Assembly: GCA_024704765.1 (NCBI GenBank)
Contig: JAKMXF010000034.1
Span: 1-64,000 of the forward strand
Direction of reading: 5' to 3'
Origin: Oopsacas minuta
Lineage: Eukaryota > Animalia > Porifera
Length of the DNA stretch: 64,000 nucleotides
This document shows positions 1 through 64,000 of this stretch, piece by piece; position 1 is the stretch's first letter, and each line of letters starts with the position of its first letter. Below the pieces are notes generated by a model that was not told where the DNA came from, did no database searches, and worked only from the letters and a program-made list of their open reading frames with translations. Made by a program: the position numbers and the translations under genes.

Positions 1-2
1 TA

Positions 3-607
3 CAGGGTGTTAAGACATTGACTTCCTGTTAGATTATTATGTTCAATTCATCTTGCGATAACAATGCCAAACTAATATTGTAATCCTTATCAAAATATAT
101 TGTAATTATGAATTATTATTTAATGTAGATTTGGAAACGTTTCATAGATAGGTATTGATTCGTTTCAACAATACTGGGATTATAGTAAAGCGACCAAATT
201 ATTTTCACAAAACATGTTTGAAACATTTTCCTTGGAAAAATTGTCTCAGCTCACAAACTAAATTAATGATATGGCTCAAAGTGGTCATGTTGCTACATAA
301 GTGAAAGATGCATGGATATGTAACTTTCTGGTATAAAAAGAATGTGAAATCCTTTTATTATGCAATTGTGGAAACTTATTATTCTGGGACGAATCGACAA
401 TAATATCGCTAGAATATATACCAAACCCTACATGAACAGTATCACCTTTTGAAAAACTATGAAATTCGCAATTTCTGTGGATTATTATTATTGAAATTAT
501 CGATAATATATTTGAATCCTTTATGAAAACAAAACAAGAAGATCTGATAAGATACAACAGTTTTATACATTTTCCAAAAAAGAGGAAATCAATTTCTTAA
601 CACCCTG
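3..607. mobile_element. Non-autonomous Tc1/mariner-type TIR element (MITE) flanked by TA
   Basis: Left end TA|CAGGGTGTTAAGACATTGACTTCC. Right end (reverse complement of 584-609) TA|CAGGGTGTTAAGAAATTGATTTCC. No transposase recognised inside. Confidence 0.75.
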
Positions 608-1745
608 TAGACGATACAAGGTGATAACATTTGATAATATATTTCATTCTAACTACCAGACTTATTATTAGTATCAGCTGACAGAAAATTTTACTGTGTT
701 GTTTATTCAGACTACATCCAAATACTGATTTGACTAACATTTGCTCAATACTTGTTACGATATTTCCAAAGTTCCAAAATATATTCTTGTAAGTAATGCA
801 ATTTATCCACTCAATGTTATGTAAAGAATTACTTATACAGACAGCTATGGGAAATATTTTCCTAATATCTCTATTTGTTCTGTTTAATTCTTTCCAGGAA
901 CACTGTCCGTATATTCTATTATCCTTTGAAAATTCAGATTTGAATAATTCATAACTCTTTACCAATTTTCGAATGATTAGCTAAGTAAGCCTCGATTTAA
1001 CAAAGTCGACAGATTTATTATAATAAGTTGCGTTCAGGCACAAGGCAAAAAATTTTATTCAAAAATTCATACTTCCTTTTCAAGTGCGCAGTGACGTGGA
1101 GCAACTGTAATCTGGAAGAGTTTACAAGATTTGAGGAGGTCCTTAGCCTCCTCACCCTCCCTATTTGCATTACCCAAACTTGCCCCAGGGATATCACATA
1201 TGATCCCTGCAGAAATTGATAAATCCAGGGAAATTGGATATTTCTGGCTTTTTTCCTCATAAAATGTGGAAAAAATCTAATTATGTGCATATAAAATTAG
1301 AAATTCGTGAAAAATTCCAAGAAAACAGGTACAAGGGGGGGGGGTTGGCAGTAACTAAGTGTGATTATAGCACTGAACCGAATTGCATAAATCCCAAAAT
1401 GACTCTCCTAAACTTTCTATTAGTTATATTATAGTCATACAATAATAGTTTGGATATTCTCTAATCCTAAGTTTCCATAGTAATTATATAAACCTATTCG
1501 AGATCTGTATCTGTGAACTTTCATAATAGAATATTATTGCACAAGTGGATTAGTAGTTATTTATTGTGTAATTAATTGCTTACGTATTTTAATCTGAGGT
1601 ATTCTTTAATCCCACCAGCAGTGAGTTATTTTTAGAACTACTTCCTTGTACTAAATTTATACAAACCTAATATTCAGTTCGTATAAATAGTTGAGATAGC
1701 TTTATTTTGCATAAATAATTTCTGTTTCTTTCAACTCTGATAGAT

Positions 1746-2675
1746 ATGTCAAACCAACAACACACTTTTTATCTTGAAACACAACCCAACGATTTCACTG
1801 GCAACATTTCACTATCTCCTCCTTCTACGCCACCTCTTCCAAGAACAGTTTCTCTTGATTCTGAAAAAGACGGACAATCTGTTTGCATCACTAGCACCAG
1901 TCATCAGTACACAGGGCCAGGGGGGCTACCACTCTCTAAATCTAACTCTATCCTCTCAGATGACACACCCACCCTTACTACACAACGTTCTAACGCATCC
2001 TCAACCTCTTCACACTCACAGCCCAAACGATTACACGTCTCTAATATTCCATTCAGAATGAGGGAACCTGATTTGAGACAGATTTTCGGTGTGTTTGGTG
2101 AGATCAGTGATGTTGAGATTATTTTCAATGAGAAAGGTTCAAAAGGTTTTGGTTTTCTAACATTCAAGAATTCAGAAAACGCTCAGAGAGCTAAAGATAC
2201 GATGCACAAGAGACTTATAGAAGGACGTGTAATAGAGGTTAATAATGCTACGCCACGGTCTGGACGTAGTAGAAGTCATTCTCATTCACGACACAGAAAC
2301 TCTCTTTACCGTTCTCCAACAGTTGATACCTCTATACCTCCTCACTTCACTACAGCATATCCTACTCCAGAAACAGCATATGCATGGACGAATCTCGTAC
2401 AAGTTGGACAGTCATTATACCAAACGCTTTACCAATCTCCTCAATTCACAACTATTCCTTATTCGCAGTATCCAACACCACCTCCTTCCGTTCAGAGCGG
2501 AGGATTCAGTGTACACTCGAGCCCAAGTTGGTCGCAAGGCAGTCCCAGCTGGTCACCGAGTAGTGGATGGGGTCAACCGAGCCCCAATTGGTCTCCTTAC
2601 CACTCCCTCACCAGTAGTCCAGCACCATACAGAAGTCCTGTACAGAATAACGATCTACGTTACACACCGTACTGA
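1746..2675 (+). CDS. RBFOX: RNA-binding Fox-1 family protein (single RRM), intronless
   Basis: [52 protein letters not shown]...IEVNNAT matches the RBFOX RRM almost residue for residue. Flanks are S/P/Y-rich low complexity. Confidence 0.93.
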
Positions 2676-5643
2676 TTCATACTGTATTTCTGAATTTTAT
2701 TCTTTCGAAGAATTAAAGTCTTCAAACTTTCTAAGAATCCGTAAATCATGGATCGTCTAGGTTCAATTCTATTTGTACATCTTATCCTAATTCAATGCAT
2801 TCGCCCCTCTCTATTTTGGCCCTGACTGATCTTATAGCTTAGCTCATTTATGCATGGATTATTGTATTCTCTTTCATTTCAAGATTCTGATAATTGATAT
2901 ATTATTATTATTATTATTATTATTATTGACTACCGCAATAAACAAATTTGACAGTTTCAAATTCTTTACATGTTATTTACTACTATTATAGCCTTGCAAA
3001 CGATTTATAGCGTTTCCAAGGAGGGATGGAGTAATTGATATTATGAATTATTCCTGAGTTAAAAAGTTTAAATCCTCATTTTAGTTAATTCGGTCATTCA
3101 CCTCCTCAATGTCATACCTCTAAATGTGTTCTTAGTAAGAATTACTGGTACTTGTATGGGAGTTTTTCTCGAAATTGGATAGAAAGATTTGTTCCAGTAT
3201 TTGTATGATTCTCGCAAAGATTCGAATAAGTCTGTCTATATTACAAACCTTGTTACTTATTTTATCTTATTTGTACTCGTGTAGTGCAGTGACCCTTAGC
3301 GACTTGTCCATGTAGCTAACTGTCTACATTTACACCTATGATATGACAAGTAGTAGTGAACAAGACTCCTTTTTAGGAAATACTTACTGAATATGTATAT
3401 TTATTCTATTCTAATTAATTGGTACCAATTTGGATACAAATGACATCACAAATATTATTAAAGTAATTTTTGTCATTAGCTAGCTCTATGAAGCGATTTT
3501 AATGTATTGATAAATAATCTATTAATTATTATGTAGGATTTGTTATATTAGTAATCAATTACGTCATTTGAATAGGATGTTTAGGGGTATATTACACCTT
3601 GTCGGATCACTTAACTATTTGATCAGATATGTATCAAATTCTTTGGTAAATTGAGAGACAAACATCCCAATTAGAGCTACAGGACACCTTGGATGAGCTT
3701 GGGACTTTGACAATTGTAGGATTCTTATTGGCTGATGTGAGTAGTTAATTGTCAACGTTTTCTGTATTGCGTCATAAACAGTGATTTAATTATTGAAATA
3801 TTAATCTAGACTGATCAGCTTTACTACCACACACAGATGTGTATTCTTCTCCACTAGTTGTAAATGGTTTAATGTATATTATAACAACTTATCGAATGAT
3901 TAATTGCATTATTCATATATTCCCTTTGATACATTTTAGTATAAGAACCTTATCTTAATATGGGAACTTATGAGGTACATAAGTTATTGTGCGGTTTCAT
4001 TGATACTTAGAATTGAATTCACACAAATTAAAATGCTATTGTCCAAACTTTTCATTCAATCATCGGTTAATAACTTGTTGTGACTTCTATTATTATTCTT
4101 AAACCTTTCTAATAACTGTACACATGGATTGTCTCAAACTACTGAATTACTTAAACTCCACAGTAATTACTAAAGTATTGTCATGATAATGTCATTGATA
4201 TAACCTCAGGCATAATTTGATCTACATTACTAGCTCATTAGCTAAATATTCAAGAGTAGATATTGATATGATCTTAACTGGGTATCCTTTTACGTTAGTG
4301 TCATAATACAAACTAGCTACAGTAATTATTCACTGAACATGTGCTTCTATTAAGGAGTTGCAATAGAAGTCACTGGTTGTGGTACTAGTCCCATCTAATA
4401 GGGTCATTATTTGTGAATTCTATTAATAACTAATTATTCAGCACAATGTATTAATAGTAACAATCATCACGCTCTGTAATATTCTATTTGTTTGCGATTA
4501 CAAATAGAAATTGGTTTCCGGAATTCAGGCTTGTCTCCATTTTTGAGGTTTTTGGGCAGCCCAGTGAGGTCTAAAATTTAATACATTAATTACGTATATA
4601 GATATTTACACAACCCAAAAATCCCGAGAACTCTAATTAAACACTTATTAACTAATCGATATGAACCTGTGTCAAGTGTATACATGTATTTGCTACCGGA
4701 TACATGTTCGTGGTGCTCGTTTGTGGCCCATACTGCTAAATCAGGATAGTCATGTTACAGTACTGGGAAGGAGTATAGTATTCACCTTCCTAGTTTTATA
4801 TTTGTCCTAAACATACTCCTAAAAGAGTACCAGGTTCCTATATATAAATAATAGAATCGCTTCCCCATTCTTTTCATTATTTGATCTAATTTTATGACTT
4901 TCATGTCCAAAGGACAATAAAACAAATACATAATAAAATAGCCTCAGCCCTCAGGTGCTCAGAATTACGTAACATCGATTCTAAGCTAGAACCGATGCAC
5001 AACATAATAATTATTTATTGGTTCAATTGCCCATTATTTCAATGCTGATTATAATAAGTAGCAAAAACTTAATAATTTATTCTAATTGAGGAGAATAATT
5101 AATTACTTATCGTGTATAATACTTCATTATTATTATTATATATTCTCTTATAAACCATCGTGAATGTTAATTCAACGAATTTCTATAAATGAATCTTGTC
5201 ATTAATATAATACACTGCTGATTAATCACCCTAGTAACAGATTCAAGCATTGCTATGTAAATTTTCATTCCTCATCATATTATGTAATAGAAATTTATCC
5301 TATGTCATCAACTACACATGATTACTAGATTTTATCATCACGTATATACCCGATGTAATTTGCTTACTATAAACAATTCGATGAGAATTTATCAAATTCC
5401 TAATGCTGGTATTCGTAACTAAGCATTTTACAACAACAACTTAATGCTACAAATATTTGAGAAAACTCATTTTCTCTAACAATTTCTGTTCATCACCTTA
5501 TTACTAACCGTAATCGATTCGTTTATTAACAAAACATGAGAATAGAAAATAATTAATTCGATCATAAACTCTTTCAGTTATAATTACTTGTTCAATTCAA
5601 TTCACCACACAATATTTCTAAAACGAATAGAAACAAAATATCC

Positions 5644-6648
5644 ATGCGTAGAGTATTTTCGGGTATCCAACCTTCAGGAATCCCTCATATCGGCAACTAC
5701 TTAGGAGCTCTCAAGAACTGGATAGCACTTCAAAATACTGAATCAGCATTACCCCCTATCTACTGTATTGTAGACCTGCATGCTCTGACAACTCTGAGTG
5801 GACATCCTCAACAACTACGTCAATTAACTATAGAATCAACAGCTAGTCTTTTAGCATGCGGACTGGATCCTAAGAAATCTATTATCTTCAAGCAATCATC
5901 AATACACCATCACACACAATTAGCATGGATACTATCATGTATTACGTCATCCGGAGTATTAGGCCGTATGAATCAATGGAAATCTAGACAGAAAACACAC
6001 AATAGCACTCTTGGGTTATTTTCTTATCCAATGTTAATGTGTGCAGATATTCTATTGTATAGATCAACAGATGTACCAGTAGGTGATGACCAGATTCAGC
6101 ACTTAGAGTTAGCAAGAAATACAGCTGAAATATTCAACAGAACTTATGAAACTGATTTTATGAAGATAGCCGAATTAATCTTACCGTCAGAATCAGGTGC
6201 GTGTCGTGTAATGAGTCTGAGAGAACCTCTTGAGAAGATGAGTAAGTCTAATCAGAGTGAGTATTCTCGTATCAATCTGTCAGACATGCCATCTGTCGTT
6301 AAGAGTAAGATTCTAAGAGCTGTCACTGATAACGAGTCTAGAGTAAGTTTTGAACCTGATACACGACCTGGAGTTAGTAATCTGGTTTCTATATACGGTA
6401 GCTATAGTGATAAAACTATTGAAATGGTATGTCAGGAATTTGAAGGTAAATCCACGCATGAATTTAAAATAGCTCTGCATGACCTGTTGATTGAAAAGCT
6501 TTACGCATACCAAACTGAATACCAACGTATTATGGAGGATAAAGGATATATACTGAACGTATTAGAACAAGGCCGGAAACAAGCATTAGAAATTGCAGAC
6601 GAGAATATGAAGCAGATTTTAGAAATGACAGGGTTATCATATAATTGA
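5644..6648 (+). CDS. WARS2: Tryptophan-tRNA ligase, mitochondrial/bacterial type
   Basis: Class I motifs HIGN (SGIQPSGIPHIGNYLGA) and KMSKS, plus ADILLY and VPVGDDQIQH. Confidence 0.92.
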   Translation: MRRVFSGIQPSGIPHIGNYLGALKNWIALQNTESALPPIYCIVDLHALTTLSGHPQQLRQLTIESTASLLACGLDPKKSIIFKQSSIHHHTQLAWILSCITSSGVLGRMNQWKSRQKTHNSTLGLFSYPMLMCADILLYRSTDVPVGDDQIQHLELARNTAEIFNRTYETDFMKIAELILPSESGACRVMSLREPLEKMSKSNQSEYSRINLSDMPSVVKSKILRAVTDNESRVSFEPDTRPGVSNLVSIYGSYSDKTIEMVCQEFEGKSTHEFKIALHDLLIEKLYAYQTEYQRIMEDKGYILNVLEQGRKQALEIADENMKQILEMTGLSYN

Positions 6649-6735
6649 TCCTATCTCACTTATTAAAATGTTTAACATGTCGAAAATGTAGATTAAAATT
6701 ATTCAATTATTCTGTTTTTATATGATAGTCTGCTG

Positions 6736-6906
6736 CAGGGTTTCTCAGCTGTGGTCATGGCTACAAAGATATTTTATCATTTTTGGTCAAGTTGATCTAT
6801 GACAATTTTGGCCAACATGACCAAATATGGCCAAACCCAAACCCTTGCGATGATACAGAATTTTATACAAAATGTGGCCATAACTCAAGAGAGTTTGAGA
6901 AACCTG
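6736..6906. mobile_element. Small hAT-like MITE with CAGG termini; related inverted partial copy at 16325-16436
   Basis: Starts CAGGGTTTCTCA and ends TGAGAAACCTG. The internal TTTTGGTCAAGTTGA and TGTGGTCA blocks recur inverted near 16350-16436. Confidence 0.5.
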
Positions 6907-6968
6907 GGTCTACTTTCAGGATTTTGATATATTTGAAGTTATTAAACAATAAATACAAATCTACTAGC

Positions 6969-7502
6969 ATGACTATCTATCGCCCATTCACATGTGACGA
7001 CTTCTTCAAATACAATAACATAAATCTTGACTCATTAACTGAGAACTATGGCATTCCATTCTACCTCTCATACATCTCACAATGGCCAGAATACTTCCGT
7101 ATCGCTGAATCTGCTTCCGGTAAGCTTGTAGGCTACATAATGGGGAAATCAGAGAGTAAGCGTGGAGTAGATGACTGGCATGGACATATAACAGCTGTTA
7201 CTGTATCACCAGATTATAGAAAACTTGGCATTGGTGCTAGTCTCATAAAATTCCTCGAGGATGTTTCAGAGAAGAAAAGATGTTACTTTGTAGATTTATA
7301 CGTGAGAGCTTCAAATGCGATTGCTGTTGGTTTGTATGAAAAACTTGGTTATGTTGTGTATAGACGTGTTCTCGGGTATTATAGTAATCCTGGGCAGCCA
7401 GATGAAGACGGTTTAGATATGAGGAAATCTCTCTCTAGGGATAAAGATAAGATGTTTATGATTCCAGTAACTCATCCTGTTAGCGCAGATGATGTTACTT
7501 GA
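6969..7502 (+). CDS. NAA20: N-alpha-acetyltransferase 20 (NatB catalytic subunit); true start MTIYRPFTCDD
   Basis: FTCDDFFKYNNINLDSLTENYGIPFY, WHGHITAVTVSPDYRKLG, FVDLYVRASN and DEDGLDMRK align with NAA20 end to end. The ORF-track extension from 6783 begins inside a MITE and is spurious. Confidence 0.95.
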   Translation: MTIYRPFTCDDFFKYNNINLDSLTENYGIPFYLSYISQWPEYFRIAESASGKLVGYIMGKSESKRGVDDWHGHITAVTVSPDYRKLGIGASLIKFLEDVSEKKRCYFVDLYVRASNAIAVGLYEKLGYVVYRRVLGYYSNPGQPDEDGLDMRKSLSRDKDKMFMIPVTHPVSADDVT

Positions 7503-7961
7503 ATTTTAAACAGTTAATTATGAGAGAGATTTTGTTGTGTAGATAGCATTTTGTTTCTATCAAATGATTCTAATAATATTTTACTGTAAACCATGTTTGT
7601 GGACTATTTCTCTTTTAGAAACTAATCATCATATTTATCCCCCATAATGAATAGTTTCCAGTTGCTATACTTCTCATGTTTGAATCGTTCCAATTATTGT
7701 GTCAATTTACATTCTATTGAATATAAACAACACAGTTCACCTAATTAGTCTACGAATCTTTATAACTCTTACATTATTTCAAGGTAGCACATATATTGCT
7801 ATTCAGACATAGTTTATTGGTCTAGCTTACCCACTAATTAATAACAATACACTGAATACAGGCTATGCAATAACTAATTTAATAAATGCCACAACGGAAT
7901 AGTTGCATTTTCCTATTCAAATAGTCCACAATTCTAACATTGCAGGAGAGCGGATAGAATA

Positions 7962-10900
7962 ATGCTATTGATTCTAATTAGCTGTATTTTGCAGGGAATA
8001 TTATTCACGAATGTTCACACGGTTAGGAGTTACGTAGACGGGGATGTTCGATTAGCTGACGCACAATATAGAGTGTCAGCTTATTACAACAGACAGTATG
8101 TATTTGGTCGGGTTGAAGTCAGTTTTGAATCTAACTGGGGAACTGTATGCTGGAATAGATGGAGTTTTTATGAGTCTAGAACCGTATGTACAGAGATAGG
8201 ATACCACCGTCCGTCTGATTGGAGCACTGCTGGACCCAATAGAATTATACAAGATGATAGAGTAATTTTGCTTGATAATTTGTATTGTAATGGTGAGGAT
8301 AGATTGATTGACTGCAGACATAATGGTTACAACAATGTCCGTGAAAGATGTACGCATTATGATGACGTCTGGGTAGAGTGTTATAGAGATTTTCCTGTGC
8401 ATGTATCAGGTAACTATTATTAAATATACTGAATTTTGGAAAGATTGTATTATGCATTCGCTATGAGTTTTTTGCTGGGTATTTCGTAACTTAGTTTCGC
8501 TCTATAGATTTACCAATCAGATTAATAAGCCAACAGGCAATTAATGCTTACAACAGTCAAAATAATACATATTTAAATGAGAACGATGTTGTTCACGCGG
8601 GATTGATACAAGCTAAACTCAACGGGGATTGGTACTACATATCTGGTGTAGGATGGGATCTTGTAGATGCTAGAATATCATGTAGACAGCTGGGTTATCC
8701 TGATGTTAATTATATCCCCGAGTATGATCCTGAAATAGCATTGAGTGAAGATCAGCTGATCCAGGTTACAATGGAGAATTTAGATTGTGTAAGCAACGAG
8801 AGAGAGCTAAAGGAATGTTACCATGATGGTTGGCTTGTTTCGGATTATGATGTGACGAATTTAGCAAGTGTTAATTGTGTAACAAAGGAACAATTCTTAT
8901 CATCAAAAGAAACGGTAATATAAGTGTCTGTGTATAATTTCAAATTACAAATGCTAGGAGCTTTAGCTAGATCAATTCTCGACTGTTGATAAACATTATA
9001 ATTGATACTACAGAGGAACTTCGTTAATACGAATTTCCGGATAAGACTAACAATATTTGCACATAATCAGGTTCCTACATTGGATATCCAATTAGTATAA
9101 CTCCGGTTAATTAATACGAACTCCGGATAAGGCAAACAAAATTTGACCGTCCGTTCGTGTTGGTACTAACGAGGCTAGTGTAATTGGGTAGGGAACTTGA
9201 TTATTCATTTTGCAATTTTGGCTAGATAATATTTTTAAGGTCAAATTGTGATAATGAAGGGACACTCTTATCATTACTTACCATAATCACACATATTATA
9301 GGACTCAGCGATATGTAGGAACCTGGGATAAGAGTGATAAGACGTACTTAATAGAATACGTGAATTAAAATTATTACTTCATAGTTATTTCGCCTGAGAG
9401 GTGGTAGCAGCTACTGGGAAGGGAGATTAGAGATTCTACACGAACTATCCTGGGGGACTATCTGTAGCAAAGATTTCACACTCACACATGCAGATATAGC
9501 TTGTAAGAGTTTAGGACTAGGAAGAGCTGAGGAAATGTTTAACACTGCAAGCAGTGGGTATGGACGTGGAATAGGAGAGATATGGATTGGAGATTTTGAC
9601 TGTAGCAACCCTTTATCAGCTGATTCTCTGCTAGATTGTGATTCTAGTGATTGGGGGTATTCTACTTGCAGATATGATCATGCTTGGGATGTTGGTATCA
9701 AATGTCAAGTTCCTAGACCTGAGAGAAAGGTATGATAATAAATAGAATAAATATCTATTAAATGAATACAAATAAAAACATTACACATTGAAAACTATTC
9801 AATAAAACTGATAGTTTTGAATGCGTAATCTTATTAGTTTTGTGAAATAATTCCTAATAGTAGTATGTATGTATTCACAAGACTTGTTATGCTCCATACG
9901 TTGTTATTATGAATTATTGAATCCATTAAATATTGAACTGACGACTTGGGGGCGCTTCATTTGTTCGATAAGTATTTTCCATGTCATTTGGAGTTGGCCG
10001 GAAGTGTCCTTGACCCCCTACTTGTTGCTAAGTGTGTTTACAACTCACTAAGAAGGTGATTGAATTGGAAATTTCTTGGATTATCCAACTAGATTGCATT
10101 TGGCAGAGAATATGAGAATTTCTAACTCACTATTTGGTTAGCAGTTATGGATTTTCATGGCATTGTCGTTGGATCTTGGCCTTAAGAATTGGCCGGAATT
10201 ATTACAGCTAGTCCGCAATTCATAAATCGTCCCGATAGCTCAGATGAAAGTGATTGAATTCCACAAATGCTACCAAAGTCCCATGAATTTAGACAAAAAC
10301 CGCTAGCGAAACACTATATGCAATCTAGTTATATAATCCTGGAAAATTCCAATTCAATCACCTTCTTAATGAGCCATAAACACACTCAGCAACAAGTAGG
10401 AGGGTCAAGGAAACTTCAGCCCAACTCTCAAGACCCCGATCCAACGATTATGCCATGAAAATCCACAACTGTGCAATCCAAATATTCAAGAAATAATTAC
10501 TTCAGATTTTCGTATAAATGAAAGCGGTCTGACGACTTCATAAATGAATCTAATGATAACAAAATGCCGCAATATGAATCTTTCTTTGGAGCAGAAAGGG
10601 CGGAAGTAAAACTTTGGTCTGACTATGAGCCAATTAGACCAGCCCCAGGCCAATAAGATAAGATACTTAAAATTTAGGGAGGAACTGAAATTTCGCTAGT
10701 TCCTGGCCGGATTGGCTCCGCTGGCCCTGTGGACCTATCCTTGAGTGAAACAAGTTGATTAACAAAATCAGAGGTAATTATATTTATAATCATTAGATTC
10801 GTATGCTACGACAATACATCTCTCGCCAATACACAATGCCTGGAGTTAAGTTCTACTACACAGAAATCTACCATGAGAATACCTGGAGCTCTCCTTGCTG

Positions 10901-12306
10901 CTACTCACTCCTGCCTCGTATCAGCACTAATAGGCTATGTAGAGAGTTAGGTGGGGTAGTATTTAGTTAATAGTATTATTTTAATTTTACAGGTGTCAAA
11001 ATGTGATTATTTGCTAATAGTATTGAATAGTATTCACACACGTTCCATTCCAAGTATTGCCAACACATTGTTATTTCCATTGTTACTGATATCGAACTTC
11101 ATATTTGTTAAATCTCGGGGACCTATCTAGCAAGATAGTAAGTAGAGCATGATAGAGCTATCTATGTGTAATATTCTTAGAATGTTAATAATAAATCTGA
11201 AATCAATCTCTAACCTAAAAGAATCTATTTATTTTGAAAATACTACCGATTACGGCCGAAATGTTTTGTCCGTAACGAAAAGGAACACTAAAATGTTATT
11301 AACCAATTCCCGCACCCAAATCGAGATTACAGCACCCTTTTGACGTCATATAATGACACATTTTCCCTGCCGTATTCAGTTAATGCAGGAGAAGAATCTA
11401 TGTACCTGTATCAGTCTATAATCATAGTCCACCTCTAATATTCCTTCCTTGTTAATTATTGAATATATTTGAGATTTCCATCTCTGTACCAGATACATGC
11501 ATTGAAATTATTGATAATGGAATGATAACAAAATATGTATAATATTATTTTGTAAATCGAAACAAAAACAAAGATTTGTGACTGTTTTTTGTGTTAAGTT
11601 TAATATTCAATTCTAACGTCCCCAAAGTTCTTTACATATTTATCACAATATGTATATAAGTGCATTAAATATTTCTCATCAAACATTCCTTATAGAGTGC
11701 AACCTATATAAGTGTGGAATTCCGCAATAAATTTCTTGAATAATCAATTTTTGTGCTAAATTTGGAAAAAAAAACACGTATTTATCGCTATGATGAATTG
11801 AAACTTTTGGTTTTCTCAGAAGAAATTACTTACAAATTTTTATATTCAACCAACAACCTTAGGGCATATTATAGTTATCAGGAAATTCGCCTGCCCGACT
11901 TCCCCACTTATAAAGGTTCTACTGTACCCCCTTTGCTTTTAACTTCCTTCGTTATTCCCATCTTCCCGTTAACTTAGCTTTGTCTATGGGAAAGAATTCA
12001 CCCTCTGAACCAATTAATTATGTATTTATCGATCCAGCTGCTTAAAACTTTGTTTGATAGCTAACTCGTACCATAACTCCATGAGCTACTTTTTGAATCT
12101 AATCTATTCTCTATAATTCTTAGGTTTGGGGTTTGGTTTACCTTATCTGAGTCGCTGTGAAACAGATCCTAACAAGAGCCAGCAATCAGGTTTAAGTGGG
12201 TATATTCTATGCTATAAACAAGAGTACTTTTCAGAGAATTGTCTGAGTCAATTAACAAAATTAGATCAGTGCTACTACGGTTATGACGTCATTGCTTGCG
12301 CAGATA
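7962..12306 (+). CDS. Exons 1-5 of the LOXL gene: signal peptide and four SRCR domains
   Basis: SRCR motifs: VRL...GRVEV...WGTVC...VCTEIG; IRL...SCRQLG; FRLRGG...EGRLEI...WGTIC; IRML...TEIYHENTW...LCRELG|LGFG...ILC...NC...QC...DVIAC. Confidence 0.88.
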
Positions 12307-15300
12307 GTGAGTTATATTATTTTAATTTTGAATTATATCTTTTATTGTTTTTATTCCAAAAATAATATAGGACCCCCAAGCGCTATACAGTAGAACTCTG
12401 TGTTTTCATTTCTTTATAAGAGAAATGTTGATTAAAATTTCAATAAACACTCAAAATAAAAATAGGTATTTACAGCTAAAAGTCTATTCCTTGACAATTT
12501 ATGGTTTTTTCGAGGAGCAAAATACCTGGTGACAAACCCCTGCCCCGAATTCAACTGTATTTACACATGCTGATGCGCTGGACTCACAAATTTAGATATC
12601 CTCAGAGATAAATACGATTTTTAGAAATAGCAATTCTTCCTCATACTAAATACAGACGATACTACATTCTCACTTTACACGGCATAATATTTGTCACAAG
12701 TTGCATTAATAAAATGCAAGAATTACATTTTTTGAAAAGTGATAATTATGTACAAAAGAATTCCATACATATTTATGAGGTACAATATCTGTGTCATGGA
12801 AATTCAGTGAAGAATCTTTATATTACTTATTACAACAAATATTTCCACAGACAACCCGTCAAAAAACACATGATATGTGTAGAGCGACAATGTTCTACAA
12901 AAATATATTATCATAACCGCGTGTCTATATCCAAAAATGTCAATTTTCTACTTGTATCAATGGCATTTGAAGTCGGGAATAATAATCGTGACCCTTTCCG
13001 GGTTCCTAAGGTCATGTCCAATCGACGCTCTGTCTTTACCAAATCGGAGAATTCAGTTCTTGATTGTTGATTTCATACTTACTTCAGCAAATTAATTAGT
13101 ATTAAAATTGTTGAGAACAAATATTGAAATATAATTGAGTAATAACCTGTTTTGTTATAGGTTCTATATTCCAGTAGATATTTTACCGATGGTCATAAAT
13201 GCCAATGCCAAAATAGCTGAAACCTGAAAATTAATTGATAGATTTTCCCAAACTAAAGCCTGAACGATAGTTGAAACATCCTCTAAATATTGAAATTAAC
13301 AAAATAGTAAATGAATTGCCAAATATTATTAGACAGAGTTACGAACTTTTGAATGCTCTAAGTGTATACACCCATGAGATATCTCATGGTTACTGTCTAG
13401 ATAATATACAACCATAGAGTGCCGATAGATAGATAGAACTTCAACAACCAGCTGCCAATAAAATGAGACATTCTTATTAATTATCATAATAAGTAGCCAG
13501 TAACTATGGAATCCTTAAAATTAGTCACCCATGTGAATGAAGGAACAATGTCAGAAATAAATAAATAATTAATCTAATTCTCATTAATATAATAATATCA
13601 AGACGTATAGCACACAGTGGCTCTATAGGTGGATTATATTGATTTTTGTTACGACTGAATTAGTAATACAAGCAAGCTTGCTTTCTTGCACTGTGCGGTA
13701 AAGCGAACACTTCTTGTCCACGGATGGCATATACATGCATATCCAGTATTAAAACGACTCAGAAATTCGGAATAGCTTTTCTACGGTCTCGCATTAATTA
13801 ATCCTACTCTACTTTATGAATTACAATATGTAAAATGGTCAATAATGTACCTGTATTTCTTTGGGCCACAACTCGGTGCATTTTTGTGATGCGAAGAATG
13901 TTTATAAAGTGAAAAGTTTGTGAAGATATAATTTTCAGTTATAATAATTGAGGAAACGAGATGTTAACGAGAATTGATTAAACTGAAAATTTATTGCCAG
14001 TCCAAAACAACAAAATCTCAAATCAGCGTCTGTGCCAACTTAAATTTTACCAAATTAATTTTAGTGGATTATTGAAACATTTATTCTATTAAATATCCAG
14101 GAATGTATGTTTTACTGTACCGACTATACTTTAGTATTATTGAGCTTAGTCTATTAAATTATATTAGTTAAAAAAGTTGCACTATTAATTGGAGGCATTA
14201 TGTGTATTGAATTAAACTAACCTTTCATAGTGCCTCCAATTAATAGTATCACTTTATACAAATGTAATTAATAGGGTAAGCTGTCTGCACTGGTGTAATT
14301 TTATATTTTTAAAGTCAATCAGGCGGTCTATTTATTTCCTAGGGAAATATTCAATTCTCGAAAATTCATCTAGCATCAGGCAATTCAACCTAACATTATT
14401 CGTATTATTGAAATTAGACAAATTTCAGGAGTGTTTAGCCAAAAAATTAGGAGGGGGCGCTCCTCATTCAAGTTTAACCTTTTCTTAGAAAACATCGGTG
14501 AAAACGGTCCCTATGTAAGTAGTTGGAGGGCACCACCCTGCCAAAATATTCATTTTGTAATAATTTTGGACGATTTCAGTGGTGCGTATCGAATTTGGTT
14601 GCATTTCCCGGTACTAGATGCAATTTTCCATGTTGCCCCGGAAAAATAAGATAACCTGAAGCAATTCGTATCATGTTCTCTTACATGTAACCAGTCCGAA
14701 GTTGGGGAATTTGTGTTAATTATTTTGAAATGTAGGCAGGGTTGGGGCAGATTACATTCAGGTGATTTCTATTACGAGCTCAAGTGGATCTATTGAAAAT
14801 GACAAGAAAGCAGATCGACCAAATATTTGATAAGACTGTCATAATTTCAACAAAGTTGACAAAGGCAGTATTTACAATTACATGCTTATGCCTTCTGACA
14901 TTGATATACATGGGAGTGATGCTGCATTACGTGAGTTACCCATTCATTGCAAAATCTAAAGGACTGAGTCACACTGAAGTAGGGATTATAATGGGAGTTT
15001 TTCCATTTGTCAACATTCTAACGTTTCCTATTTCTGGAGTATTAACCAATAAAATGAACGTCCAACTAACTTTTGCAATTAGTTCACTGGTGCAATGTAT
15101 TCTGTTTTCGTTATTCGCATTTGTACCTAGCATGGAAAGGATTCCATTTGAGATATATTCTTTTCTATTTCCAATCATTTTCTCATTCCCAGTATCATTC
15201 TTTTACAACTCAACATACGCTTTACTTCAACAAGTATTCCCACGACATGCAACACTAATCCTTACTATACAGTATGTGTTCTTCTCCTCTGCATACCTTA

Positions 15301-18300
15301 TGGGACCCCCGGTTGGTAGTATCCTCTACGATAAAATCGGGTTTATGAATATGTTTCTTGATTTTTCTGCGGCTGGAATACTCCTATCATTCGTAGCAAT
15401 ACTTATTTTGTACTTTTCACCGATCAACACAAAGATTAAGAAAAAAATTGAAAAACCCGAATCATTTCTCATATTCCGTATTCTCTCCACGCCATCTATT
15501 TCCTTAAATCTCTTATTCACCTTCCTATCAGCTTCATACTACTTCTACTTCTTACCTGTTATTGGTCCATATCTAGCTTCTCGTTATGGCGTAAGTATCG
15601 TGACTGTAGGCTTATTATTTATGGTAGCTGAAGTTAGTCATTTAGTGATTGCATTGCCTCTGGGATATGTGCTAAATAGGTCTTCAAACCCTCCATATTA
15701 TTTCATTATTATGAGTGGAATAATTATCCATGCAATTGGAATATTTCTGTATGCACCATCTTCTATTCTCTTTTCACTTTCTGGTAACTTTCTCCCTATA
15801 TGCTTTGTAGGAAGTTCATGTATTGGTATAGGATTTGCATTAGCTTATGTACCAACCATGTCGGTTTCGCTTAATAGAGGACAAAACACTTTTCCATCGT
15901 GTCCTACGAGTACGAATACAATTATCAGTGGTCTGATGACAGGGACATACTCTATTGGGGAATCATTCGGGCCTATAGTTGGTGGAATAATATCTGAGTT
16001 TATAAGACTTGACGTCACAACATTCTATCTTTCACTAAGTCTTGCTTCAGTCTCAATACTAGCATTTATAGCCATGTTTTTCAACAGAGAACATGAACTT
16101 TTGTTTAATCTTATTAGAAAACAATTCTCCTATATTGTGAAGAGTGAAGACGCTGAAACTTTACGATTGATAAAATGAGTATTATCACTACTTTTCCCTA
16201 CACATTACTGAATTACTGTTCTATGCTCATAAACTATTAATTAGAACACTACTACACTTATATAAATTCTAAAGCGTATCCTATTTAGTTCTTTTCGCGA
16301 TGTGATGCGGGATTTGTCATGTTCGGTCATACACTCATAATGGCCATAGAAATTCAACTTGACCAAAAATGACGTAAAATATCTCTGTTTCCAGTGCGAC
16401 CAAGTTTGGTCATGTGACCACAGGTTGTAAACCCTGTCGTAGGGTATCCATTATTCCTCAAAATGTTACCTGCTGTTGGTTGAAAAATACATCACCCAAC
16501 CACGACGAAAAAGTAAAGGCAGGGGTGGGATTCGAACCCAGGTCAGCGGGTTATCCATAATGATCTTAACAACTACGCCAATGAGACATAATGGTCATTT
16601 ACGACAAAAAACTTGGGCTGGCGAAGAAAATTGAAATTGAAATTAAAAGTGTAGACACATAACCATACACGGCTTTTAATAAGTTAACATTTGCCAAATC
16701 ATACTCAGTATTTCTGGATAATAGATAAGTAATTTTTAATCATAAATCTGTCAAATTTGTTACAAACTATCACAAATGACAGATGAAAATATGAAATTTG
16801 AAGCATGCCCTCTAAATATATTGTAAGCAGCTTGTAATATTAACGTAACTATATTATGGAATTGACCACTGTAATATAATACTAACTAGATAACTATTGA
16901 ATAAACCAAACACAACAGATATGCATTAAATTATATATATTGACATGCTCCGAATGATATAACAGAATTTCTGCAAGATGCTAACAAGATTCATATTTAA
17001 CTCTAGAAATAAATGGTGCTATATTGGTGTAGCCATTTTAGTAATTTTCTGTATTTTCATTTACATAATACCCAGTGGAAATGGAAAAGTGAAAAATTAT
17101 GAAGTAGACATATTTGACCTGTTTAACAGAGAACCGAATCAGCTCGCTAATTTGAACATAACATGTCGGGATTCACCATTGGATAAATATAATTGTTATT
17201 CCCTATCGACATCGAGATTAGCTAATAGATTTCCTCGAATACTCATAATTGGATTCGGTAAAGCAGGTACACGTGCTCTACTTAACTTCCTACATTTGCA
17301 TCCATCAATAACAGGCCCTCCTGTAGAAGTTAATTATTTTGACAAATACTACGATAAAGAGAGTTTACAGTCATATTTAGAAACATTCCCGCCTATTAAT
17401 GAGAATATTTCTAACATAGAAAAGAGTCCAAGCTACATTATCTCCCCTGGCACACCCTATAGACTTTCATCAGTGATAAGTGCTCTTGATATACCCAAAG
17501 AATCTATTAAACTAATCGTATTAATGAGAGATCCATTGGAGCGAGCTGTATCAGAATATTTGGAATGGGTGATACAGAGAACGAGAGAATTTCAATCATT
17601 ATCCTCATTTGATGAAATGGTGTTCAATAGTGAAACGTTGCCAAAATTCATTACAACATCTGAATACGATATACATGTTTCCAGTTGGTTAAAATATTTT
17701 CCCCTTGAACAGTTCTGTTTCGTAGACGGAGATTTGTTCATTGAAGATCCATTTCCAGTTTTACAAGAGCTTGAGATATGTCTAGGGATAAAAGCGCATT
17801 ATAAAAGAACTGATTTTGTATTTGATCACGGAAAAGGTTTTTTTTGCGTCAATGATGAAAACTCTATTCAATGTTTGGGTAAGTCAAAAGGAAGAATTCA
17901 CCCTGAGATTGAGGAAGAGACGAGGAAATATCTTAGGAAACATTTCAAGTCGCATAATTTACGGTTAGAGAAATTGATTCATAAAGAGTTTACATGGGCT
18001 AGAAAAGATAAGAATATTTTAAAAAGATTTCTATCAAAGGTCTTTTGAGTTCATTCAATTATTAGGTCATGTAAAATACATTACTTGTTTCTTATCAGGA
18101 ATTTCTTCGGAAGCTGGGATGGCGGGCGGTAATTTATTTTCTATTATCTAGGCCAGTTAATATGTAAAATATTTTTGATTCTTCGATAATCTTGTCACAT
18201 TCTCTCTGGGCATAAAAAATATTGAATTTTTCAACTATTCAGTAGTAAAATGTGGCTTGCACAATCTGTACCAAAAAAATTATCCATCAATTTGGAAAAA

Positions 18301-21300
18301 TACAAATATAATCTTTCCTGACAGGTGATAAAATTTGGGAAGGGCGGGGATGAGAAACAAGTATATTACTTTACATGGCCTAAGAGTGCTGATTTATATT
18401 CTTACGAGCGCGCTTCGCTTGCTCGCGCTACGCGGTTGCGAACACTTCGTATCCACAAAATGGCCTACGGCCCTCGAGTACATAAACTCATAATCTTAAC
18501 CGTAGCAAACATGATACTGCCACAATCTTTAAATCTGCTTACTTTATGTACCTAAAAATATGCTAATATTCACAATATGTTGTTTACAATATCATATTTG
18601 TACTCAGCATACTCGATTACCTCAGTATAACCATTGAAAGCATGTTTCTACAACAACTTTGATTAGCTAGATCCTATTAATTATTAATAATAATTTCAGA
18701 TCTGTGAAACCTATTAGTTCTTCTGAATACGTATATTCCGTCCTAATTTCTCCTAATTATCTATGCTCAGGCTACACTGGAAATAACTGATCTAGTTAAA
18801 CACAAGCTTCGTACGTACACAAATACATAGCATTAGGCTTATGGTACAAGGCCAACTATTAATAAAACTCCTGATCAATGTATCACATAACTCGGATGGA
18901 AAGTTTAGTTAAAAAAGGCAAATTATTGTTTTCGGAGAAGAATGAACCAGAATTCCAATTTGGGAAGAGAGGAACTGAATTTGATATGATTACCTTACCA
19001 GTTGGAATAGCTCTGAACTCTAAGGAAACTGTATTATTCGTATGCGACATACTCAGTCAGAAAATACAAGTTTATACAATAGATGGTTATTTTATGACGT
19101 CATTTGGTACTGATCATTTAAAGAAACCTTGTGGCATCACGATGTATGGCAACAGATTGTATGTAACAGATGTCAGAGCACATTCCTTGTTAATGTTTGG
19201 TAACTATGGTGTAAAAGCAACTGGGAAATGCGGAATTAGAATTGGAGAATTACAATTTCCGCGAAGTGTAACATGTGACAGCAAGGGCGATGTGTATGTG
19301 ACAGATTGCGGCAATCTGCGGATAGTAGTATACAGTGGAGAACTTGAACTTAAGAGAATAATTGCAAGTGGACAAACCTGGACCCCTATTGATTCTAGAA
19401 TATTCCATAAGGAAATAATTGTACTGTCACAGCATGCTCCATTTATTCGGTGTATTAACCTGGTTGATAATTCTGAGAGGAACATATATGAAGTAGACAA
19501 GAATGTTAAAAATCCTTGCTTCTTCTGTGTGGACAAGTTTGGAAATTTTGTGATTAATGACGCTGGCTCGAAGAGAATAGTTATAACTAATCCGCGAGGT
19601 GAATTATTGAAGATAATCGATGAGGGCTCTTCTGGTTCATTTATGTTTGGAACACAAATTACATCTTATAACAAAATTATTGTAGCACTATGTGCTGGTA
19701 GAAAAACCATCAGTGTTATTTAAATCAGTTTTTACTCTATTAAGCTACATGTTATTGTGAATAGTCTGAAACTTTGTGAGATATATGTAGGTATATCATA
19801 TTTGGTTGCTAAAGTTTAATTTGTATCTCATTAGCCATTATGTCTATACTCTATAGTAGATTAATATATTCAATAGTAAATATTTAAAATTTGTGGCTGA
19901 ATACAATCAAGTGAAAATAGTGCAGCTCCTATTTAGAGATAGTCCGTACTGTATTTCCCCTTGGGAAACTCTGATAATTATTACTAGAGTTGCTCAACTC
20001 CTATATGGCATGGACGATGTGCGACGTCTGTCCGTACGCGCCACCGTGCGAAATATGGCAGTCCGATTAACATGAAAATTTGTGCACATACATTTTGGGT
20101 CAGAGATTTGCACATCGGGTGTTTATTTTGAAATTTTCACACTTTTGGTGATTAATCATGTTTTCACACCTTTCTATGTTATTTCCAAAGCATGTTAGAG
20201 ATTATGGGGCAATTGGGTGGGTAGTGTCCGATTCTGAAATTTTCAGAATATCAAAGTTACAAACACATATGATTAATCATATTTTCACACATTTTGGCGT
20301 GATCCATATGGCTGAGCTGCACACCAAGTCTGTCGACTGTACATTTTTCTAATTTGTTTCACTATTTATTGATTTTGTAACAAAATAGATGTATAGACAC
20401 GCTTTTAAGTGTATACTGATTGGAGATTGCGGTGTAGGAAAAACAAGCCTCAGAGATGTATTTCTATCCAAAGAGTATAGATCGTATCATTTCTGCTCAG
20501 AACATTTTTTCTCAAAGGAACTAAGAATCGATAACGAAAATATTAAACTACAAATATGGGATACTCAGGGACAAGAGAGATATCTCCTACTACCTCAAGT
20601 GTATTATTGGGGAGTAGATGCAGTGATGTTAACATATGACATCACAAATTTCCAATCATTTGACAATCTTAGAGAGAAATGGAACAAAGATGTATGTAGC
20701 AAATACACTCAGTGTATTCTTGTGGGCAATAAATGTGACTTGGAGGTTAAGAGAGCAGTGGATAGTACAACCGCAATGGAATTTGCTGAAAGTTTAAAAA
20801 TCCCATTTATTGAAACAAGTGCTAAATGGAGTATCAATGTAGAGCAAGCGTTTGTGTTAATGGCAGCAATGATAATGAAGAAGTTACCAGAGAATGAATC
20901 AGATACGTTTGATTTTAATAATATTATGTTGAATAGCGATAGTAGGGATACAAATAACATATATGCTAGATGTCTTTGTTAATGCTTTTTCACAACTTTT
21001 TTGGTGATTAATCATCTTTTCACACCTTTCTATGTATTATTTCAATAGCATACTGGAGTTGTTTAGGTTTCAACATGTTGTCAACGTCAGGGGTAATTGG
21101 GTGCGTAGAGTCCAATTTTTGAGATTTTCAGATCCTTAAAACTACAAATTTACAGATTTATCATATGATTTATTATATTTTCACACATTTATGGTAAATA
21201 TTTCAAAATAATGTAACGAAAAATCGAGCTTTAACATTTCGAAGGGGCTATTCAATAGCCTCACCCTTAACATTATTATAGATCTTTGTAACAGCTGATT

Positions 21301-24300
21301 TATTAATTTCTCATAAATCTAATTCATGCAACAGTAAAATCAAATATATTAAGTAAATTCGATAACAGAATCATCAAAAGTGTATATAACTAATCCTCGT
21401 CTCTCCCACTTCATTTCTAATTTCCTCACAGTTTTCTAATGCATATTTATACGCAATATTAATTTGTAACTTTGCTTCTGAAATATTTTTCTTTTTGAAG
21501 TTCATTGCAGTCAAACTCGACTCTTCATCATAGCAAATAAAATCTTGAAACAAACTATATTCAGCCCCAAACAAAGCAATAATAAAATTTATACCAATTG
21601 AATTCTCGTTTGAATCTTCAGGTTCTGTCCGAATGAAATGTCTAATGTGATGTATAGCTATAAAATAGAAAATCGGAGACCATGTAGCTCTCAGTTTATT
21701 TTGTAATAACATTTGTATCATACACGTCAGTACCTGTGTCTCAGTCTCATAGGGTTCTAACAGACCAGTGATTGGTAAGGATATGTCCTGGATTGGAATA
21801 GGAAATAATCTGAATATTTCTGTGTTATTTTGCCAGATAATGAGTTTAATGCTTGTGGGTGGATTTGAAATTAGTGGAAGAAGGATAAATTGGGCATAGG
21901 TAGGATCTCCAAATGACACAGAAGTGAAGTGGCTGCAAATTTCCGAGTAAAGTTCACAGAAATTTGTTACTCCTTGTATTTGAGTGAAATCTATTTTCTT
22001 AATGAATTCTTTTCTAGAATATGTTTGTAAGATTTTTGTTAATTCCAGGCTAATTTCGTCTGTTAGAAATATATCTCCCAACATTAATGCAACCAATACT
22101 CTTGCTATTCTTGTGCTAGGATACATTACATTCAAAAATTCAATATCATTTGTTTCAATCCAGTTGTAGTACTTAAGACAATCTGTTAAAAACCGCAAAT
22201 GCGTTTGAAAACCTCCTGGAATATTTGGTTTTGATTCTTCTTTATTATAAAGTATGAATATTGGCATTGTTAGCCAATCTATGGGGAAGAGAGGAGTAGT
22301 AAAAGTTGGTAAAGAAAGAGAATTTATACTAACTCTATTTCTGTTGTATACTGCTTCAGAATCGTCTATTGTTGACGGAGTAACATTCACAAACTGTAAT
22401 AACGCAGTGTAAGTCCTAAGAATTGATTGGAGTTCGTCGCTTGTCAGTTTCGCATTTTTCTGATAGAATTTCGGTTTAAATAAATAATAATTAATAAGAT
22501 TATTCAAATAATAATCTTGTCCAGGGTATAGATTAGTTGTTAGTAAGAATATTAAATCGTGACACAATGTTACTTCAAATTCAAGTTGTCTCTCATACAA
22601 AACCATTAACTTGTATATTATTGGTATTTCTTGTAGATAAAATGCAGGAGAGGTTTGTGTTCTGTTATACTGAGCAACTATTGATCGTAGATATTTAATT
22701 ATGACGTCATATAGCCCAGTAGTATGATATAGCGATTGTATTTTCAAATGACTGAGTTGGAAAGATATAGACATTTGGAAGCTAATTAAGTTGTAAATAA
22801 GATCTGTTGTGATAATATATTCATTGCTTACTTCTGTATTACGTAGTAGAGTTGGGGAATATTGTATGGAAGTATTTGAATTCACTGATAAGTTCAATAA
22901 ATTGTTGAATAAAAGTCTCAAAAGTTTGTTTTGATAAATGGAGGTATATTGTGTAGTTGTGTATGATTCTAAATGTGAAACTAACTCAACTGGAGATTGA
23001 AACTTTGATATTATAGATTTATGTGTTAGAATTGTGAAAAAATAGAAAACAGCTGATACAATTCTCTGTTGACTAAATTTCAATTCCACTTGCAGTGATA
23101 AAGTTGCTTTTTGACTGATACCGAGTATTAACTGTATGATAGGATTAATAAGCTCAATACTATGTTCTTTGCTAAATGCTAGAGCCAGCGATATCTCACT
23201 GATATACTGTATTAGAGATGCAAGGCAATTCATATCATTTTCATTTAGCTCTGTGTATTTGGTTAGATTGTATTGTAGCTTTTGGACAAATGTTTCATAA
23301 CCTGTTTGAAAATAATCTATTCCGATTCCGTAACAAGCTAATGCTCTAAGTGTTTGTAAACTTGAAATAATAAGTTCTGTTATTTGTGTATTATTCTCAG
23401 TGAAATTGTTTGGTTCCAACAATGCGAATTGTAATAGAGTTTCAAATAACCTTACTTTTCCAACTAATAAGTTTGCACAGACCTTGTTTACTACAACTAG
23501 ATGGTAACAGAGTTTAACTACTTCCACACAACACTGTCCATAAGATCCAGCCTCTTTCTCAAACGTGACCATAAATGGAAGGAAATTACGTAAAATTAAC
23601 TCCAATAACTTATCAGCACTAACTACTTGTATTGCTGTTGATTTAGCATAACGAGTTATATGAGTAAGAATTTCTAGACAGCATACAATGGAGGTAGGAG
23701 GAGGTCTCACCGTTTCAATGATGTATTTTATTCTGGTTAGAATATTCGTTTTAATGAGGCCTTGCACCAAATCTTCTTGTAGTAATTCTAAATCTGTAGA
23801 ATCTTGTTCTTCATCTTTGGAAGATTGTGAGTTTGTGTTTAGTAACGGTAAGCTTATACCGAGTGTTGTAAATTTAATCTTATCTATGAAATCACAGTCA
23901 TTAGTATTGACAAGTAAATTCCTGATTCCTAGTATCCCTATACATATTATTGAGAGAGTAGGGTTATCCATTGCAATACGGAATATCATAGGAATTCCGA
24001 TATCCATGAGGATTTTTAAAAGATTCGAATCAAGATGTTTTTCTGAAAAAATATCATTTTGTGCGTTTCTAGCTATAAAAGCTAACGTTTGTAGACTTAA
24101 TATTTTCTGTGATTGAAAGGAACTGTCAGCTAAATGTACAAGTTCCTCTAGAGTATACCCAGGACGCGTTATCTCATCTCCGTGATGAAACAGACCGGTT
24201 TCAAGATGTCTATCATTATCTAATTGTATAAATTGTCCTTCAAAATTGAATCTAGGTTGGGATGAATCAAGTTTTTCTGATTCGCTTTCGTTAGTTTGCA

Positions 24301-25613
24301 TCCATTCTAGTTTTTCAGGTTCTATCGTATCGAAATGTTTCCATTTCTGTCTTTTAGCCTCTCCTATTAATTCTAACACTTCTGCGTTTAAATTTGAACT
24401 CTCCAGTTGAGGAGTTAAACTTAGTTCTTTATTAATCTCTTCAGAAGGAATGTCTTTTTTCCGTTTCCTATTTTGAAGGAAATTTAATAAATTCGGATCT
24501 AAACTTGCTCTCAACTTTTCTTGTTCTTCGAGAATTTCTTCTTTCGTCATCTGTTTGAGTCTATTTTATATTTTCGCTATGAATCTTTTCTATTTCAGAA
24601 TCTGTACTTATAGTACCTCCAGCAAGACCTTCTCCCGTTATAACAGAATTATACACATTTTGGTTGACAATTTTTCTCTCAACTGGATCTTCTGGGATAG
24701 GACATTTCACTTGAGGCCCTACCACTTGTGCTTTGCCGTGCTTTTCCATGTGTAGAGCGAACAAACTCTTTTTCTTACCTTTTCCATCAGACATAGCAGA
24801 TTTCTGTAGAGACTTATAATCAATACTGACTGCTTTTGGAAATGGTAGAGTAGATTCTTGTGGTAACAAGGGTAGCTTGATATCGGAGTTTTCTGTAACT
24901 TCATTGAGTAGAGAAGGCACTGACTTATCGTCTTGATCCATTATTTCTTCTATTGCAGGGTCGATTAATTGTTCTCTATTACTTTCTCTTTCATTTTCCC
25001 TGATTAATTCTACAGAAATGTTAGATTTTAAATCAGGATCTTTCTTCATTTGTTCTTCAAAATCTTTTTGGAATTTCAATAAATCTTCTTCTGTGTCTTT
25101 ATTAGAAGGTCTCTTCATGCCAAAGATTTCCATTTCTAAATCTAACTAAAGTATTATATAACGAGCTGCTTCGCTTGCTCGCGCTGCGAGGCATGCGAAC
25201 ACTCTGTGTTCGCAAGGCACTCGGCACTTCGCGCTTAGAACTTAGCAAAGTATAAAATTGCAAAATTAATATTTCAATAATTTGTTTACTTTATATTCAT
25301 GAAAACAACAAAGAATTTACATAAGAGAAACTTGAATATGCGAAATCAGGAGAATGAAATTGAGTTCTTTCCCTACCGTAGCATTACATTACTGATATTG
25401 ACTGGAGGAGTATTGGGAGCGTGCTTCCAAGCACTTCGATAACTTTATGCTACAACTTCAACAGTTAAGTATTAAATTTATTCCTTAATACCCAAATATT
25501 CTTACTTTTAAGCTGTTTCATTGATACTAAGTAACATTTAATTTTCCACACAATATTTACGACACACAAACTAAACAAAATTTACGAAATAAGACACAAA
25601 CACAAACATATCA

Positions 25614-25652
<39 letters not shown>

Positions 25653-28600
25653 GGTTTTGGTCGTGGTGGTCAATGTGTACTTACCATAATAATGTTTTTC
25701 GTATGTTTTGAACATTTCGTGGAGAATTACAGGCCTACCAAGCCAAAGCTACAACCACAACTTCCTCCCCTTCTCCCATAAGATATACGATTATTAAGAT
25801 TACCCATTTCTCCTGTTTAATTCTACAGAAGTGTTATATTTAAATCAGGATTTTTTTTCATTTGTTCTTCAAAATCTTTTTAGAATGTCAATAAATCTTC
25901 TTCTGTGTCTCTGTTAGAAGGTCTCTTCATGCCAAACATTTCCATTTCTAAATCTAACTAAAGTATATTATAATAAATATACAAACTCTGCTTAATCGGG
26001 ACACATTGGTTCAGGGCATTTTTGTCTGATTAAGCGGAGTTACCAATTAACCGAAGAATTGCTATTAATAATGCTATGTAGCAGCATTTCTCTATTTTTC
26101 AATGAAAGTTCCCCCACCCAAAGTACAAAACTTGAAATTTTCGGATCATTTTGGGTCGGAGGTTTGCACCTCGTATATGAATTTTTCTAAAGTGACTATT
26201 CACACCTTCCTATGTAAAATACAAAACACGTTGTCAGGGGTAATTGGGTGTGTAGAGTCCGATTTTGAGATTTTCAGAGTCTGAAAGTTATACATTAACA
26301 GATTTATCATATGATTACTTCATATTGTCACACCTTTGCATATTATTCAAAATCATGCCAGACATTTCGTGTTAACTGCTAGTAAAGGGGGTAGTCGAGT
26401 ATATAGATTCCAAATTTGACATTTTAATACTATGGATAATTCGGGATAATGATTTATCGTTTCTAAACAGCGTGTGTTATTTCGCTAAACGTGTAGTGTT
26501 TTTGTTACACAAGAGTGCAGTAAGACGTTACTACAGAATGTTATCCCTTCTCTTAACAAAAATAGTACAGTGGAACCCCGCTTAACGGCTACCCCGGAAT
26601 AGCGGCTACAAAGTCCCATTCCAGATGACATTGACATCAATTTATTCCACAATTACGGCCATATTTTTCGGTCCCATAGATGACCGTAATGCCGAGTTTC
26701 CATTGTACGTATTATGACTGCTATCCTAGTGTACGTCTTATCCGCGCTCTAATGTATCCCCAAACATTGGAATAATCCAAAATTCCACATATGAGAACAG
26801 CAATTATTCTCATGTAAATAAGTGAAAAGTCCTCTCAGAAAAGAGTAAAGAGTGAAAATAAATAATCCTTGGTGTACCTTGTAACGTGTATAATGTTATT
26901 CATGCTGAATAGGTATAGATATGCCATCTTCTCCAACGAATAGCTCGTATATTAATCCTTTCCTGCTGACACCAGATGAATACGTTTTCAGGAGAACAGG
27001 TTCATCACCGATTGAGAAATAAACCTCTGTGCCTTCATCACTAAATTCTGACTCTACATCTAGTAAAATGCCGTCCACATATATCTCGAGTGTTATCTTA
27101 TCTAAAGTAACACGATGCTTCACCTTACCCAATTCAGGCGTCCATACTATTAATGACTTTTTCATTGACTGTACAAACTTATCTAAAGGTTTTCCGTTCA
27201 CGTATAGAGTATATTCAAAATTCATTCCATTCGGTTCAATACTCAGAATAATTTTCTTTTCTCCAATTTTGAATTCTTGAAATCCAACGAGAGCTATCAT
27301 CCAATTCTTTCTGTATATTTCTTTCCCATTCACAGTTATAACTCTCTTTCCTGAAATAGTCCCGTGTACAAGTTCAACTACGTGCATATTGTCTGCTAGT
27401 AGTAAATTCCATCTGGCAGATGGCGTCTCCTTGACAACTGAAGAAAGTTGAGCCATTTTATTTGTTTGGTTCTTGATTCGATCCTTAAATGAGCTGGAAA
27501 TAATTGTTTATATTAAAACAGTAACCTAGATAATTATTGCTATATTAAAAAGCTGTCCCTGTTCCAGATAATTAAATACAATACAGCGACACTGAAGGAC
27601 ACTTCGAGAAGCGGACAAGTCCACAGCCCTGCCCCCCACTGTAGTACAGTAATCATTATAACGATAGATTACTACATAGTACAATAGTAATATCTTCTAT
27701 CCTAATATTGTATTAAGCTTACACCATAGGCCAGTGGTAGGGTATTAGTATTGTTGATTGGACAATCACGATCGCGATCTGTTTTTGACGATCGGAGGAT
27801 GATCGCTGATCATTTTATAAACAGTGATCGAGTGTAAGAACGCGATCAAAATGATCGTGATTGTGATCGCGATCCTTTTTGGTGCAAGGTTCGGAATCAT
27901 GATCTCCTATCATTTTATTGAACGATCAGGATCGCGATAATTAATTTGGTGATCGACTAATCCCCTAGCCCAGTGGTTCTCAAATGGTGTGCAGCTGCAC
28001 AATAGTTTCTTCGCAACGAAAATGTCTCTGGTATAACACTAATTAGTTCCCAGGGGGTCACACGAATGATGAATCGTTGCGAAATTATCAACAAAAATAT
28101 TCAGAATAAGATGGGTAACAACAAAACGACATAAAATACTAATAAACTCACTGATTTGTAGAAGTTCCAGATTTGGTTCCGAGTTTGCCTTTCTTCGAGA
28201 GAAGTTTGAAGTATTATGACCCTGAAGTAAAGGCTGAAGTACGAGACAATAGAGAAAAGAATAGAATAGAATTCAGTACTGTTGGAGAACTGGCCTGTGC
28301 AATCGAGGACAAATGTTTAGCTAGTAGTGCTGATAGGAATAATCACAGTCAAGAAATTAAGCTACTCAGGTAATTGTTTTAATAATTAATGTAGGCAAAC
28401 TGGCAAAGATTGAAAAGAAGGAATACAATAGCAATTAATAATAACCTCTGTGAATTACGGATACAGGTTTCTTTGTTGGTAGAACCCAAACAGAGTGAAG
28501 GCAATTTCAGGACGTAAGGTGTATTTTAGTGGGACTGTCATAAAATGGAACCTGTATAATCCGACACTAGTTGGCACATGGAAATCGTGTCGGATTATGC

Positions 28601-30026
28601 AGGTTCACTCAATACAATGGTCCATTGCATTGTATTAACATCAGCCTGTTCTACCAGCAAGCAGGATTTTGGCTTAATTAATGAAATATCTGGATTAATT
28701 CGCTCGAATTTATCCTGAAGCAACACCAAAGAAGGTGAATATTCAAAAGTTCCAACAGCTTTTTCAATCTATATTACCGCAATAATATACAATACACTAA
28801 ACCCTACGCTTAATAGAGCCAACACCTTTATTCCGTTTAATCGAGTCAAAATGGCCTGGTCCCGATGTGACACTATTAAGCGGAGTCTACTGTATTACGA
28901 AAATTTCACTGCGGTACCTCAGTGTACGTATAACGAATGCATGGATATAGCCTTGATCTTGCTAAGGTCCACTGAAGATTAGTGTACTGATCTCTGAATA
29001 GGATAGATATACGTATTTAATTATTGTTGGTTTAGATTTTCTAGTCACACAGACAATTTCGGTTTACTACCTCTCTATCCTCCTGTCCCTGAGAGATATT
29101 GGACATGGCACAGATGTCACAATCATTATCACTCTATGGAAGTTTTCGTTTCCTATCATTTGTTAGATACAGATGGTAACAGAGTTGCAGAGGGACATAA
29201 AGCTAGCTTCTGTTTAGAAGACAGTTCCTGTGTTAACTCAGAAGATCGTTATTTCTACTGTGATGAAGAGCAAGGCATTTCTGTTAATTGCGGAGATCAT
29301 TATGGAGCTGAGTTAGATTGTCAGTGGATTGACATAACAACTGTACCACCTGGTAACTATAAAGTCGAAGTGAGTGAATTCGCGGCAACCCTGCCAAGCC
29401 CGTTTCAGTGAAATTAAGTTAGTAAGGCCATTGACGCACCGCTTCCAACTGCCATGCGTACTACTTTTAGGGGACTCGCTTATCAATTAAAAATTGACAT
29501 ACTGACCCTTATTAGCAATTTCGTAGTTTGTACTGATTGCCAGTCAACTCGTCCCTTGTCAACTCAACATCAAGGGGCGTAACTCCTCTGATCAACAGCT
29601 GGAGGCGCGTGTAGGACTAGTACAAGAAAACTCTGGGTCCACTGTTATGACAGAAATTGCCCTCTATATTATTATTTAATATTTAATCATGGATGCTGGA
29701 TATCGAGTTGACCAAAATTAACACAATTATTGCCCAAAATAGCTACGAGTTAACTAAAAGTAATAGGTGCGAGTTGACTGGCTCCCATTGTAGTTGATAC
29801 TTATGCTCCCGTGATGTATGAATGTACCAAAGTTTGTGAGAGCAGAGAGTCACATAGCCCTGTATTAGTTACCTATGAATATATCATATAGGTAACAGTA
29901 AACCCTGTGAAGAGCATCATGGAAAGTAACTACGAGAACAATGTTCTCTCTTGTATGATAGAACTTGATGAAGATGGTTTCTATACAACGGATAACTGCC
30001 TACACTCAGGTAAATTATATAGCTAG
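7962..30026 (+). CDS. LOXL2: Lysyl oxidase-like protein (signal peptide, 4 SRCR, LOX catalytic domain), 8 exons, 737 aa
   Basis: Hand-spliced exons 7962-8409, 8508-8914, 9385-9729, 10797-10950, 12124-12306, 28162-28369, 29036-29369, 29892-30026. All introns are GT-AG with matching phases (1,0,0,1,1,2,0), giving 2214 nt of open frame. The symbol denotes the LOXL2/3/4 architecture, not proven orthology. Confidence 0.85.
9988..10431. repeat. Foldback element with ~110-bp inverted arms in LOXL intron 3
   Basis: 9988-10098 is an imperfect reverse complement of 10319-10431, e.g. AAGAAGGTGATTGAATTGGAA / TTCCAATTCAATCACCTTCTT. Confidence 0.75.
14799..16178 (+). CDS. MFS transporter, SLC18B1-like, intronless, nested in LOXL intron 5
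   Basis: About 12 hydrophobic segments. GPPVGSILYDKIG and SIGESFGPIVGG resemble SLC18-family motifs. The first ATG is at 14799 (the track starts at a GTG). Confidence 0.82.
   Translation: MTRKQIDQIFDKTVIISTKLTKAVFTITCLCLLTLIYMGVMLHYVSYPFIAKSKGLSHTEVGIIMGVFPFVNILTFPISGVLTNKMNVQLTFAISSLVQCILFSLFAFVPSMERIPFEIYSFLFPIIFSFPVSFFYNSTYALLQQVFPRHATLILTIQYVFFSSAYLMGPPVGSILYDKIGFMNMFLDFSAAGILLSFVAILILYFSPINTKIKKKIEKPESFLIFRILSTPSISLNLLFTFLSASYYFYFLPVIGPYLASRYGVSIVTVGLLFMVAEVSHLVIALPLGYVLNRSSNPPYYFIIMSGIIIHAIGIFLYAPSSILFSLSGNFLPICFVGSSCIGIGFALAYVPTMSVSLNRGQNTFPSCPTSTNTIISGLMTGTYSIGESFGPIVGGIISEFIRLDVTTFYLSLSLASVSILAFIAMFFNREHELLFNLIRKQFSYIVKSEDAETLRLIK
16518..16587 (-). repeat. tRNA-derived SINE head or tRNA pseudogene
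   Basis: The minus strand has an A-box-like TGGCGTAGTTG and a B-box GGTTCGAATCC at tRNA spacing, but the acceptor stem does not pair. Confidence 0.55.
16978..18048 (+). CDS. HS3ST: Heparan sulfate glucosamine 3-O-sulfotransferase-like (type II Golgi protein), nested in LOXL intron 5
   Basis: N-terminal TM anchor; 5'-PSB GFGKAGTRAL; EVNYFD; EKSPSY; 3'-PB RDPLERAVSEY; C-terminal CLGKSKGRIHP. Confidence 0.88.
   Translation: MLTRFIFNSRNKWCYIGVAILVIFCIFIYIIPSGNGKVKNYEVDIFDLFNREPNQLANLNITCRDSPLDKYNCYSLSTSRLANRFPRILIIGFGKAGTRALLNFLHLHPSITGPPVEVNYFDKYYDKESLQSYLETFPPINENISNIEKSPSYIISPGTPYRLSSVISALDIPKESIKLIVLMRDPLERAVSEYLEWVIQRTREFQSLSSFDEMVFNSETLPKFITTSEYDIHVSSWLKYFPLEQFCFVDGDLFIEDPFPVLQELEICLGIKAHYKRTDFVFDHGKGFFCVNDENSIQCLGKSKGRIHPEIEEETRKYLRKHFKSHNLRLEKLIHKEFTWARKDKNILKRFLSKVF
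18412..18446 (+). repeat. Interspersed repeat motif GCTTCGCTTGCTCGCGCT..GCGAACACT; second copy at 25168-25203
   Basis: A GC-rich motif shared by two sites in an AT-rich background, typical of small non-autonomous element ends. Confidence 0.55.
18878..19723 (+). CDS. NHL-repeat beta-propeller protein, nested in LOXL intron 5
   Basis: Repeated NHL blades: LPVGIAL...FVCD...IQVY; KPCGIT...LYVTD; FPRSVTCD..GDVYVTD.GNLRIVVY; NPCFFCVD..GNFVIND. Start codon uncertain. Confidence 0.85.
   Translation: MYHITRMESLVKKGKLLFSEKNEPEFQFGKRGTEFDMITLPVGIALNSKETVLFVCDILSQKIQVYTIDGYFMTSFGTDHLKKPCGITMYGNRLYVTDVRAHSLLMFGNYGVKATGKCGIRIGELQFPRSVTCDSKGDVYVTDCGNLRIVVYSGELELKRIIASGQTWTPIDSRIFHKEIIVLSQHAPFIRCINLVDNSERNIYEVDKNVKNPCFFCVDKFGNFVINDAGSKRIVITNPRGELLKIIDEGSSGSFMFGTQITSYNKIIVALCAGRKTISVI
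20138..21194 (+). repeat. Direct copies of an interspersed repeat (20138-20297 and 20991-21194) flanking the Rab gene; third copy at 26196-26338
   Basis: Shared blocks TTTTGGTGATTAATCAT.TTTTCACACCTTTCTATGT, GGGG.AATTGGGTG.GTAG.GTCC.ATT and CATATGATT...ATATTTTCACACATTT. Confidence 0.7.
20389..20982 (+). CDS. Divergent Rab-family small GTPase, nested in LOXL intron 5
   Basis: G1 GDCGVGKTS, G3 WDTQGQE, G4 NKCD, G5 ETSAK and C-terminal CLC (CXC prenylation). Switch I is degenerate. Confidence 0.88.
   Translation: MYRHAFKCILIGDCGVGKTSLRDVFLSKEYRSYHFCSEHFFSKELRIDNENIKLQIWDTQGQERYLLLPQVYYWGVDAVMLTYDITNFQSFDNLREKWNKDVCSKYTQCILVGNKCDLEVKRAVDSTTAMEFAESLKIPFIETSAKWSINVEQAFVLMAAMIMKKLPENESDTFDFNNIMLNSDSRDTNNIYARCLC
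21374..25133 (-). CDS. RPAP1: RNA polymerase II-associated protein 1; one +1 frameshift at 24561-24567; nested in LOXL intron 5
   Basis: RPAP1 N motif IHSENI-x-RLKQMTKEEILEEQEKLRASLDPNLLNFL spans the two ORFs. Also RFNFEGQ...GLFHHGDE..RPGYTLEELVHL..S....Q, and C-terminal FTSVSFGDPTYAQFILLPL. Confidence 0.88.
25617..25650. repeat. (GTT)n microsatellite
   Basis: About 11 tandem TTG/GTT units. A similar (ATT)n run lies at ~2900-2927. Confidence 0.9.
25840..25970 (-). pseudogene. Degenerate duplicate of the RPAP1 5' end
   Basis: Near-copy of ~25028-25160. The Gln codon CAA has become TAA (LLKFQKDF to LLTF*KDF). Confidence 0.75.
26568..26705. mobile_element. TA-flanked Tc1/mariner (pogo/Tigger-like) MITE
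   Basis: TA|CAGTGGAACCCC ... GAGTTTCCATTG|TA imperfect TIRs. Confidence 0.65.
26896..27456 (-). CDS. FAIM: Fas apoptotic inhibitory molecule, nested in LOXL intron 5
   Basis: HGTISGKRVITVNGKEIYRKNWM, EYTLYVNGKPL, EFSDEGTEVYFSIG and SSG..RKGLIYEL match both FAIM1 beta-sandwich domains. Confidence 0.92.
   Translation of the reverse strand: MAQLSSVVKETPSARWNLLLADNMHVVELVHGTISGKRVITVNGKEIYRKNWMIALVGFQEFKIGEKKIILSIEPNGMNFEYTLYVNGKPLDKFVQSMKKSLIVWTPELGKVKHRVTLDKITLEIYVDGILLDVESEFSDEGTEVYFSIGDEPVLLKTYSSGVSRKGLIYELFVGEDGISIPIQHE
27738..27966. mobile_element. GATC-rich hAT-like MITE
   Basis: Termini TAGGGTATTAGT / ACTAATCCCCTA. 14 GATC sites counted within 27770-27954. No clean TSD. Confidence 0.5.
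28162..30026 (+). CDS. Exons 6-8 of the LOXL gene: lysyl oxidase catalytic domain
   Basis: PDLV...LACAIEDKCLASSA...LLR|FSS; Cu-binding WTWHRCHNHYHSM; LTQ Lys in VAEGHKASFCLED; LTQ Tyr in CGDHYGAELDCQWIDIT; VNP....ESNYENN. Confidence 0.93.
29539..29782. mobile_element. MITE with perfect 13-bp TIRs in LOXL intron 7
   Basis: GCCAGTCAACTCG ... CGAGTTGACTGGC. Confidence 0.55.
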
Positions 30027-30345
30027 AACAAGTAAACTTATAATACGACATCCTCGCCCCGTATTTATCGCTGAATTAGATCGATCTAGATAATAGTGAA
30101 GTCTGTGAACTAGTGACAGTAATATTCATGTGGTAGCCATTTATAGCGAGCTGAAATAAGTTTCTAAATGACCTATGAGGCTATGACAGAATTGTAGCAA
30201 AACTATCTCAAATAATGCTTAATCAGTTACTATACAACCACTTGGCTTAAATTCCTCGTGATTATCAAAATCTAGGTAGATATAGCTATGATAAAGTGTA
30301 TGTGATAATCAGCTGTAATCAGATAGAATAGAATAGAGTAGAAAT

Positions 30346-31371
30346 TCACATTTCTAAGTCAGAATCCATTACGTCTTGTTCTTGGTCACTTTCTTGCGAA
30401 ATTTCTCCCTCGTTGGTGTCTTCATTCAAGAGAATATACTCACGACTACTAAAGCCGAATCTCAACATGTCAGTAGCTCTCAATTCGATGTATCTTTGTG
30501 GTTCTATCCTTTTATTATTCACGTATGTTCCGTTTGTAGAATTGAGATCGATTATATACAGAATTATTTGTTTACACTTTACTCCGTCAGTTGTCTCAGT
30601 ATCGACTAGTCTGTACTGTAGAACTGCGTGTTGTTTTGAACATGAAGGGTGATGGACAGGGAAGTCAGTGATAGCTCTATCTCTGCCAACAAGATACGCA
30701 CTCTGTCTGTGAATGTATAGAGTTGGGAGGGATTCGTCACCCTTGAATGGGTACAATCTCCATCTCTTCTTTGGCATCCTTGCTTCTGGAGGCTCCGTAT
30801 ACTTAATTACAACTCCCTTGTATGTGTTTGTATCTTCTGCTAATTTACCTGAGAGGGCGAAGTTTGGTTTTTTAGTTTCCTCTTTTTTCGCGATCTTTTT
30901 CTCATCACCATTACTCCAGTCCCAGTTCTCAGTACGTTTTCCATCTGATCTTGATCCATTCCTTTCCAATTCCTGTTTGGGACTTGTAGAGACGAAACTT
31001 TCCTTATAGCGGTGTCTCGAACTGCTAGGTGAGTATATGTTACTCCGTCTAGATTTCTCAGATCTGCCATTGTTCCTCTCCCGTCTGGGTGGGGATCGAG
31101 AGCGACTCCTGTCTCTGTCTCTCCTTTCGTGGGTCTTCCCTTCCTCCCCTCTGAATCGAGATGTCTCTCCTCTGTATGTTTGTGACCGTGGGCCTACGTC
31201 ATGTTTGTCCTGTTCTGTTCTAACTGGCGACCTAATTTGTCTAATTTCCTCGACACTCTTGGAACTCTCGCGATTTTGTCGAGCTGACGAAAGTCGCGAA
31301 GAGATCCGGTCATACAGTTTATGTTCTACCTCATCAAATCGAGGTTTACTACGAATCGAGCTATGAGTCAT
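30346..31371 (-). CDS. SNIP1: Smad nuclear-interacting protein 1 (RS-rich N-terminus, FHA domain; RES complex)
   Basis: KPNFALSGKLAEDTNTYKGVVIKYTEPPEAR, HRQSAYLVGRD, HPSCSKQHAVLQYR, DLNSTNGTYVN. Confidence 0.95.
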   Translation of the reverse strand: MTHSSIRSKPRFDEVEHKLYDRISSRLSSARQNRESSKSVEEIRQIRSPVRTEQDKHDVGPRSQTYRGETSRFRGEEGKTHERRDRDRSRSRSPPRRERNNGRSEKSRRSNIYSPSSSRHRYKESFVSTSPKQELERNGSRSDGKRTENWDWSNGDEKKIAKKEETKKPNFALSGKLAEDTNTYKGVVIKYTEPPEARMPKKRWRLYPFKGDESLPTLYIHRQSAYLVGRDRAITDFPVHHPSCSKQHAVLQYRLVDTETTDGVKCKQIILYIIDLNSTNGTYVNNKRIEPQRYIELRATDMLRFGFSSREYILLNEDTNEGEISQESDQEQDVMDSDLEM

Positions 31372-33389
31372 AGATAGGAAAAAGGTTAGTCAAATGTTGG
31401 AATCGAAAAACGTAAAATAGAAACTCGAAGCAGAGACTGTAATGCAACAATAGAGTTATATATGGTTTTATTAGAATTGCTATAATAGCCTATCTCCATA
31501 GAAGCTGTATATGCAGCTTTTTGAAATCTTCTGTGGTTTGTACTGAAAGAACCAATTCATAATTTTTGCAGAGCTTTATTCTGATTTGTAACAAAATTAG
31601 TTCATTGATACTTATCTTATCTAAAAGGAAGTATATATACGTAATATTATTTTCATTACGTCATATTTCTTTACAAATATCTGGTAATATAATAAGTAAT
31701 ATAATTCGAGGGAGAGATTTGAGTACAAGGTCTAAATATTGCTTCAGTCTAGCTATTTGTTTCGACATATTTGTAATGGACTAAAGTTATTCTCCTGATT
31801 ACTGAGTGTTGTCTCAGGGTATCTCAATGCGTTTATTCATGTATCTGTCTATTTGCTTATATTGTTTGTGTGTCCGTGTTTACAATTCGTCGCAAAAGTT
31901 TGCAAAAAAGGCATTTAGTTATGCTTTCTCAATTTCTTGATTACTATAGCACTTATTTGCGTTTTAACTTTTCTATACATGTATGACATTGTACAAGCTG
32001 TTTATACTCACATGTATTGAGATTGGATCTTCCCCCAATAACATAAGACATAGGATTATCCTATAACTGACTACCTCAATACGTTTTCATATAACACAGA
32101 AATCTTAATTTCGCATGTACGAACTTGCCCCAGCCAAGTATAAAGCTCTTCAGTTTCAACTCAATTAGTGGATACACTGCAATTAAACTCATAACTATTG
32201 TCCAATATTGATATATTTATTGTATTTTGGCAGAACTTTTGTCTGTTGTCTTTAAATTAAGGAACCTAACCCCCACTATTCTTATTAAACTATAGTCTTT
32301 CCGTTCGCGTTCGACAATCCTTCATTCAGAATTTTTAGGAACGTAACCCCGCGAACGCTTGTATCTGATTATTTACTCAGTATTTATTGTATTGTTATAT
32401 TTAGCTCACATTCTTGAAGGAAAACAAGAAAAAGTGGAATTGTAATACAATAATAATTATTTATGTACAATGTCATTGACAAATTCTATTTATAGTATTC
32501 ATTTCTCAGTTTTATACTATTCTGTTAGTGTTTATTATTAATTATCATACATTTTGAGTTATATTTTTGTACATTAAAATGCATTATAGTAGATGGGTAA
32601 TTTACAGTCAGCACTTGAATTCATCATGTTGCACTATACTGAATATGATGAAAAGTTGCCAGGTGTGGACAATATTAGTTGAATCAGGTCCGGGTTTTCG
32701 GGTCGGGTTCTGTTAAGTGAACTCTACTCCAAATCTGTGGACAATTGACAATATATTCTTTCTATTTTCTGCCAGAATTCTGAATTATACATTCATTGAA
32801 CTACCCAGGCTTGCACTGGTTTAGTTATTTCAATTTTGACAACTGATTTATACTAATTTCGGGGTGCCGATGGCGATTTTGAAGTCCAAAATTGGAAATA
32901 TTGAATTCAGTATACGTGTGTGATCATTAATATATTGGGTGGATTTTTGAACTATAATGTTATGGGTCTCAATAAAAAGCGAAATGAGCTCTGTGTAAGA
33001 AAAACTGACCATTTTATCATGGAAATAGGACATAACAACAACAACAAAACAATCTCAAAAAATATTATTTATGGCGTGCAAAATGAATAATTTTACGAAT
33101 ACAGAGCCGATTCTGTTTCTAATTAACCACAAATGCTTTGTAGTTATAAATACATTAAAATTGTTGTCATACTTTAGAAGTAGTTTTCAAAATTGGAAAT
33201 TTTACAATTTTGTAATTAGAAAAACATAGAATTGTGAGGTGATGGCGGAAAATAGACTTCAAATTCGGAATCAGCAGGTCTGAAAGCCTATAAAATGTTT
33301 GATATAATACAAACAACAACGAAAAGTTAAAAATTGTAGATTCTTCTATTCACACTATCAATCATTTATATACATGAATAGCGTTAATA

Positions 33390-34214
33390 ATGACATCATT
33401 TGATACAGATAGAGGATGTGAGCTGTTAGTAGATTATACAGAGAGAATAAGACCTGTTATGAACATACAAGGGTCGTACACTAAGAACCAATCCAGTATA
33501 GCAGTAGACAATACAACTGATAATATCTATATTGCAGATATATATGTCTACCAAGTGAGAGTATTCGATAAAGATGGCGAATTTCTATTTAAGTTTAGCG
33601 ATAGAAACGGATTATATAAGATGAATTATCCCAATCGAATAGCAATTTCTAAAGAGTTTGTATTAGTAAATCAATATACTAGTAGATATGAGTGGATTCT
33701 AGCTTTTGATTTAAATGGGAATTTTATTACAAGAATTGGAAAACCAAAAGAAGACGCAAGGACATACGGTATTGCTATCAATGATATTTATGGAGATATC
33801 TATGTATGTGATCTTTTTAACGATAGAGTACAGATATATTTAGATGAATATCCTTTTTTATCTGAGATTAAAATTTCAAACCCATACGGGATATTATGCG
33901 ACAAGGATAATATATTCATAACGTCTACTCAAAAACCTTCTCTTCATGTTTTTAAGTACGACTTGACTCCGGTCCAGGACGATTACTACGATTTATTCAG
34001 CGAGCTATTCATAAAACTTAATGATTTTGTGATAGATAGAGCTGGTAATATTATTGCCACTAATCTTGAATCCAACTGTATTTCCATACTTAATAGAAGA
34101 GGTCATATCATTCACAAGATAACGGAGGATATATCTATCCCAATTGCATTAGCATTAGATTCAAAAGGAAGGATTATTGTTGTTGATTTTCGAAAACATA
34201 TTTTGATATTCTGA
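33390..34214 (+). CDS. NHL-repeat beta-propeller protein
   Basis: IAVDNTTDNIYIAD, YPNRIAI, YGIAINDIYGDIYVCD..NDRVQI, IPIALALDSKGRIIVVD. Confidence 0.85.
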   Translation: MTSFDTDRGCELLVDYTERIRPVMNIQGSYTKNQSSIAVDNTTDNIYIADIYVYQVRVFDKDGEFLFKFSDRNGLYKMNYPNRIAISKEFVLVNQYTSRYEWILAFDLNGNFITRIGKPKEDARTYGIAINDIYGDIYVCDLFNDRVQIYLDEYPFLSEIKISNPYGILCDKDNIFITSTQKPSLHVFKYDLTPVQDDYYDLFSELFIKLNDFVIDRAGNIIATNLESNCISILNRRGHIIHKITEDISIPIALALDSKGRIIVVDFRKHILIF

Positions 34215-35631
34215 TTTCATTAAATTGCTATTTATATATTTATTTGTATTTATTTGTATTTATAAATTGCTTATTTATGGGAGTTTGAAACCGCACAGAC
34301 TAAATACCAACATTCATGAATTTCCTTAGCGAATCCTCATACGAATACTGATATATTCGGTATTGATTAGACGAATACTGAATATTGATCAGTTGTAACC
34401 TTGAATATTTATATGAAATTATTTGAAACTTTTGAGTTTTCAATTTAATATTCTGACAGTATTCCCTACATTAACTTATTTCAGATCCTCAAGATGAATA
34501 TTTATTTTCTTTCAATAGTACAGATGAGATTGTCATTCAGCATTTAGTCGCATTAATTAACACACAGATATTCAAATTACGTAGAAATACATCTGTCGGT
34601 TGCAGTGTGCTTGGATGAAAGCTAATATGAACGATTACAGCTGTGAAGAGGTATTATTTTCTACGATTCAACGAAACTACAATACCTTATTTTCTTGTCC
34701 ATCGATTACAAATATTCAATTATACGAATTTATGCCAATTGTAGAACATACAATGAATAACTTTTTCACAATTACTGCTACATTTCCAATAATTACCTCT
34801 TATGATATTCTCGTTATTTCCTAACCAATAGGCATGTTTACTTATTTACATAAGTTTAGGATGTCCAATAAATAATGATAATTGTGTGTAACAGTTGGTG
34901 AATCTTAAGAACAGCTGATATTTGGTTTGTAAACAATATTATATAATAGAATTTGTTAGTACGTATTTTAATTTGTGGACTAAAACATAATTAGCTTGAA
35001 TATTACAAAGCAGATAGAAATTACCAAGTTTGTAATTTATCAAATAGAATATTTCTATAAATACTTGATGTTTAACTTTTTTGACATTTCAATCTCTTAA
35101 CATTAATTAAACCATAGAAGACTCGACACGCGCACGATTTCCCTAAAGGTCATTCAGATTCAAGTTTGGATTTGTATACGGTATGCAATAAATTAGTAAT
35201 GATGATTTACCTGAGGCATGTTGGGTAAATGTAGATGTCCTAGTCTCCTTGCTACTGGTCTCCTGGTGGACTTTCACTGTGCTCATGACACTCTAATTTA
35301 TCCATTTTCCTTAGCAAAATTGTGCGGTTAGAGTTTTTGGAACTATATCCACACCAGAGGTACGTAGCGTACAATATCCATGGATATCACCAAGACGTCG
35401 ATATTTTGGAGTAGAACATAGAGATAAATGAGCTGGTTATATTCTGTGCGGCTATAAAATGAATATTTTGTGCCTTGTTGTTATAGCTATGCAGAAATGT
35501 TATGGAGGTAGTCGAATGGAGACGAATTAAGTTTTCAAACTCCAGTGACCTGATATGTAAATAATACTTATCACAATATACATCTATAACTATTGATTAA
35601 TTTCACTGTTAGCCAACTTTCTAATTGATAA

Positions 35632-38502
35632 ATGCCCTCAATGTTCCACAGAGGTACAAAACAGACAAAAGGGGGTGCATACCAAGTAAGGATTACACAT
35701 CTGGATAATACATTTCTCGATTACAGATTCGACAAATCTACAACTGGAAGCGAATGCTTACTATATGCAGCTTCCACATTCAAAATAAGTCAACATCATT
35801 ATTTCTCATTAAAATTCAAATCACTTCGAGGGAGAAGAAGATGGTTGTACATGAATAAAGCTATCAAGAAACAATTGGAAAAATACTCACTTGATGGTAT
35901 GACTGATTGGTCCCTCACACTCGAAATTAAATTCTTCCCAATCTCTGTGCATCTAATTGAAGACGAAGTTACACGGTATCTTTTCTATTTACAGCTCAAG
36001 ATGGATATTCTGGACGGATGTTTACCTTGTACTGCAGATGAGGCGATTAAACTGGCCGCGTATTCAGTGCAAGCTGAGTGTGGAGATTATGATGAGAATA
36101 AACACTCTTTGACACAGCTACGAGAGCTAAATTTGTTACCAGAGAGACACTGTAATATTGGAGAGCTGAATAATTTACTGACTGAGATATCAAACAATCA
36201 CAAGTTACATCAAGGATTAGGACCTAGCCTAGCTGAACAGAGTTATCTTAAGATTACACAGAGTCTTAGCGAATATGGACAGGAAGGATTTGAAGTTGTA
36301 GACGATGCGGGTGATAAGTTGAGTATCGGAGCCTGTGCTGCTGGAATTTTCGTGAAGAATTTCATTGGAAAACCTCCTCTCTACATGAAATGGGAAGAGT
36401 TGAGACGAGTCACATGTAAAGATAAATATTTCGGGGTTGAATCACGGAAAGATAAAGAAACTATCCTCTTCAACACAACTGATGTAGATATTGCCAAATA
36501 CATAATGTGGTGTATAAGTGAGCAGAACCAGTTCTTTCTTAAACAGTCACAAGAAGTGGTTAGTATGCGTGAAACACCTCCTCCAACTTCTAGACGAATG
36601 TACTCATCGGCATCTGAGGAATTTCTAAACATGGATAGAGTCAGGACATGTGACGTGTCTCCAGCTTCTTCCCCCCTACAACACGCTTCTTCTACTTTGA
36701 GCTTTCCTACTAACTACGCTAATACAGTTCTATCACGATACCATAGCGATCACAATATGAACTTTCCTGGTAGAGACACCAGTCCAAAGAAACAATCACA
36801 ATTAGATATATTCGCTTCCAAGCAAACTCATCATGACTATAGTCCTATCAGAAGGGCTGATGTCTCTATTAACTCTACCTACCAGAAGCGTCCTCCTAGG
36901 ATGGAGAAACGATACCCAGGAAGTTCTGGGAAGAATTCAGCTGATGACCAACCTCATACTCCAATCAAACAATCTACCCGTATACCAATCGTAAGCATGT
37001 CTTCCCCAGTCCCAGTTCTACTCGGTTTCCGTAGACTCTCATGTGAAGAGCTCCCACAAACCTCTAATGATTCTCAATACAGTCTCCCGAGTAGTCAACG
37101 GAGCTCTGGGAGTTTCAACCACATCTCATTCACCTCCAGTCCCGTACAAGATACCTCACCATCTGATAACGGTATGTCACGTCCTCTACCCTCTCCCTGT
37201 AACGTTATCTATGAACGTGATGAATTCTCAACTCGTAATACACATCCACTTAGTAAAAGAAATTCAAAAACTAATAATCCTATTAATAATTCAAATCACA
37301 CACAAGTATCAAAATCTACTTCAGTGCCTTTTATTGATATAATTAATTCTTCTCCAGTAAAAACTAACAAGGATTCTAGCGGAACAACAAATATTCCCTC
37401 CAGGAGACATTCTCAACAAGATGGAGAACTGGGAAAGACAAGTGATACAGAAATTACCAAAAATTATTCAAATACTTTGCCTAGTCAAAAACGAACTCAG
37501 ACTAACATATTAAACGATATACATCCAGCTGATAATTACAAGCCTCCAGATACGAAGCTGTCCCTCCCTAGAAGGACATCTTCCTTAGCTCAGAGATCTA
37601 TACCAGATGATCCTGTGAAATATTACAAGTTCCTTGCTTCTCTATTCAAACGCAAGCATGAGAGCTGGTGTACTGACGAGTTTTCTCATATTAAAGTTGA
37701 GAAACAATCTACTTCACATGCGAAAAAACCTGACAATATCAATAAAAATCGCAACAGATCAATCCTGCCTTACAATTCAACCAGAGTTAAACTTAATGTT
37801 ATGAATAACGTCGAAGCTTCTGACTACATAAATGCTAGCCATGTGGTTTATATCATAAAATCTCAGAATTACCATTTTATAGCAGCTCAAAGCCCAATGG
37901 CGCATACCTGTACTAATTTCTGGCAGATGATATGGGAAGAAGATGTTAGAGTAATCACAATGCTGAATGAGGGGAACAAAGACGATGTACATCCTTCACA
38001 TATATATTTCCCATCTTCTTCTACTCCTACGATAGATGACTACTTACAATTTGATCAATACAAAATATCTTTAAGATCCTATCAAGATAAAGGCTCATTT
38101 ATATTCAGACAATTCTCTCTCAAACATATTCCTAGTGGAAAGAGTAAGGAAATTTGTCATCTCCAATTCTTAGAATGGATTGATGAAGATTCCCCTAAAA
38201 GTTATGACGGATTTCAATCATATTTGGATTATATTAAAGGTATAATTACTCAACATAAAAGTCCACTCTTAGTGCATTGTAACTTGGGTATTGGTCCATC
38301 TGGTGTATTTATGCTCGTATATTTGCTACAAGAACATATTAAACTACAGGAAATTCTCCATGTACAGAATGTACTTGGTATTCTGTGTAGTCAGCGTATG
38401 GATATAATTGCTACTCAGGGTCAGTTTAAATTCGTATACTTTGCAATGTATAAATACACACAATATCTGCTAACAATGGAGGAGAGACATACACTGATTT
38501 GA
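35632..38502 (+). CDS. FERM-domain protein tyrosine phosphatase-like protein (PTPN14/21 or PTPN3/4-like layout), predicted inactive
   Basis: FERM (RYLFYLQLKMDILDGCLPCT.DEAIKLAAYSVQAECGDY), an S/P-rich linker, and a PTP fold (KNRNRSILPYNSTRVKL, DYINAS, FIAAQSP, FWQMIWE) with a degenerate P-loop HCNLGIGPS. Confidence 0.88.
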   Translation: MPSMFHRGTKQTKGGAYQVRITHLDNTFLDYRFDKSTTGSECLLYAASTFKISQHHYFSLKFKSLRGRRRWLYMNKAIKKQLEKYSLDGMTDWSLTLEIKFFPISVHLIEDEVTRYLFYLQLKMDILDGCLPCTADEAIKLAAYSVQAECGDYDENKHSLTQLRELNLLPERHCNIGELNNLLTEISNNHKLHQGLGPSLAEQSYLKITQSLSEYGQEGFEVVDDAGDKLSIGACAAGIFVKNFIGKPPLYMKWEELRRVTCKDKYFGVESRKDKETILFNTTDVDIAKYIMWCISEQNQFFLKQSQEVVSMRETPPPTSRRMYSSASEEFLNMDRVRTCDVSPASSPLQHASSTLSFPTNYANTVLSRYHSDHNMNFPGRDTSPKKQSQLDIFASKQTHHDYSPIRRADVSINSTYQKRPPRMEKRYPGSSGKNSADDQPHTPIKQSTRIPIVSMSSPVPVLLGFRRLSCEELPQTSNDSQYSLPSSQRSSGSFNHISFTSSPVQDTSPSDNGMSRPLPSPCNVIYERDEFSTRNTHPLSKRNSKTNNPINNSNHTQVSKSTSVPFIDIINSSPVKTNKDSSGTTNIPSRRHSQQDGELGKTSDTEITKNYSNTLPSQKRTQTNILNDIHPADNYKPPDTKLSLPRRTSSLAQRSIPDDPVKYYKFLASLFKRKHESWCTDEFSHIKVEKQSTSHAKKPDNINKNRNRSILPYNSTRVKLNVMNNVEASDYINASHVVYIIKSQNYHFIAAQSPMAHTCTNFWQMIWEEDVRVITMLNEGNKDDVHPSHIYFPSSSTPTIDDYLQFDQYKISLRSYQDKGSFIFRQFSLKHIPSGKSKEICHLQFLEWIDEDSPKSYDGFQSYLDYIKGIITQHKSPLLVHCNLGIGPSGVFMLVYLLQEHIKLQEILHVQNVLGILCSQRMDIIATQGQFKFVYFAMYKYTQYLLTMEERHTLI

Positions 38503-38717
38503 ATGAAGATAATTTCTTTTGTATATACTAACTGGATAACTTAATGTGTGTGTATTGCTATCTACATACATGATGTGTGTTATATTTTATTTAAATTCCT
38601 TTTGTGACTTTAACTTTCTATTTTTGTGATATTTAATTATTGACTTTTTCATAAGTGAGTGATGATAGTATTAGATTCTACTTTAATCCTGATACTTAAT
38701 ACAATAGCTAGTATATA

Positions 38718-39343
38718 CAGTCAAACCTGCTTAACGGCCACCTCTGTTCAACTGTCACTTGCATATTGTTGCCACCTTAAACAGTTCCTCCGATTTTCTA
38801 TAATCTTACCTCTGATAGCGGGCGCCTGCTCAACGCGGCCAGCAACCACTATTTTGGTCTCTTCCTGATGCTAAACATGTCTATAACGGTCATTTTCTTT
38901 CGCTAATGGCCATTTTATATAGCAACCACCTTCCATAAAGTATCCTATATTCGTATTAACCGTGTTCGTATTAACGAGATGTATCCTGCTTGTATTGAAT
39001 ATCCAAATAGAAAACAATTACTAATAATTTTGGTTACTATATATATTCTCCCGAACTACCAATATATTTAATCCGCTGTTATTAATGAATCAGTCCGGAC
39101 TGGACCGATCTTTTTACATTTTGAATGCACCGATACAACTGTAGTAACCATCATTAACTACTTTCACTGAAACACCTTAAATATCAGTCACTTGTTTTCA
39201 TGGCCAATCTTTATAAGGATTTCAAGATAATACTAAATTTGTGTAGAACTGCCAACCTCCATATAGCCGACACCTATACATAACGGACAGTCTTGCAACC
39301 TCTGGCGAGTGCCTTCTATAACCGTTATAAACAACTTCGACTG
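38718..39343. mobile_element. TA-flanked Tc1/mariner-type non-autonomous element
   Basis: TA|CAGTCAAACCTGCTTAACGG ... CCGTTATAAACAACTTCGACTG|TA. Confidence 0.6.
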
Positions 39344-39437
39344 TATTACATTTCGAAAGGTTATCCAATATATATTTGAAATCTCAATTTTCTTATTCTG
39401 TATTTAGGAATATTTTTGACGATAGCAATTTCTACTA

Positions 39438-40666
39438 ATGGCGAAAGTTAACATTCCTTCTGATGAATTGAATTTTAAAAATCAGCTGGCTAAGGTTAAA
39501 ATGGAAATTGGAACTCGTTTTAGAGAATTATTTGAAATTTTGAAAGAAAGAGAAAAAGAACTCTTAAGGAAGTTAGAAGAGATAGAAACTAATCACAAGT
39601 TTGAGACAGACAAGCAGAAACAAATTCTTTCAGAATTAAATTTATCTATAAAGGAAATGCAAAAGAGGTTTACCAATGAATTTCTAAAAGATATTCAGAG
39701 TGAAATTATTAAACAGATAAACGATAAACAAAAAGAGATAGAATCTGAGTTGAAATCCCAACTTATTTCATTTGGATTTAATAATACACTATTCGATAGA
39801 ATTAGTGGATTTGGTAAGATTAGTGTTGTTAATTCAAGTTATTCATGTCTACCAGTTATAGATTATAAAGGTAAAGTGAAACCAGTAGTGAGTGTAGGTA
39901 CTAGAGGTAGTGGTGAAGGACAATTCAGGAATCCATACGGTATAGCAGTCGATTACAGAGCAGATAACATCTAGTAGCAGATCAGTGGAACAACAGAGTA
40001 CAGGTATTCAGTAAAGATGGTAAATTCTTGTTTCTATTTGGTGCTGATAAGATGAAGTATCCTCTCTGTATTACTATTGATAAAGAGAGAGTATTTGTGA
40101 GTCAGAATGAAGCAGGTTGTTTGTTGATATTTGATTTGAAAGGAAATTTTATCAAACAAATAGGTACTCGAGGTAGTGGAAAAGGACAATTCAATAGTCC
40201 TTATGGTATTGCTATCAGTATAGATAATGGAGATATTTATGTATGTGATCACTCTAACAACAGAATACAAATATTCTCACAAGATTATTCTTACAAATCT
40301 CAGTTTGGAATTGGTATAGTCGAATCTCCAGTAGACATACAACTGACCAAAGATACTATATTTGTATTGTCTAATTATAAACCCTTTCTCTACTCTTTCA
40401 ACTATAATCTTAATCAAGTACAGAATACTGTATGTGATTCTATTAACAAACATTTGAATCGTCCGCATTCATTCAAGATTGATGGAGCTGGTAATTTCAT
40501 TATTTCGGATAATAGCAGTGATAATGTTATTATATTTGATAATACAGGGCAATTACTTCATAAACTTACTGACTCACTATCAGGACCCATTGGAGTTGAT
40601 CTGAACTCAAATGGAGGAATTATTGTTGTCAATCGTGGCAAACATTGTCTTCTGATGTTTAATTGA
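39438..40666 (+). pseudogene. Coiled-coil + NHL-repeat protein interrupted by a 1-nt deletion at 39972-39974 (pseudogene or assembly error)
   Basis: ATC TA GTA GCA GAT CAG TGG AAC AAC AGA: restoring one base gives the NHL blade I-Y-V-A-D-Q-W-N-N-R-V-Q-V-F and joins the two ORFs. Confidence 0.8.
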
Positions 40667-41684
40667 TTTGTTGTACCAGTTTACTATTTTAACTTCTAAG
40701 TATTATTCCTGCTTCTTGTTAGCTAGTTACATTCTTCTAGTTTCTTACCGTTACAAATATTGTGTATTTATATAATCAAAGTCTTTCTTAACCGAATACG
40801 GTCTAGAAGATCTAAAATTTTTGACGTCAAAAAGGTGTTACAATCTCGTTTTTTGTACGGGAATTGGTTAAAACGAATTGTTAGTTTGTGGTTGACTAAG
40901 TGAGAGATTACTATAATGATAATATTCAAGATTTGTATAAAGACTATATTAAAGCCATAACACTACATTTTGATAAGATATTCTCATTAACAATTCTCAT
41001 TCACGATCACAGCCAACTTAATAGAATCAATATTCTGGTAATCCCAATGCTCCAATTATATATAATACCTGAGCTAGGATATGTTTATAAGTTGTTACTG
41101 CCAGACTCGTACCCGCCACTTGTTAGATAACTTGTGTTATTATATTTTTCTGAGTGAGCGAGCGAACAACAATTATTTCATTGACGTATGAAGCTTGTAG
41201 AACTTTGTGCCTCTGAGCAGCAAATAGCCAAATGAAATTGTTTCTGTAAAATTGGTGCTGCCAAGCGCTAGGTAGGAATATAGTCCTAGAAAACCAGTGG
41301 GGTGATGTTCACTAGGTAATATCCATGGTTCAGAAGAACTAGGTAGGAAACTCTGAATATTTCTTATTTTTCCAATACATTTGTCTAACAATAATTATTG
41401 GGGGATGGTGTCCTTGGTATCCCCCTCCACTATGCCCCTGCTTCCAGGCAAAGACCACCCCAGCAGACTAGGGTTAACCGACCAGTTTAGTGGAAAGTGG
41501 GGGTATCACACCCATCCCCGCCAGCAAGTCACGCACCTGTATACAGCTATTAGTATATCTATACATTAGAGTAGGCATAGTACCGGATTTAGGAGTGTTC
41601 GGAGTGTGCGGCCGAACAGGGCCCCACAACTCAACGTCATTAATTTTATACACACTGTAATTCTACTTTAATCACTAGAAATCT

Positions 41685-42057
41685 CCTACATACTGATTAG
41701 GTACTAGTCATGGGGGTTTAAAGGTTAATACACAAATATGTCTTTCCTCCACAGTTGAAATTACTTGATATCCTAGTGATCTTATATTGAATTACACGTT
41801 AAGTTTAGGCAAAATCAAATAATAGCAAGCCATAAATAGACGGCTTCGTTAATAACATATCGTTAATTCAACGTTATTCCTCTTGCAAAAACACACAGGA
41901 AATTCTGAGAAAAATCGATTTTTTGGTGAGTTTACAGTTTACACCATAAATTCTATAATATTCATTATAGATAATTATTTGATAGATATTGATAAATAAG
42001 AAACATCATTTTAGGGTGAACCCAGTTTCTTTTTGGTGATTTTAATGATATATAATG
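41685..42057. repeat. ~370-bp repeat with an inverted copy at 63366-63735
   Basis: Shared long blocks such as AAAAAGAAACTGGGTTCACCCTAAAATGATGTTTCTTATTTATCAATATCTATCAAATAATT on opposite strands. Confidence 0.85.
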
Positions 42058-42624
42058 TACTTGTACGTATAAGGATATTAGATTATTTAAAAAATAGCAA
42101 GTGACACAATAGCACGTGTTGAATAGCGACGCCAGTGCTAAGTAGTCCGAAATAACTGCTCATATTTCCAACCAGTATGAAGAGAAAACCGGGAGGGAAT
42201 GCATTATATTAACGCGACATAGCATATTAACATTACGTAGTTTGTCTACTCAAAAGCGTGACAATTCAACTATTTAGCACGATTTAGCGGGACAAAACCC
42301 TAAGGCATGGCCCAGAATTAGGACGTCCCGCCATAGGAGGGACAGTTGGTAATTAGACCACGTTTTTAAATTTGAAAGATGGTTAAATAGTCTCAAGGGT
42401 GTGCAGAATTTCACCCAACAATCCTTTCTATATTTGTTACCTAGACATCCTAAATCAACAAAAAACTGTCAGCATATCGCAGTATTTCAAATTTTGTCGT
42501 GCTAGTTAGTATGATTGAAAGTTAACATCTCGTGAGATGTTGGGTACAAAAAGATGGTGTGAAGTTTAGTTATTATCTAATGGAATGACAGCATATTTGT
42601 CTGTATAAATTTTGAATTTTTCAG

Positions 42625-42851
42625 GCTCCGTACTTTTCCATGGGAAAATATTCGATCCCTGAATTTCCACTATGTACCAGAGATACACGTTATTTTAACA
42701 TGCATCACTAAAATCAGCCAAACTTTCATATTTGCACATTTTAGGCATATTTCAAGACTATTCTAGTGATGGATGTTAAGGTCCAGTTTATTCGCTGGTA
42801 AATGGTGGAATTTTAAGGAATCGAATATCTTCCCGTGGAAAATTATGTAGC
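42625..42851. mobile_element. MITE-like element with ~45-bp imperfect TIRs, 90 bp upstream of the giant Ig gene
   Basis: CCATGGGAAAATATTCGATCCCTGAATTTCCAC pairs with GTGGAATTTTAAGGAATCGAATATCTTCCCGTGG. Confidence 0.6.
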
Positions 42852-42940
42852 TTTAAATAAAAACTACTTTCACAATATTGCGCATTTAGGTAAAGCAAAA
42901 GAAAAGAAAAAAAGAGGCTCATAGCTATTACAGAAATGAA

Positions 42941-45900
42941 ATGTTTTCCTTAATATCACGACAACTTTCATATCTGGTACTCTTAGCCTTGCTCGTATGT
43001 TCGCTACATGCTGCCATAGAGCTTTCGTTCTTCAACGACATCCCTAATACTCCACAGGAAACCATCGTATTCGCATCTGATTCGTTGTTCTATACAGGGG
43101 GCCTAGCGCATATTGACGAATTTATCTGCACATCAGATAGTCCTAGTACAGAAACTGTATTGTGGTTTGATGCTAGAGGTAATGAGGTTAGTATAGGTGA
43201 TGGTAGTGGTACGAGTTTGTATTGGACGGGGACCACTAGTAACAAAACACTACACACATCTGATAGTTCCGGTAATAACTTGATTGATGTGGAAAATCAG
43301 GGGAATAACTTCACTTGTAGGGTTGATGAGACTAGTGAGGAGAAAGTATTGGGAATATATTGGGTAAGGTCAATACTTGACGCAGATGGTGAGGTAAACA
43401 ATCAACTAGAAGGAATGAGAATATATACCAAAGATGACCCTCCCAAGATCTCAGAATTTACACTTCAAAGAGGCTTCTTCGATTTGGATTTCTCTAAGCA
43501 ATACAAAGTACAGTCATTGATTGGATCTACTTCTATAACAATCTCTCCAGCCCCCATAGAACCTGCTATCATACCTCCTGAATCGATAATAGATAATGTA
43601 ACATTCTCAAATAGTAGATATTGTCACTTCATCGGTACAAGTTCAAACGACTTTCTATACACAACTCTATTCAATGGGGATTTCATCCCTAGCACTTCAC
43701 CTGTACTCAGTTTACCACAGTTCGGTGGAGCAACATGCATAGAAAACGGTAAACAAACTTCATCATTTCTAGGAGATATCATACCAAATCTAAGATTTAT
43801 TTGTCCTCTCGTGTTCAATGGTAACTTCATAAACATAGATAACCTTAATTTACTCACAGAAAATGAGATTGTAGCTAGTTCACCTCCAGAACTACCACAA
43901 ATCAATGGAAGGAGACTTTGGGTTGACTTTGTCAGCTCTATGAGTATAAGTCTGAGATACGATAGGGAATATGTGTGTGAAGACATGTACGGTACAAGAT
44001 TAAGTTTCAATTTACGAGTTAAGGGAAATTATCCTTTAGAAATACTAGTATCTGATCTAGCTAATGATGGTATACTTGTTGGAACTAACTATATCAATAC
44101 AGAGATCCCTGAAATACTCTACTGCTTAGCTGAAACAGATAACACACCTATTACATGGCTAAGTGAAACCACCGCAGATTATACTGCCTCTGTTTCCGCA
44201 TTAGAAGTTACTAATCGCACATCTATCATCCCTTACAGAATTACGCCTCGTGCAGGTAGAAGTGATATGTTCCTAAACTCAACAATAGCATTAGATAGGG
44301 AAGGTTATTACACGTGTAGTGATGGAGGTACAAATGATATCAGAGTGGGGATATTCTCACTTAACCCTGAAGCTCCAATTGCTTTGGTTACACCTTCTGA
44401 GTCATCCCAGAATATCAGCATTATCAATCCAATAAACATAACGTGTGGTGTAGTGAATAATTCAACTCATCCTCCTCCAATTTTCTTCTGGACAGGACCA
44501 CGCACTTCTTCCACCGGCCTCCTTGACACAACTGGATTCCAAGAGACAGATTCTGGTGATTACACTTGTCATTCCAGTAATGTAGTAGGAGGTAGTAATG
44601 TTACTATCAGTATCCTGATAGTAGTACCACCTCCCATGCTTGTTGCGACCACAGATATTCCTGAATATTACTTCAAAGATGACAAAATACAATTATTTTG
44701 TAACTTCAGTATTGCACCTAACCTTGAGTCCATCATAACTATTTCATGGTATATGGATTCTATACTCATCATGAATAACAGTAACGGATTCCACATTTCA
44801 GAAACTACTTTAGGAGAGCCATGGAATTATCAGAGTGTTTTGTGTTTGTCCAGTGCTATACCTTCTAATACTGGACAGTACACTTGCAGTGCAACTGTCG
44901 GTCGCAGTAATACTACCACATCTCCTCCGTTTAACATTGAAATAGAGGCAGCCTACTTGCCTGATGCTGCGGTGATACAATTCAATAGGATCGGCCCTAT
45001 TTCAGCACATATTAGTTGGACTGCCACTAACAGAACTAGACTAACTCCTGAGATATATGTTGTTTCGTATTGCCAGTTACCTGCATGTGACAGCTACATT
45101 GAATCTGCACCATTATCTGCAACCTATTTCTTTATAAGCGAGATAATTGTTGAAACTAACTACTCAGTTCGTGTTGATGCTACTAATCGCTATGGGTCTG
45201 TTGTGGGTGCATCGCGAAATTTCACAACCTTGTTTGACAGGACCCTGTACTTTTATGATGTGAATAGAGAGGCTCCTTCTACGACATCCAATAAAACATA
45301 CTTCGCTAGTGGATCGGTATTCAGAGGAGGTGATATTGATTATATCTTGTTCCTAGTCCAGGATTTCTACTGTGTACCACAGAATCCAACGACTGATATC
45401 ATTACATGGTATGCACCTGATGGAGAGCTCGTAACACAGGGCTTTGTAGCTGACTCATTCTTTTACACAGTAGATGCAAATGGAGAGAGTACATTGTATT
45501 TGAATAATGCTCTGACAGCAAGCAATGATGGTAGGAACTTTACTTGTCGAATCAATTCGAATGGATTCCTATTTGATTACTACTTCGGTGTATACTTCAT
45601 ATTAGATGTATATACTACACGATCGTTTGGTGGGAATAGGTTATTCAGTAAAGATAATCCTCCTGTTGTGAGAGAGTTTGTAGCACAAAGAGGTAGCTTT
45701 GATATTGACCTCACCCAAACATATGACGTAGAATCTCTACAGTCTCCTTCATATCCCTCATTCGATTGGACATTTGTACCTAGTTTAGCATCACCTGTAA
45801 CAGTACCTGATATGAATATTCTTACCGATGCTCTGTTCAATGACACGAGTACTTGCCAATTAGGATATTCTTCAATTTCTGGCGATTTTTTCAGCTTTTC

Positions 45901-48900
45901 GGATAAACAATTTGTCATTCAAACTCCAGTTGGCAATTTTACAGACGGACCTCCTCTTATTGGATCTGCTTGTATTGAGGATAATACAATAGCTTATGTG
46001 TTTACGATTGGTTCAGGAGTTGACATTGCAGTAGTATGCCCATTGTTGTATGGCGCTAGTTTCCTTGATATTTCTCCTACTCAATTCATACAGTACGAAT
46101 ACATATTGAATGATTTTGGAAATAACTCAAGGAGATTGTTAGTTGACCCTGCACGAACAAGCGCTGTGATAGCACATGAGAGATCTTATGTTTGTCAAGA
46201 CAGATACGGAACTCGCTCTACGTTTGGAGCTAGGGTTGATGCCATTACTGAACTTCAAGTATTCGACAGTGACACTACCACAATACCAGTTTCTAACAAT
46301 GGAATGCACATAACAAATCAAATTACTCTCTATTGTCTGTCTAATAGCAATCTGTTAGAAATAGAATGGTATTTCAATACTAATCCAAATAGTTCTGAAG
46401 TAACATACACTCTGGTATCAAATGACAGCATGCTACAGCCATATGTCAGCAATCCTCGAGCCGGGAGAAGTGATTTGATTGTGTCAACAAAATTGCCTTC
46501 AAACAGACAGGGATATTTCTACTGCAGAGATTCAATGGATCGAATGTTAAACTACAGTATCTTTTCTCAGACGCCTGTTAGTCCGGTAGCAGTTATATCA
46601 CTAGATGTCGCCCAAATACAAGTTATCATAGGAATTGATCAACTATTGGTTTGTGGGTTCAGCAATTCACCACATCCTAACAATACTATCTCGTATTGGG
46701 AAGGTACCACTAGTGATTCTATGAATACTATTCTGCTATTAGAAATGAACTCACAAGTATTCACCTGTATAAGTTCTAATGTATTCGGACAGTCGACTGC
46801 TACTATAGAAATTACTGTAATTCCACCTGCTCCACAGGAAATCAGCTCATCTCTGACAACAGAAGGAGACATATTCATTACAGATACAGTTGAGATAGTT
46901 TGTGAATTCTCGACTTTACAAAATGTGACTTCATCAATCTTAATTCAATGGTACCACAATAACTCACTGAGCGTAGAAACAGGAATTACCACTGTTAATG
47001 GTCGTAGTACACTCATAGTCTCCGGTGCAAATGTTTCTCATTCTGGAGATTATCACTGTGTAGCTACAGTTGGAGGTAGTCTTCCTACTAACTCATCTCC
47101 CATACAAGTTACTGTCTATGATGCTTATGCTCCTGATGTTATTTCACTAACTCTGAGTTCTATCACAGTATTTACTGCAGTAGTTTCATGGAGTGGTACC
47201 ATTAGGGATCCCGAACTGCCAGAAACATACTCTATAGCATTTAGCAGAGTAGGAAGTAGTGAAAAGGTCATCCACACAGCACCCATGGGGTCTACTACAC
47301 TCAAAAAAAGTGAGCTTCTCCCTAACAGTGAATACGAAGTGCATCTCAATGCTACAAACCGATTCTTCACTACACAGGGATCTACTGCATTATTTAAGAC
47401 ATCAATTCTCAGATTGTACTTCATGAAAGGAAATGAAATAATACCAATTGGTGCAGGTTCTATTTTCAGAGGAGGAATCGGATCCCGTATATTTGACTAT
47501 GTAAGCGAGTATCATTGTTTTCCCGACAGTCCTGAACAAGTCATTACTTGGTATCAGCCAAATGGTGATGTTATTCCTCCTGGCAGCTCTTTTAACACAG
47601 GATTTTACCATATACGCAATAGCACCACTGGGAAGAGTGTGTTCTACCCGAATGATGCTGTGTCTTTTGAGAATGAGGGGAATAACTACACTTGTAGTTT
47701 TATGGGAAATTCTGGTGAGATTGTCAGGTCTCAATTTGGTATATACTACACGAAGGCTTTCTTTACTTTTACTGCCCGCGGTATGAGACTATATGGCCCA
47801 GAAGATCTGATTTATGAATTCGTTTGGCAGAGAGGAGTGTTTGATTTTAATTTTACACAAAATTACACCATTGAGTGCTTGAGAGATACATTGGCTCAAA
47901 AAGATCATTGGTTATTTGCACCATCTTCCAATACAAATACAGAGACATTAAACGTAACATTATATGATGTCCAATTTGATCCTACTGCAACATGCCAGTA
48001 TGCTAGGTGTGCTCCGTTTAGTCAATTCATTGCATTCTCAGACAAACCATTCTTTATTGAAACGACTATTCCTGTGGCTGAGGTTACAGTAGTTTTAAAA
48101 CGCTGTTTAGCAAACAATTACGAATTCAATTTCCAAATCGGAGACTCTATTGATATCCGTGTTACATGTCCATTGGTATTCGGCGCTCGTTTCCTAGACA
48201 TTGGTAGCGATATAACTTTGATACAAAATGAATACACTACAGACAACCCAAGGAGACTATATTTTGATCCTGTCACAATAGCTACACTGCAACAAGATAG
48301 AGAATTCGTATGTGAGGATATGTATGGTGTAAGAGCATCATTCAGGGTGATAGTCAATGGAGTTAATGACATACAGGTGTTTGCTAGTGCAAATTCTACC
48401 GTTCCTGAAACTAACGATACCAATCTTATAGGCGAATCCAACATCCCTGATTCTTTGTTCTGCATTACAGGAGACGCGAGTAACGCTGCTAACTGGTATG
48501 TAGATTCTAATCCTAATCGTAATACGGCAGAATCTGGAATAGCTGTGACAGCTGATTCAACACAACTGCCTTATGTTCTATCACCACGAACTGGTAGAAG
48601 TGATCTTGTTCTCAGCGGAACAATTAGAGATGAAGCTGAAGGGTATTATTCCTGCGTAACAAATCCACAAATTACCTTAGGCATATTCCTTGAACAACCT
48701 ATAGCTCCTGAAGCAGTAATCACAGGAAATGAAGAGTCCATAGAAGTCGTCATCGGCATCACTACACCAATACTAGTATGTGATAAAAATAACAGTCCAT
48801 ATCCTAATCCCATATATTTCTGGACAGGAAGTGTGAACTCATTCACATATATGCTGGATACTTCTCTTCTACTGGAATCAGACTCAGGAGTGTATACGTG

Positions 48901-51900
48901 TACTGCTTCCAATGTTGTAGGATTGTCTAGTGATACAGTGACAATTACTGTAATACCTCCTCCTCCTCAATTCGTTTCTATTCAACTAGTTGCACCACTA
49001 CCTGTATATGTCGGTGATCCATTCATACTTCAATGTCAATTCAGTACACTGGCTAATGTCACTTCACAGATTAACATTGATTGGTACAGAGATGGAACAT
49101 TATTAGCTAACAGTGGTGATGACAGTATTGTAACTACTAATGCAGGAAGTGAAACTACTAGTGAATTGACAGTTTCAAATTCTATGATCATTCTAGAAGA
49201 TTACCAATGTAGATCTACAGTAGGTGCTAGTCAACAAACAGATTCAGTTACTTATACATTTAACTTCACTCCACCTCCAACTCCTATGATAAGTGTCAAT
49301 CCAGTGGATCCACCGGATCTATATGTCACACAGACAATCAATATTACATGTCAAGTTACTACTCTAGCTAGATTTCAAAGCGGATTAAGGATTGTTTGGT
49401 ATCAGAATGGAAGTATGCTCAGTACAAATGGTAATGTTCAAATTTCAATAATTAACTTGGATGATACCACCACAGAGAGCACGTTATCATTTGGAGATCT
49501 TGTCCTTGTTAATACAGGAGCATATCGTTGTGTAGCACAAGTGTTAAGTGTTTTAAATTCAGAAGCAGTGTCTATTACAACCAATATTCAAGTTGTTCAA
49601 ATTCCTGCTCCTCAATTCGTTTCTATTCAACTAGTTACACCACTACCTGTATATTTCAGCGATCCATTCACACTTCAATGTCAATTCAGTACACTGGCTA
49701 TTGTCACTTCACAGATCGTCATCAATTGGTACAGAGATGGAACATTATTAACTAACAGTAGTGGAGACAGTATTGTAACTACAAATACAGGGAATGAAGC
49801 TATTAGTAAATTGACAGTTTCAAATTCTACGACCATTCAAGGAGATTATCAATGTAAATCTAAAGTAGGTGCTAGTCAACAAACGGTTTCAGATACTTAT
49901 ACATTTAACATCACTCCACCTCCAACTCCTATGATAAGTGTCAATCCAGTGGATCCGCCGGATCTTTATGTCACACAGACAATCAATATTACATGTCAGG
50001 TTACTACTCTAGCTGTATTTCGTAGCGGATTACGCATTGTTTGGTATTACAATGGGAGCATTCTTAATTCAAATGGCAGCGTTTCCATTTCAACCATGAA
50101 CTTGAATGATACTAACACAGAGAGCACGTTAACATTTGGAGATATTGTCCTTGGTAATACAGGAGCATATCGTTGTGTAGCACAAGTGTTAAGTGTTTTA
50201 AATTCAGAAGCAGTGTCTAATACAACCAATATTTCAGTTGTTCAAATTCCTGCTCCTCAATTCTATTCAATTCAGTTGGTAACAACACCGCCTATCTATG
50301 TCAATGATATATTCACTCTTCAATGTCAATTCAGTACTGTACATAATATTAAACCACAGATCGTCATCAATTGGTACAGAGATGGAACATTATTAGCTAA
50401 CAGTGGTGATGACAGTATTGTAACTACTAATACAGAGAATGAAGCTACTAGTGAATTGACAGTTTCAAACTCTATGAATATTCAAGAAGATTACCAATGT
50501 AGATCTACAGTAGGTGCTAGTCAACAAACAGATTCAGTTACTTATACATTTAACTTCACTTCACCTCCAACTCCTATGATAAGTGTCAATCCAGTGGATC
50601 CACCGGATCTATATGTCACACAGACAATCAATATTACATGTCAAGTTACTACTCTAGCTAGATTTCAAAGCGGATTAAGGATTGTTTGGTATCAGGATGG
50701 AAGTATGCTCAGTACAAATGGTAATGTTCAAATTTCAATAATTAACTTGGATGATACCACCACAGAGAGTACATTAACATTTGAAGATCTTGTCCTTGGC
50801 AATACAGGAGCATATCATTGTGTAGCACAAGTGTTAAGTGTTTTGAATTCAGAAGAAGGAATGTCAAGTACAACCAATATTTCGGTTGTTCAAATTCCTG
50901 CTCCTCAATTCTATTCAATTCAGTTGGTAACAACACCGCCTATCTATGTCAATGATATATTCACTCTTCAATGTCAATTCAGTACTGTACATAATATTAA
51001 ACCACAGATCGTCATCAATTGGTACAGAGATGGAACATTATTAGCTAACAGTGGTGATGACAGTATTGTAACTACTAATACAGAGAATGAAGCTACTAGT
51101 GAATTGACAGTTTCAAACTCTATAAATATTCAAGAAGATTACCAATGTAGATCTACAGTAGGTGCTAGTCAACAAACAGTTTCAGTTACTTATACATTTA
51201 ACTTCACTCCACCTCCAACTCCTATGATAAGTGTCAATCCAGTGGATCCACCGGATCTATATGTCACACAAACTATCAACATTACATGTCAGGTTACTAC
51301 TCTAGCTGTATTTCATAGCGGATTAAGCATTGTTTGGTATTTCAATGGAAGCATTCTTAATTCAAATGGCAGCGTTTCCATTTTTACCATGAACTTGAAT
51401 ATTACTAGCACAGAGAGTACGTTAATGTTGGCAGATCTTGTACTTTCTAATACAGGAGCATATCATTGTGTAGCACAAGTGTTAGGCGTTTTGAATTCAG
51501 AAGAAGGAGTGTCAAGCACAACTAATGTTCAAGTTAATTTGCCTCCAGCTGCTGTCTTCAATTCGATTAGCTCTCTTACAGAAGACACTATTTTAATTGG
51601 AGAGGAGCTTATATTAGTTTGTGAGTTCACAATTCTATCTCAGTTTCTTCAATATCTCTCTATAAATTGGTATCATAGCAATACTCTACTGACTGCTAGT
51701 AGTAATGTTCTAATGGAAGAATCGGTTTTAGGTTCTGATATGTTGCAAAGTATCCTTACGATCACGAATACAGCTATATCTAATTCTGGGATGTACTCCT
51801 GTAAAGCAACACTATTGAATTATATCACCACTACTTCTTCATTACTGTCTATTGAGATTGTTGCTGTACCTACTCCGATGTTTGTTAGCATATATGCTTC

Positions 51901-53885
51901 CTCACAAGATCCTGTCTATATTTCAGATTCTTTCTCTCTTTCTTGTGAATTCATAATATCATCCATGTTCATTTCTTCTCTCTCGATTATTTGGTTTCAT
52001 AACGATACCACGATTACATCTTTCTCTAATATTATGATTACTTCAAGCAAAAATGCTGATAATGCAGTTAGTACTTTGAGTGTGTCTAATGCAGGTCTGG
52101 ACAAATCGGGTAGTTACTCCTGTGGAGCAAGTATACCAGAATCAATTATTCAATATTCTACTCTTCTCCAAGTTAATGTTTTGCCAATACCTGCTCCAGA
52201 ATACGTTTCAATCGGATTGAGTAAGAAGCCTGTTTACATTAACGCATCCTTCCAGCTTTATTGTACATTCAATGCATTAACTCGTATCTTACCCTATATT
52301 ACAATCAACTGGTATCATAATTCAACTGAAGTAACTTCATGTCACTCCAGATTTTTGATTAACATCAACCATGATAATGTTAGAATCCTGAACAGTACTT
52401 TATCCGTACAATCTTCTGAAGAATGTCAAGCAGGAGCATATCATTGCGATGCGAACTTTGATCAACTGAATTCTGTTTCTGAAAACTTCCAACTTTCATT
52501 TAATCCAGGTAAGTCTATATTTTGTGTACGACTGAACCATGCGTAATAGCTAATACGAGTTGTGTGAATGATAATACAGAGCGAAAAGGGACTCAGTTGA
52601 ATTTTGAAAATGTGAGTACACTTAGCTGAAATCACATTATTAACCTATTTAGCATAACGAATTTTTCGGGTACTTATCATGAATTTGCTATGATGTGCAC
52701 TATTTACCATACTAGAATACACTCTTATGTACATGAAAAGTTGCTATTAGACGAATTGCAAATATGCAAACAATACTACATATATAACGTACGTGTATAC
52801 AATACTCATAGCCGGTAGAACCGGTTGGACAGGTTAGGTGATTGCTAGACTACTTTTTCTGGAATATGCATTGAATCAATGATATATAGGGACCACTTTT
52901 AAGAGATTGTACATTTTCATTTTGATTACGTCGTGCCTCTTATAACTTACAAGTTAGCTCGTTGGTGTATAGCTTAGAGAGACTATTCGTGTAATCATTA
53001 TACATTAACTAAAATTCGAATAAATCCCGTAATTTATTATATAGATCCGTATGAACAAGAGATAACATCCCTAAATGTATCCTCCAATAATGACAAGTTG
53101 TATCTCCAATGGACAATATCCAAACAACCTATTGCTGACGAATATTTCAGGATTAAGATAATCATGCAGGCAGCAGATGGTTCATTAAAGGTAACGGAAA
53201 CTATTTTACCTTGTGACGTAACATGTCAAGGAAGCAAGGATGTCATTTATGAGCTGACAGACATTGTCATTAATTCGCTATACTTGGCAGAAGTAACGGT
53301 TATTAATTTATACGGACAACAATCAAGAATATATATATTTGATCCTCAAGCTATCTTAACAGATGTATCTGGTACTTCTCAATGTCCTGATGTTAATATA
53401 AGTATCGTAGTCCCACTGATTATAATCATTATGATATTGATATCTGTAATTATGGCCATTTTCATTATTTTCATAATTTGGTATGTAAAGTTTAAGAAAA
53501 TTGTTCCAAAAAGCCAGTGCAAACCTATGCAATCTGACAAAGATTATATTGGAATGTCCTCAAAGGAATCCGCATCTCATGGATATTATAATTTGGGACC
53601 TAATAGAGCTACTGAAGGAGAATCACAGTTCCACGCGGAGAGAACAATTATTGAAACTAATCTAGAGCCGACCTATGCGCATATCGATGAAGATGGTAAG
53701 GTATTTGAGATAGAAGGTAAGCTGATTGGAGAAGAGAAGAGAGATGGAGATTATGAGATAATGAAGTGTGGAGATGATCCACAAAGTGTAACATACTCGA
53801 ATGTAAGTTATTTTGTTATTATTTGATATATTATATTTTTGTTTAGCATACTTTTGAATTTGATTTTTTCCTTTAGCTCTCCTAA
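42941..53885 (+). CDS. Giant type I Ig/FN3 superfamily receptor, ~3,444 aa
   Basis: Exons 42941-52508 (CCAG|GTAAGT, phase 1), 53045-53802 (AAT|GTAAGT) and probably 53877-53885. Signal peptide, many C-x-W-x-Y-x-C Ig domains, FN3 domains, a TM helix (IVVPLIIII...FIIW) and a Tyr-motif tail. Confidence 0.88.
48955..51545 (+). repeat. Four tandem Ig-pair (A+B) units of 645-648 nt inside the giant exon
   Basis: PQF(V/Y)SIQLV and PTPMISVNPVDPPDLYVTQTINITCQVTTLA recur four times. Unit anchors are at 49606, 50251 and 50899. Confidence 0.92.
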
Positions 53886-54004
53886 CTACTATCCTCTGGT
53901 CTATCAGGATATTTTCGTATTATTTATTGAATCAATAGTTTGTGAATATTTGTTTCTTGAAGTTATAATTGTATATATATTTTATTGATGTCTACTCACA
54001 GTCA
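52681..54004 (+). repeat. 1.33-kb inverted duplication; partner at 57627-58955
   Basis: The partial intron, TM/tail exon, last intron and 3' end are reverse complements at roughly 97% identity in the exon. Confidence 0.95.
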
Positions 54005-57000
54005 ACATTCGTAAATTCGAACTTTCACAAATTCTAATTCTTACGAATGAATATGTTCAAACCAGCTAAATAGACATACATTGGATCTGTCCAGCCTGGA
54101 GCAGGAGTCTGGTTTTGAGTAACAACAGTACATTAAATTCCACACAACTTGGATGGTCAATGACATAAACATCTATATTCCTGAGTTAACGCTAGTATAG
54201 CACTGAACGATTTGAGCCTTAGATTCTTTGTACGTTTTTCGAATTCTGCCGATAAAGTGCTCGGAGGTTCTATTTGAGTTTAAGCCTGTTTAGACAGTAT
54301 GGGCCATCGAAGGTGATCTTGTCGCATGACCATGCATTTATCGTATTTACGAAGAAAGTAATCAGAATTCAACAAAACTCGACTAAATATTTCGAATGTT
54401 CTGAATCTGATTTTTAATTACATTTCACTTCATTTGTGCCAATAGAAATTTATGAATAATTTGATATCTGAACGGATTGCATTCTAGGAACAAAATTACA
54501 CCGGTACCGAGAGGCTATAGCTCCCTCAAACAGTAATGGTTAGCACCGCCTCAGCTATTTATTAAGCGGAGAGTCTAAATAAATATTGCACAAAACCAAG
54601 CTGTACTATGCCAGTAATAATTATTTTACTGCAAAAGTTTAATAACCTTTCGTATCTCTATGAATCGCACTATTTGTGAAACTTATTAATTGACTGGTAT
54701 GTCCTACCGAGCATATTATGTGCGATATACGTCCTCTGAGATATGTAAGGTTGTGATCAAAATATTGTACCGTATCTCAGAGACTCTCTTTTCAGACCCA
54801 TTACAGGACTATGATTTTTAGGCGATAAATTAAATCATTCGCATTTATACGAGCATACGAATTTCGTGATAACAGGTTGCTCTAGGATAGAGGAGGAAGA
54901 GAATTTTCTTATTCGAAAATAACAAGTTAGTCAAGCCCTGCCAACTTAAAGAATACGTGTATGATTATGCGCAAGATTAACAATCATAAATTTGCAGGCA
55001 TTAAAAGACTGACATGCCAACTATCCAGTTTTTGGCTGGAAATCCAATCTTTCCTGACTTTTAAGCCAAATTTTATGTCTAGCATAAATGTGGAAAGAAT
55101 ATTGAATAGTCCGGCTTTTAGTTGACAATATAAATTGCCAAGTCGCGCCACAAAACAATACCCAGCTGATTTCTTCCCCCTGTAGGTAAGTATTGAACAT
55201 AATATATAGGTTACTTTTAATATCTAATAAACACATACTACTTGTATTACTATACTATTCAAATTATATAAACACACTCAAACACTCAATGAATCACAGT
55301 TATTGTCTACAGCTTGATTTGAATAACAACACTATTTTCTGCGTGAGCTGGATTAAACACTACTTCAGTTGTCATCTCGATAGGAGTATTAGCATTTTTG
55401 CCCGATCCAAACAAATTACATTTTCTCTTTGGTTTGGGTTGGTCAAGAGAAATTCCTTCCTCAATCATATTTCATCTCCATTAGGGTGGATATATTCGGC
55501 GAAGCTAGTGAAACAATATTATTGGCACACTTTCACTTCGCTTGATTCTACAACTGTGGTGAGACTATCAGTTACCCAGTAATTCTCATTCAAATACCTG
55601 CAAGTATAAGTGAAACCTTCAGAACTCGAAACTACATCAAATCCAATGTAACCTATAATCAGGGGTATATTGTAGGGGAAGGGGGGAGCGGCGCTCCCCG
55701 AAGACAATTTCTAGGGGGAACGCGCTCCTCCACTACAAATTCAAGGAGGAGAGGCGCTCCCTCAATTTAACTTGATTATTGTTATTTTATAATAATAAAG
55801 GTAGATTAAGTTTCGGAGTTGTCCTTCTTTCGTAATCTAGTCAACTCCCCTTAATAGGGTAACATTGGTTCCAGGCCATTCCAACCAATTAAGCGGATTA
55901 AACGTGTTTGCCGGTCTAAGGAATTATGTAACATCGCACTGCACTGTTTTGGCCAAGTGATCCTATCAACAGTGTGGCAATTTAGCATATTCTGGACCAT
56001 CATGCATCATAACAACGGTGCAATTGGGCTTTGCCATACTGTCTCTCAGAAATTAATGGCCCCTACACCTACAGTCATGTGAAATTCCATAAAAGATTAT
56101 TTCATTATCTTTCAACTTACTCAGGGATGTTGTTTTGACAAAAATAGTCCCCCTCACTTTTGAGGATTTCTATAATATTTCTCAACGTTTATATGACTTC
56201 AAAGTTCAAACTATTGTAATAATGGATAAGTAATCAAATAACTATTTGTACATAAACTGGTTATGGCCTCGGACAGGGCAATGCATCATTAATCCTGATT
56301 ATTAAGCAAAATATGAGGGATTAAAATCTTCTTTTCGCATGCGATTTTGTACAGTTAGTAGAACCTCCAAGATCCGCACCTCTTTGTATGCAGAAAGTAA
56401 GAAAATAATATTTTCTTTAGAAAATATACGAGATTTGTTGTTAAGATACGGGCACCTTCCTCAACAGGGCATAGTTTACCACGATTTTGATATTAGCAAA
56501 ATCTCATTTACCATTTACCTAGACTGAATGCAAATCTTAATACCGCACTCGATATTAGTCATGATTCTTGTTGGATATAGTGAGGGTTCGGATTAGCGAG
56601 GTGGTAATTCTCCATTGGATTAGTGTTATTTCACTAATCCGAACGAATATTAAGTAATCACTAATGGGGGGACCAATTTGCAGGGGAGACCATTTTTGTC
56701 AAAACAAAGGTAATTTACATGTAGATTCAATATTGCAGAAATGGTGCATTTTTGCCCGAATAAATGTATTGCATATTTGTAGAAAAGTATATTGTCAACC
56801 ATTTTGCCTATGCTAAAATTCAGGAATGTGTGAAAATATGTGTCTAGTTAGTATTTATTTGTTACAATATTCCATTCTTAGATTACTTATAGTATGGGAA
56901 GTAATGCATCTTTCATTTCAAAGTTAACATATGAAATGATCTCTAGATACTTTTTGCAAAATATCAAAATTATCATGATAAAGTTGCCTCGAGCTTGAAA

Positions 57001-57744
57001 TACCATGGATGACACATTTTATGAATATCCAATTAGAATTCGATAATCGTTAAGATTATTGCCAAATCAGTATAGCAATGAATTGTATGTGCCAAACTTC
57101 CCATATCTTTGTAATACATTTTGATGTGATATCTCTGAATATTATTGCGTAATGTTTGATGGCCAAATATGGGCAAATTCACGTTGACTTCAAATTGATA
57201 ATAGTTATTACATCAAAATGTATAATAAGGATATGGCAAGCCTGATCATACTATAAATTGGCTATACTGATTTGGCAATATGGTTCAAAATTGAGGGCCG
57301 TGCACTGGGTCACTGGGCCAAGAGGTCGTGACTCATGACCCAGGACCCATGGTCCTCTCTGATTCAAATATATTTGGTAGCTCTAAACTGCATGAACGTA
57401 TCGTAAGATGATAGTTTCTTGTATTTGCTGATATTAGTTTTACATACCCAGCATTACAGATCACACAACTTCCGTCAGTAGATCAATACAAGGTACATTA
57501 TATATAATGGATATAGTGATAACACTGTAACGGGGACACATATTTGAGCCAAAATATGCGTCCTCCACATCCCACCCGGCCACCCTAGATTCGGTACTGG
57601 GGCCTACTAACCCCTAAAGATGGCACTGACTGTAAGTAGACATCAATAAAATATATATACAATTATAACTTCAAGAAACAAATATTCACAAACTATTGAT
57701 TCAATAAATAATACGAAATATCCTGATAGACCAGAGGATAGTAG

Positions 57745-60700
57745 TTAGGAGAGCTAAAGGAAAAAATCAAATTCAAAAGTATGCTAAACAAAAATATAAA
57801 ATATCAAATAATAACCAAATAACTTACATTCGAGTATGTTACACTTTGTGGATCATCTTCACAGTTCATTATCTCATAATCTCCATCTCTATTCTCTTCT
57901 CCAATCAGCTTACCTTCTATCTCAAATACCTTACCATCTTCATCAATATGCGCATAGGTCGGCTCTAGATTAGTTTCAATAATTGTTCTCTCCGCGTGGA
58001 ACTGTGATTCTCCTTCAGTAGCTCTATTAGGTCCCAAATTATAATATCCATGAGATGTGGATTCCTTTGAAGACATTTCAATATAATCTTTGTCAGATTG
58101 CATAGGTTTGCACTGGCTTTTTGGAACAATTTTCTTAAACTTTACATACCAAATTATGAAAATAATGAAAATGGCCATAATTACAGATATCAATATTATA
58201 ATGATTATAATCAGTGGGACTACGATACTTATATTAACATCAGGACATTGAGAAGTACCAGATACATCTGTTAAGATAGCTTGAGGATCAAATATATATA
58301 TTCTTGATTGTTGTCCGTATAAATTAATAACCGTTACTTCTGCTAAGTATAGCGAATTAGTGACAATATCTGTCAGCTCATGAATGACATCCTTGCTTCT
58401 TTGACATGTTACCTCACAAGGTAAAATAGTTTCTGTTACCTTTACTGAACCATCTGCTGCCTGCATGGTTATCTTAATCTTGAAATATTCATCAGCAATA
58501 GGTTGTTTGGATATTGTCCATTGGAGATACAACTTGTCATTATTGGAGGATACATTTAGGGATGTTATCTCTTGTTCATACGGATCTATATAATAAATTA
58601 CGGGATTTATTCGAATTTTAGTTAATGTATAATGATTACACGAATAGTCTCTCTAAGCTATACACCAACGAGCTAACTTGTAAGTTATAAGAGGCACGAC
58701 GTAATCAAAATGAAAATGTACAATCTCTTAAAAGTGGTCCCTATATATATCATTGATTCAATGTATATTCCAGAAAAAGTAGTCTAGCAATCGGCTAACC
58801 TGTCCGACCGGTTCTACCGGCTATGAGTATTGTATACACGTACGTTATATACGTATGTAGTGTTGTTTGCATATTTGCAATTCGTCTAATAGCAACTTTT
58901 CATGGACATAAGAGTGTATTCTAGTATAGTAAATAGTGCACATCATAGCAAATTCGCGTATTAGCAACGAAAGTACGAAATATAACATACCGTAAGTGAA
59001 TTTCTATTAATGAAAATTCAATAAATAGAGAATACAACTTACCTGGAGGATATGTTGTATTAACAATTGGTTGTGATTTGATACTAGTTCCTTCTTGGGT
59101 GACTACATTTATACTGATTGAATATTCTGTATTTGGTAATAGGTTAGATATAATCTGTTCATACGGTCCTGAATCTCCATCAGCAAAGTATTGAATTTGT
59201 TGTTCTGTATCTCCAGGAATTTGGTAGAATATGTTAAAACTTTGTAAAGCTCCATTCAAAGTAGTGAAATCATTTTCAAATGAAACTAGTAGTGACATCT
59301 GAGGCGTTCCTATTGGTGCTGTTATTGGGATCACTGTAATAACGATGGGAGGACCGGTAGGAGCTAGAATAGAGAATATAATTATAATACTTGTATACTA
59401 TATTAGAATATACGTATAATAAATATGATACACAAATATCTTGATAAGTAGTTAAATTCATTCGTTTAGACTGAACCAAGTATTTTATGACAAACCATTT
59501 GCAGCTAGAGTTGGAGGTAAAATTGTAACGAAAGGTGTTCGCCCAAGAGCAGTCTGAATAGATACATTAACCTCGTACTCATAATTAGGGAGAAGATCAT
59601 CTAGAGTAATACTATTATCGTCTATAGGGAATGTCATAAAGAGTTCAGGAGTCATATCTATAATCACACGATCGGATTGTCTTCTTCTTCTCATATCAGT
59701 TGGAAATACGCTGTCTTCAAATAGGAATCCTTGGTAAAAACTGGTATATCCAGTAGCTGGGGAATTTAGTAATGATACTGGAACAAAAGGGATAATTAGA
59801 GTTATACTTGTTGAAGTGGTTTGATTCATTACATCATCAGGTGTAAATACTGGTACAGTAGGAGGAGAAACTAAAGAAAAGTTAACATAATGTAGTAGTA
59901 TAATAAATCCTGTATTTAATGATATTAAATGCATTGGAGTATAGCTCTGACCTTGGCTGAACAGAGGTCCGATTGTTTCAATGATCACCGTGTCAGTTCA
60001 TTTTAGCGCGAATCCAACTTTCCACCCATGTACCCCCTGTTGTCGTTCGTGGAACACAAATTGCACTCATGTTGGACACAGTATAGTTTAGCCTTTGCAC
60101 TAAACAACCAACCTGCTTCTGTCATGATATATCTGGTCTGACTCGAAGCACCTAAGCCAGCTCCATTTCTAACTCTTACACTAACTACATACATCGTTCC
60201 TTCGTCTACATTATCGAAACATACCATAATGATAGTAGATTGGACACTATAGCAACTAGCATCATTTATATTACATGTTCTGTTACTGGGACCTGATATT
60301 TGAATACTCGATAAGTTTACAAAATATCTGTCAATTAAACCATTTTGATCAATTGCTGGTGGGTTGGTAAATCGTACACATATTTGTGTAGGATTATTAC
60401 TTGATACAGTAAGAATATTTGGAGCAGCAGACACTAAAAGAATAAGAAAACACAATCAATTCTATGTATGTAAGTTTGTTTACTGTTTTGAATATGAAAT
60501 AATGCATCCTTAGCATGCCAATGTCACATTTACTGACAAAGCCCTGTCATTGTGGCGTAAGATTTGAAAGGACCTGAGTATGAGTAGTCTTAACATATTC
60601 AACAAACCTGCTTCATTAGTTAACTGCACTACTCCATTTGTGTATTCACTTGTTCCTGCTACATTAATAGCTCTAACACTAATAGTATAATTATTATACT

Positions 60701-63362
60701 CTTGTAATCCAGTCAGATCAACAGAAATTTGTGTTTCAGCTGGATAGTTTGAATTTGGTGCATTTACCATTACAAACTGAGGATTAGTATCAAATATCTC
60801 TCCTGTATAGCTGATATTATACATGAGATCACGTCCATTCTGATCTATTGCAGGAGGAGGATTAAATGTTACTCTAATAGATGTAGCACTCAATGCTACC
60901 GTCATTACGTTTTGAGGTGTTTCACTGGGAGCTATTAGGAATATAAACAAATAATAGATAAATTTTTGCAAAACTCTGTTTTCCAAGGGAAAAAGAATAT
61001 ATTATTGAAATTGAGGATGATTCAGAGAACCATCTCTTATACGTGTATAGTCAGTAAATTTTACAGTGTATTATCACTATCCTGCACTCTTTTACATACA
61101 AGATTATTTCTTATACAAAGCAAAAGGACATTATTAGCAAATTGATTCACATCTCACCTGCGATATCTGTCAACTGTACTACGTCATCAGTGTATTCACT
61201 TGTTCCTGCTACATTAATAGCTCTAACACTAATAGTATAATTGTTATATTCTTGTAATCCAGTTAGATTAACAGAAATTTGTGTATCAGCTGGATAGTTT
61301 GAATTTGGTGCATTTACCATTACAAACTGAGTATTAGTATCAAATATCTCTCCTGTATAGCTGATATTATACATCAGATCAGGTCCATTCTGATCTATTG
61401 CAGGAGGAGGATCAAATGTTACTCTAATAGAATTAGCACTCAATGTTTCTGTCATTACGTTTTGTGGTGTTTCACTGGGAGCTATGAAGAATACAATTAT
61501 AATTATATAGTTTAAAATATGTAGCTCAATGTGTATGTATAACTATTGAATTAGTTTATTGATTATACTGAATTAGATCAATTAATCTCACCTGCTTCAT
61601 TAGTTAACTGCACTACTCCATTAGTGTATTCACTTGTTCCTGCTACATTAATAGCTCTAACACTAATAGTATAATTGTTATATTCTTGTAATCCAGTTAG
61701 ATCAATAGAAATTTGTGTATCAGCTGGATAGTTTGAATTTGGTGCATTTACCATTACAAACTGAGGATCAGTATCAAATATCTCTCCTGTATAGCTGATA
61801 TTATACATGAGATCAGGTCCATTCTGATCTATTCCAGGAGGAGGATCAAATGTTACTCTAATAGATGTAGCACTCAATGCTACTGTCATTACGTTTTGAG
61901 GTGTTTCACTGGGAGCTATTAGGAATATAAACAAATAATAGATAAAATTTTGCAAAACTTTGTTTTCAAAGGGAAAAAGAATATATTATTGAAATTAAGA
62001 GCGATTCAGAGAACCATCTCTTATACGAATATAGTCAGTAAATTTTACAGTGCATTATCACTATTAATTATTTCTTATACAAAAAAAGGACATTATTAGC
62101 AAATTGATTCACATCTCACCTGCGATATCTGTCAACTGTACTACTCCATCTGTGTATTCACTTGTTCCTTCTACATTAATAGCTCTAACACTAATAGTAT
62201 AATTGTTATATTCTTGTAATCCAGTTAGATTAACAGAAATTTGTGTATCAGCTGGATAGTTTGAATTTGGTGCATTTACCATTACAAACTGAGTATTATT
62301 ATCAAATATCTCTCCTGTATAGCTGATATTATACATCAGATCAGGTCCATTCTGATCTATTGCAGGAGGAGGATCAAATGTTACTCTAATAGAATTAGCA
62401 CTCAATGTTTCTGTCATTACGTTTTGAGGTGTTTCACTGGGAGCTATTAGGAATATAAACAAATAATAGATAAAATTTTGCAAAACTCTGTTTTCAAAGG
62501 GAAAAAGAATATATTATTGAAATTGAGGATGATTCAGAGAACCATCTCTTATACGTATATAGTCAGTAAATTTTACAGTGTATTATTACTACCCTGTACT
62601 CTTTACAAACAAGATTATTTCTTATACAAAGCAAAAGGACACTATTAGCAAACTGATTCACATCTCACCTGCGATATCTGTCAACTGCACTACTCCATCT
62701 GTATATTCACTTGTTCCTTCTAAATTAAAAGCTCTAACACTAATAGTATAATTGTTATATTCTTGTAATCCAGTTAGATTAACAGAAATTTGTGTATCAG
62801 CTGGATAGTTTGAATTTGGTGCATTTACCATTACAAACTGAGTATTATTATCAAATATCTCTCCTGTATAGCTGATATTATACATCAGATCAGGTCCATT
62901 CTGATCTATTGCAGGAGGAGGATCAAATGTTACTCTAATAGAATTAGCACTCAATGTTTCTGTCATTACGTTTTGTGGTGTTTCACTGGGAGCTATGAAG
63001 AATACAATTATAATTATATAGTTTAAAATATGTAGCTCAATGTGTATGTATAACTATTGAATTAGTTTATTGATTATACTGAATTAGATCAATTAATCTC
63101 ACCTGCGATATTAGTCAACTGCACTACTCCATTAGTGTATTCACTTGTTCCTGCTACATTAATAGCTCTAACACTAATAGTATAATTGTTATATTCTTGT
63201 AATCCAGTTAGATTAACAGAAATTTGTGTATCAGCTGGATAGTTTGAATTTGGTGCATTTACCATTACAAACTGAGTATTAGTATCAAATATCTCTCCTG
63301 TATAGCTGATATTATACATCAGATCAGGTCCATTCTGATCTATTGCAGGAGGAGGATCAAAT
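57745..63362 (-). CDS. FN3-repeat type I receptor, 5' end missing (broken at the N at 63363); shares its TM/tail exon with the giant Ig gene
   Basis: Minus-strand exons: 63103-63362 (partial), 62669-62992, 62120-62443, 61592-61915, 61158-61481, 60608-60931, 60113-60433, 59496-59870, 59043-59363, 57828-58585 and probably 57745-57753. The FN3 exons are phase 1-1 with GT-AG ends. Confidence 0.86.
60608..63362 (-). repeat. Tandem array of six near-identical 324-nt FN3 exons with two recurring intron types
   Basis: APSETPQNVMT...DLMYNISYTGEIFD...LTGLQEYNNYTISVRAIN...EYT repeats. Introns are 226/204/225 nt (type X) and 110/110 nt (type Y). Confidence 0.93.
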
Positions 63363-64000
63363 NACGTTATATATCATAAAATCATCAAAAAGAAACTGGG
63401 TTCACCCTAAAATGATGTTTCTTATTTATCAATATCTATCAAATAATTATCTATAATGAATATTATAGAATTTATGGTGTAAACTGTAAACTCACCAAAA
63501 AAATCGATTTTTCTCAGAATTTTCTGTGTGTTTTTGCAATAGGAATAACGTTGAATTAACGATGTTATTAACGAAGCCGTCTATTTATGGCTTGCTGTTA
63601 TTTGATTTTGCCTAATCTCAACTTGTAATTCAATATAAGATCACTAGGATATCAAGTAATTCCAACTATGGAGGAAAGACATATTTGTGTATTAACCTTT
63701 AAACCCCATGATTAGTACCTAATCAGTATGTAGGAGTTAAGAAATAGTTACATTTAGTTGACTCCTACCAACTTATGAGATTGCAGATTCTATCTATACT
63801 CCAATTGGTACTAAGTACTTAGCTGGTGTTGTTCTATATTTATGCACAGCTGCACAAACTTTCTAACAAGGGCCCATGCAGTATTGAGAAGGAGTTCAAA
63901 CATATCTTTTGCATTAGCTCTATAGCGCTGTAACCAAGCCAGCCAGGGGACTTAAGCCACCCGCGAGTTCGGTGCCTATGTTGATGCGAGATTCTACTAC

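Follow-up and report, generated by a model that had tools for sequence, protein, structure and literature searches.

All coordinates given here are positions on the forward strand of the window, the 64,000-nt stretch of Oopsacas minuta contig JAKMXF010000034.1 that was analysed. The window contains a series of plus-strand exons coding for SRCR and lysyl oxidase (LOX) domains, which are numbered below as exons of a lysyl oxidase-like (LOXL) gene. They were compared one by one with a LOXL profile of 719 positions made from 26 full-length LOXL proteins. Exon 1 (7962..8409) contains the start codon, a hydrophobic N-terminus (MLLILISCILQGILFTNVHT) that is signal-peptide-like by eye, and the first SRCR domain (Pfam SRCR, 2.3e-17); it corresponds to profile positions 12-139, ends at the donor cag/GTAACT and is 52-60% conserved in four other assemblies. 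Exon 2 (8508..8914; Pfam SRCR 7.6e-15; profile positions 167-283) and exon 3 (9385..9729; Pfam SRCR 8.5e-22; profile positions 291-396) code for SRCR2 and SRCR3, and all three domains lie above the Pfam cut-off with each exon scored alone. Exon 4 (10797..10950) codes for the first half of a divergent SRCR4 (profile positions 418-447, iE 0.0027) and is 42-57% conserved in the four other assemblies (E 1e-13 to 1e-19), and exon 5 (12124..12306) codes for the second half (profile positions 466-509), ending in ...IACAD plus 1 nt before a GTGAGT donor. The fourth SRCR domain proposed in the earlier note gives no Pfam match alone, but is retained here on account of a weak match to the LOXL profile at 418-509 and its conservation in the relatives.

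The LOX domain starts in exon 6 (28162..28369; VPDLVPS...), which matches positions 15-44 of the Pfam Lysyl_oxidase profile and 513-565 of the LOXL profile, has its catalytic core in exon 7 (29036..29369; Pfam 1.4e-47; 76-82% identical in relatives) and ends in exon 8 (29892..30009; Pfam profile positions 170-204), where the donor ...CLHS+g/gt is conserved. Exon 7 alone scores 162.4 bits against Lysyl_oxidase (PF01186), for which the curated cut-off is 20.4, and exons 6 and 8 widen the match to profile positions 15-204. It carries the copper motif WTWHRCHNHYHS, the Lys in GHKASFCLED and the Tyr in GDHYGAELDCQW, all of which align to the LOXL profile; the residues that matter in a LOX are taken to be the His motif that binds copper and the Lys and Tyr from which the LTQ cofactor forms. 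Since these motifs are intact and exon 7 is so well conserved, a secreted enzyme is expected, which would need the N-terminal exons.

The LOX exons are joined in RNA. Run X4 was aligned over 26700-30300 (a subset of the loose ends was listed, with 95 others beyond it), and it contains the joints 28369/29036 between exons 6 and 7 and 29369/29892 between exons 7 and 8, as well as a loose end after 30009 whose 28 letters are identical to 32405-32432 and occur nowhere else in the window. The gene had been described as ending at 30026, which is contradicted by this RNA: the donor after 30009 is joined to a ninth exon, the coding part of which (32405..32446) encodes A-HILEGKQEKVEL-stop and is followed by the 3' UTR, with an ATTAAA at 32573.

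The borders facing each other across the gap between the SRCR and LOX halves are gca gat a/gtgagt, with 12306 as the last exon base, and tttgtag/aa gtt cca gat, with 28162 as the first exon base, just as had been read before. Donor and acceptor are both in phase 1, which makes AAA the split codon and C-A-D-K-V-P-D-L-V the reading across the join. All eight exons from 1 to 8 fall collinear on the LOXL profile with no gap between exons 5 and 6, and since the profile positions of these two exons, 466-509 and 513-565, adjoin, nothing is missing between them, in agreement with the earlier reading. The spacing of four residues from Cys to PDLV is equal in the single-polypeptide LOXL proteins of shark, demosponge, cnidarian and ascidian. 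Introns 1-4, 6 and 7 are short, their GT/AG borders giving 98, 470, 1067, 1173, 666 and 522 nt (98-1,172 nt in the previous estimate).

The gene shares with LOXL2, LOXL3 and LOXL4, which consist of four SRCR domains and a LOX domain, the domain order, the Cys-to-PDLV spacing, the copper-binding His motif and the cofactor Lys and Tyr. It differs from them in having an SRCR4 too divergent for Pfam, a short C-terminal tail from a separate ninth exon, and an intronless sister paralogue in the same genome, a 737-aa SRCR-LOX protein of the same architecture encoded on O. minuta contig C298. A word search with this paralogue as the full-length query returned only paralogue-type and distant LOXLs; protein P0008 was considered as a full-length orthologue and rejected, as it sits in the paralogue lineage. 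With exon 6 as the query, the exhaustive representative search gave no more than a genomic ORF of 71 aa and a single long protein that is unrelated, and the word search only genomic ORFs running into introns; neither protein library yielded a full-length transcript-derived orthologue or a cDNA-derived protein across the junction of exons 5 and 6. The phmmer search of these two exons against solved structures gave no useful match because the exons are too short.

Genes nested in the probable intron 5 and in intron 8

Intron 5 (12307..28161) is 15,855 nt long and contains six other genes, whose coding sequence fills 52% of it. The gap and its six guests were confirmed with Pfam as previously listed, four on the strand of the host and two on the opposite one, with their coding ORFs (14784-27456) wholly within the intron and, like the FHA gene described below, with full-length Pfam matches and conserved orthologues, as intact genes would have. 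The plus-strand guests are all single-exon and include an MFS transporter (14784..16178; MFS_1 2.7e-31; first ATG 14799), an HS3ST-like sulfotransferase (16978..18048; Sulfotransfer_1 1.3e-18), an NHL-repeat protein (18878..19723; NHL 6.8e-11) and a Rab-like small GTPase (20389..20982; Ras 7.9e-45). RPAP1 (21374..25133, minus strand) has the RPAP1_N, RPAP1_C and TPR_RPAP1 domains and is broken into two ORFs by a 1-nt frame shift within an A-run near 24563; the relatives have it as one ORF, and the shift is probably an assembly indel.

The sixth guest is FAIM1, whose coding exon (26896..27456, minus strand; FAIM1 1.1e-54) is deeply covered in X4, a run that looks like RNA, so that this guest is expressed. 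The coding region lies inside intron 5, as was claimed, but a spliced 5' non-coding exon of the same gene (28152..28369, minus strand, with the upper end approximate) overlaps LOXL exon 6 in antisense and is spliced to 27493 by a minus-strand RNA joint with CT..AC ends and a depth of 2510. The RNA depth in bins 28152-28393 is at the FAIM-like level of 7-10k, compared to 441 for LOXL exon 7. As the antisense FAIM exon dominates the depth over exon 6, the acceptor of the latter is unreadable from depth.

Intron 8 (30010..32404) is 2,395 nt long, has gt..ag ends and contains a seventh guest, the gene for an FHA-domain protein (30346..31371, minus strand; Pfam FHA 5.7e-17). LOXL is therefore spliced across a nested gene, since RNA joins 30009 to 32405.

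The nearest O. minuta paralogue of the MFS gene is 34% identical to it and those of the Rab gene, located on contig C166, are 52-55% identical; an origin of these two guests by recent duplication was rejected at such values (55% and 34% for the nearest paralogues). The four same-strand polyadenylation sites assumed in the earlier note were not located; no AATAAA or ATTAAA lies within 500 nt past the stop codons of HS3ST, NHL and Rab, three of the four guests concerned. Two AATAAA signals are present at 12442 and 12455, 136-149 nt past the exon 5 donor, and could mark the end of an SRCR-only transcript. Scans for tRNA and Rfam families over 7-33 kb of the window returned nothing.

Conservation in other glass sponges

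Exons 1-8 recur in the same order in all four of the other glass-sponge assemblies. The synteny comparison suggested previously gave the order GNAT, SRCR exons, HS3ST, (NHL), RPAP1, FAIM, LOX exons and FHA in each of them, with HS3ST between exons 5 and 6 in 4/4 assemblies, NHL there in 3/4 and FHA in the same place throughout; in three relatives FHA is followed by a D-H-[ITV]-L-E-R-like stretch comparable to exon 9. The orthologous intron 5 is 6.8-8.8 kb long and contains one or two same-strand guests, MFS and Rab being absent from it and found only in O. minuta. In all five species the exon 5 donor occupies the same codon position in phase 1 (C-A-[D/K] plus 1 nt, then GT[A/G/T]AGT) and the exon 6 acceptor has the matching phase ((Y)AG, then 2 nt and [V/L]PDLVP); the intron sequence beside these two sites otherwise differs among the species.

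Judging from this gene order, the layout is old: the core consisting of HS3ST, NHL, RPAP1, FAIM and FHA was in place before at least five glass-sponge lineages diverged, and its being locked inside the host gene explains the preserved order. The simplest account of MFS and Rab is that they joined the block later, in the Oopsacas lineage.

One gene or two

It is likely that all these exons belong to one LOXL2/3/4-type gene coding for a signal peptide, four SRCR domains and a LOX domain, with nine exons from 7962 to about 32.5 kb that are spliced in cis. Very probably, this gene is 24.5 kb in extent, with seven other genes inside two of its introns. The idea of one LOXL gene with a gene-filled intron is strongly supported by comparison, through the collinear exons, the conserved splice sites and phases and the want of a start codon or signal peptide for the LOX half, but the joint of exons 5 and 6 is in no RNA contig or loose end among those listed for 26700-30300. 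Since no listed RNA contig crosses it, this join rests on comparison, from which we infer the splicing of exons 1-5, their connection to exon 6, and a cis rather than a trans route. RNA polymerase II would start upstream of 7962 and transcribe about 24.5 kb, after which the spliceosome would remove eight introns by ordinary cis-splicing. The guests, mostly single-exon, presumably have their own promoters, and either the host transcripts would have to pass the 3'-end signals of the guests, or host and guests would be active at separate times or in separate cells.

Gene fission, after which the SRCR half (exons 1-5) and the LOX half (exons 6-9) would now be two separate genes, seems unlikely. 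The former would be read on past its donor and polyadenylated near 12,470, as the AATAAA signals past the exon 5 donor would allow, and the latter would be transcribed from its own promoter or leader in the gap, which agrees with the LOX-only protein in the public annotation and with the missing junction read among the RNA contigs listed. However, the LOX half has neither an in-frame ATG upstream of exon 6 nor a signal peptide before PDLV in any of the five species, and the ATGG mini-exon proposed by the annotators is unconserved and absent from RNA. In L007 only about 65 nt lie between the FAIM ATG and the exon 6 acceptor, leaving no room for a promoter and a first exon. Nor does a terminal exon need a donor, whereas a strong one is kept after exon 5 at an identical codon phase in five species, and the read-through tails past it are 6-19 aa long and unconserved.

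A similarly low probability is given to the idea that the same-strand guests are promoterless and matured from the LOXL pre-mRNA by spliced-leader trans-splicing, or that the two halves of LOXL are joined in trans. If the guests were matured with a leader, acceptors would adjoin their start codons and intron 5 would be an operon embedded in a gene. An AG does lie directly before the start codons of HS3ST and Rab, and at -2 in RPAP1; NHL, MFS and FHA have none next to theirs, and no spliced-leader reads were seen in run X4 over 26700-30300.

In Drosophila mod(mdg4) and lola, coding exons are trans-spliced through ordinary splice sites, a common 5' part being connected to separately transcribed 3' exons. 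A bimolecular reaction of this kind, with the LOXL halves transcribed apart and joined through the donor at 12306 and the acceptor at 28162, is rather improbable, slightly more so than fission, although it would spare the read-through of four same-strand genes, the conserved donor and acceptor fit it equally well, and the machinery for spliced-leader trans-splicing is active in glass sponges (PMC10282587). Unlike in the Drosophila genes, the two halves stand in order on a single strand; cis-splicing is therefore enough and trans-splicing unnecessary. No promoter or 5' exon that would give the LOX half a transcript of its own came to light, RNA contigs not revealing where transcripts start. Besides, LOXL demonstrably cis-splices across FHA, and in the relatives the intron to be crossed measures no more than 6.8-8.8 kb and has just one or two guests on the host strand.

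That the assembly is chimeric, or that a block was recently inserted and disrupted the gene, is excluded in spite of the 15.9-kb intron being extreme for a genome with a mean intron of 341 bp (PMC10280926): the gene order is the same in four independent assemblies of other glass sponges, DNA contigs cover 26700-30300 except at two dispersed repeats, and the LOX exons are strongly constrained. Of the block insertion considered in the earlier note, a recent event is excluded because the four other assemblies carry the core of the block.

Nested genes elsewhere and the public gene model

Several genes are known to lie in one large intron of Drosophila dunce, and intron 27b of human NF1 holds OMG, EVI2A and EVI2B. 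The LOXL locus resembles both in having several independent genes in one intron of a host that, in the case of LOXL most likely, is still normally spliced. The introns of dunce and NF1, in contrast, measure tens of kilobases in large-intron genomes and contain mostly antisense guests, whereas LOXL intron 5 is more than half coding in a genome of short introns.

Nested genes make up 12.4% of Aphrocallistes vastus genes, 'many conserved' (Francis et al. 2023, PMC10282587), which makes the locus less exceptional than it had seemed; 83 such genes were called in O. minuta against 2,432 in A. vastus, so they are under-called in the former (PMC10282587). As in A. vastus, a compact hexactinellid genome is found here to have mostly single-exon guests in host introns and a microsynteny that is conserved between glass sponges and missed by the O. 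minuta annotation. The LOXL locus is absent from that report (PMC10282587) and differs from what is described there in that a single intron is packed with six coding regions, of which four share the strand of the host, while another intron has a seventh gene, and in that the 5' exon of the guest FAIM lies antisense over a host exon. Rather than a system of a new kind, it is a clear conserved example of glass-sponge gene packing, with a core frozen in five species and two later additions, and it offers a concrete place to test the passage of a host transcript through four same-strand genes.

With such nesting already known in glass sponges, what is chiefly new is the state of the public annotation, which has only a headless fragment of LOXL. 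As had been predicted, the annotation splits the gene: the public model P0121, 'Lysyl oxidase-like protein 4', is a 226-aa LOX-only protein starting at a 4-nt ATGG mini-exon, a start that was rejected here, being unconserved and having neither an RNA joint nor a signal peptide. The only intron-bearing SRCR-LOX gene of O. minuta is thus annotated as a 226-aa catalytic fragment without a signal peptide, while the true product is most likely a secreted LOXL of roughly 735 aa, and the corrected model is relevant to work on collagen cross-linking in sponges.

Exons and domains of the LOXL locus

The LOXL locus lies between genes for a GNAT acetyltransferase (+) on one side and an FHA protein (-) on the other, both assigned with Pfam. 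On the forward strand it codes for three Pfam-supported SRCR domains (7962-8420, 8495-8920 and 9385-9732) and a LOX catalytic domain in three pieces (28155-28370, 29007-29408 and 29892-30023), and the two short pieces of a probable fourth SRCR domain, exons e4 and e5, gave no Pfam match when scored alone. The introns upstream of intron 5 measure 98, 470, 1067 and 1173 nt and have in-frame GT/AG borders. Exon e5 ends with gca gat a before gtgagt (final exon base 12306) and e6 starts directly after tttgtag (first base 28162); both borders are in phase 1, which splits an AAA codon, and 15,855 nt separate the two exons. These letters and the gap are as described in the earlier note.

Its claim that no exon is missing here was borne out with a 719-position LOXL profile built from 25 full-length single-polypeptide LOXL proteins and an intronless O. 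minuta paralogue. The window exons, scored singly, are collinear on it (e1, 12-139; e2, 167-283; e3, 291-396; e4, 418-447; e5, 466-509; e6, 513-565; e7, 567-678; e8, 680-714), with e4 and e5 landing on the fourth SRCR domain and e5 abutting e6. The last cysteine of this domain is four residues from PDLV, exactly as in shark, demosponge, cnidarian and ascidian LOXLs. The paralogue (G000:C298:462423-464636, minus strand, L004:2423-4636) codes for a signal peptide, four SRCR domains and LOX within a 737-aa protein, and has orthologues in seven other assemblies (P0001-P0007) with 64-67% identity in the LOX region.

A 226-aa, LOX-only protein without a signal peptide, encoded on a 69,256-nt contig, is on record as "Lysyl oxidase-like protein 4 [Oopsacas minuta]"; it was retrieved with the large LOX exon as the query and is the kind of split annotation that had been predicted. 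It begins M-E-V-P-D-L-V, its start codon being placed in a 4-nt mini-exon (ATGG before gtaac) near 28111, so the annotators left the SRCR and LOX halves unjoined.

Transcripts of the LOX half

Four public runs containing the stretch, all from one sample and one study, were considered, and RNA contigs were viewed on 26700-30300, where run X4 is RNA-like, with an exon depth of hundreds to thousands against a background of about 20. LOXL introns 28370-29035 and 29370-29891 (GT..AG) are spliced out. After 30009 the LOXL contig departs from the genome, and the 28 letters hanging beyond that point are identical to 32405-32432 and to no other place in the window. The skipped part, 30010-32404, has gt..ag ends and translation of the added exon gives A-HILEGKQEKVEL-stop, so LOXL has a ninth exon and does not end at 30026 as had been proposed; the stop there would be used only if intron 8 were retained. 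This intron of 2,395 nt encloses the entire FHA gene in antisense orientation.

The junction check thus recovered the e6-e7-e8-e9 splices, whereas the e5-e6 joint was absent among the contigs and loose ends listed, none of which falls at 28162. X4 contigs in the same interval showed no joint leading from the ATGG mini-exon, and two protein libraries, searched with single exons and with the intronless paralogue, contained no transcript-derived protein spanning e5 and e6. Host and guest exons overlap here: a minus-strand joint, 28152 to 27493 (CT..AC), rejoins 37 nt before the FAIM ATG, and the FAIM 5' UTR (27493-28369, minus strand) is spliced, with its first exon antisense over e6. This overlap explains why e6 has a FAIM-like depth, and the FAIM promoter must sit in LOXL intron 6. 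Contigs break at the edges of the region common to both strands. Close to the e6 donor and the upper limit of the FAIM 5' exon, one RNA contig follows the genome as far as 28363 and then continues with 11 loose letters (GTAAGTTTTTT).

Seven single-letter differences (27175, 27580, 28449, 28497, 28528, 29514 and 29725) occur in X2-X4, not in X1, and, being also present in DNA-like runs, are alleles or haplotypes and not RNA editing. Two short dispersed repeats (about 27770-27890, rich in GATCGCGATC-like motifs, and about 28850-28895) have a DNA word depth 10-25x that of their flanks; at both, the contigs are interrupted in every run, and a wide variety of loose ends is attached.

The locus in other glass sponges

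Through exon-sized ORFs of orthologues, the locus was reached in four other large-contig assemblies (ENA ERZ25072740, ERZ20067936, ERZ23487945/ERZ23490157 and ERZ25069837), which RPAP1 and FAIM protein identities of 54-77% indicate to be other glass sponges. The synteny check proposed earlier gave the same order in all four: GNAT, SRCR exons, HS3ST, (NHL), RPAP1(-), FAIM(-), LOX exons, FHA(-). Exons e1-e8 were all found again in order, e4 and e5 at E values of 1e-13 to 1e-19, the e8 donor is kept, and in three of the relatives an e9-like peptide follows FHA. In all five species the e5 donor has the same codon position and phase (C-A-[D/K] plus 1 nt, then GTGAGT, GTAAGT or GTTAGT), and e6 follows (Y)AG with 2 nt and [V/L]PDLVP; the intron letters beside these signals vary between lineages. 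The orthologous intron 5 is 6.8-8.8 kb long, and in one assembly (stretch L007) only about 65 nt separate the FAIM ATG from the e6 acceptor.

The locus is very probably one cis-spliced LOXL gene of nine exons that runs from 7962 to about 32.5 kb and carries seven other genes within two of its introns, and this corrected gene model is the new concrete outcome. A separate LOX half would require its own start codon and signal peptide, which none of the five species provides (no in-frame ATG lies 5' of e6 in any of them), and would leave the conserved e5 donor purposeless. The single gene is further favored by the intact catalytic motifs, the 76-82% conservation of e7 and the transcript splicing across the nested FHA gene, although the e5-e6 join itself we infer from the genomic sequences. 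Joining of the two halves in trans is a less likely alternative that the data do not call for. Assembly chimerism and the recent form of the block insertion suggested earlier are both excluded by the layout common to the four other assemblies.

Genes nested in intron 5

All six genes reported in the gap are backed by Pfam: MFS_1, Sulfotransfer_1 (HS3ST), NHL and a Ras-family GTPase (Rab) on the plus strand, RPAP1 and FAIM1 on the minus strand. The four same-strand guests are therefore present. As to the poly(A) sites assumed for them, a hexamer scan found no AATAAA or ATTAAA within 500 nt downstream of the HS3ST, NHL or Rab stops; AATAAA does occur at 12442 and 12455, shortly 3' of the e5 donor. 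An AG adjoins the ATG of HS3ST and of Rab, which is compatible with the spliced leader reported from glass sponges (PMC10282587); no leader reads were seen in the X4 contigs (26700-30300). A 1-nt shift within an A-run at 24550-24570 (-) splits RPAP1 into two ORFs (190 and 1058 aa); in all relatives the gene is a single ORF (...ENINRLK...), a homopolymer indel in the assembly being the simplest cause. Two parts of the intron, 12307-14783 (2.5 kb) and 25134-26895 (1.8 kb), hold no recognised gene, and the 118-aa ORF at 12714-13070 has neither a Pfam match nor a counterpart in relatives.

Gene nesting is reportedly common among glass sponges, with 2,432 nested genes in Aphrocallistes vastus (12.4% of genes, "many conserved") and only 83 called in O. 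minuta (PMC10282587); the O. minuta genome paper puts the mean intron at 341 bp and leaves nesting unmentioned (PMC10280926). The LOXL locus is thus a striking, conserved case of a phenomenon already known in these animals. MFS and Rab are missing from the orthologous introns of relatives, and their closest O. minuta paralogues are 34% and 55% identical, respectively, which rules out recent copying as their origin; given the identity gradient, both would most simply have been gained in the Oopsacas lineage. At G000:C166:422255-449588 lies a cluster of three Rab-like genes without introns, which share 52-55% identity with the Rab-like guest.

Follow-up and report, generated by a model that had tools for sequence, protein, structure and literature searches.

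The 64,000-nt stretch of Oopsacas minuta contig JAKMXF010000034.1 analyzed here (the window) carries an Ig-rich gene on the plus strand (gene A) and, converging on it, an FN3-array gene on the minus strand (gene B), and the locus as a whole is best explained by a young chimeric origin of gene B. On this account, which we regard as probably correct, a tail native to gene A was joined to an FN3 array by microhomology and was later partly homogenized with its source. The result would be an exon-shuffling event in a glass sponge young enough that both source genes and the join remain visible. Exon shuffling had been proposed in an earlier note made from the sequence alone, and the event can indeed be traced, with both parental sequences still present in the O. 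minuta genome.

Architecture of the convergent locus

The features on which the argument draws are as follows:
41683..42058; +; left arm (X) of an outer inverted repeat, in the Ig gene 5' flank, about 0.9 kb upstream of the ATG
42941..52508; +; Ig-rich ectodomain, a single large exon (ORF list, Pfam, P0001 model)
52509..53044; +; last long intron of the Ig gene (sequence read directly)
roughly 52643-52790; MITE-like repeat in the Ig gene's intron, with about 10 other genome copies at about 80%
52681..54004; +; inverted-repeat arm A (repeat search, arm alignment)
53045..53802; +; tail exon A, with FN3-fold stalk, TM helix and Tyr-motif cytoplasmic tail (frame, splice sites, P0001)
53877..53885; +; terminal mini-exon (Leu-Ser-stop) after a 74-nt intron, per the annotated model (P0001, sequence)
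54005..55658; no strand; spacer part 1, the native downstream flank of tail A (similarity to C195)
55713..57280; no strand; spacer part 2, three multi-copy repeats, transposon remnants (genome copies)
57627..58955; -; inverted-repeat arm B (repeat search, arm alignment)
57828..58585; -; tail exon B, open frame, 95% amino acid identity to A (P0026 residues 953-1204)
58956..58975; -; chimeric junction zone (four-way alignment)
59043..63362; -; FN3 exon array, nine exons, all phase 1-1 and open (ORFs, Pfam, P0026)
63363; no strand; single N, a scaffold joint or uncalled base at the FN3 exon cut (the only N in the 69-kb contig)
63364..63736; -; right arm (X') of the outer inverted repeat, a copy of the Ig 5' flank directly upstream of the cut FN3 exon

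The ectodomain exon of gene A corresponds to residues 1-3189 of P0001 ('Titin isoform X20 [Oopsacas minuta]', 3444 aa) and opens with a signal peptide, after which come three super-repeats, each about 720 aa long, and an Ig array, with Pfam matches to Ig_3, I-set, Ig_2 and fn3. Since it comprises 3189 codons plus one base, it ends in phase 1; the CCAG|GTAAGT donor claimed for it, and the identical phase-1 donor claimed for the last FN3 exon of gene B (59363-59043, minus strand), were both read directly in the sequence. The FN3 array corresponds to P0026 residues 1-952, with Pfam fn3 matches in the minus-strand exons and a furin-like RRRRQS site in the penultimate one. Both ectodomains have undergone the recent repeat expansion that had been suggested for them, as the repeat search recovered 645-nt units in the Ig exon and, in the FN3 array, a three-exon unit of about 1512 nt.

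At its 5' end, gene B is truncated: its first FN3 exon is cut mid-exon at the N, neither the assembled sequence nor the annotated P0026 shows a signal peptide, and P0026 begins at an internal Met. The X' arm adjoins both the N and the cut exon and is oriented relative to the FN3 exon as X is to the Ig gene; X (377 nt) matches 63364-63736 in reverse complement at 95.8% identity, and the two are the sole copies in the genome. Gene B also lacks E1 and E2, both present before the tail in the FN3 genes of relatives. With neither a signal peptide nor an intact first exon, the gene as assembled is more plausibly a fragment, or a gene of very recent origin, than a second functional sensor. Sequence missing from the assembly could nevertheless contain its true 5' end along with a signal peptide.

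Each tail exon is preceded by an AG (starts at 53045, plus strand, and 58585, minus strand), from which the phase-1 frame remains open. Tail exon A ends in AAT|GTAAGT and encodes P0001 residues 3190-3442. The NCBI models (3444 and 1206 aa; BRAKER/Augustus predictions) use exactly the two junctions by which the earlier note had connected unrelated ectodomains to near-identical tails. The terminal mini-exon falls within the repeat and is therefore present in arm B as well (57753-57745), and P0001 and P0026 share the C-terminus ...TYSNLS. An AlphaFold2 model of the tail comprises a beta sandwich (1-100), a helix (116-151) and an otherwise disordered remainder; its best Foldseek matches are FnIII domains, and the TM and cytoplasmic part has no Pfam match.

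Across the alignment of the tail family, Y210, Y236, E237, M239 and N252 are invariant, and SH2-domain proteins probably dock at the two invariant Tyr motifs, T-Y-A-x-I/V and Y-E-x-M, when these are phosphorylated. The tail has no ITAM as defined by Yxx[I/L]x(6-9)Yxx[L/I] (PMC9546547): its sole YxxI (TYAHI) is followed 22 residues on by YEIM, which ends in Met. One ITIM candidate ([I/L/V/S]xYxx[I/V/L]), VTYSN+L at the extreme C-terminus, depends on the annotated mini-exon (read-through gives V), and its Tyr is missing in P0030, P0031 and one relative's Ig-type tail. Neither tail has a Pfam match to the PTP catalytic domain (PF00102), and comparison with phosphatase-type homologues gave no significant match outside the TM segment.

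As had been proposed, the arms themselves are inverted copies; they match at 97-98%. Four collinear pieces cover 52681-54004 and 57627-58955 at 96-99% complementarity in a repeat search of the window, and their alignment contains 29 substitutions and three small indels over 1324 nt; just beyond both arm ends, similarity falls to chance level (38-50%). Homology starts mid-intron, again as claimed, with the arm A start at 52681 lying inside intron 52509-53044 and inside the MITE-like repeat, the 5' part of which is weakly detectable upstream (68/2000 shuffles). The arms are separated by 3622 nt (about 3.6 kb), of which 54005..55658 is 84-92% similar to C195 8060-9331, where it follows a third tail copy, and 55713..57280 consists of repeats with dozens of genomic copies at 72-95% identity. 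The flank downstream of arm B (57281-57626) has no second copy in the genome. Contig C195, which carries the third tail copy, terminates inside the tail exon, near a 146-nt stretch identical between the arms. The outer inverted repeat, the N, the C195 tail copy and an FN3-array copy on contig C103 were all invisible to the reader who made that note.

The tail family in related sponges

Genes combining an Ig exon with a tail exon are present in five ENA assemblies of related sponges. The relatives' ORFs of about 2445 aa stop at the same exon end, and behind each lies a homologous ORF of 254-290 aa; the exon end is conserved (...LSFNPG|gt in gene A; ...SF(E/D)(T/A/S)G in the relatives, reading on into the intron), and tail A is 45-50% identical to tails behind Ig exons on the same strand in four assemblies. 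Because this architecture is conserved, the tail is evidently native to the Ig gene and not new wiring for it. Gene A would be an ordinary member of a receptor family that our searches recovered from O. minuta and the five related-sponge assemblies alone, in which one huge Ig-rich exon is spliced in phase 1 to an exon encoding stalk, TM helix and disordered tail. A search with the tail returned ten matches among 1.84 billion representative proteins, all from O. minuta or from ENA assemblies holding orthologues, and we found no published work on this family.

Gene B has the tail and no Ig exon and is therefore not an Ig-plus-tail member by architecture; nor does it show the arrangement of the relatives' FN3 genes (L043, L044 and L046: FN3 exons, E1, E2, FN3-type tail), to which its membrane-proximal FN3 exons are 48-57% identical. 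In the relatives, FN3-array genes carry an older, diverged tail paralogue, so sharing of the tail module is ancient; in one assembly (ERZ25071281), Ig-type and FN3-type genes lie convergent on a single contig. The two tail types are 26-34% identical, and no FN3-type tail occurs anywhere in the O. minuta genome. Phylogenetic reconstruction placed the three O. minuta tails (A, B and the C195 copy) in one clade (99/99) among Ig-associated tails, with the FN3-associated tails P0030 and P0031 falling outside (100/100), and an AU test rejected a single clade of all FN3-linked tails (p = 0.0064). By its phylogenetic placement, the tail of gene B is Ig-type, and the O. minuta event appears as a recent re-shuffle within an ancient shared-tail family.

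The junction and the origin of gene B

The FN3 parent is represented by contig C103, where positions 7429-10399 are 95.8% identical to 58959-61919 and the FN3 gene continues past the match into E1, E2, then GPS and 7tm_2. Upstream of the junction, the gene B intron matches this copy, and the match ends at 58959; downstream, it consists of internal sequence of the Ig intron's MITE-like repeat, whose 5' part is kept in A and missing in B. The switch lies 70-85 nt past the FN3 donor, within the intron, at a microhomology of about 8 nt, and the parents share no longer exact match. The shortness of this microhomology and small adjacent changes in B make the exact breakpoint uncertain, and the copy that directly gave rise to the FN3 array may be an unassembled one rather than C103. 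Gene B thus displays the marks of a young chimera, namely identifiable parents (a C103-type FN3 gene and gene A), an intron breakpoint and phase-1 exons on both sides.

Gene B would have arisen in the O. minuta lineage, when an approximately 4.3-kb fragment of an FN3-array gene, which starts partway through an exon and stops about 80 nt inside the intron that follows the last FN3 exon, became flanked by inverted copies of two Ig-locus pieces, the 5' flank (X') and the tail block. Because the join lies inside the MITE-like repeat at about 8 nt of microhomology, we infer a microhomology-mediated, template-switching or end-joining rearrangement rather than homologous recombination. Both introns being in phase 1, the FN3 exons read straight through to the copied tail. 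Gene conversion probably later homogenized the close inverted arms in part.

Conversion between the arms, raised in general terms before, is plausible in this partial form: the arms diverge by 2.2%, against 4.2% for X and X' (Fisher p = 0.04) and 4.2% for the FN3 array and C103 (p = 0.001), and their differences cluster, with 11 of them falling within 150 nt (permutation p = 0.009); an identical run of 271 nt is common to both. Our recount agrees exactly with the 13 nonsynonymous and six synonymous differences reported previously, here over 252 codons, as well as with the seven extracellular changes in the first 60 residues of the ORF then used (exon residues 35-75) and the retention of all Tyr motifs, every tyrosine being identical in both arms. 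The 13:6 ratio does not differ from neutral (binomial p = 0.26), so motifs kept at 2.5% divergence say little. The tail has an estimated dN/dS of 0.57 and the FN3 exons one of 0.77, values that at such low divergence cannot separate a working from a dead gene.

Competing readings and known receptor systems

There is a modest chance that the assembly misleads, with pieces of real paralogues or haplotypes misjoined so that the link between FN3 array and tail, or the convergent neighborhood, is false. The N sits exactly on the boundary between X' and the FN3 exon, the multi-copy repeats in the spacer could hide a misjoin affecting the convergent 3.6-kb arrangement, C195 stops within the tail exon near the 146-nt stretch, and the 271-nt identical run means that arm phasing could be swapped. 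The assembly, a hybrid built with SPAdes plus SSPACE (with Pilon and GapFiller; PMC10280926), has an N50 of 0.67 Mb, and the scatter of this locus over short contigs (C34, 69 kb; C103, 23 kb; C195, 10 kb) is a further warning of paralogue or haplotype confusion. However, B diverges from both parents throughout (2.2% and 4.2%) and is therefore a third, distinct sequence, and the sequences at the junction have at most 8 identical bases in common, far under any k used, so k-mer graph collapse cannot explain the join. Swapped arms would leave the pairing of ectodomain and tail unchanged, and both architectures occur in relatives, convergent on one contig.

We consider it unlikely that the pair constitutes two working receptors feeding one signaling output, in a locus for diversifying recognition or for allorecognition. 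In favor of this reading, the two tail ORFs are intact and have the same Tyr motifs, the predicted models join each ectodomain to its tail, both ectodomains show recent repeat expansion, and the family has expanded as tandem arrays in one relative. The design also recalls the clustered IgSF receptors of Hydractinia Alr, with their Fn3-like membrane-proximal fold, single TM helix and Tyr-motif tails shared or swapped among paralogues (PMC9546547). That likeness, of Ig domains, FN3-like stalk, one TM and a Tyr-motif tail, is one of general design, and the sponge ectodomain differs in being very large (3189 aa, one exon) and its tail in having no ITAM. Against a working pair stand the cut first exon of B, its missing signal peptide, E1 and E2, the neutral-like 13:6 ratio and the clustering of synonymous with nonsynonymous changes, which a conversion mosaic fits better than selection; glass sponges, moreover, are syncytial. 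What survives of the two-sensor proposal is the presence of unrelated ectodomains before near-identical tails, the sharing of the tail being ancient; the allorecognition claim gained no support from any test run. Demosponge aggregation factors, the known sponge self-recognition system, are large, repeat-rich, extracellular and proposed for recognition. The ectodomains here resemble them in size and repeat content, but Pfam finds no Calx-beta or other aggregation-factor domain in either gene, and these genes encode membrane receptors, not secreted proteoglycan complexes.

It is very unlikely that gene B is simply the direct orthologue of the relatives' FN3-plus-tail gene, with only its tail overwritten by conversion from the Ig gene and no new chimera formed. 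Orthologous membrane-proximal FN3 exons do precede a homologous tail exon with the same boundaries in the relatives, the two gene types are convergent in ERZ25071281, and inverted repeats with a 3.6-kb separation are well suited to conversion. Yet B lacks E1 and E2, which separate the last FN3 exon from the tail in relatives and are present in its 95.8% twin on C103; on the 5' side the identical block takes in about 280 nt of intron past the repeat, and on the 3' side 200 nt, while similarity outside it is at chance level; and tails 26-34% identical are too diverged for initiating homologous conversion. A fold-back or palindrome artefact, expected to give adjacent identical arms and identical flanks, was rejected given the 3622-nt spacer with unique sequence, the 2.2% arm divergence and the unrelated flanks.

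The chimeric origin preferred here has parallels in young genes formed by segmental duplication or exon shuffling, such as Drosophila jingwei and the tail swaps of primate KIR/LILR clusters. Gene B shares with these its two parents, intron breakpoint, phase 1-1 exons, low divergence and a repeat at the breakpoint; unlike them, it is a predicted product, in a glass sponge, assembled in inverted orientation from three pieces (5' flank, FN3 fragment and tail).

The ectodomain of gene A is apparently related to those of receptor tyrosine phosphatases. It is collinear (55-56% over about 2340 residues) with relatives' proteins, some of which carry PTP domains and end, as LAR-like (type IIa) RPTPs do, in FN3/TM/PTP, and its Ig array is 74% identical to the O. 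minuta tyrosine phosphatase P0020. LAR-type phosphatases have a furin-like site in the membrane-proximal domain, a feature matched by RRRRQS in the FN3 array of gene B. Unlike RPTPs, A and B lack a phosphatase domain and have unrelated TM and cytoplasmic sequence, about 105 residues long and bearing Tyr motifs. The contig also carries, just upstream, a gene with two PTP domains.

More tentatively, and with considerable doubt, FN3-array copies (95-98%) may recently have been placed before three membrane or signaling modules through intron breakpoints, and this part of the O. minuta genome would then be an active exon-shuffling hotspot. Such a hotspot would amount to cut-and-paste creation of new receptor wirings, with at least some products expressed. 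The modules found behind near-identical FN3 arrays are the Tyr-motif tail of gene B, a TM segment with double phosphatase (C34, 64.9-69.3 kb) and the Ig/GPS/7TM part of an adhesion GPCR (C103).

Two gene models with near-identical tail exons

The window comprises the first 64 kb of the 69,256-nt contig C34, and the genome searched amounts to 61.46 Mb in 365 contigs. A repeat search of the window and a separate alignment upheld the coordinates proposed in the earlier note for a pair of inverted copies: 52681-54004 (arm A) and 57627-58955 (arm B) match in four collinear pieces at 96-99% identity, with 29 substitutions and three small indels between them, and beyond either end the similarity is at chance level. 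The arms carry the tail exons of an Ig gene (gene A) and an FN3 gene (gene B), and the elements on which the following analysis relies are these:

42941-52508, forward strand: single Ig-rich ectodomain exon of gene A
53045-53802, forward strand: tail exon A
53877-53885, forward strand: terminal mini-exon (Leu-Ser), after a 74-nt intron, in the gene A model P0001
57828-58585, reverse strand: tail exon B
59043-63362, reverse strand: nine-exon FN3 array of gene B
About 52643-52790 and 58860-58972: MITE-like element of about 150 nt with terminal inverted repeats, marking the tail-side breakpoint

Reading the sequence bore out the claim that both ectodomain exons end in CCAG/GTAAGT in phase 1. The Ig ORF at 42941-52508 (9.6 kb) runs for 3189 codons plus one base before this donor, and the final FN3 exon on the reverse strand has it at 59043; AG precedes the tail exons at 53045 and 58585, where the phase-1 frame is open in both. 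Pfam recovered Ig domains in gene A and fn3 in gene B, as had been read from the ectodomains by eye, and a recount of the codons differing between the two tail exons gave the same 13 nonsynonymous and 6 synonymous changes as the original hand count. Both proposed ectodomain-tail junctions are used by predicted database models, BRAKER/Augustus predictions that we took as spliced models, exons being otherwise searched singly. The best match to the large Ig ORF, P0001 (3444 aa, 'Titin isoform X20 [Oopsacas minuta]'), runs from the Ig exon through an Asp into the tail exon and on to Leu-Ser. P0026 (1206 aa) consists of nine FN3 exons, tail B and the same Leu-Ser end; its start is an internal Met (MYNISY...) within a cut FN3 exon, and it has no signal peptide.

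The tail module and its ectodomain partners in related sponges

In an AlphaFold2 model built from an 11-sequence alignment, residues 1-100 of the tail form a seven-strand beta sandwich (pLDDT 80-93), followed by a helix at 116-151 and a disordered final 100 residues; the top Foldseek matches of the model are fibronectin type III domains. All family members retain Y210 (T-Y-A-x-I/V), Y236-E237-x-M239 and the exon-terminal Asn, and Y180 (Y-Y-N) is nearly invariant. An ITAM was sought in the tail and is absent, and a single ITIM-like string at its extreme C-terminus hinges on the last splice and is not conserved. Judged from its motifs, the tail may be a docking site for SH2 proteins once phosphorylated, and with its two invariant tyrosine motifs it would be a candidate phosphotyrosine signalling tail, undescribed so far in glass sponges.

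Among 1.84 billion representative proteins searched in full with HMMER, only 10 contain the tail, and the searches made limit the module to O. minuta and five related-sponge ENA assemblies (ERZ25766962, ERZ25072730, ERZ25071281, ERZ25069837 and ERZ26869290). Weaker protein matches were rejected as relatives, being the TM segments of an EGF-repeat tyrosine kinase and a phosphatase, and a sub-threshold Pfam match to Stevor, likewise driven by the TM segment, is meaningless. The genome-wide search for further tail copies that the earlier note had called for, carried out on DNA and protein, returned only A, B and a partial third copy, C, on contig C195. We found no paper on this tail family in glass sponges, and the O. 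minuta genome paper does not mention it (PMC10280926).

Homologues of the Ig exon occur in the related-sponge assemblies at 43-56% identity. Next to one of them, a housekeeping gene shares 59% identity with its counterpart in O. minuta, and the assemblies therefore represent related but distinct species. The relatives' Ig ORFs (about 2445 aa) terminate at the same exon end as that of gene A; on a 2.1-Mb contig they are arranged head to tail, each with a 254-282 aa tail-exon ORF after it, and the same pairing of Ig exon and tail is present in ERZ25071281 and ERZ25072730. The tail is thus native to the Ig gene, and gene A is a conserved family member. Other homologues of the Ig exon, together with the O. 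minuta paralogue P0020, a tyrosine phosphatase, carry FN3, TM and phosphatase domains, with TM and cytoplasmic parts unrelated to the tail; the Ig ectodomain therefore belongs to a receptor phosphatase family.

Several features of these Ig genes were observed in passing. Three N-terminal super-repeats of about 720 aa occupy 42941-49300 (forward strand) and include a module without Pfam assignment, which is conserved in the receptor family, since it is collinear with the relatives' proteins, those of phosphatase type included. In O. minuta the Ig exon exceeds its homologues by about 740 aa (3189 vs about 2445 aa; 48900-52500, forward strand); the additional segment aligns to the Ig-pair repeats themselves and so represents a lineage-specific expansion. 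On a 27-kb stretch of ERZ25766962 (locus L041), Ig-plus-tail genes lie head-to-tail with a period of 12-17 kb and copies 87-99% identical; between them are KH-domain genes and a MULE transposase flanked by 31-nt tandem repeats.

The tail also has FN3 partners outside O. minuta. Three of the 10 proteins from the HMMER scan (P0030, P0031 and P0032), 33-38% identical to the tail, are immediately preceded by FN3 exon arrays in three assemblies; their tail exons begin at the same P-L/Y-E-Q-E-I position, and the preceding FN3 exons are orthologues of the membrane-proximal exons of gene B, at 48-57% identity. In ERZ25071281, an Ig-plus-tail and an FN3-plus-tail gene occur on one contig, convergent and 174 kb apart. 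As the relatives possess an older, FN3-linked tail paralogue, a homologous tail shared by two ectodomain architectures is an old trait of these sponges. Two sensors with one output, which the earlier note had taken as the product of this event, is accordingly an ancient principle and no O. minuta novelty, with genes joining an FN3 array to the tail already in the relatives. The tail of gene B has a different history: a tree of the tails places O. minuta A, B and C together in a single clade (99/99) among the Ig-linked sequences, with P0030 and P0031 outside (100/100), and a single group of all FN3-linked tails is rejected (AU p = 0.0064). No FN3-type tail or remnant was found near gene B or anywhere else in the O. 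minuta genome.

Gene B as a probable young chimera

The FN3 parent of gene B is represented on contig C103 (22.8 kb), which carries a 95.8% copy of the array at 58959-61919. The match ends about 80 nt past the last FN3 donor, and beyond it C103 continues with a short intron, two exons (E1 and E2), an Ig-like ORF, a GPS motif and a 7tm_2 domain. The relatives' FN3 genes have E1 and E2 ahead of the tail; gene B has neither. In a four-way alignment, B tracks C103 up to the junction and then enters the interior of the MITE-like repeat, with about 8 nt common to FN3 intron and repeat at the switch. This repeat has at least 10 further genome copies at about 80% identity (loci L004-L013). Its 5' part is weakly detectable in gene A and absent from B, so the tail block came from A, and the apparent arm boundary at 52681 reflects a small change that arose later in A, not the original breakpoint. 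The opposite polarity, with B as donor and A as recipient, had been considered from an extra 17-21 nt of repeat homology in B and was rejected on the same alignment. The penultimate FN3 exon (59488-59997, reverse strand) contains an RRRRQS string, a possible furin-type cleavage site, which is kept in the C103 copy.

Gene B is therefore a new, young chimera despite the ancient shared-tail trait, and it is probably incomplete. We suggest that a tail block of the Ig locus was joined behind an FN3 gene fragment by microhomology-mediated, non-homologous joining. The description of the locus as exon shuffling caught in the act is fair, and the event is better documented than could be known from the window alone, both parents and the intronic junction being visible. 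The roles of the partners need revision: the shuffling stands, but the Ig gene was not newly wired, as A is the conserved family member and B the young chimera.

On its 5' side, gene B is cut mid-exon at 63362, within its most upstream FN3 exon. The sole N of the contig follows at 63363, and next to it lies X' (63364-63736, 373 nt), an inverted, 95.8% identical copy of X (41683-42058, 377 nt), located about 0.9 kb upstream of the ATG of the Ig gene. X and X' are the only two copies in the genome and bracket the whole locus. Since X' copies the 5' flank of the Ig gene, the order of the locus is X, Ig exon, tail, spacer, second tail, FN3 fragment, X'. The simplest account would be one complex inverted duplication or template-switching event in which two pieces of the Ig locus were copied around an FN3 fragment. 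Directly left of X, an 85-nt sequence (41600-41684) has at least 33 other genome copies, most of them 88-97% identical, and probably represents one end of a transposon or SINE.

Assembly error is a live rival at the N joint and in the spacer. The assembly was produced with SPAdes, SSPACE, Pilon and GapFiller (PMC10280926). Both contigs meeting at the N at 63363 stop at the very position where the homology to FN3 starts, which would fit a true abutment; SSPACE inserts a single n between contigs that are expected to adjoin but show no overlap. At the FN3-to-tail junction an error is much less likely: the longest exact word common to the parental sequences at the join is 8 nt, and as they share none longer, a k-mer graph could not have invented it.

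Shuffling of phase 1-1 exons that encode Ig and FN3 domains is the textbook account of the origin of animal receptors and, to our knowledge, has nearly always been deduced from ancient end products. In this early-branching animal, a tail module has been shared by two unrelated ectodomain architectures since before the species split, and a fresh event can be read that attached the tail to the end of part of another receptor gene, with both parents, the intronic junction, the repeat element and the microhomology still visible together. The locus would offer a concrete case of how such rearrangements arise, through microhomology-mediated, non-homologous joining, and of how they look at birth, often incomplete. 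The proposal of an allorecognition system has no evidence behind it.

Divergence of the copies and duplications around the locus

The arms diverge by 2.2%, against 4.2% for X vs X' (Fisher p = 0.04) and 4.2% for the FN3 array vs C103 (Fisher p = 0.001). Differences between the arms are clustered, with 11 of 29 within 150 nt (permutation p = 0.009) and one 271-nt run free of them (p = 0.04), and the 150-nt cluster holds synonymous and nonsynonymous changes alike. Such a mosaic agrees better with partial homogenisation between inverted repeats lying close together than with selection on the stalk. Values of dN/dS are 0.57 for the tail and 0.77 for the FN3 exons vs C103, and the 13:6 ratio of nonsynonymous to synonymous changes does not differ from the neutral expectation (p = 0.26); being without power at such divergence, dN/dS was dropped as a sign of function. 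Intact frames and retained tyrosines carry no weight at this divergence either.

Copy C lies at the end of C195 (9980 nt; locus L015), which stops within tail exon C (9332-9980 region); it matches A and B at 94% identity and no longer has the tyrosine of the D-Y-I-x-M motif. The 1.3 kb after copy C matches the spacer beside tail A, which identifies 54005-55658 as the native downstream flank of the tail. At 57627, arm B gives way to unique sequence; three multi-copy repeats make up the central part of the spacer. A second copy of the Ig exon 3' end, a possible partner of copy C, was not found in the assembled genome. Following copy C on the same strand, C195 1-8060 encodes coiled-coil ORFs, a cadherin-like ORF and an FN3 exon array 92-95% similar to C103 13.9-18.1 kb; the predicted model P0029 joins tail C to the coiled-coil ORF.

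Near-identical ectodomain pieces precede different membrane modules on C103 and C34. At C103 2931-10399 (L054-L056), the FN3 array with E1 and E2 stands ahead of the Ig-like ORF, GPS and 7tm_2 (adhesion-GPCR-like). On C34, upstream of gene B on the same strand and outside the window (64925-69256, L014), a TM exon and two phosphatase domains belonging to another gene come after a sequence 97.6% identical to E2 and the intron downstream of it; here too the homology breaks off within an intron, about 190 nt past E2. The window also contains NHL-repeat-like ORFs at 18878-19723, 33390-34214 and 39438-40666; part of the last (39687-40629) recurs in inverted orientation, at 89.6% identity, at the end of C103 (21304-22247), a further sign of segmental duplication around the locus.
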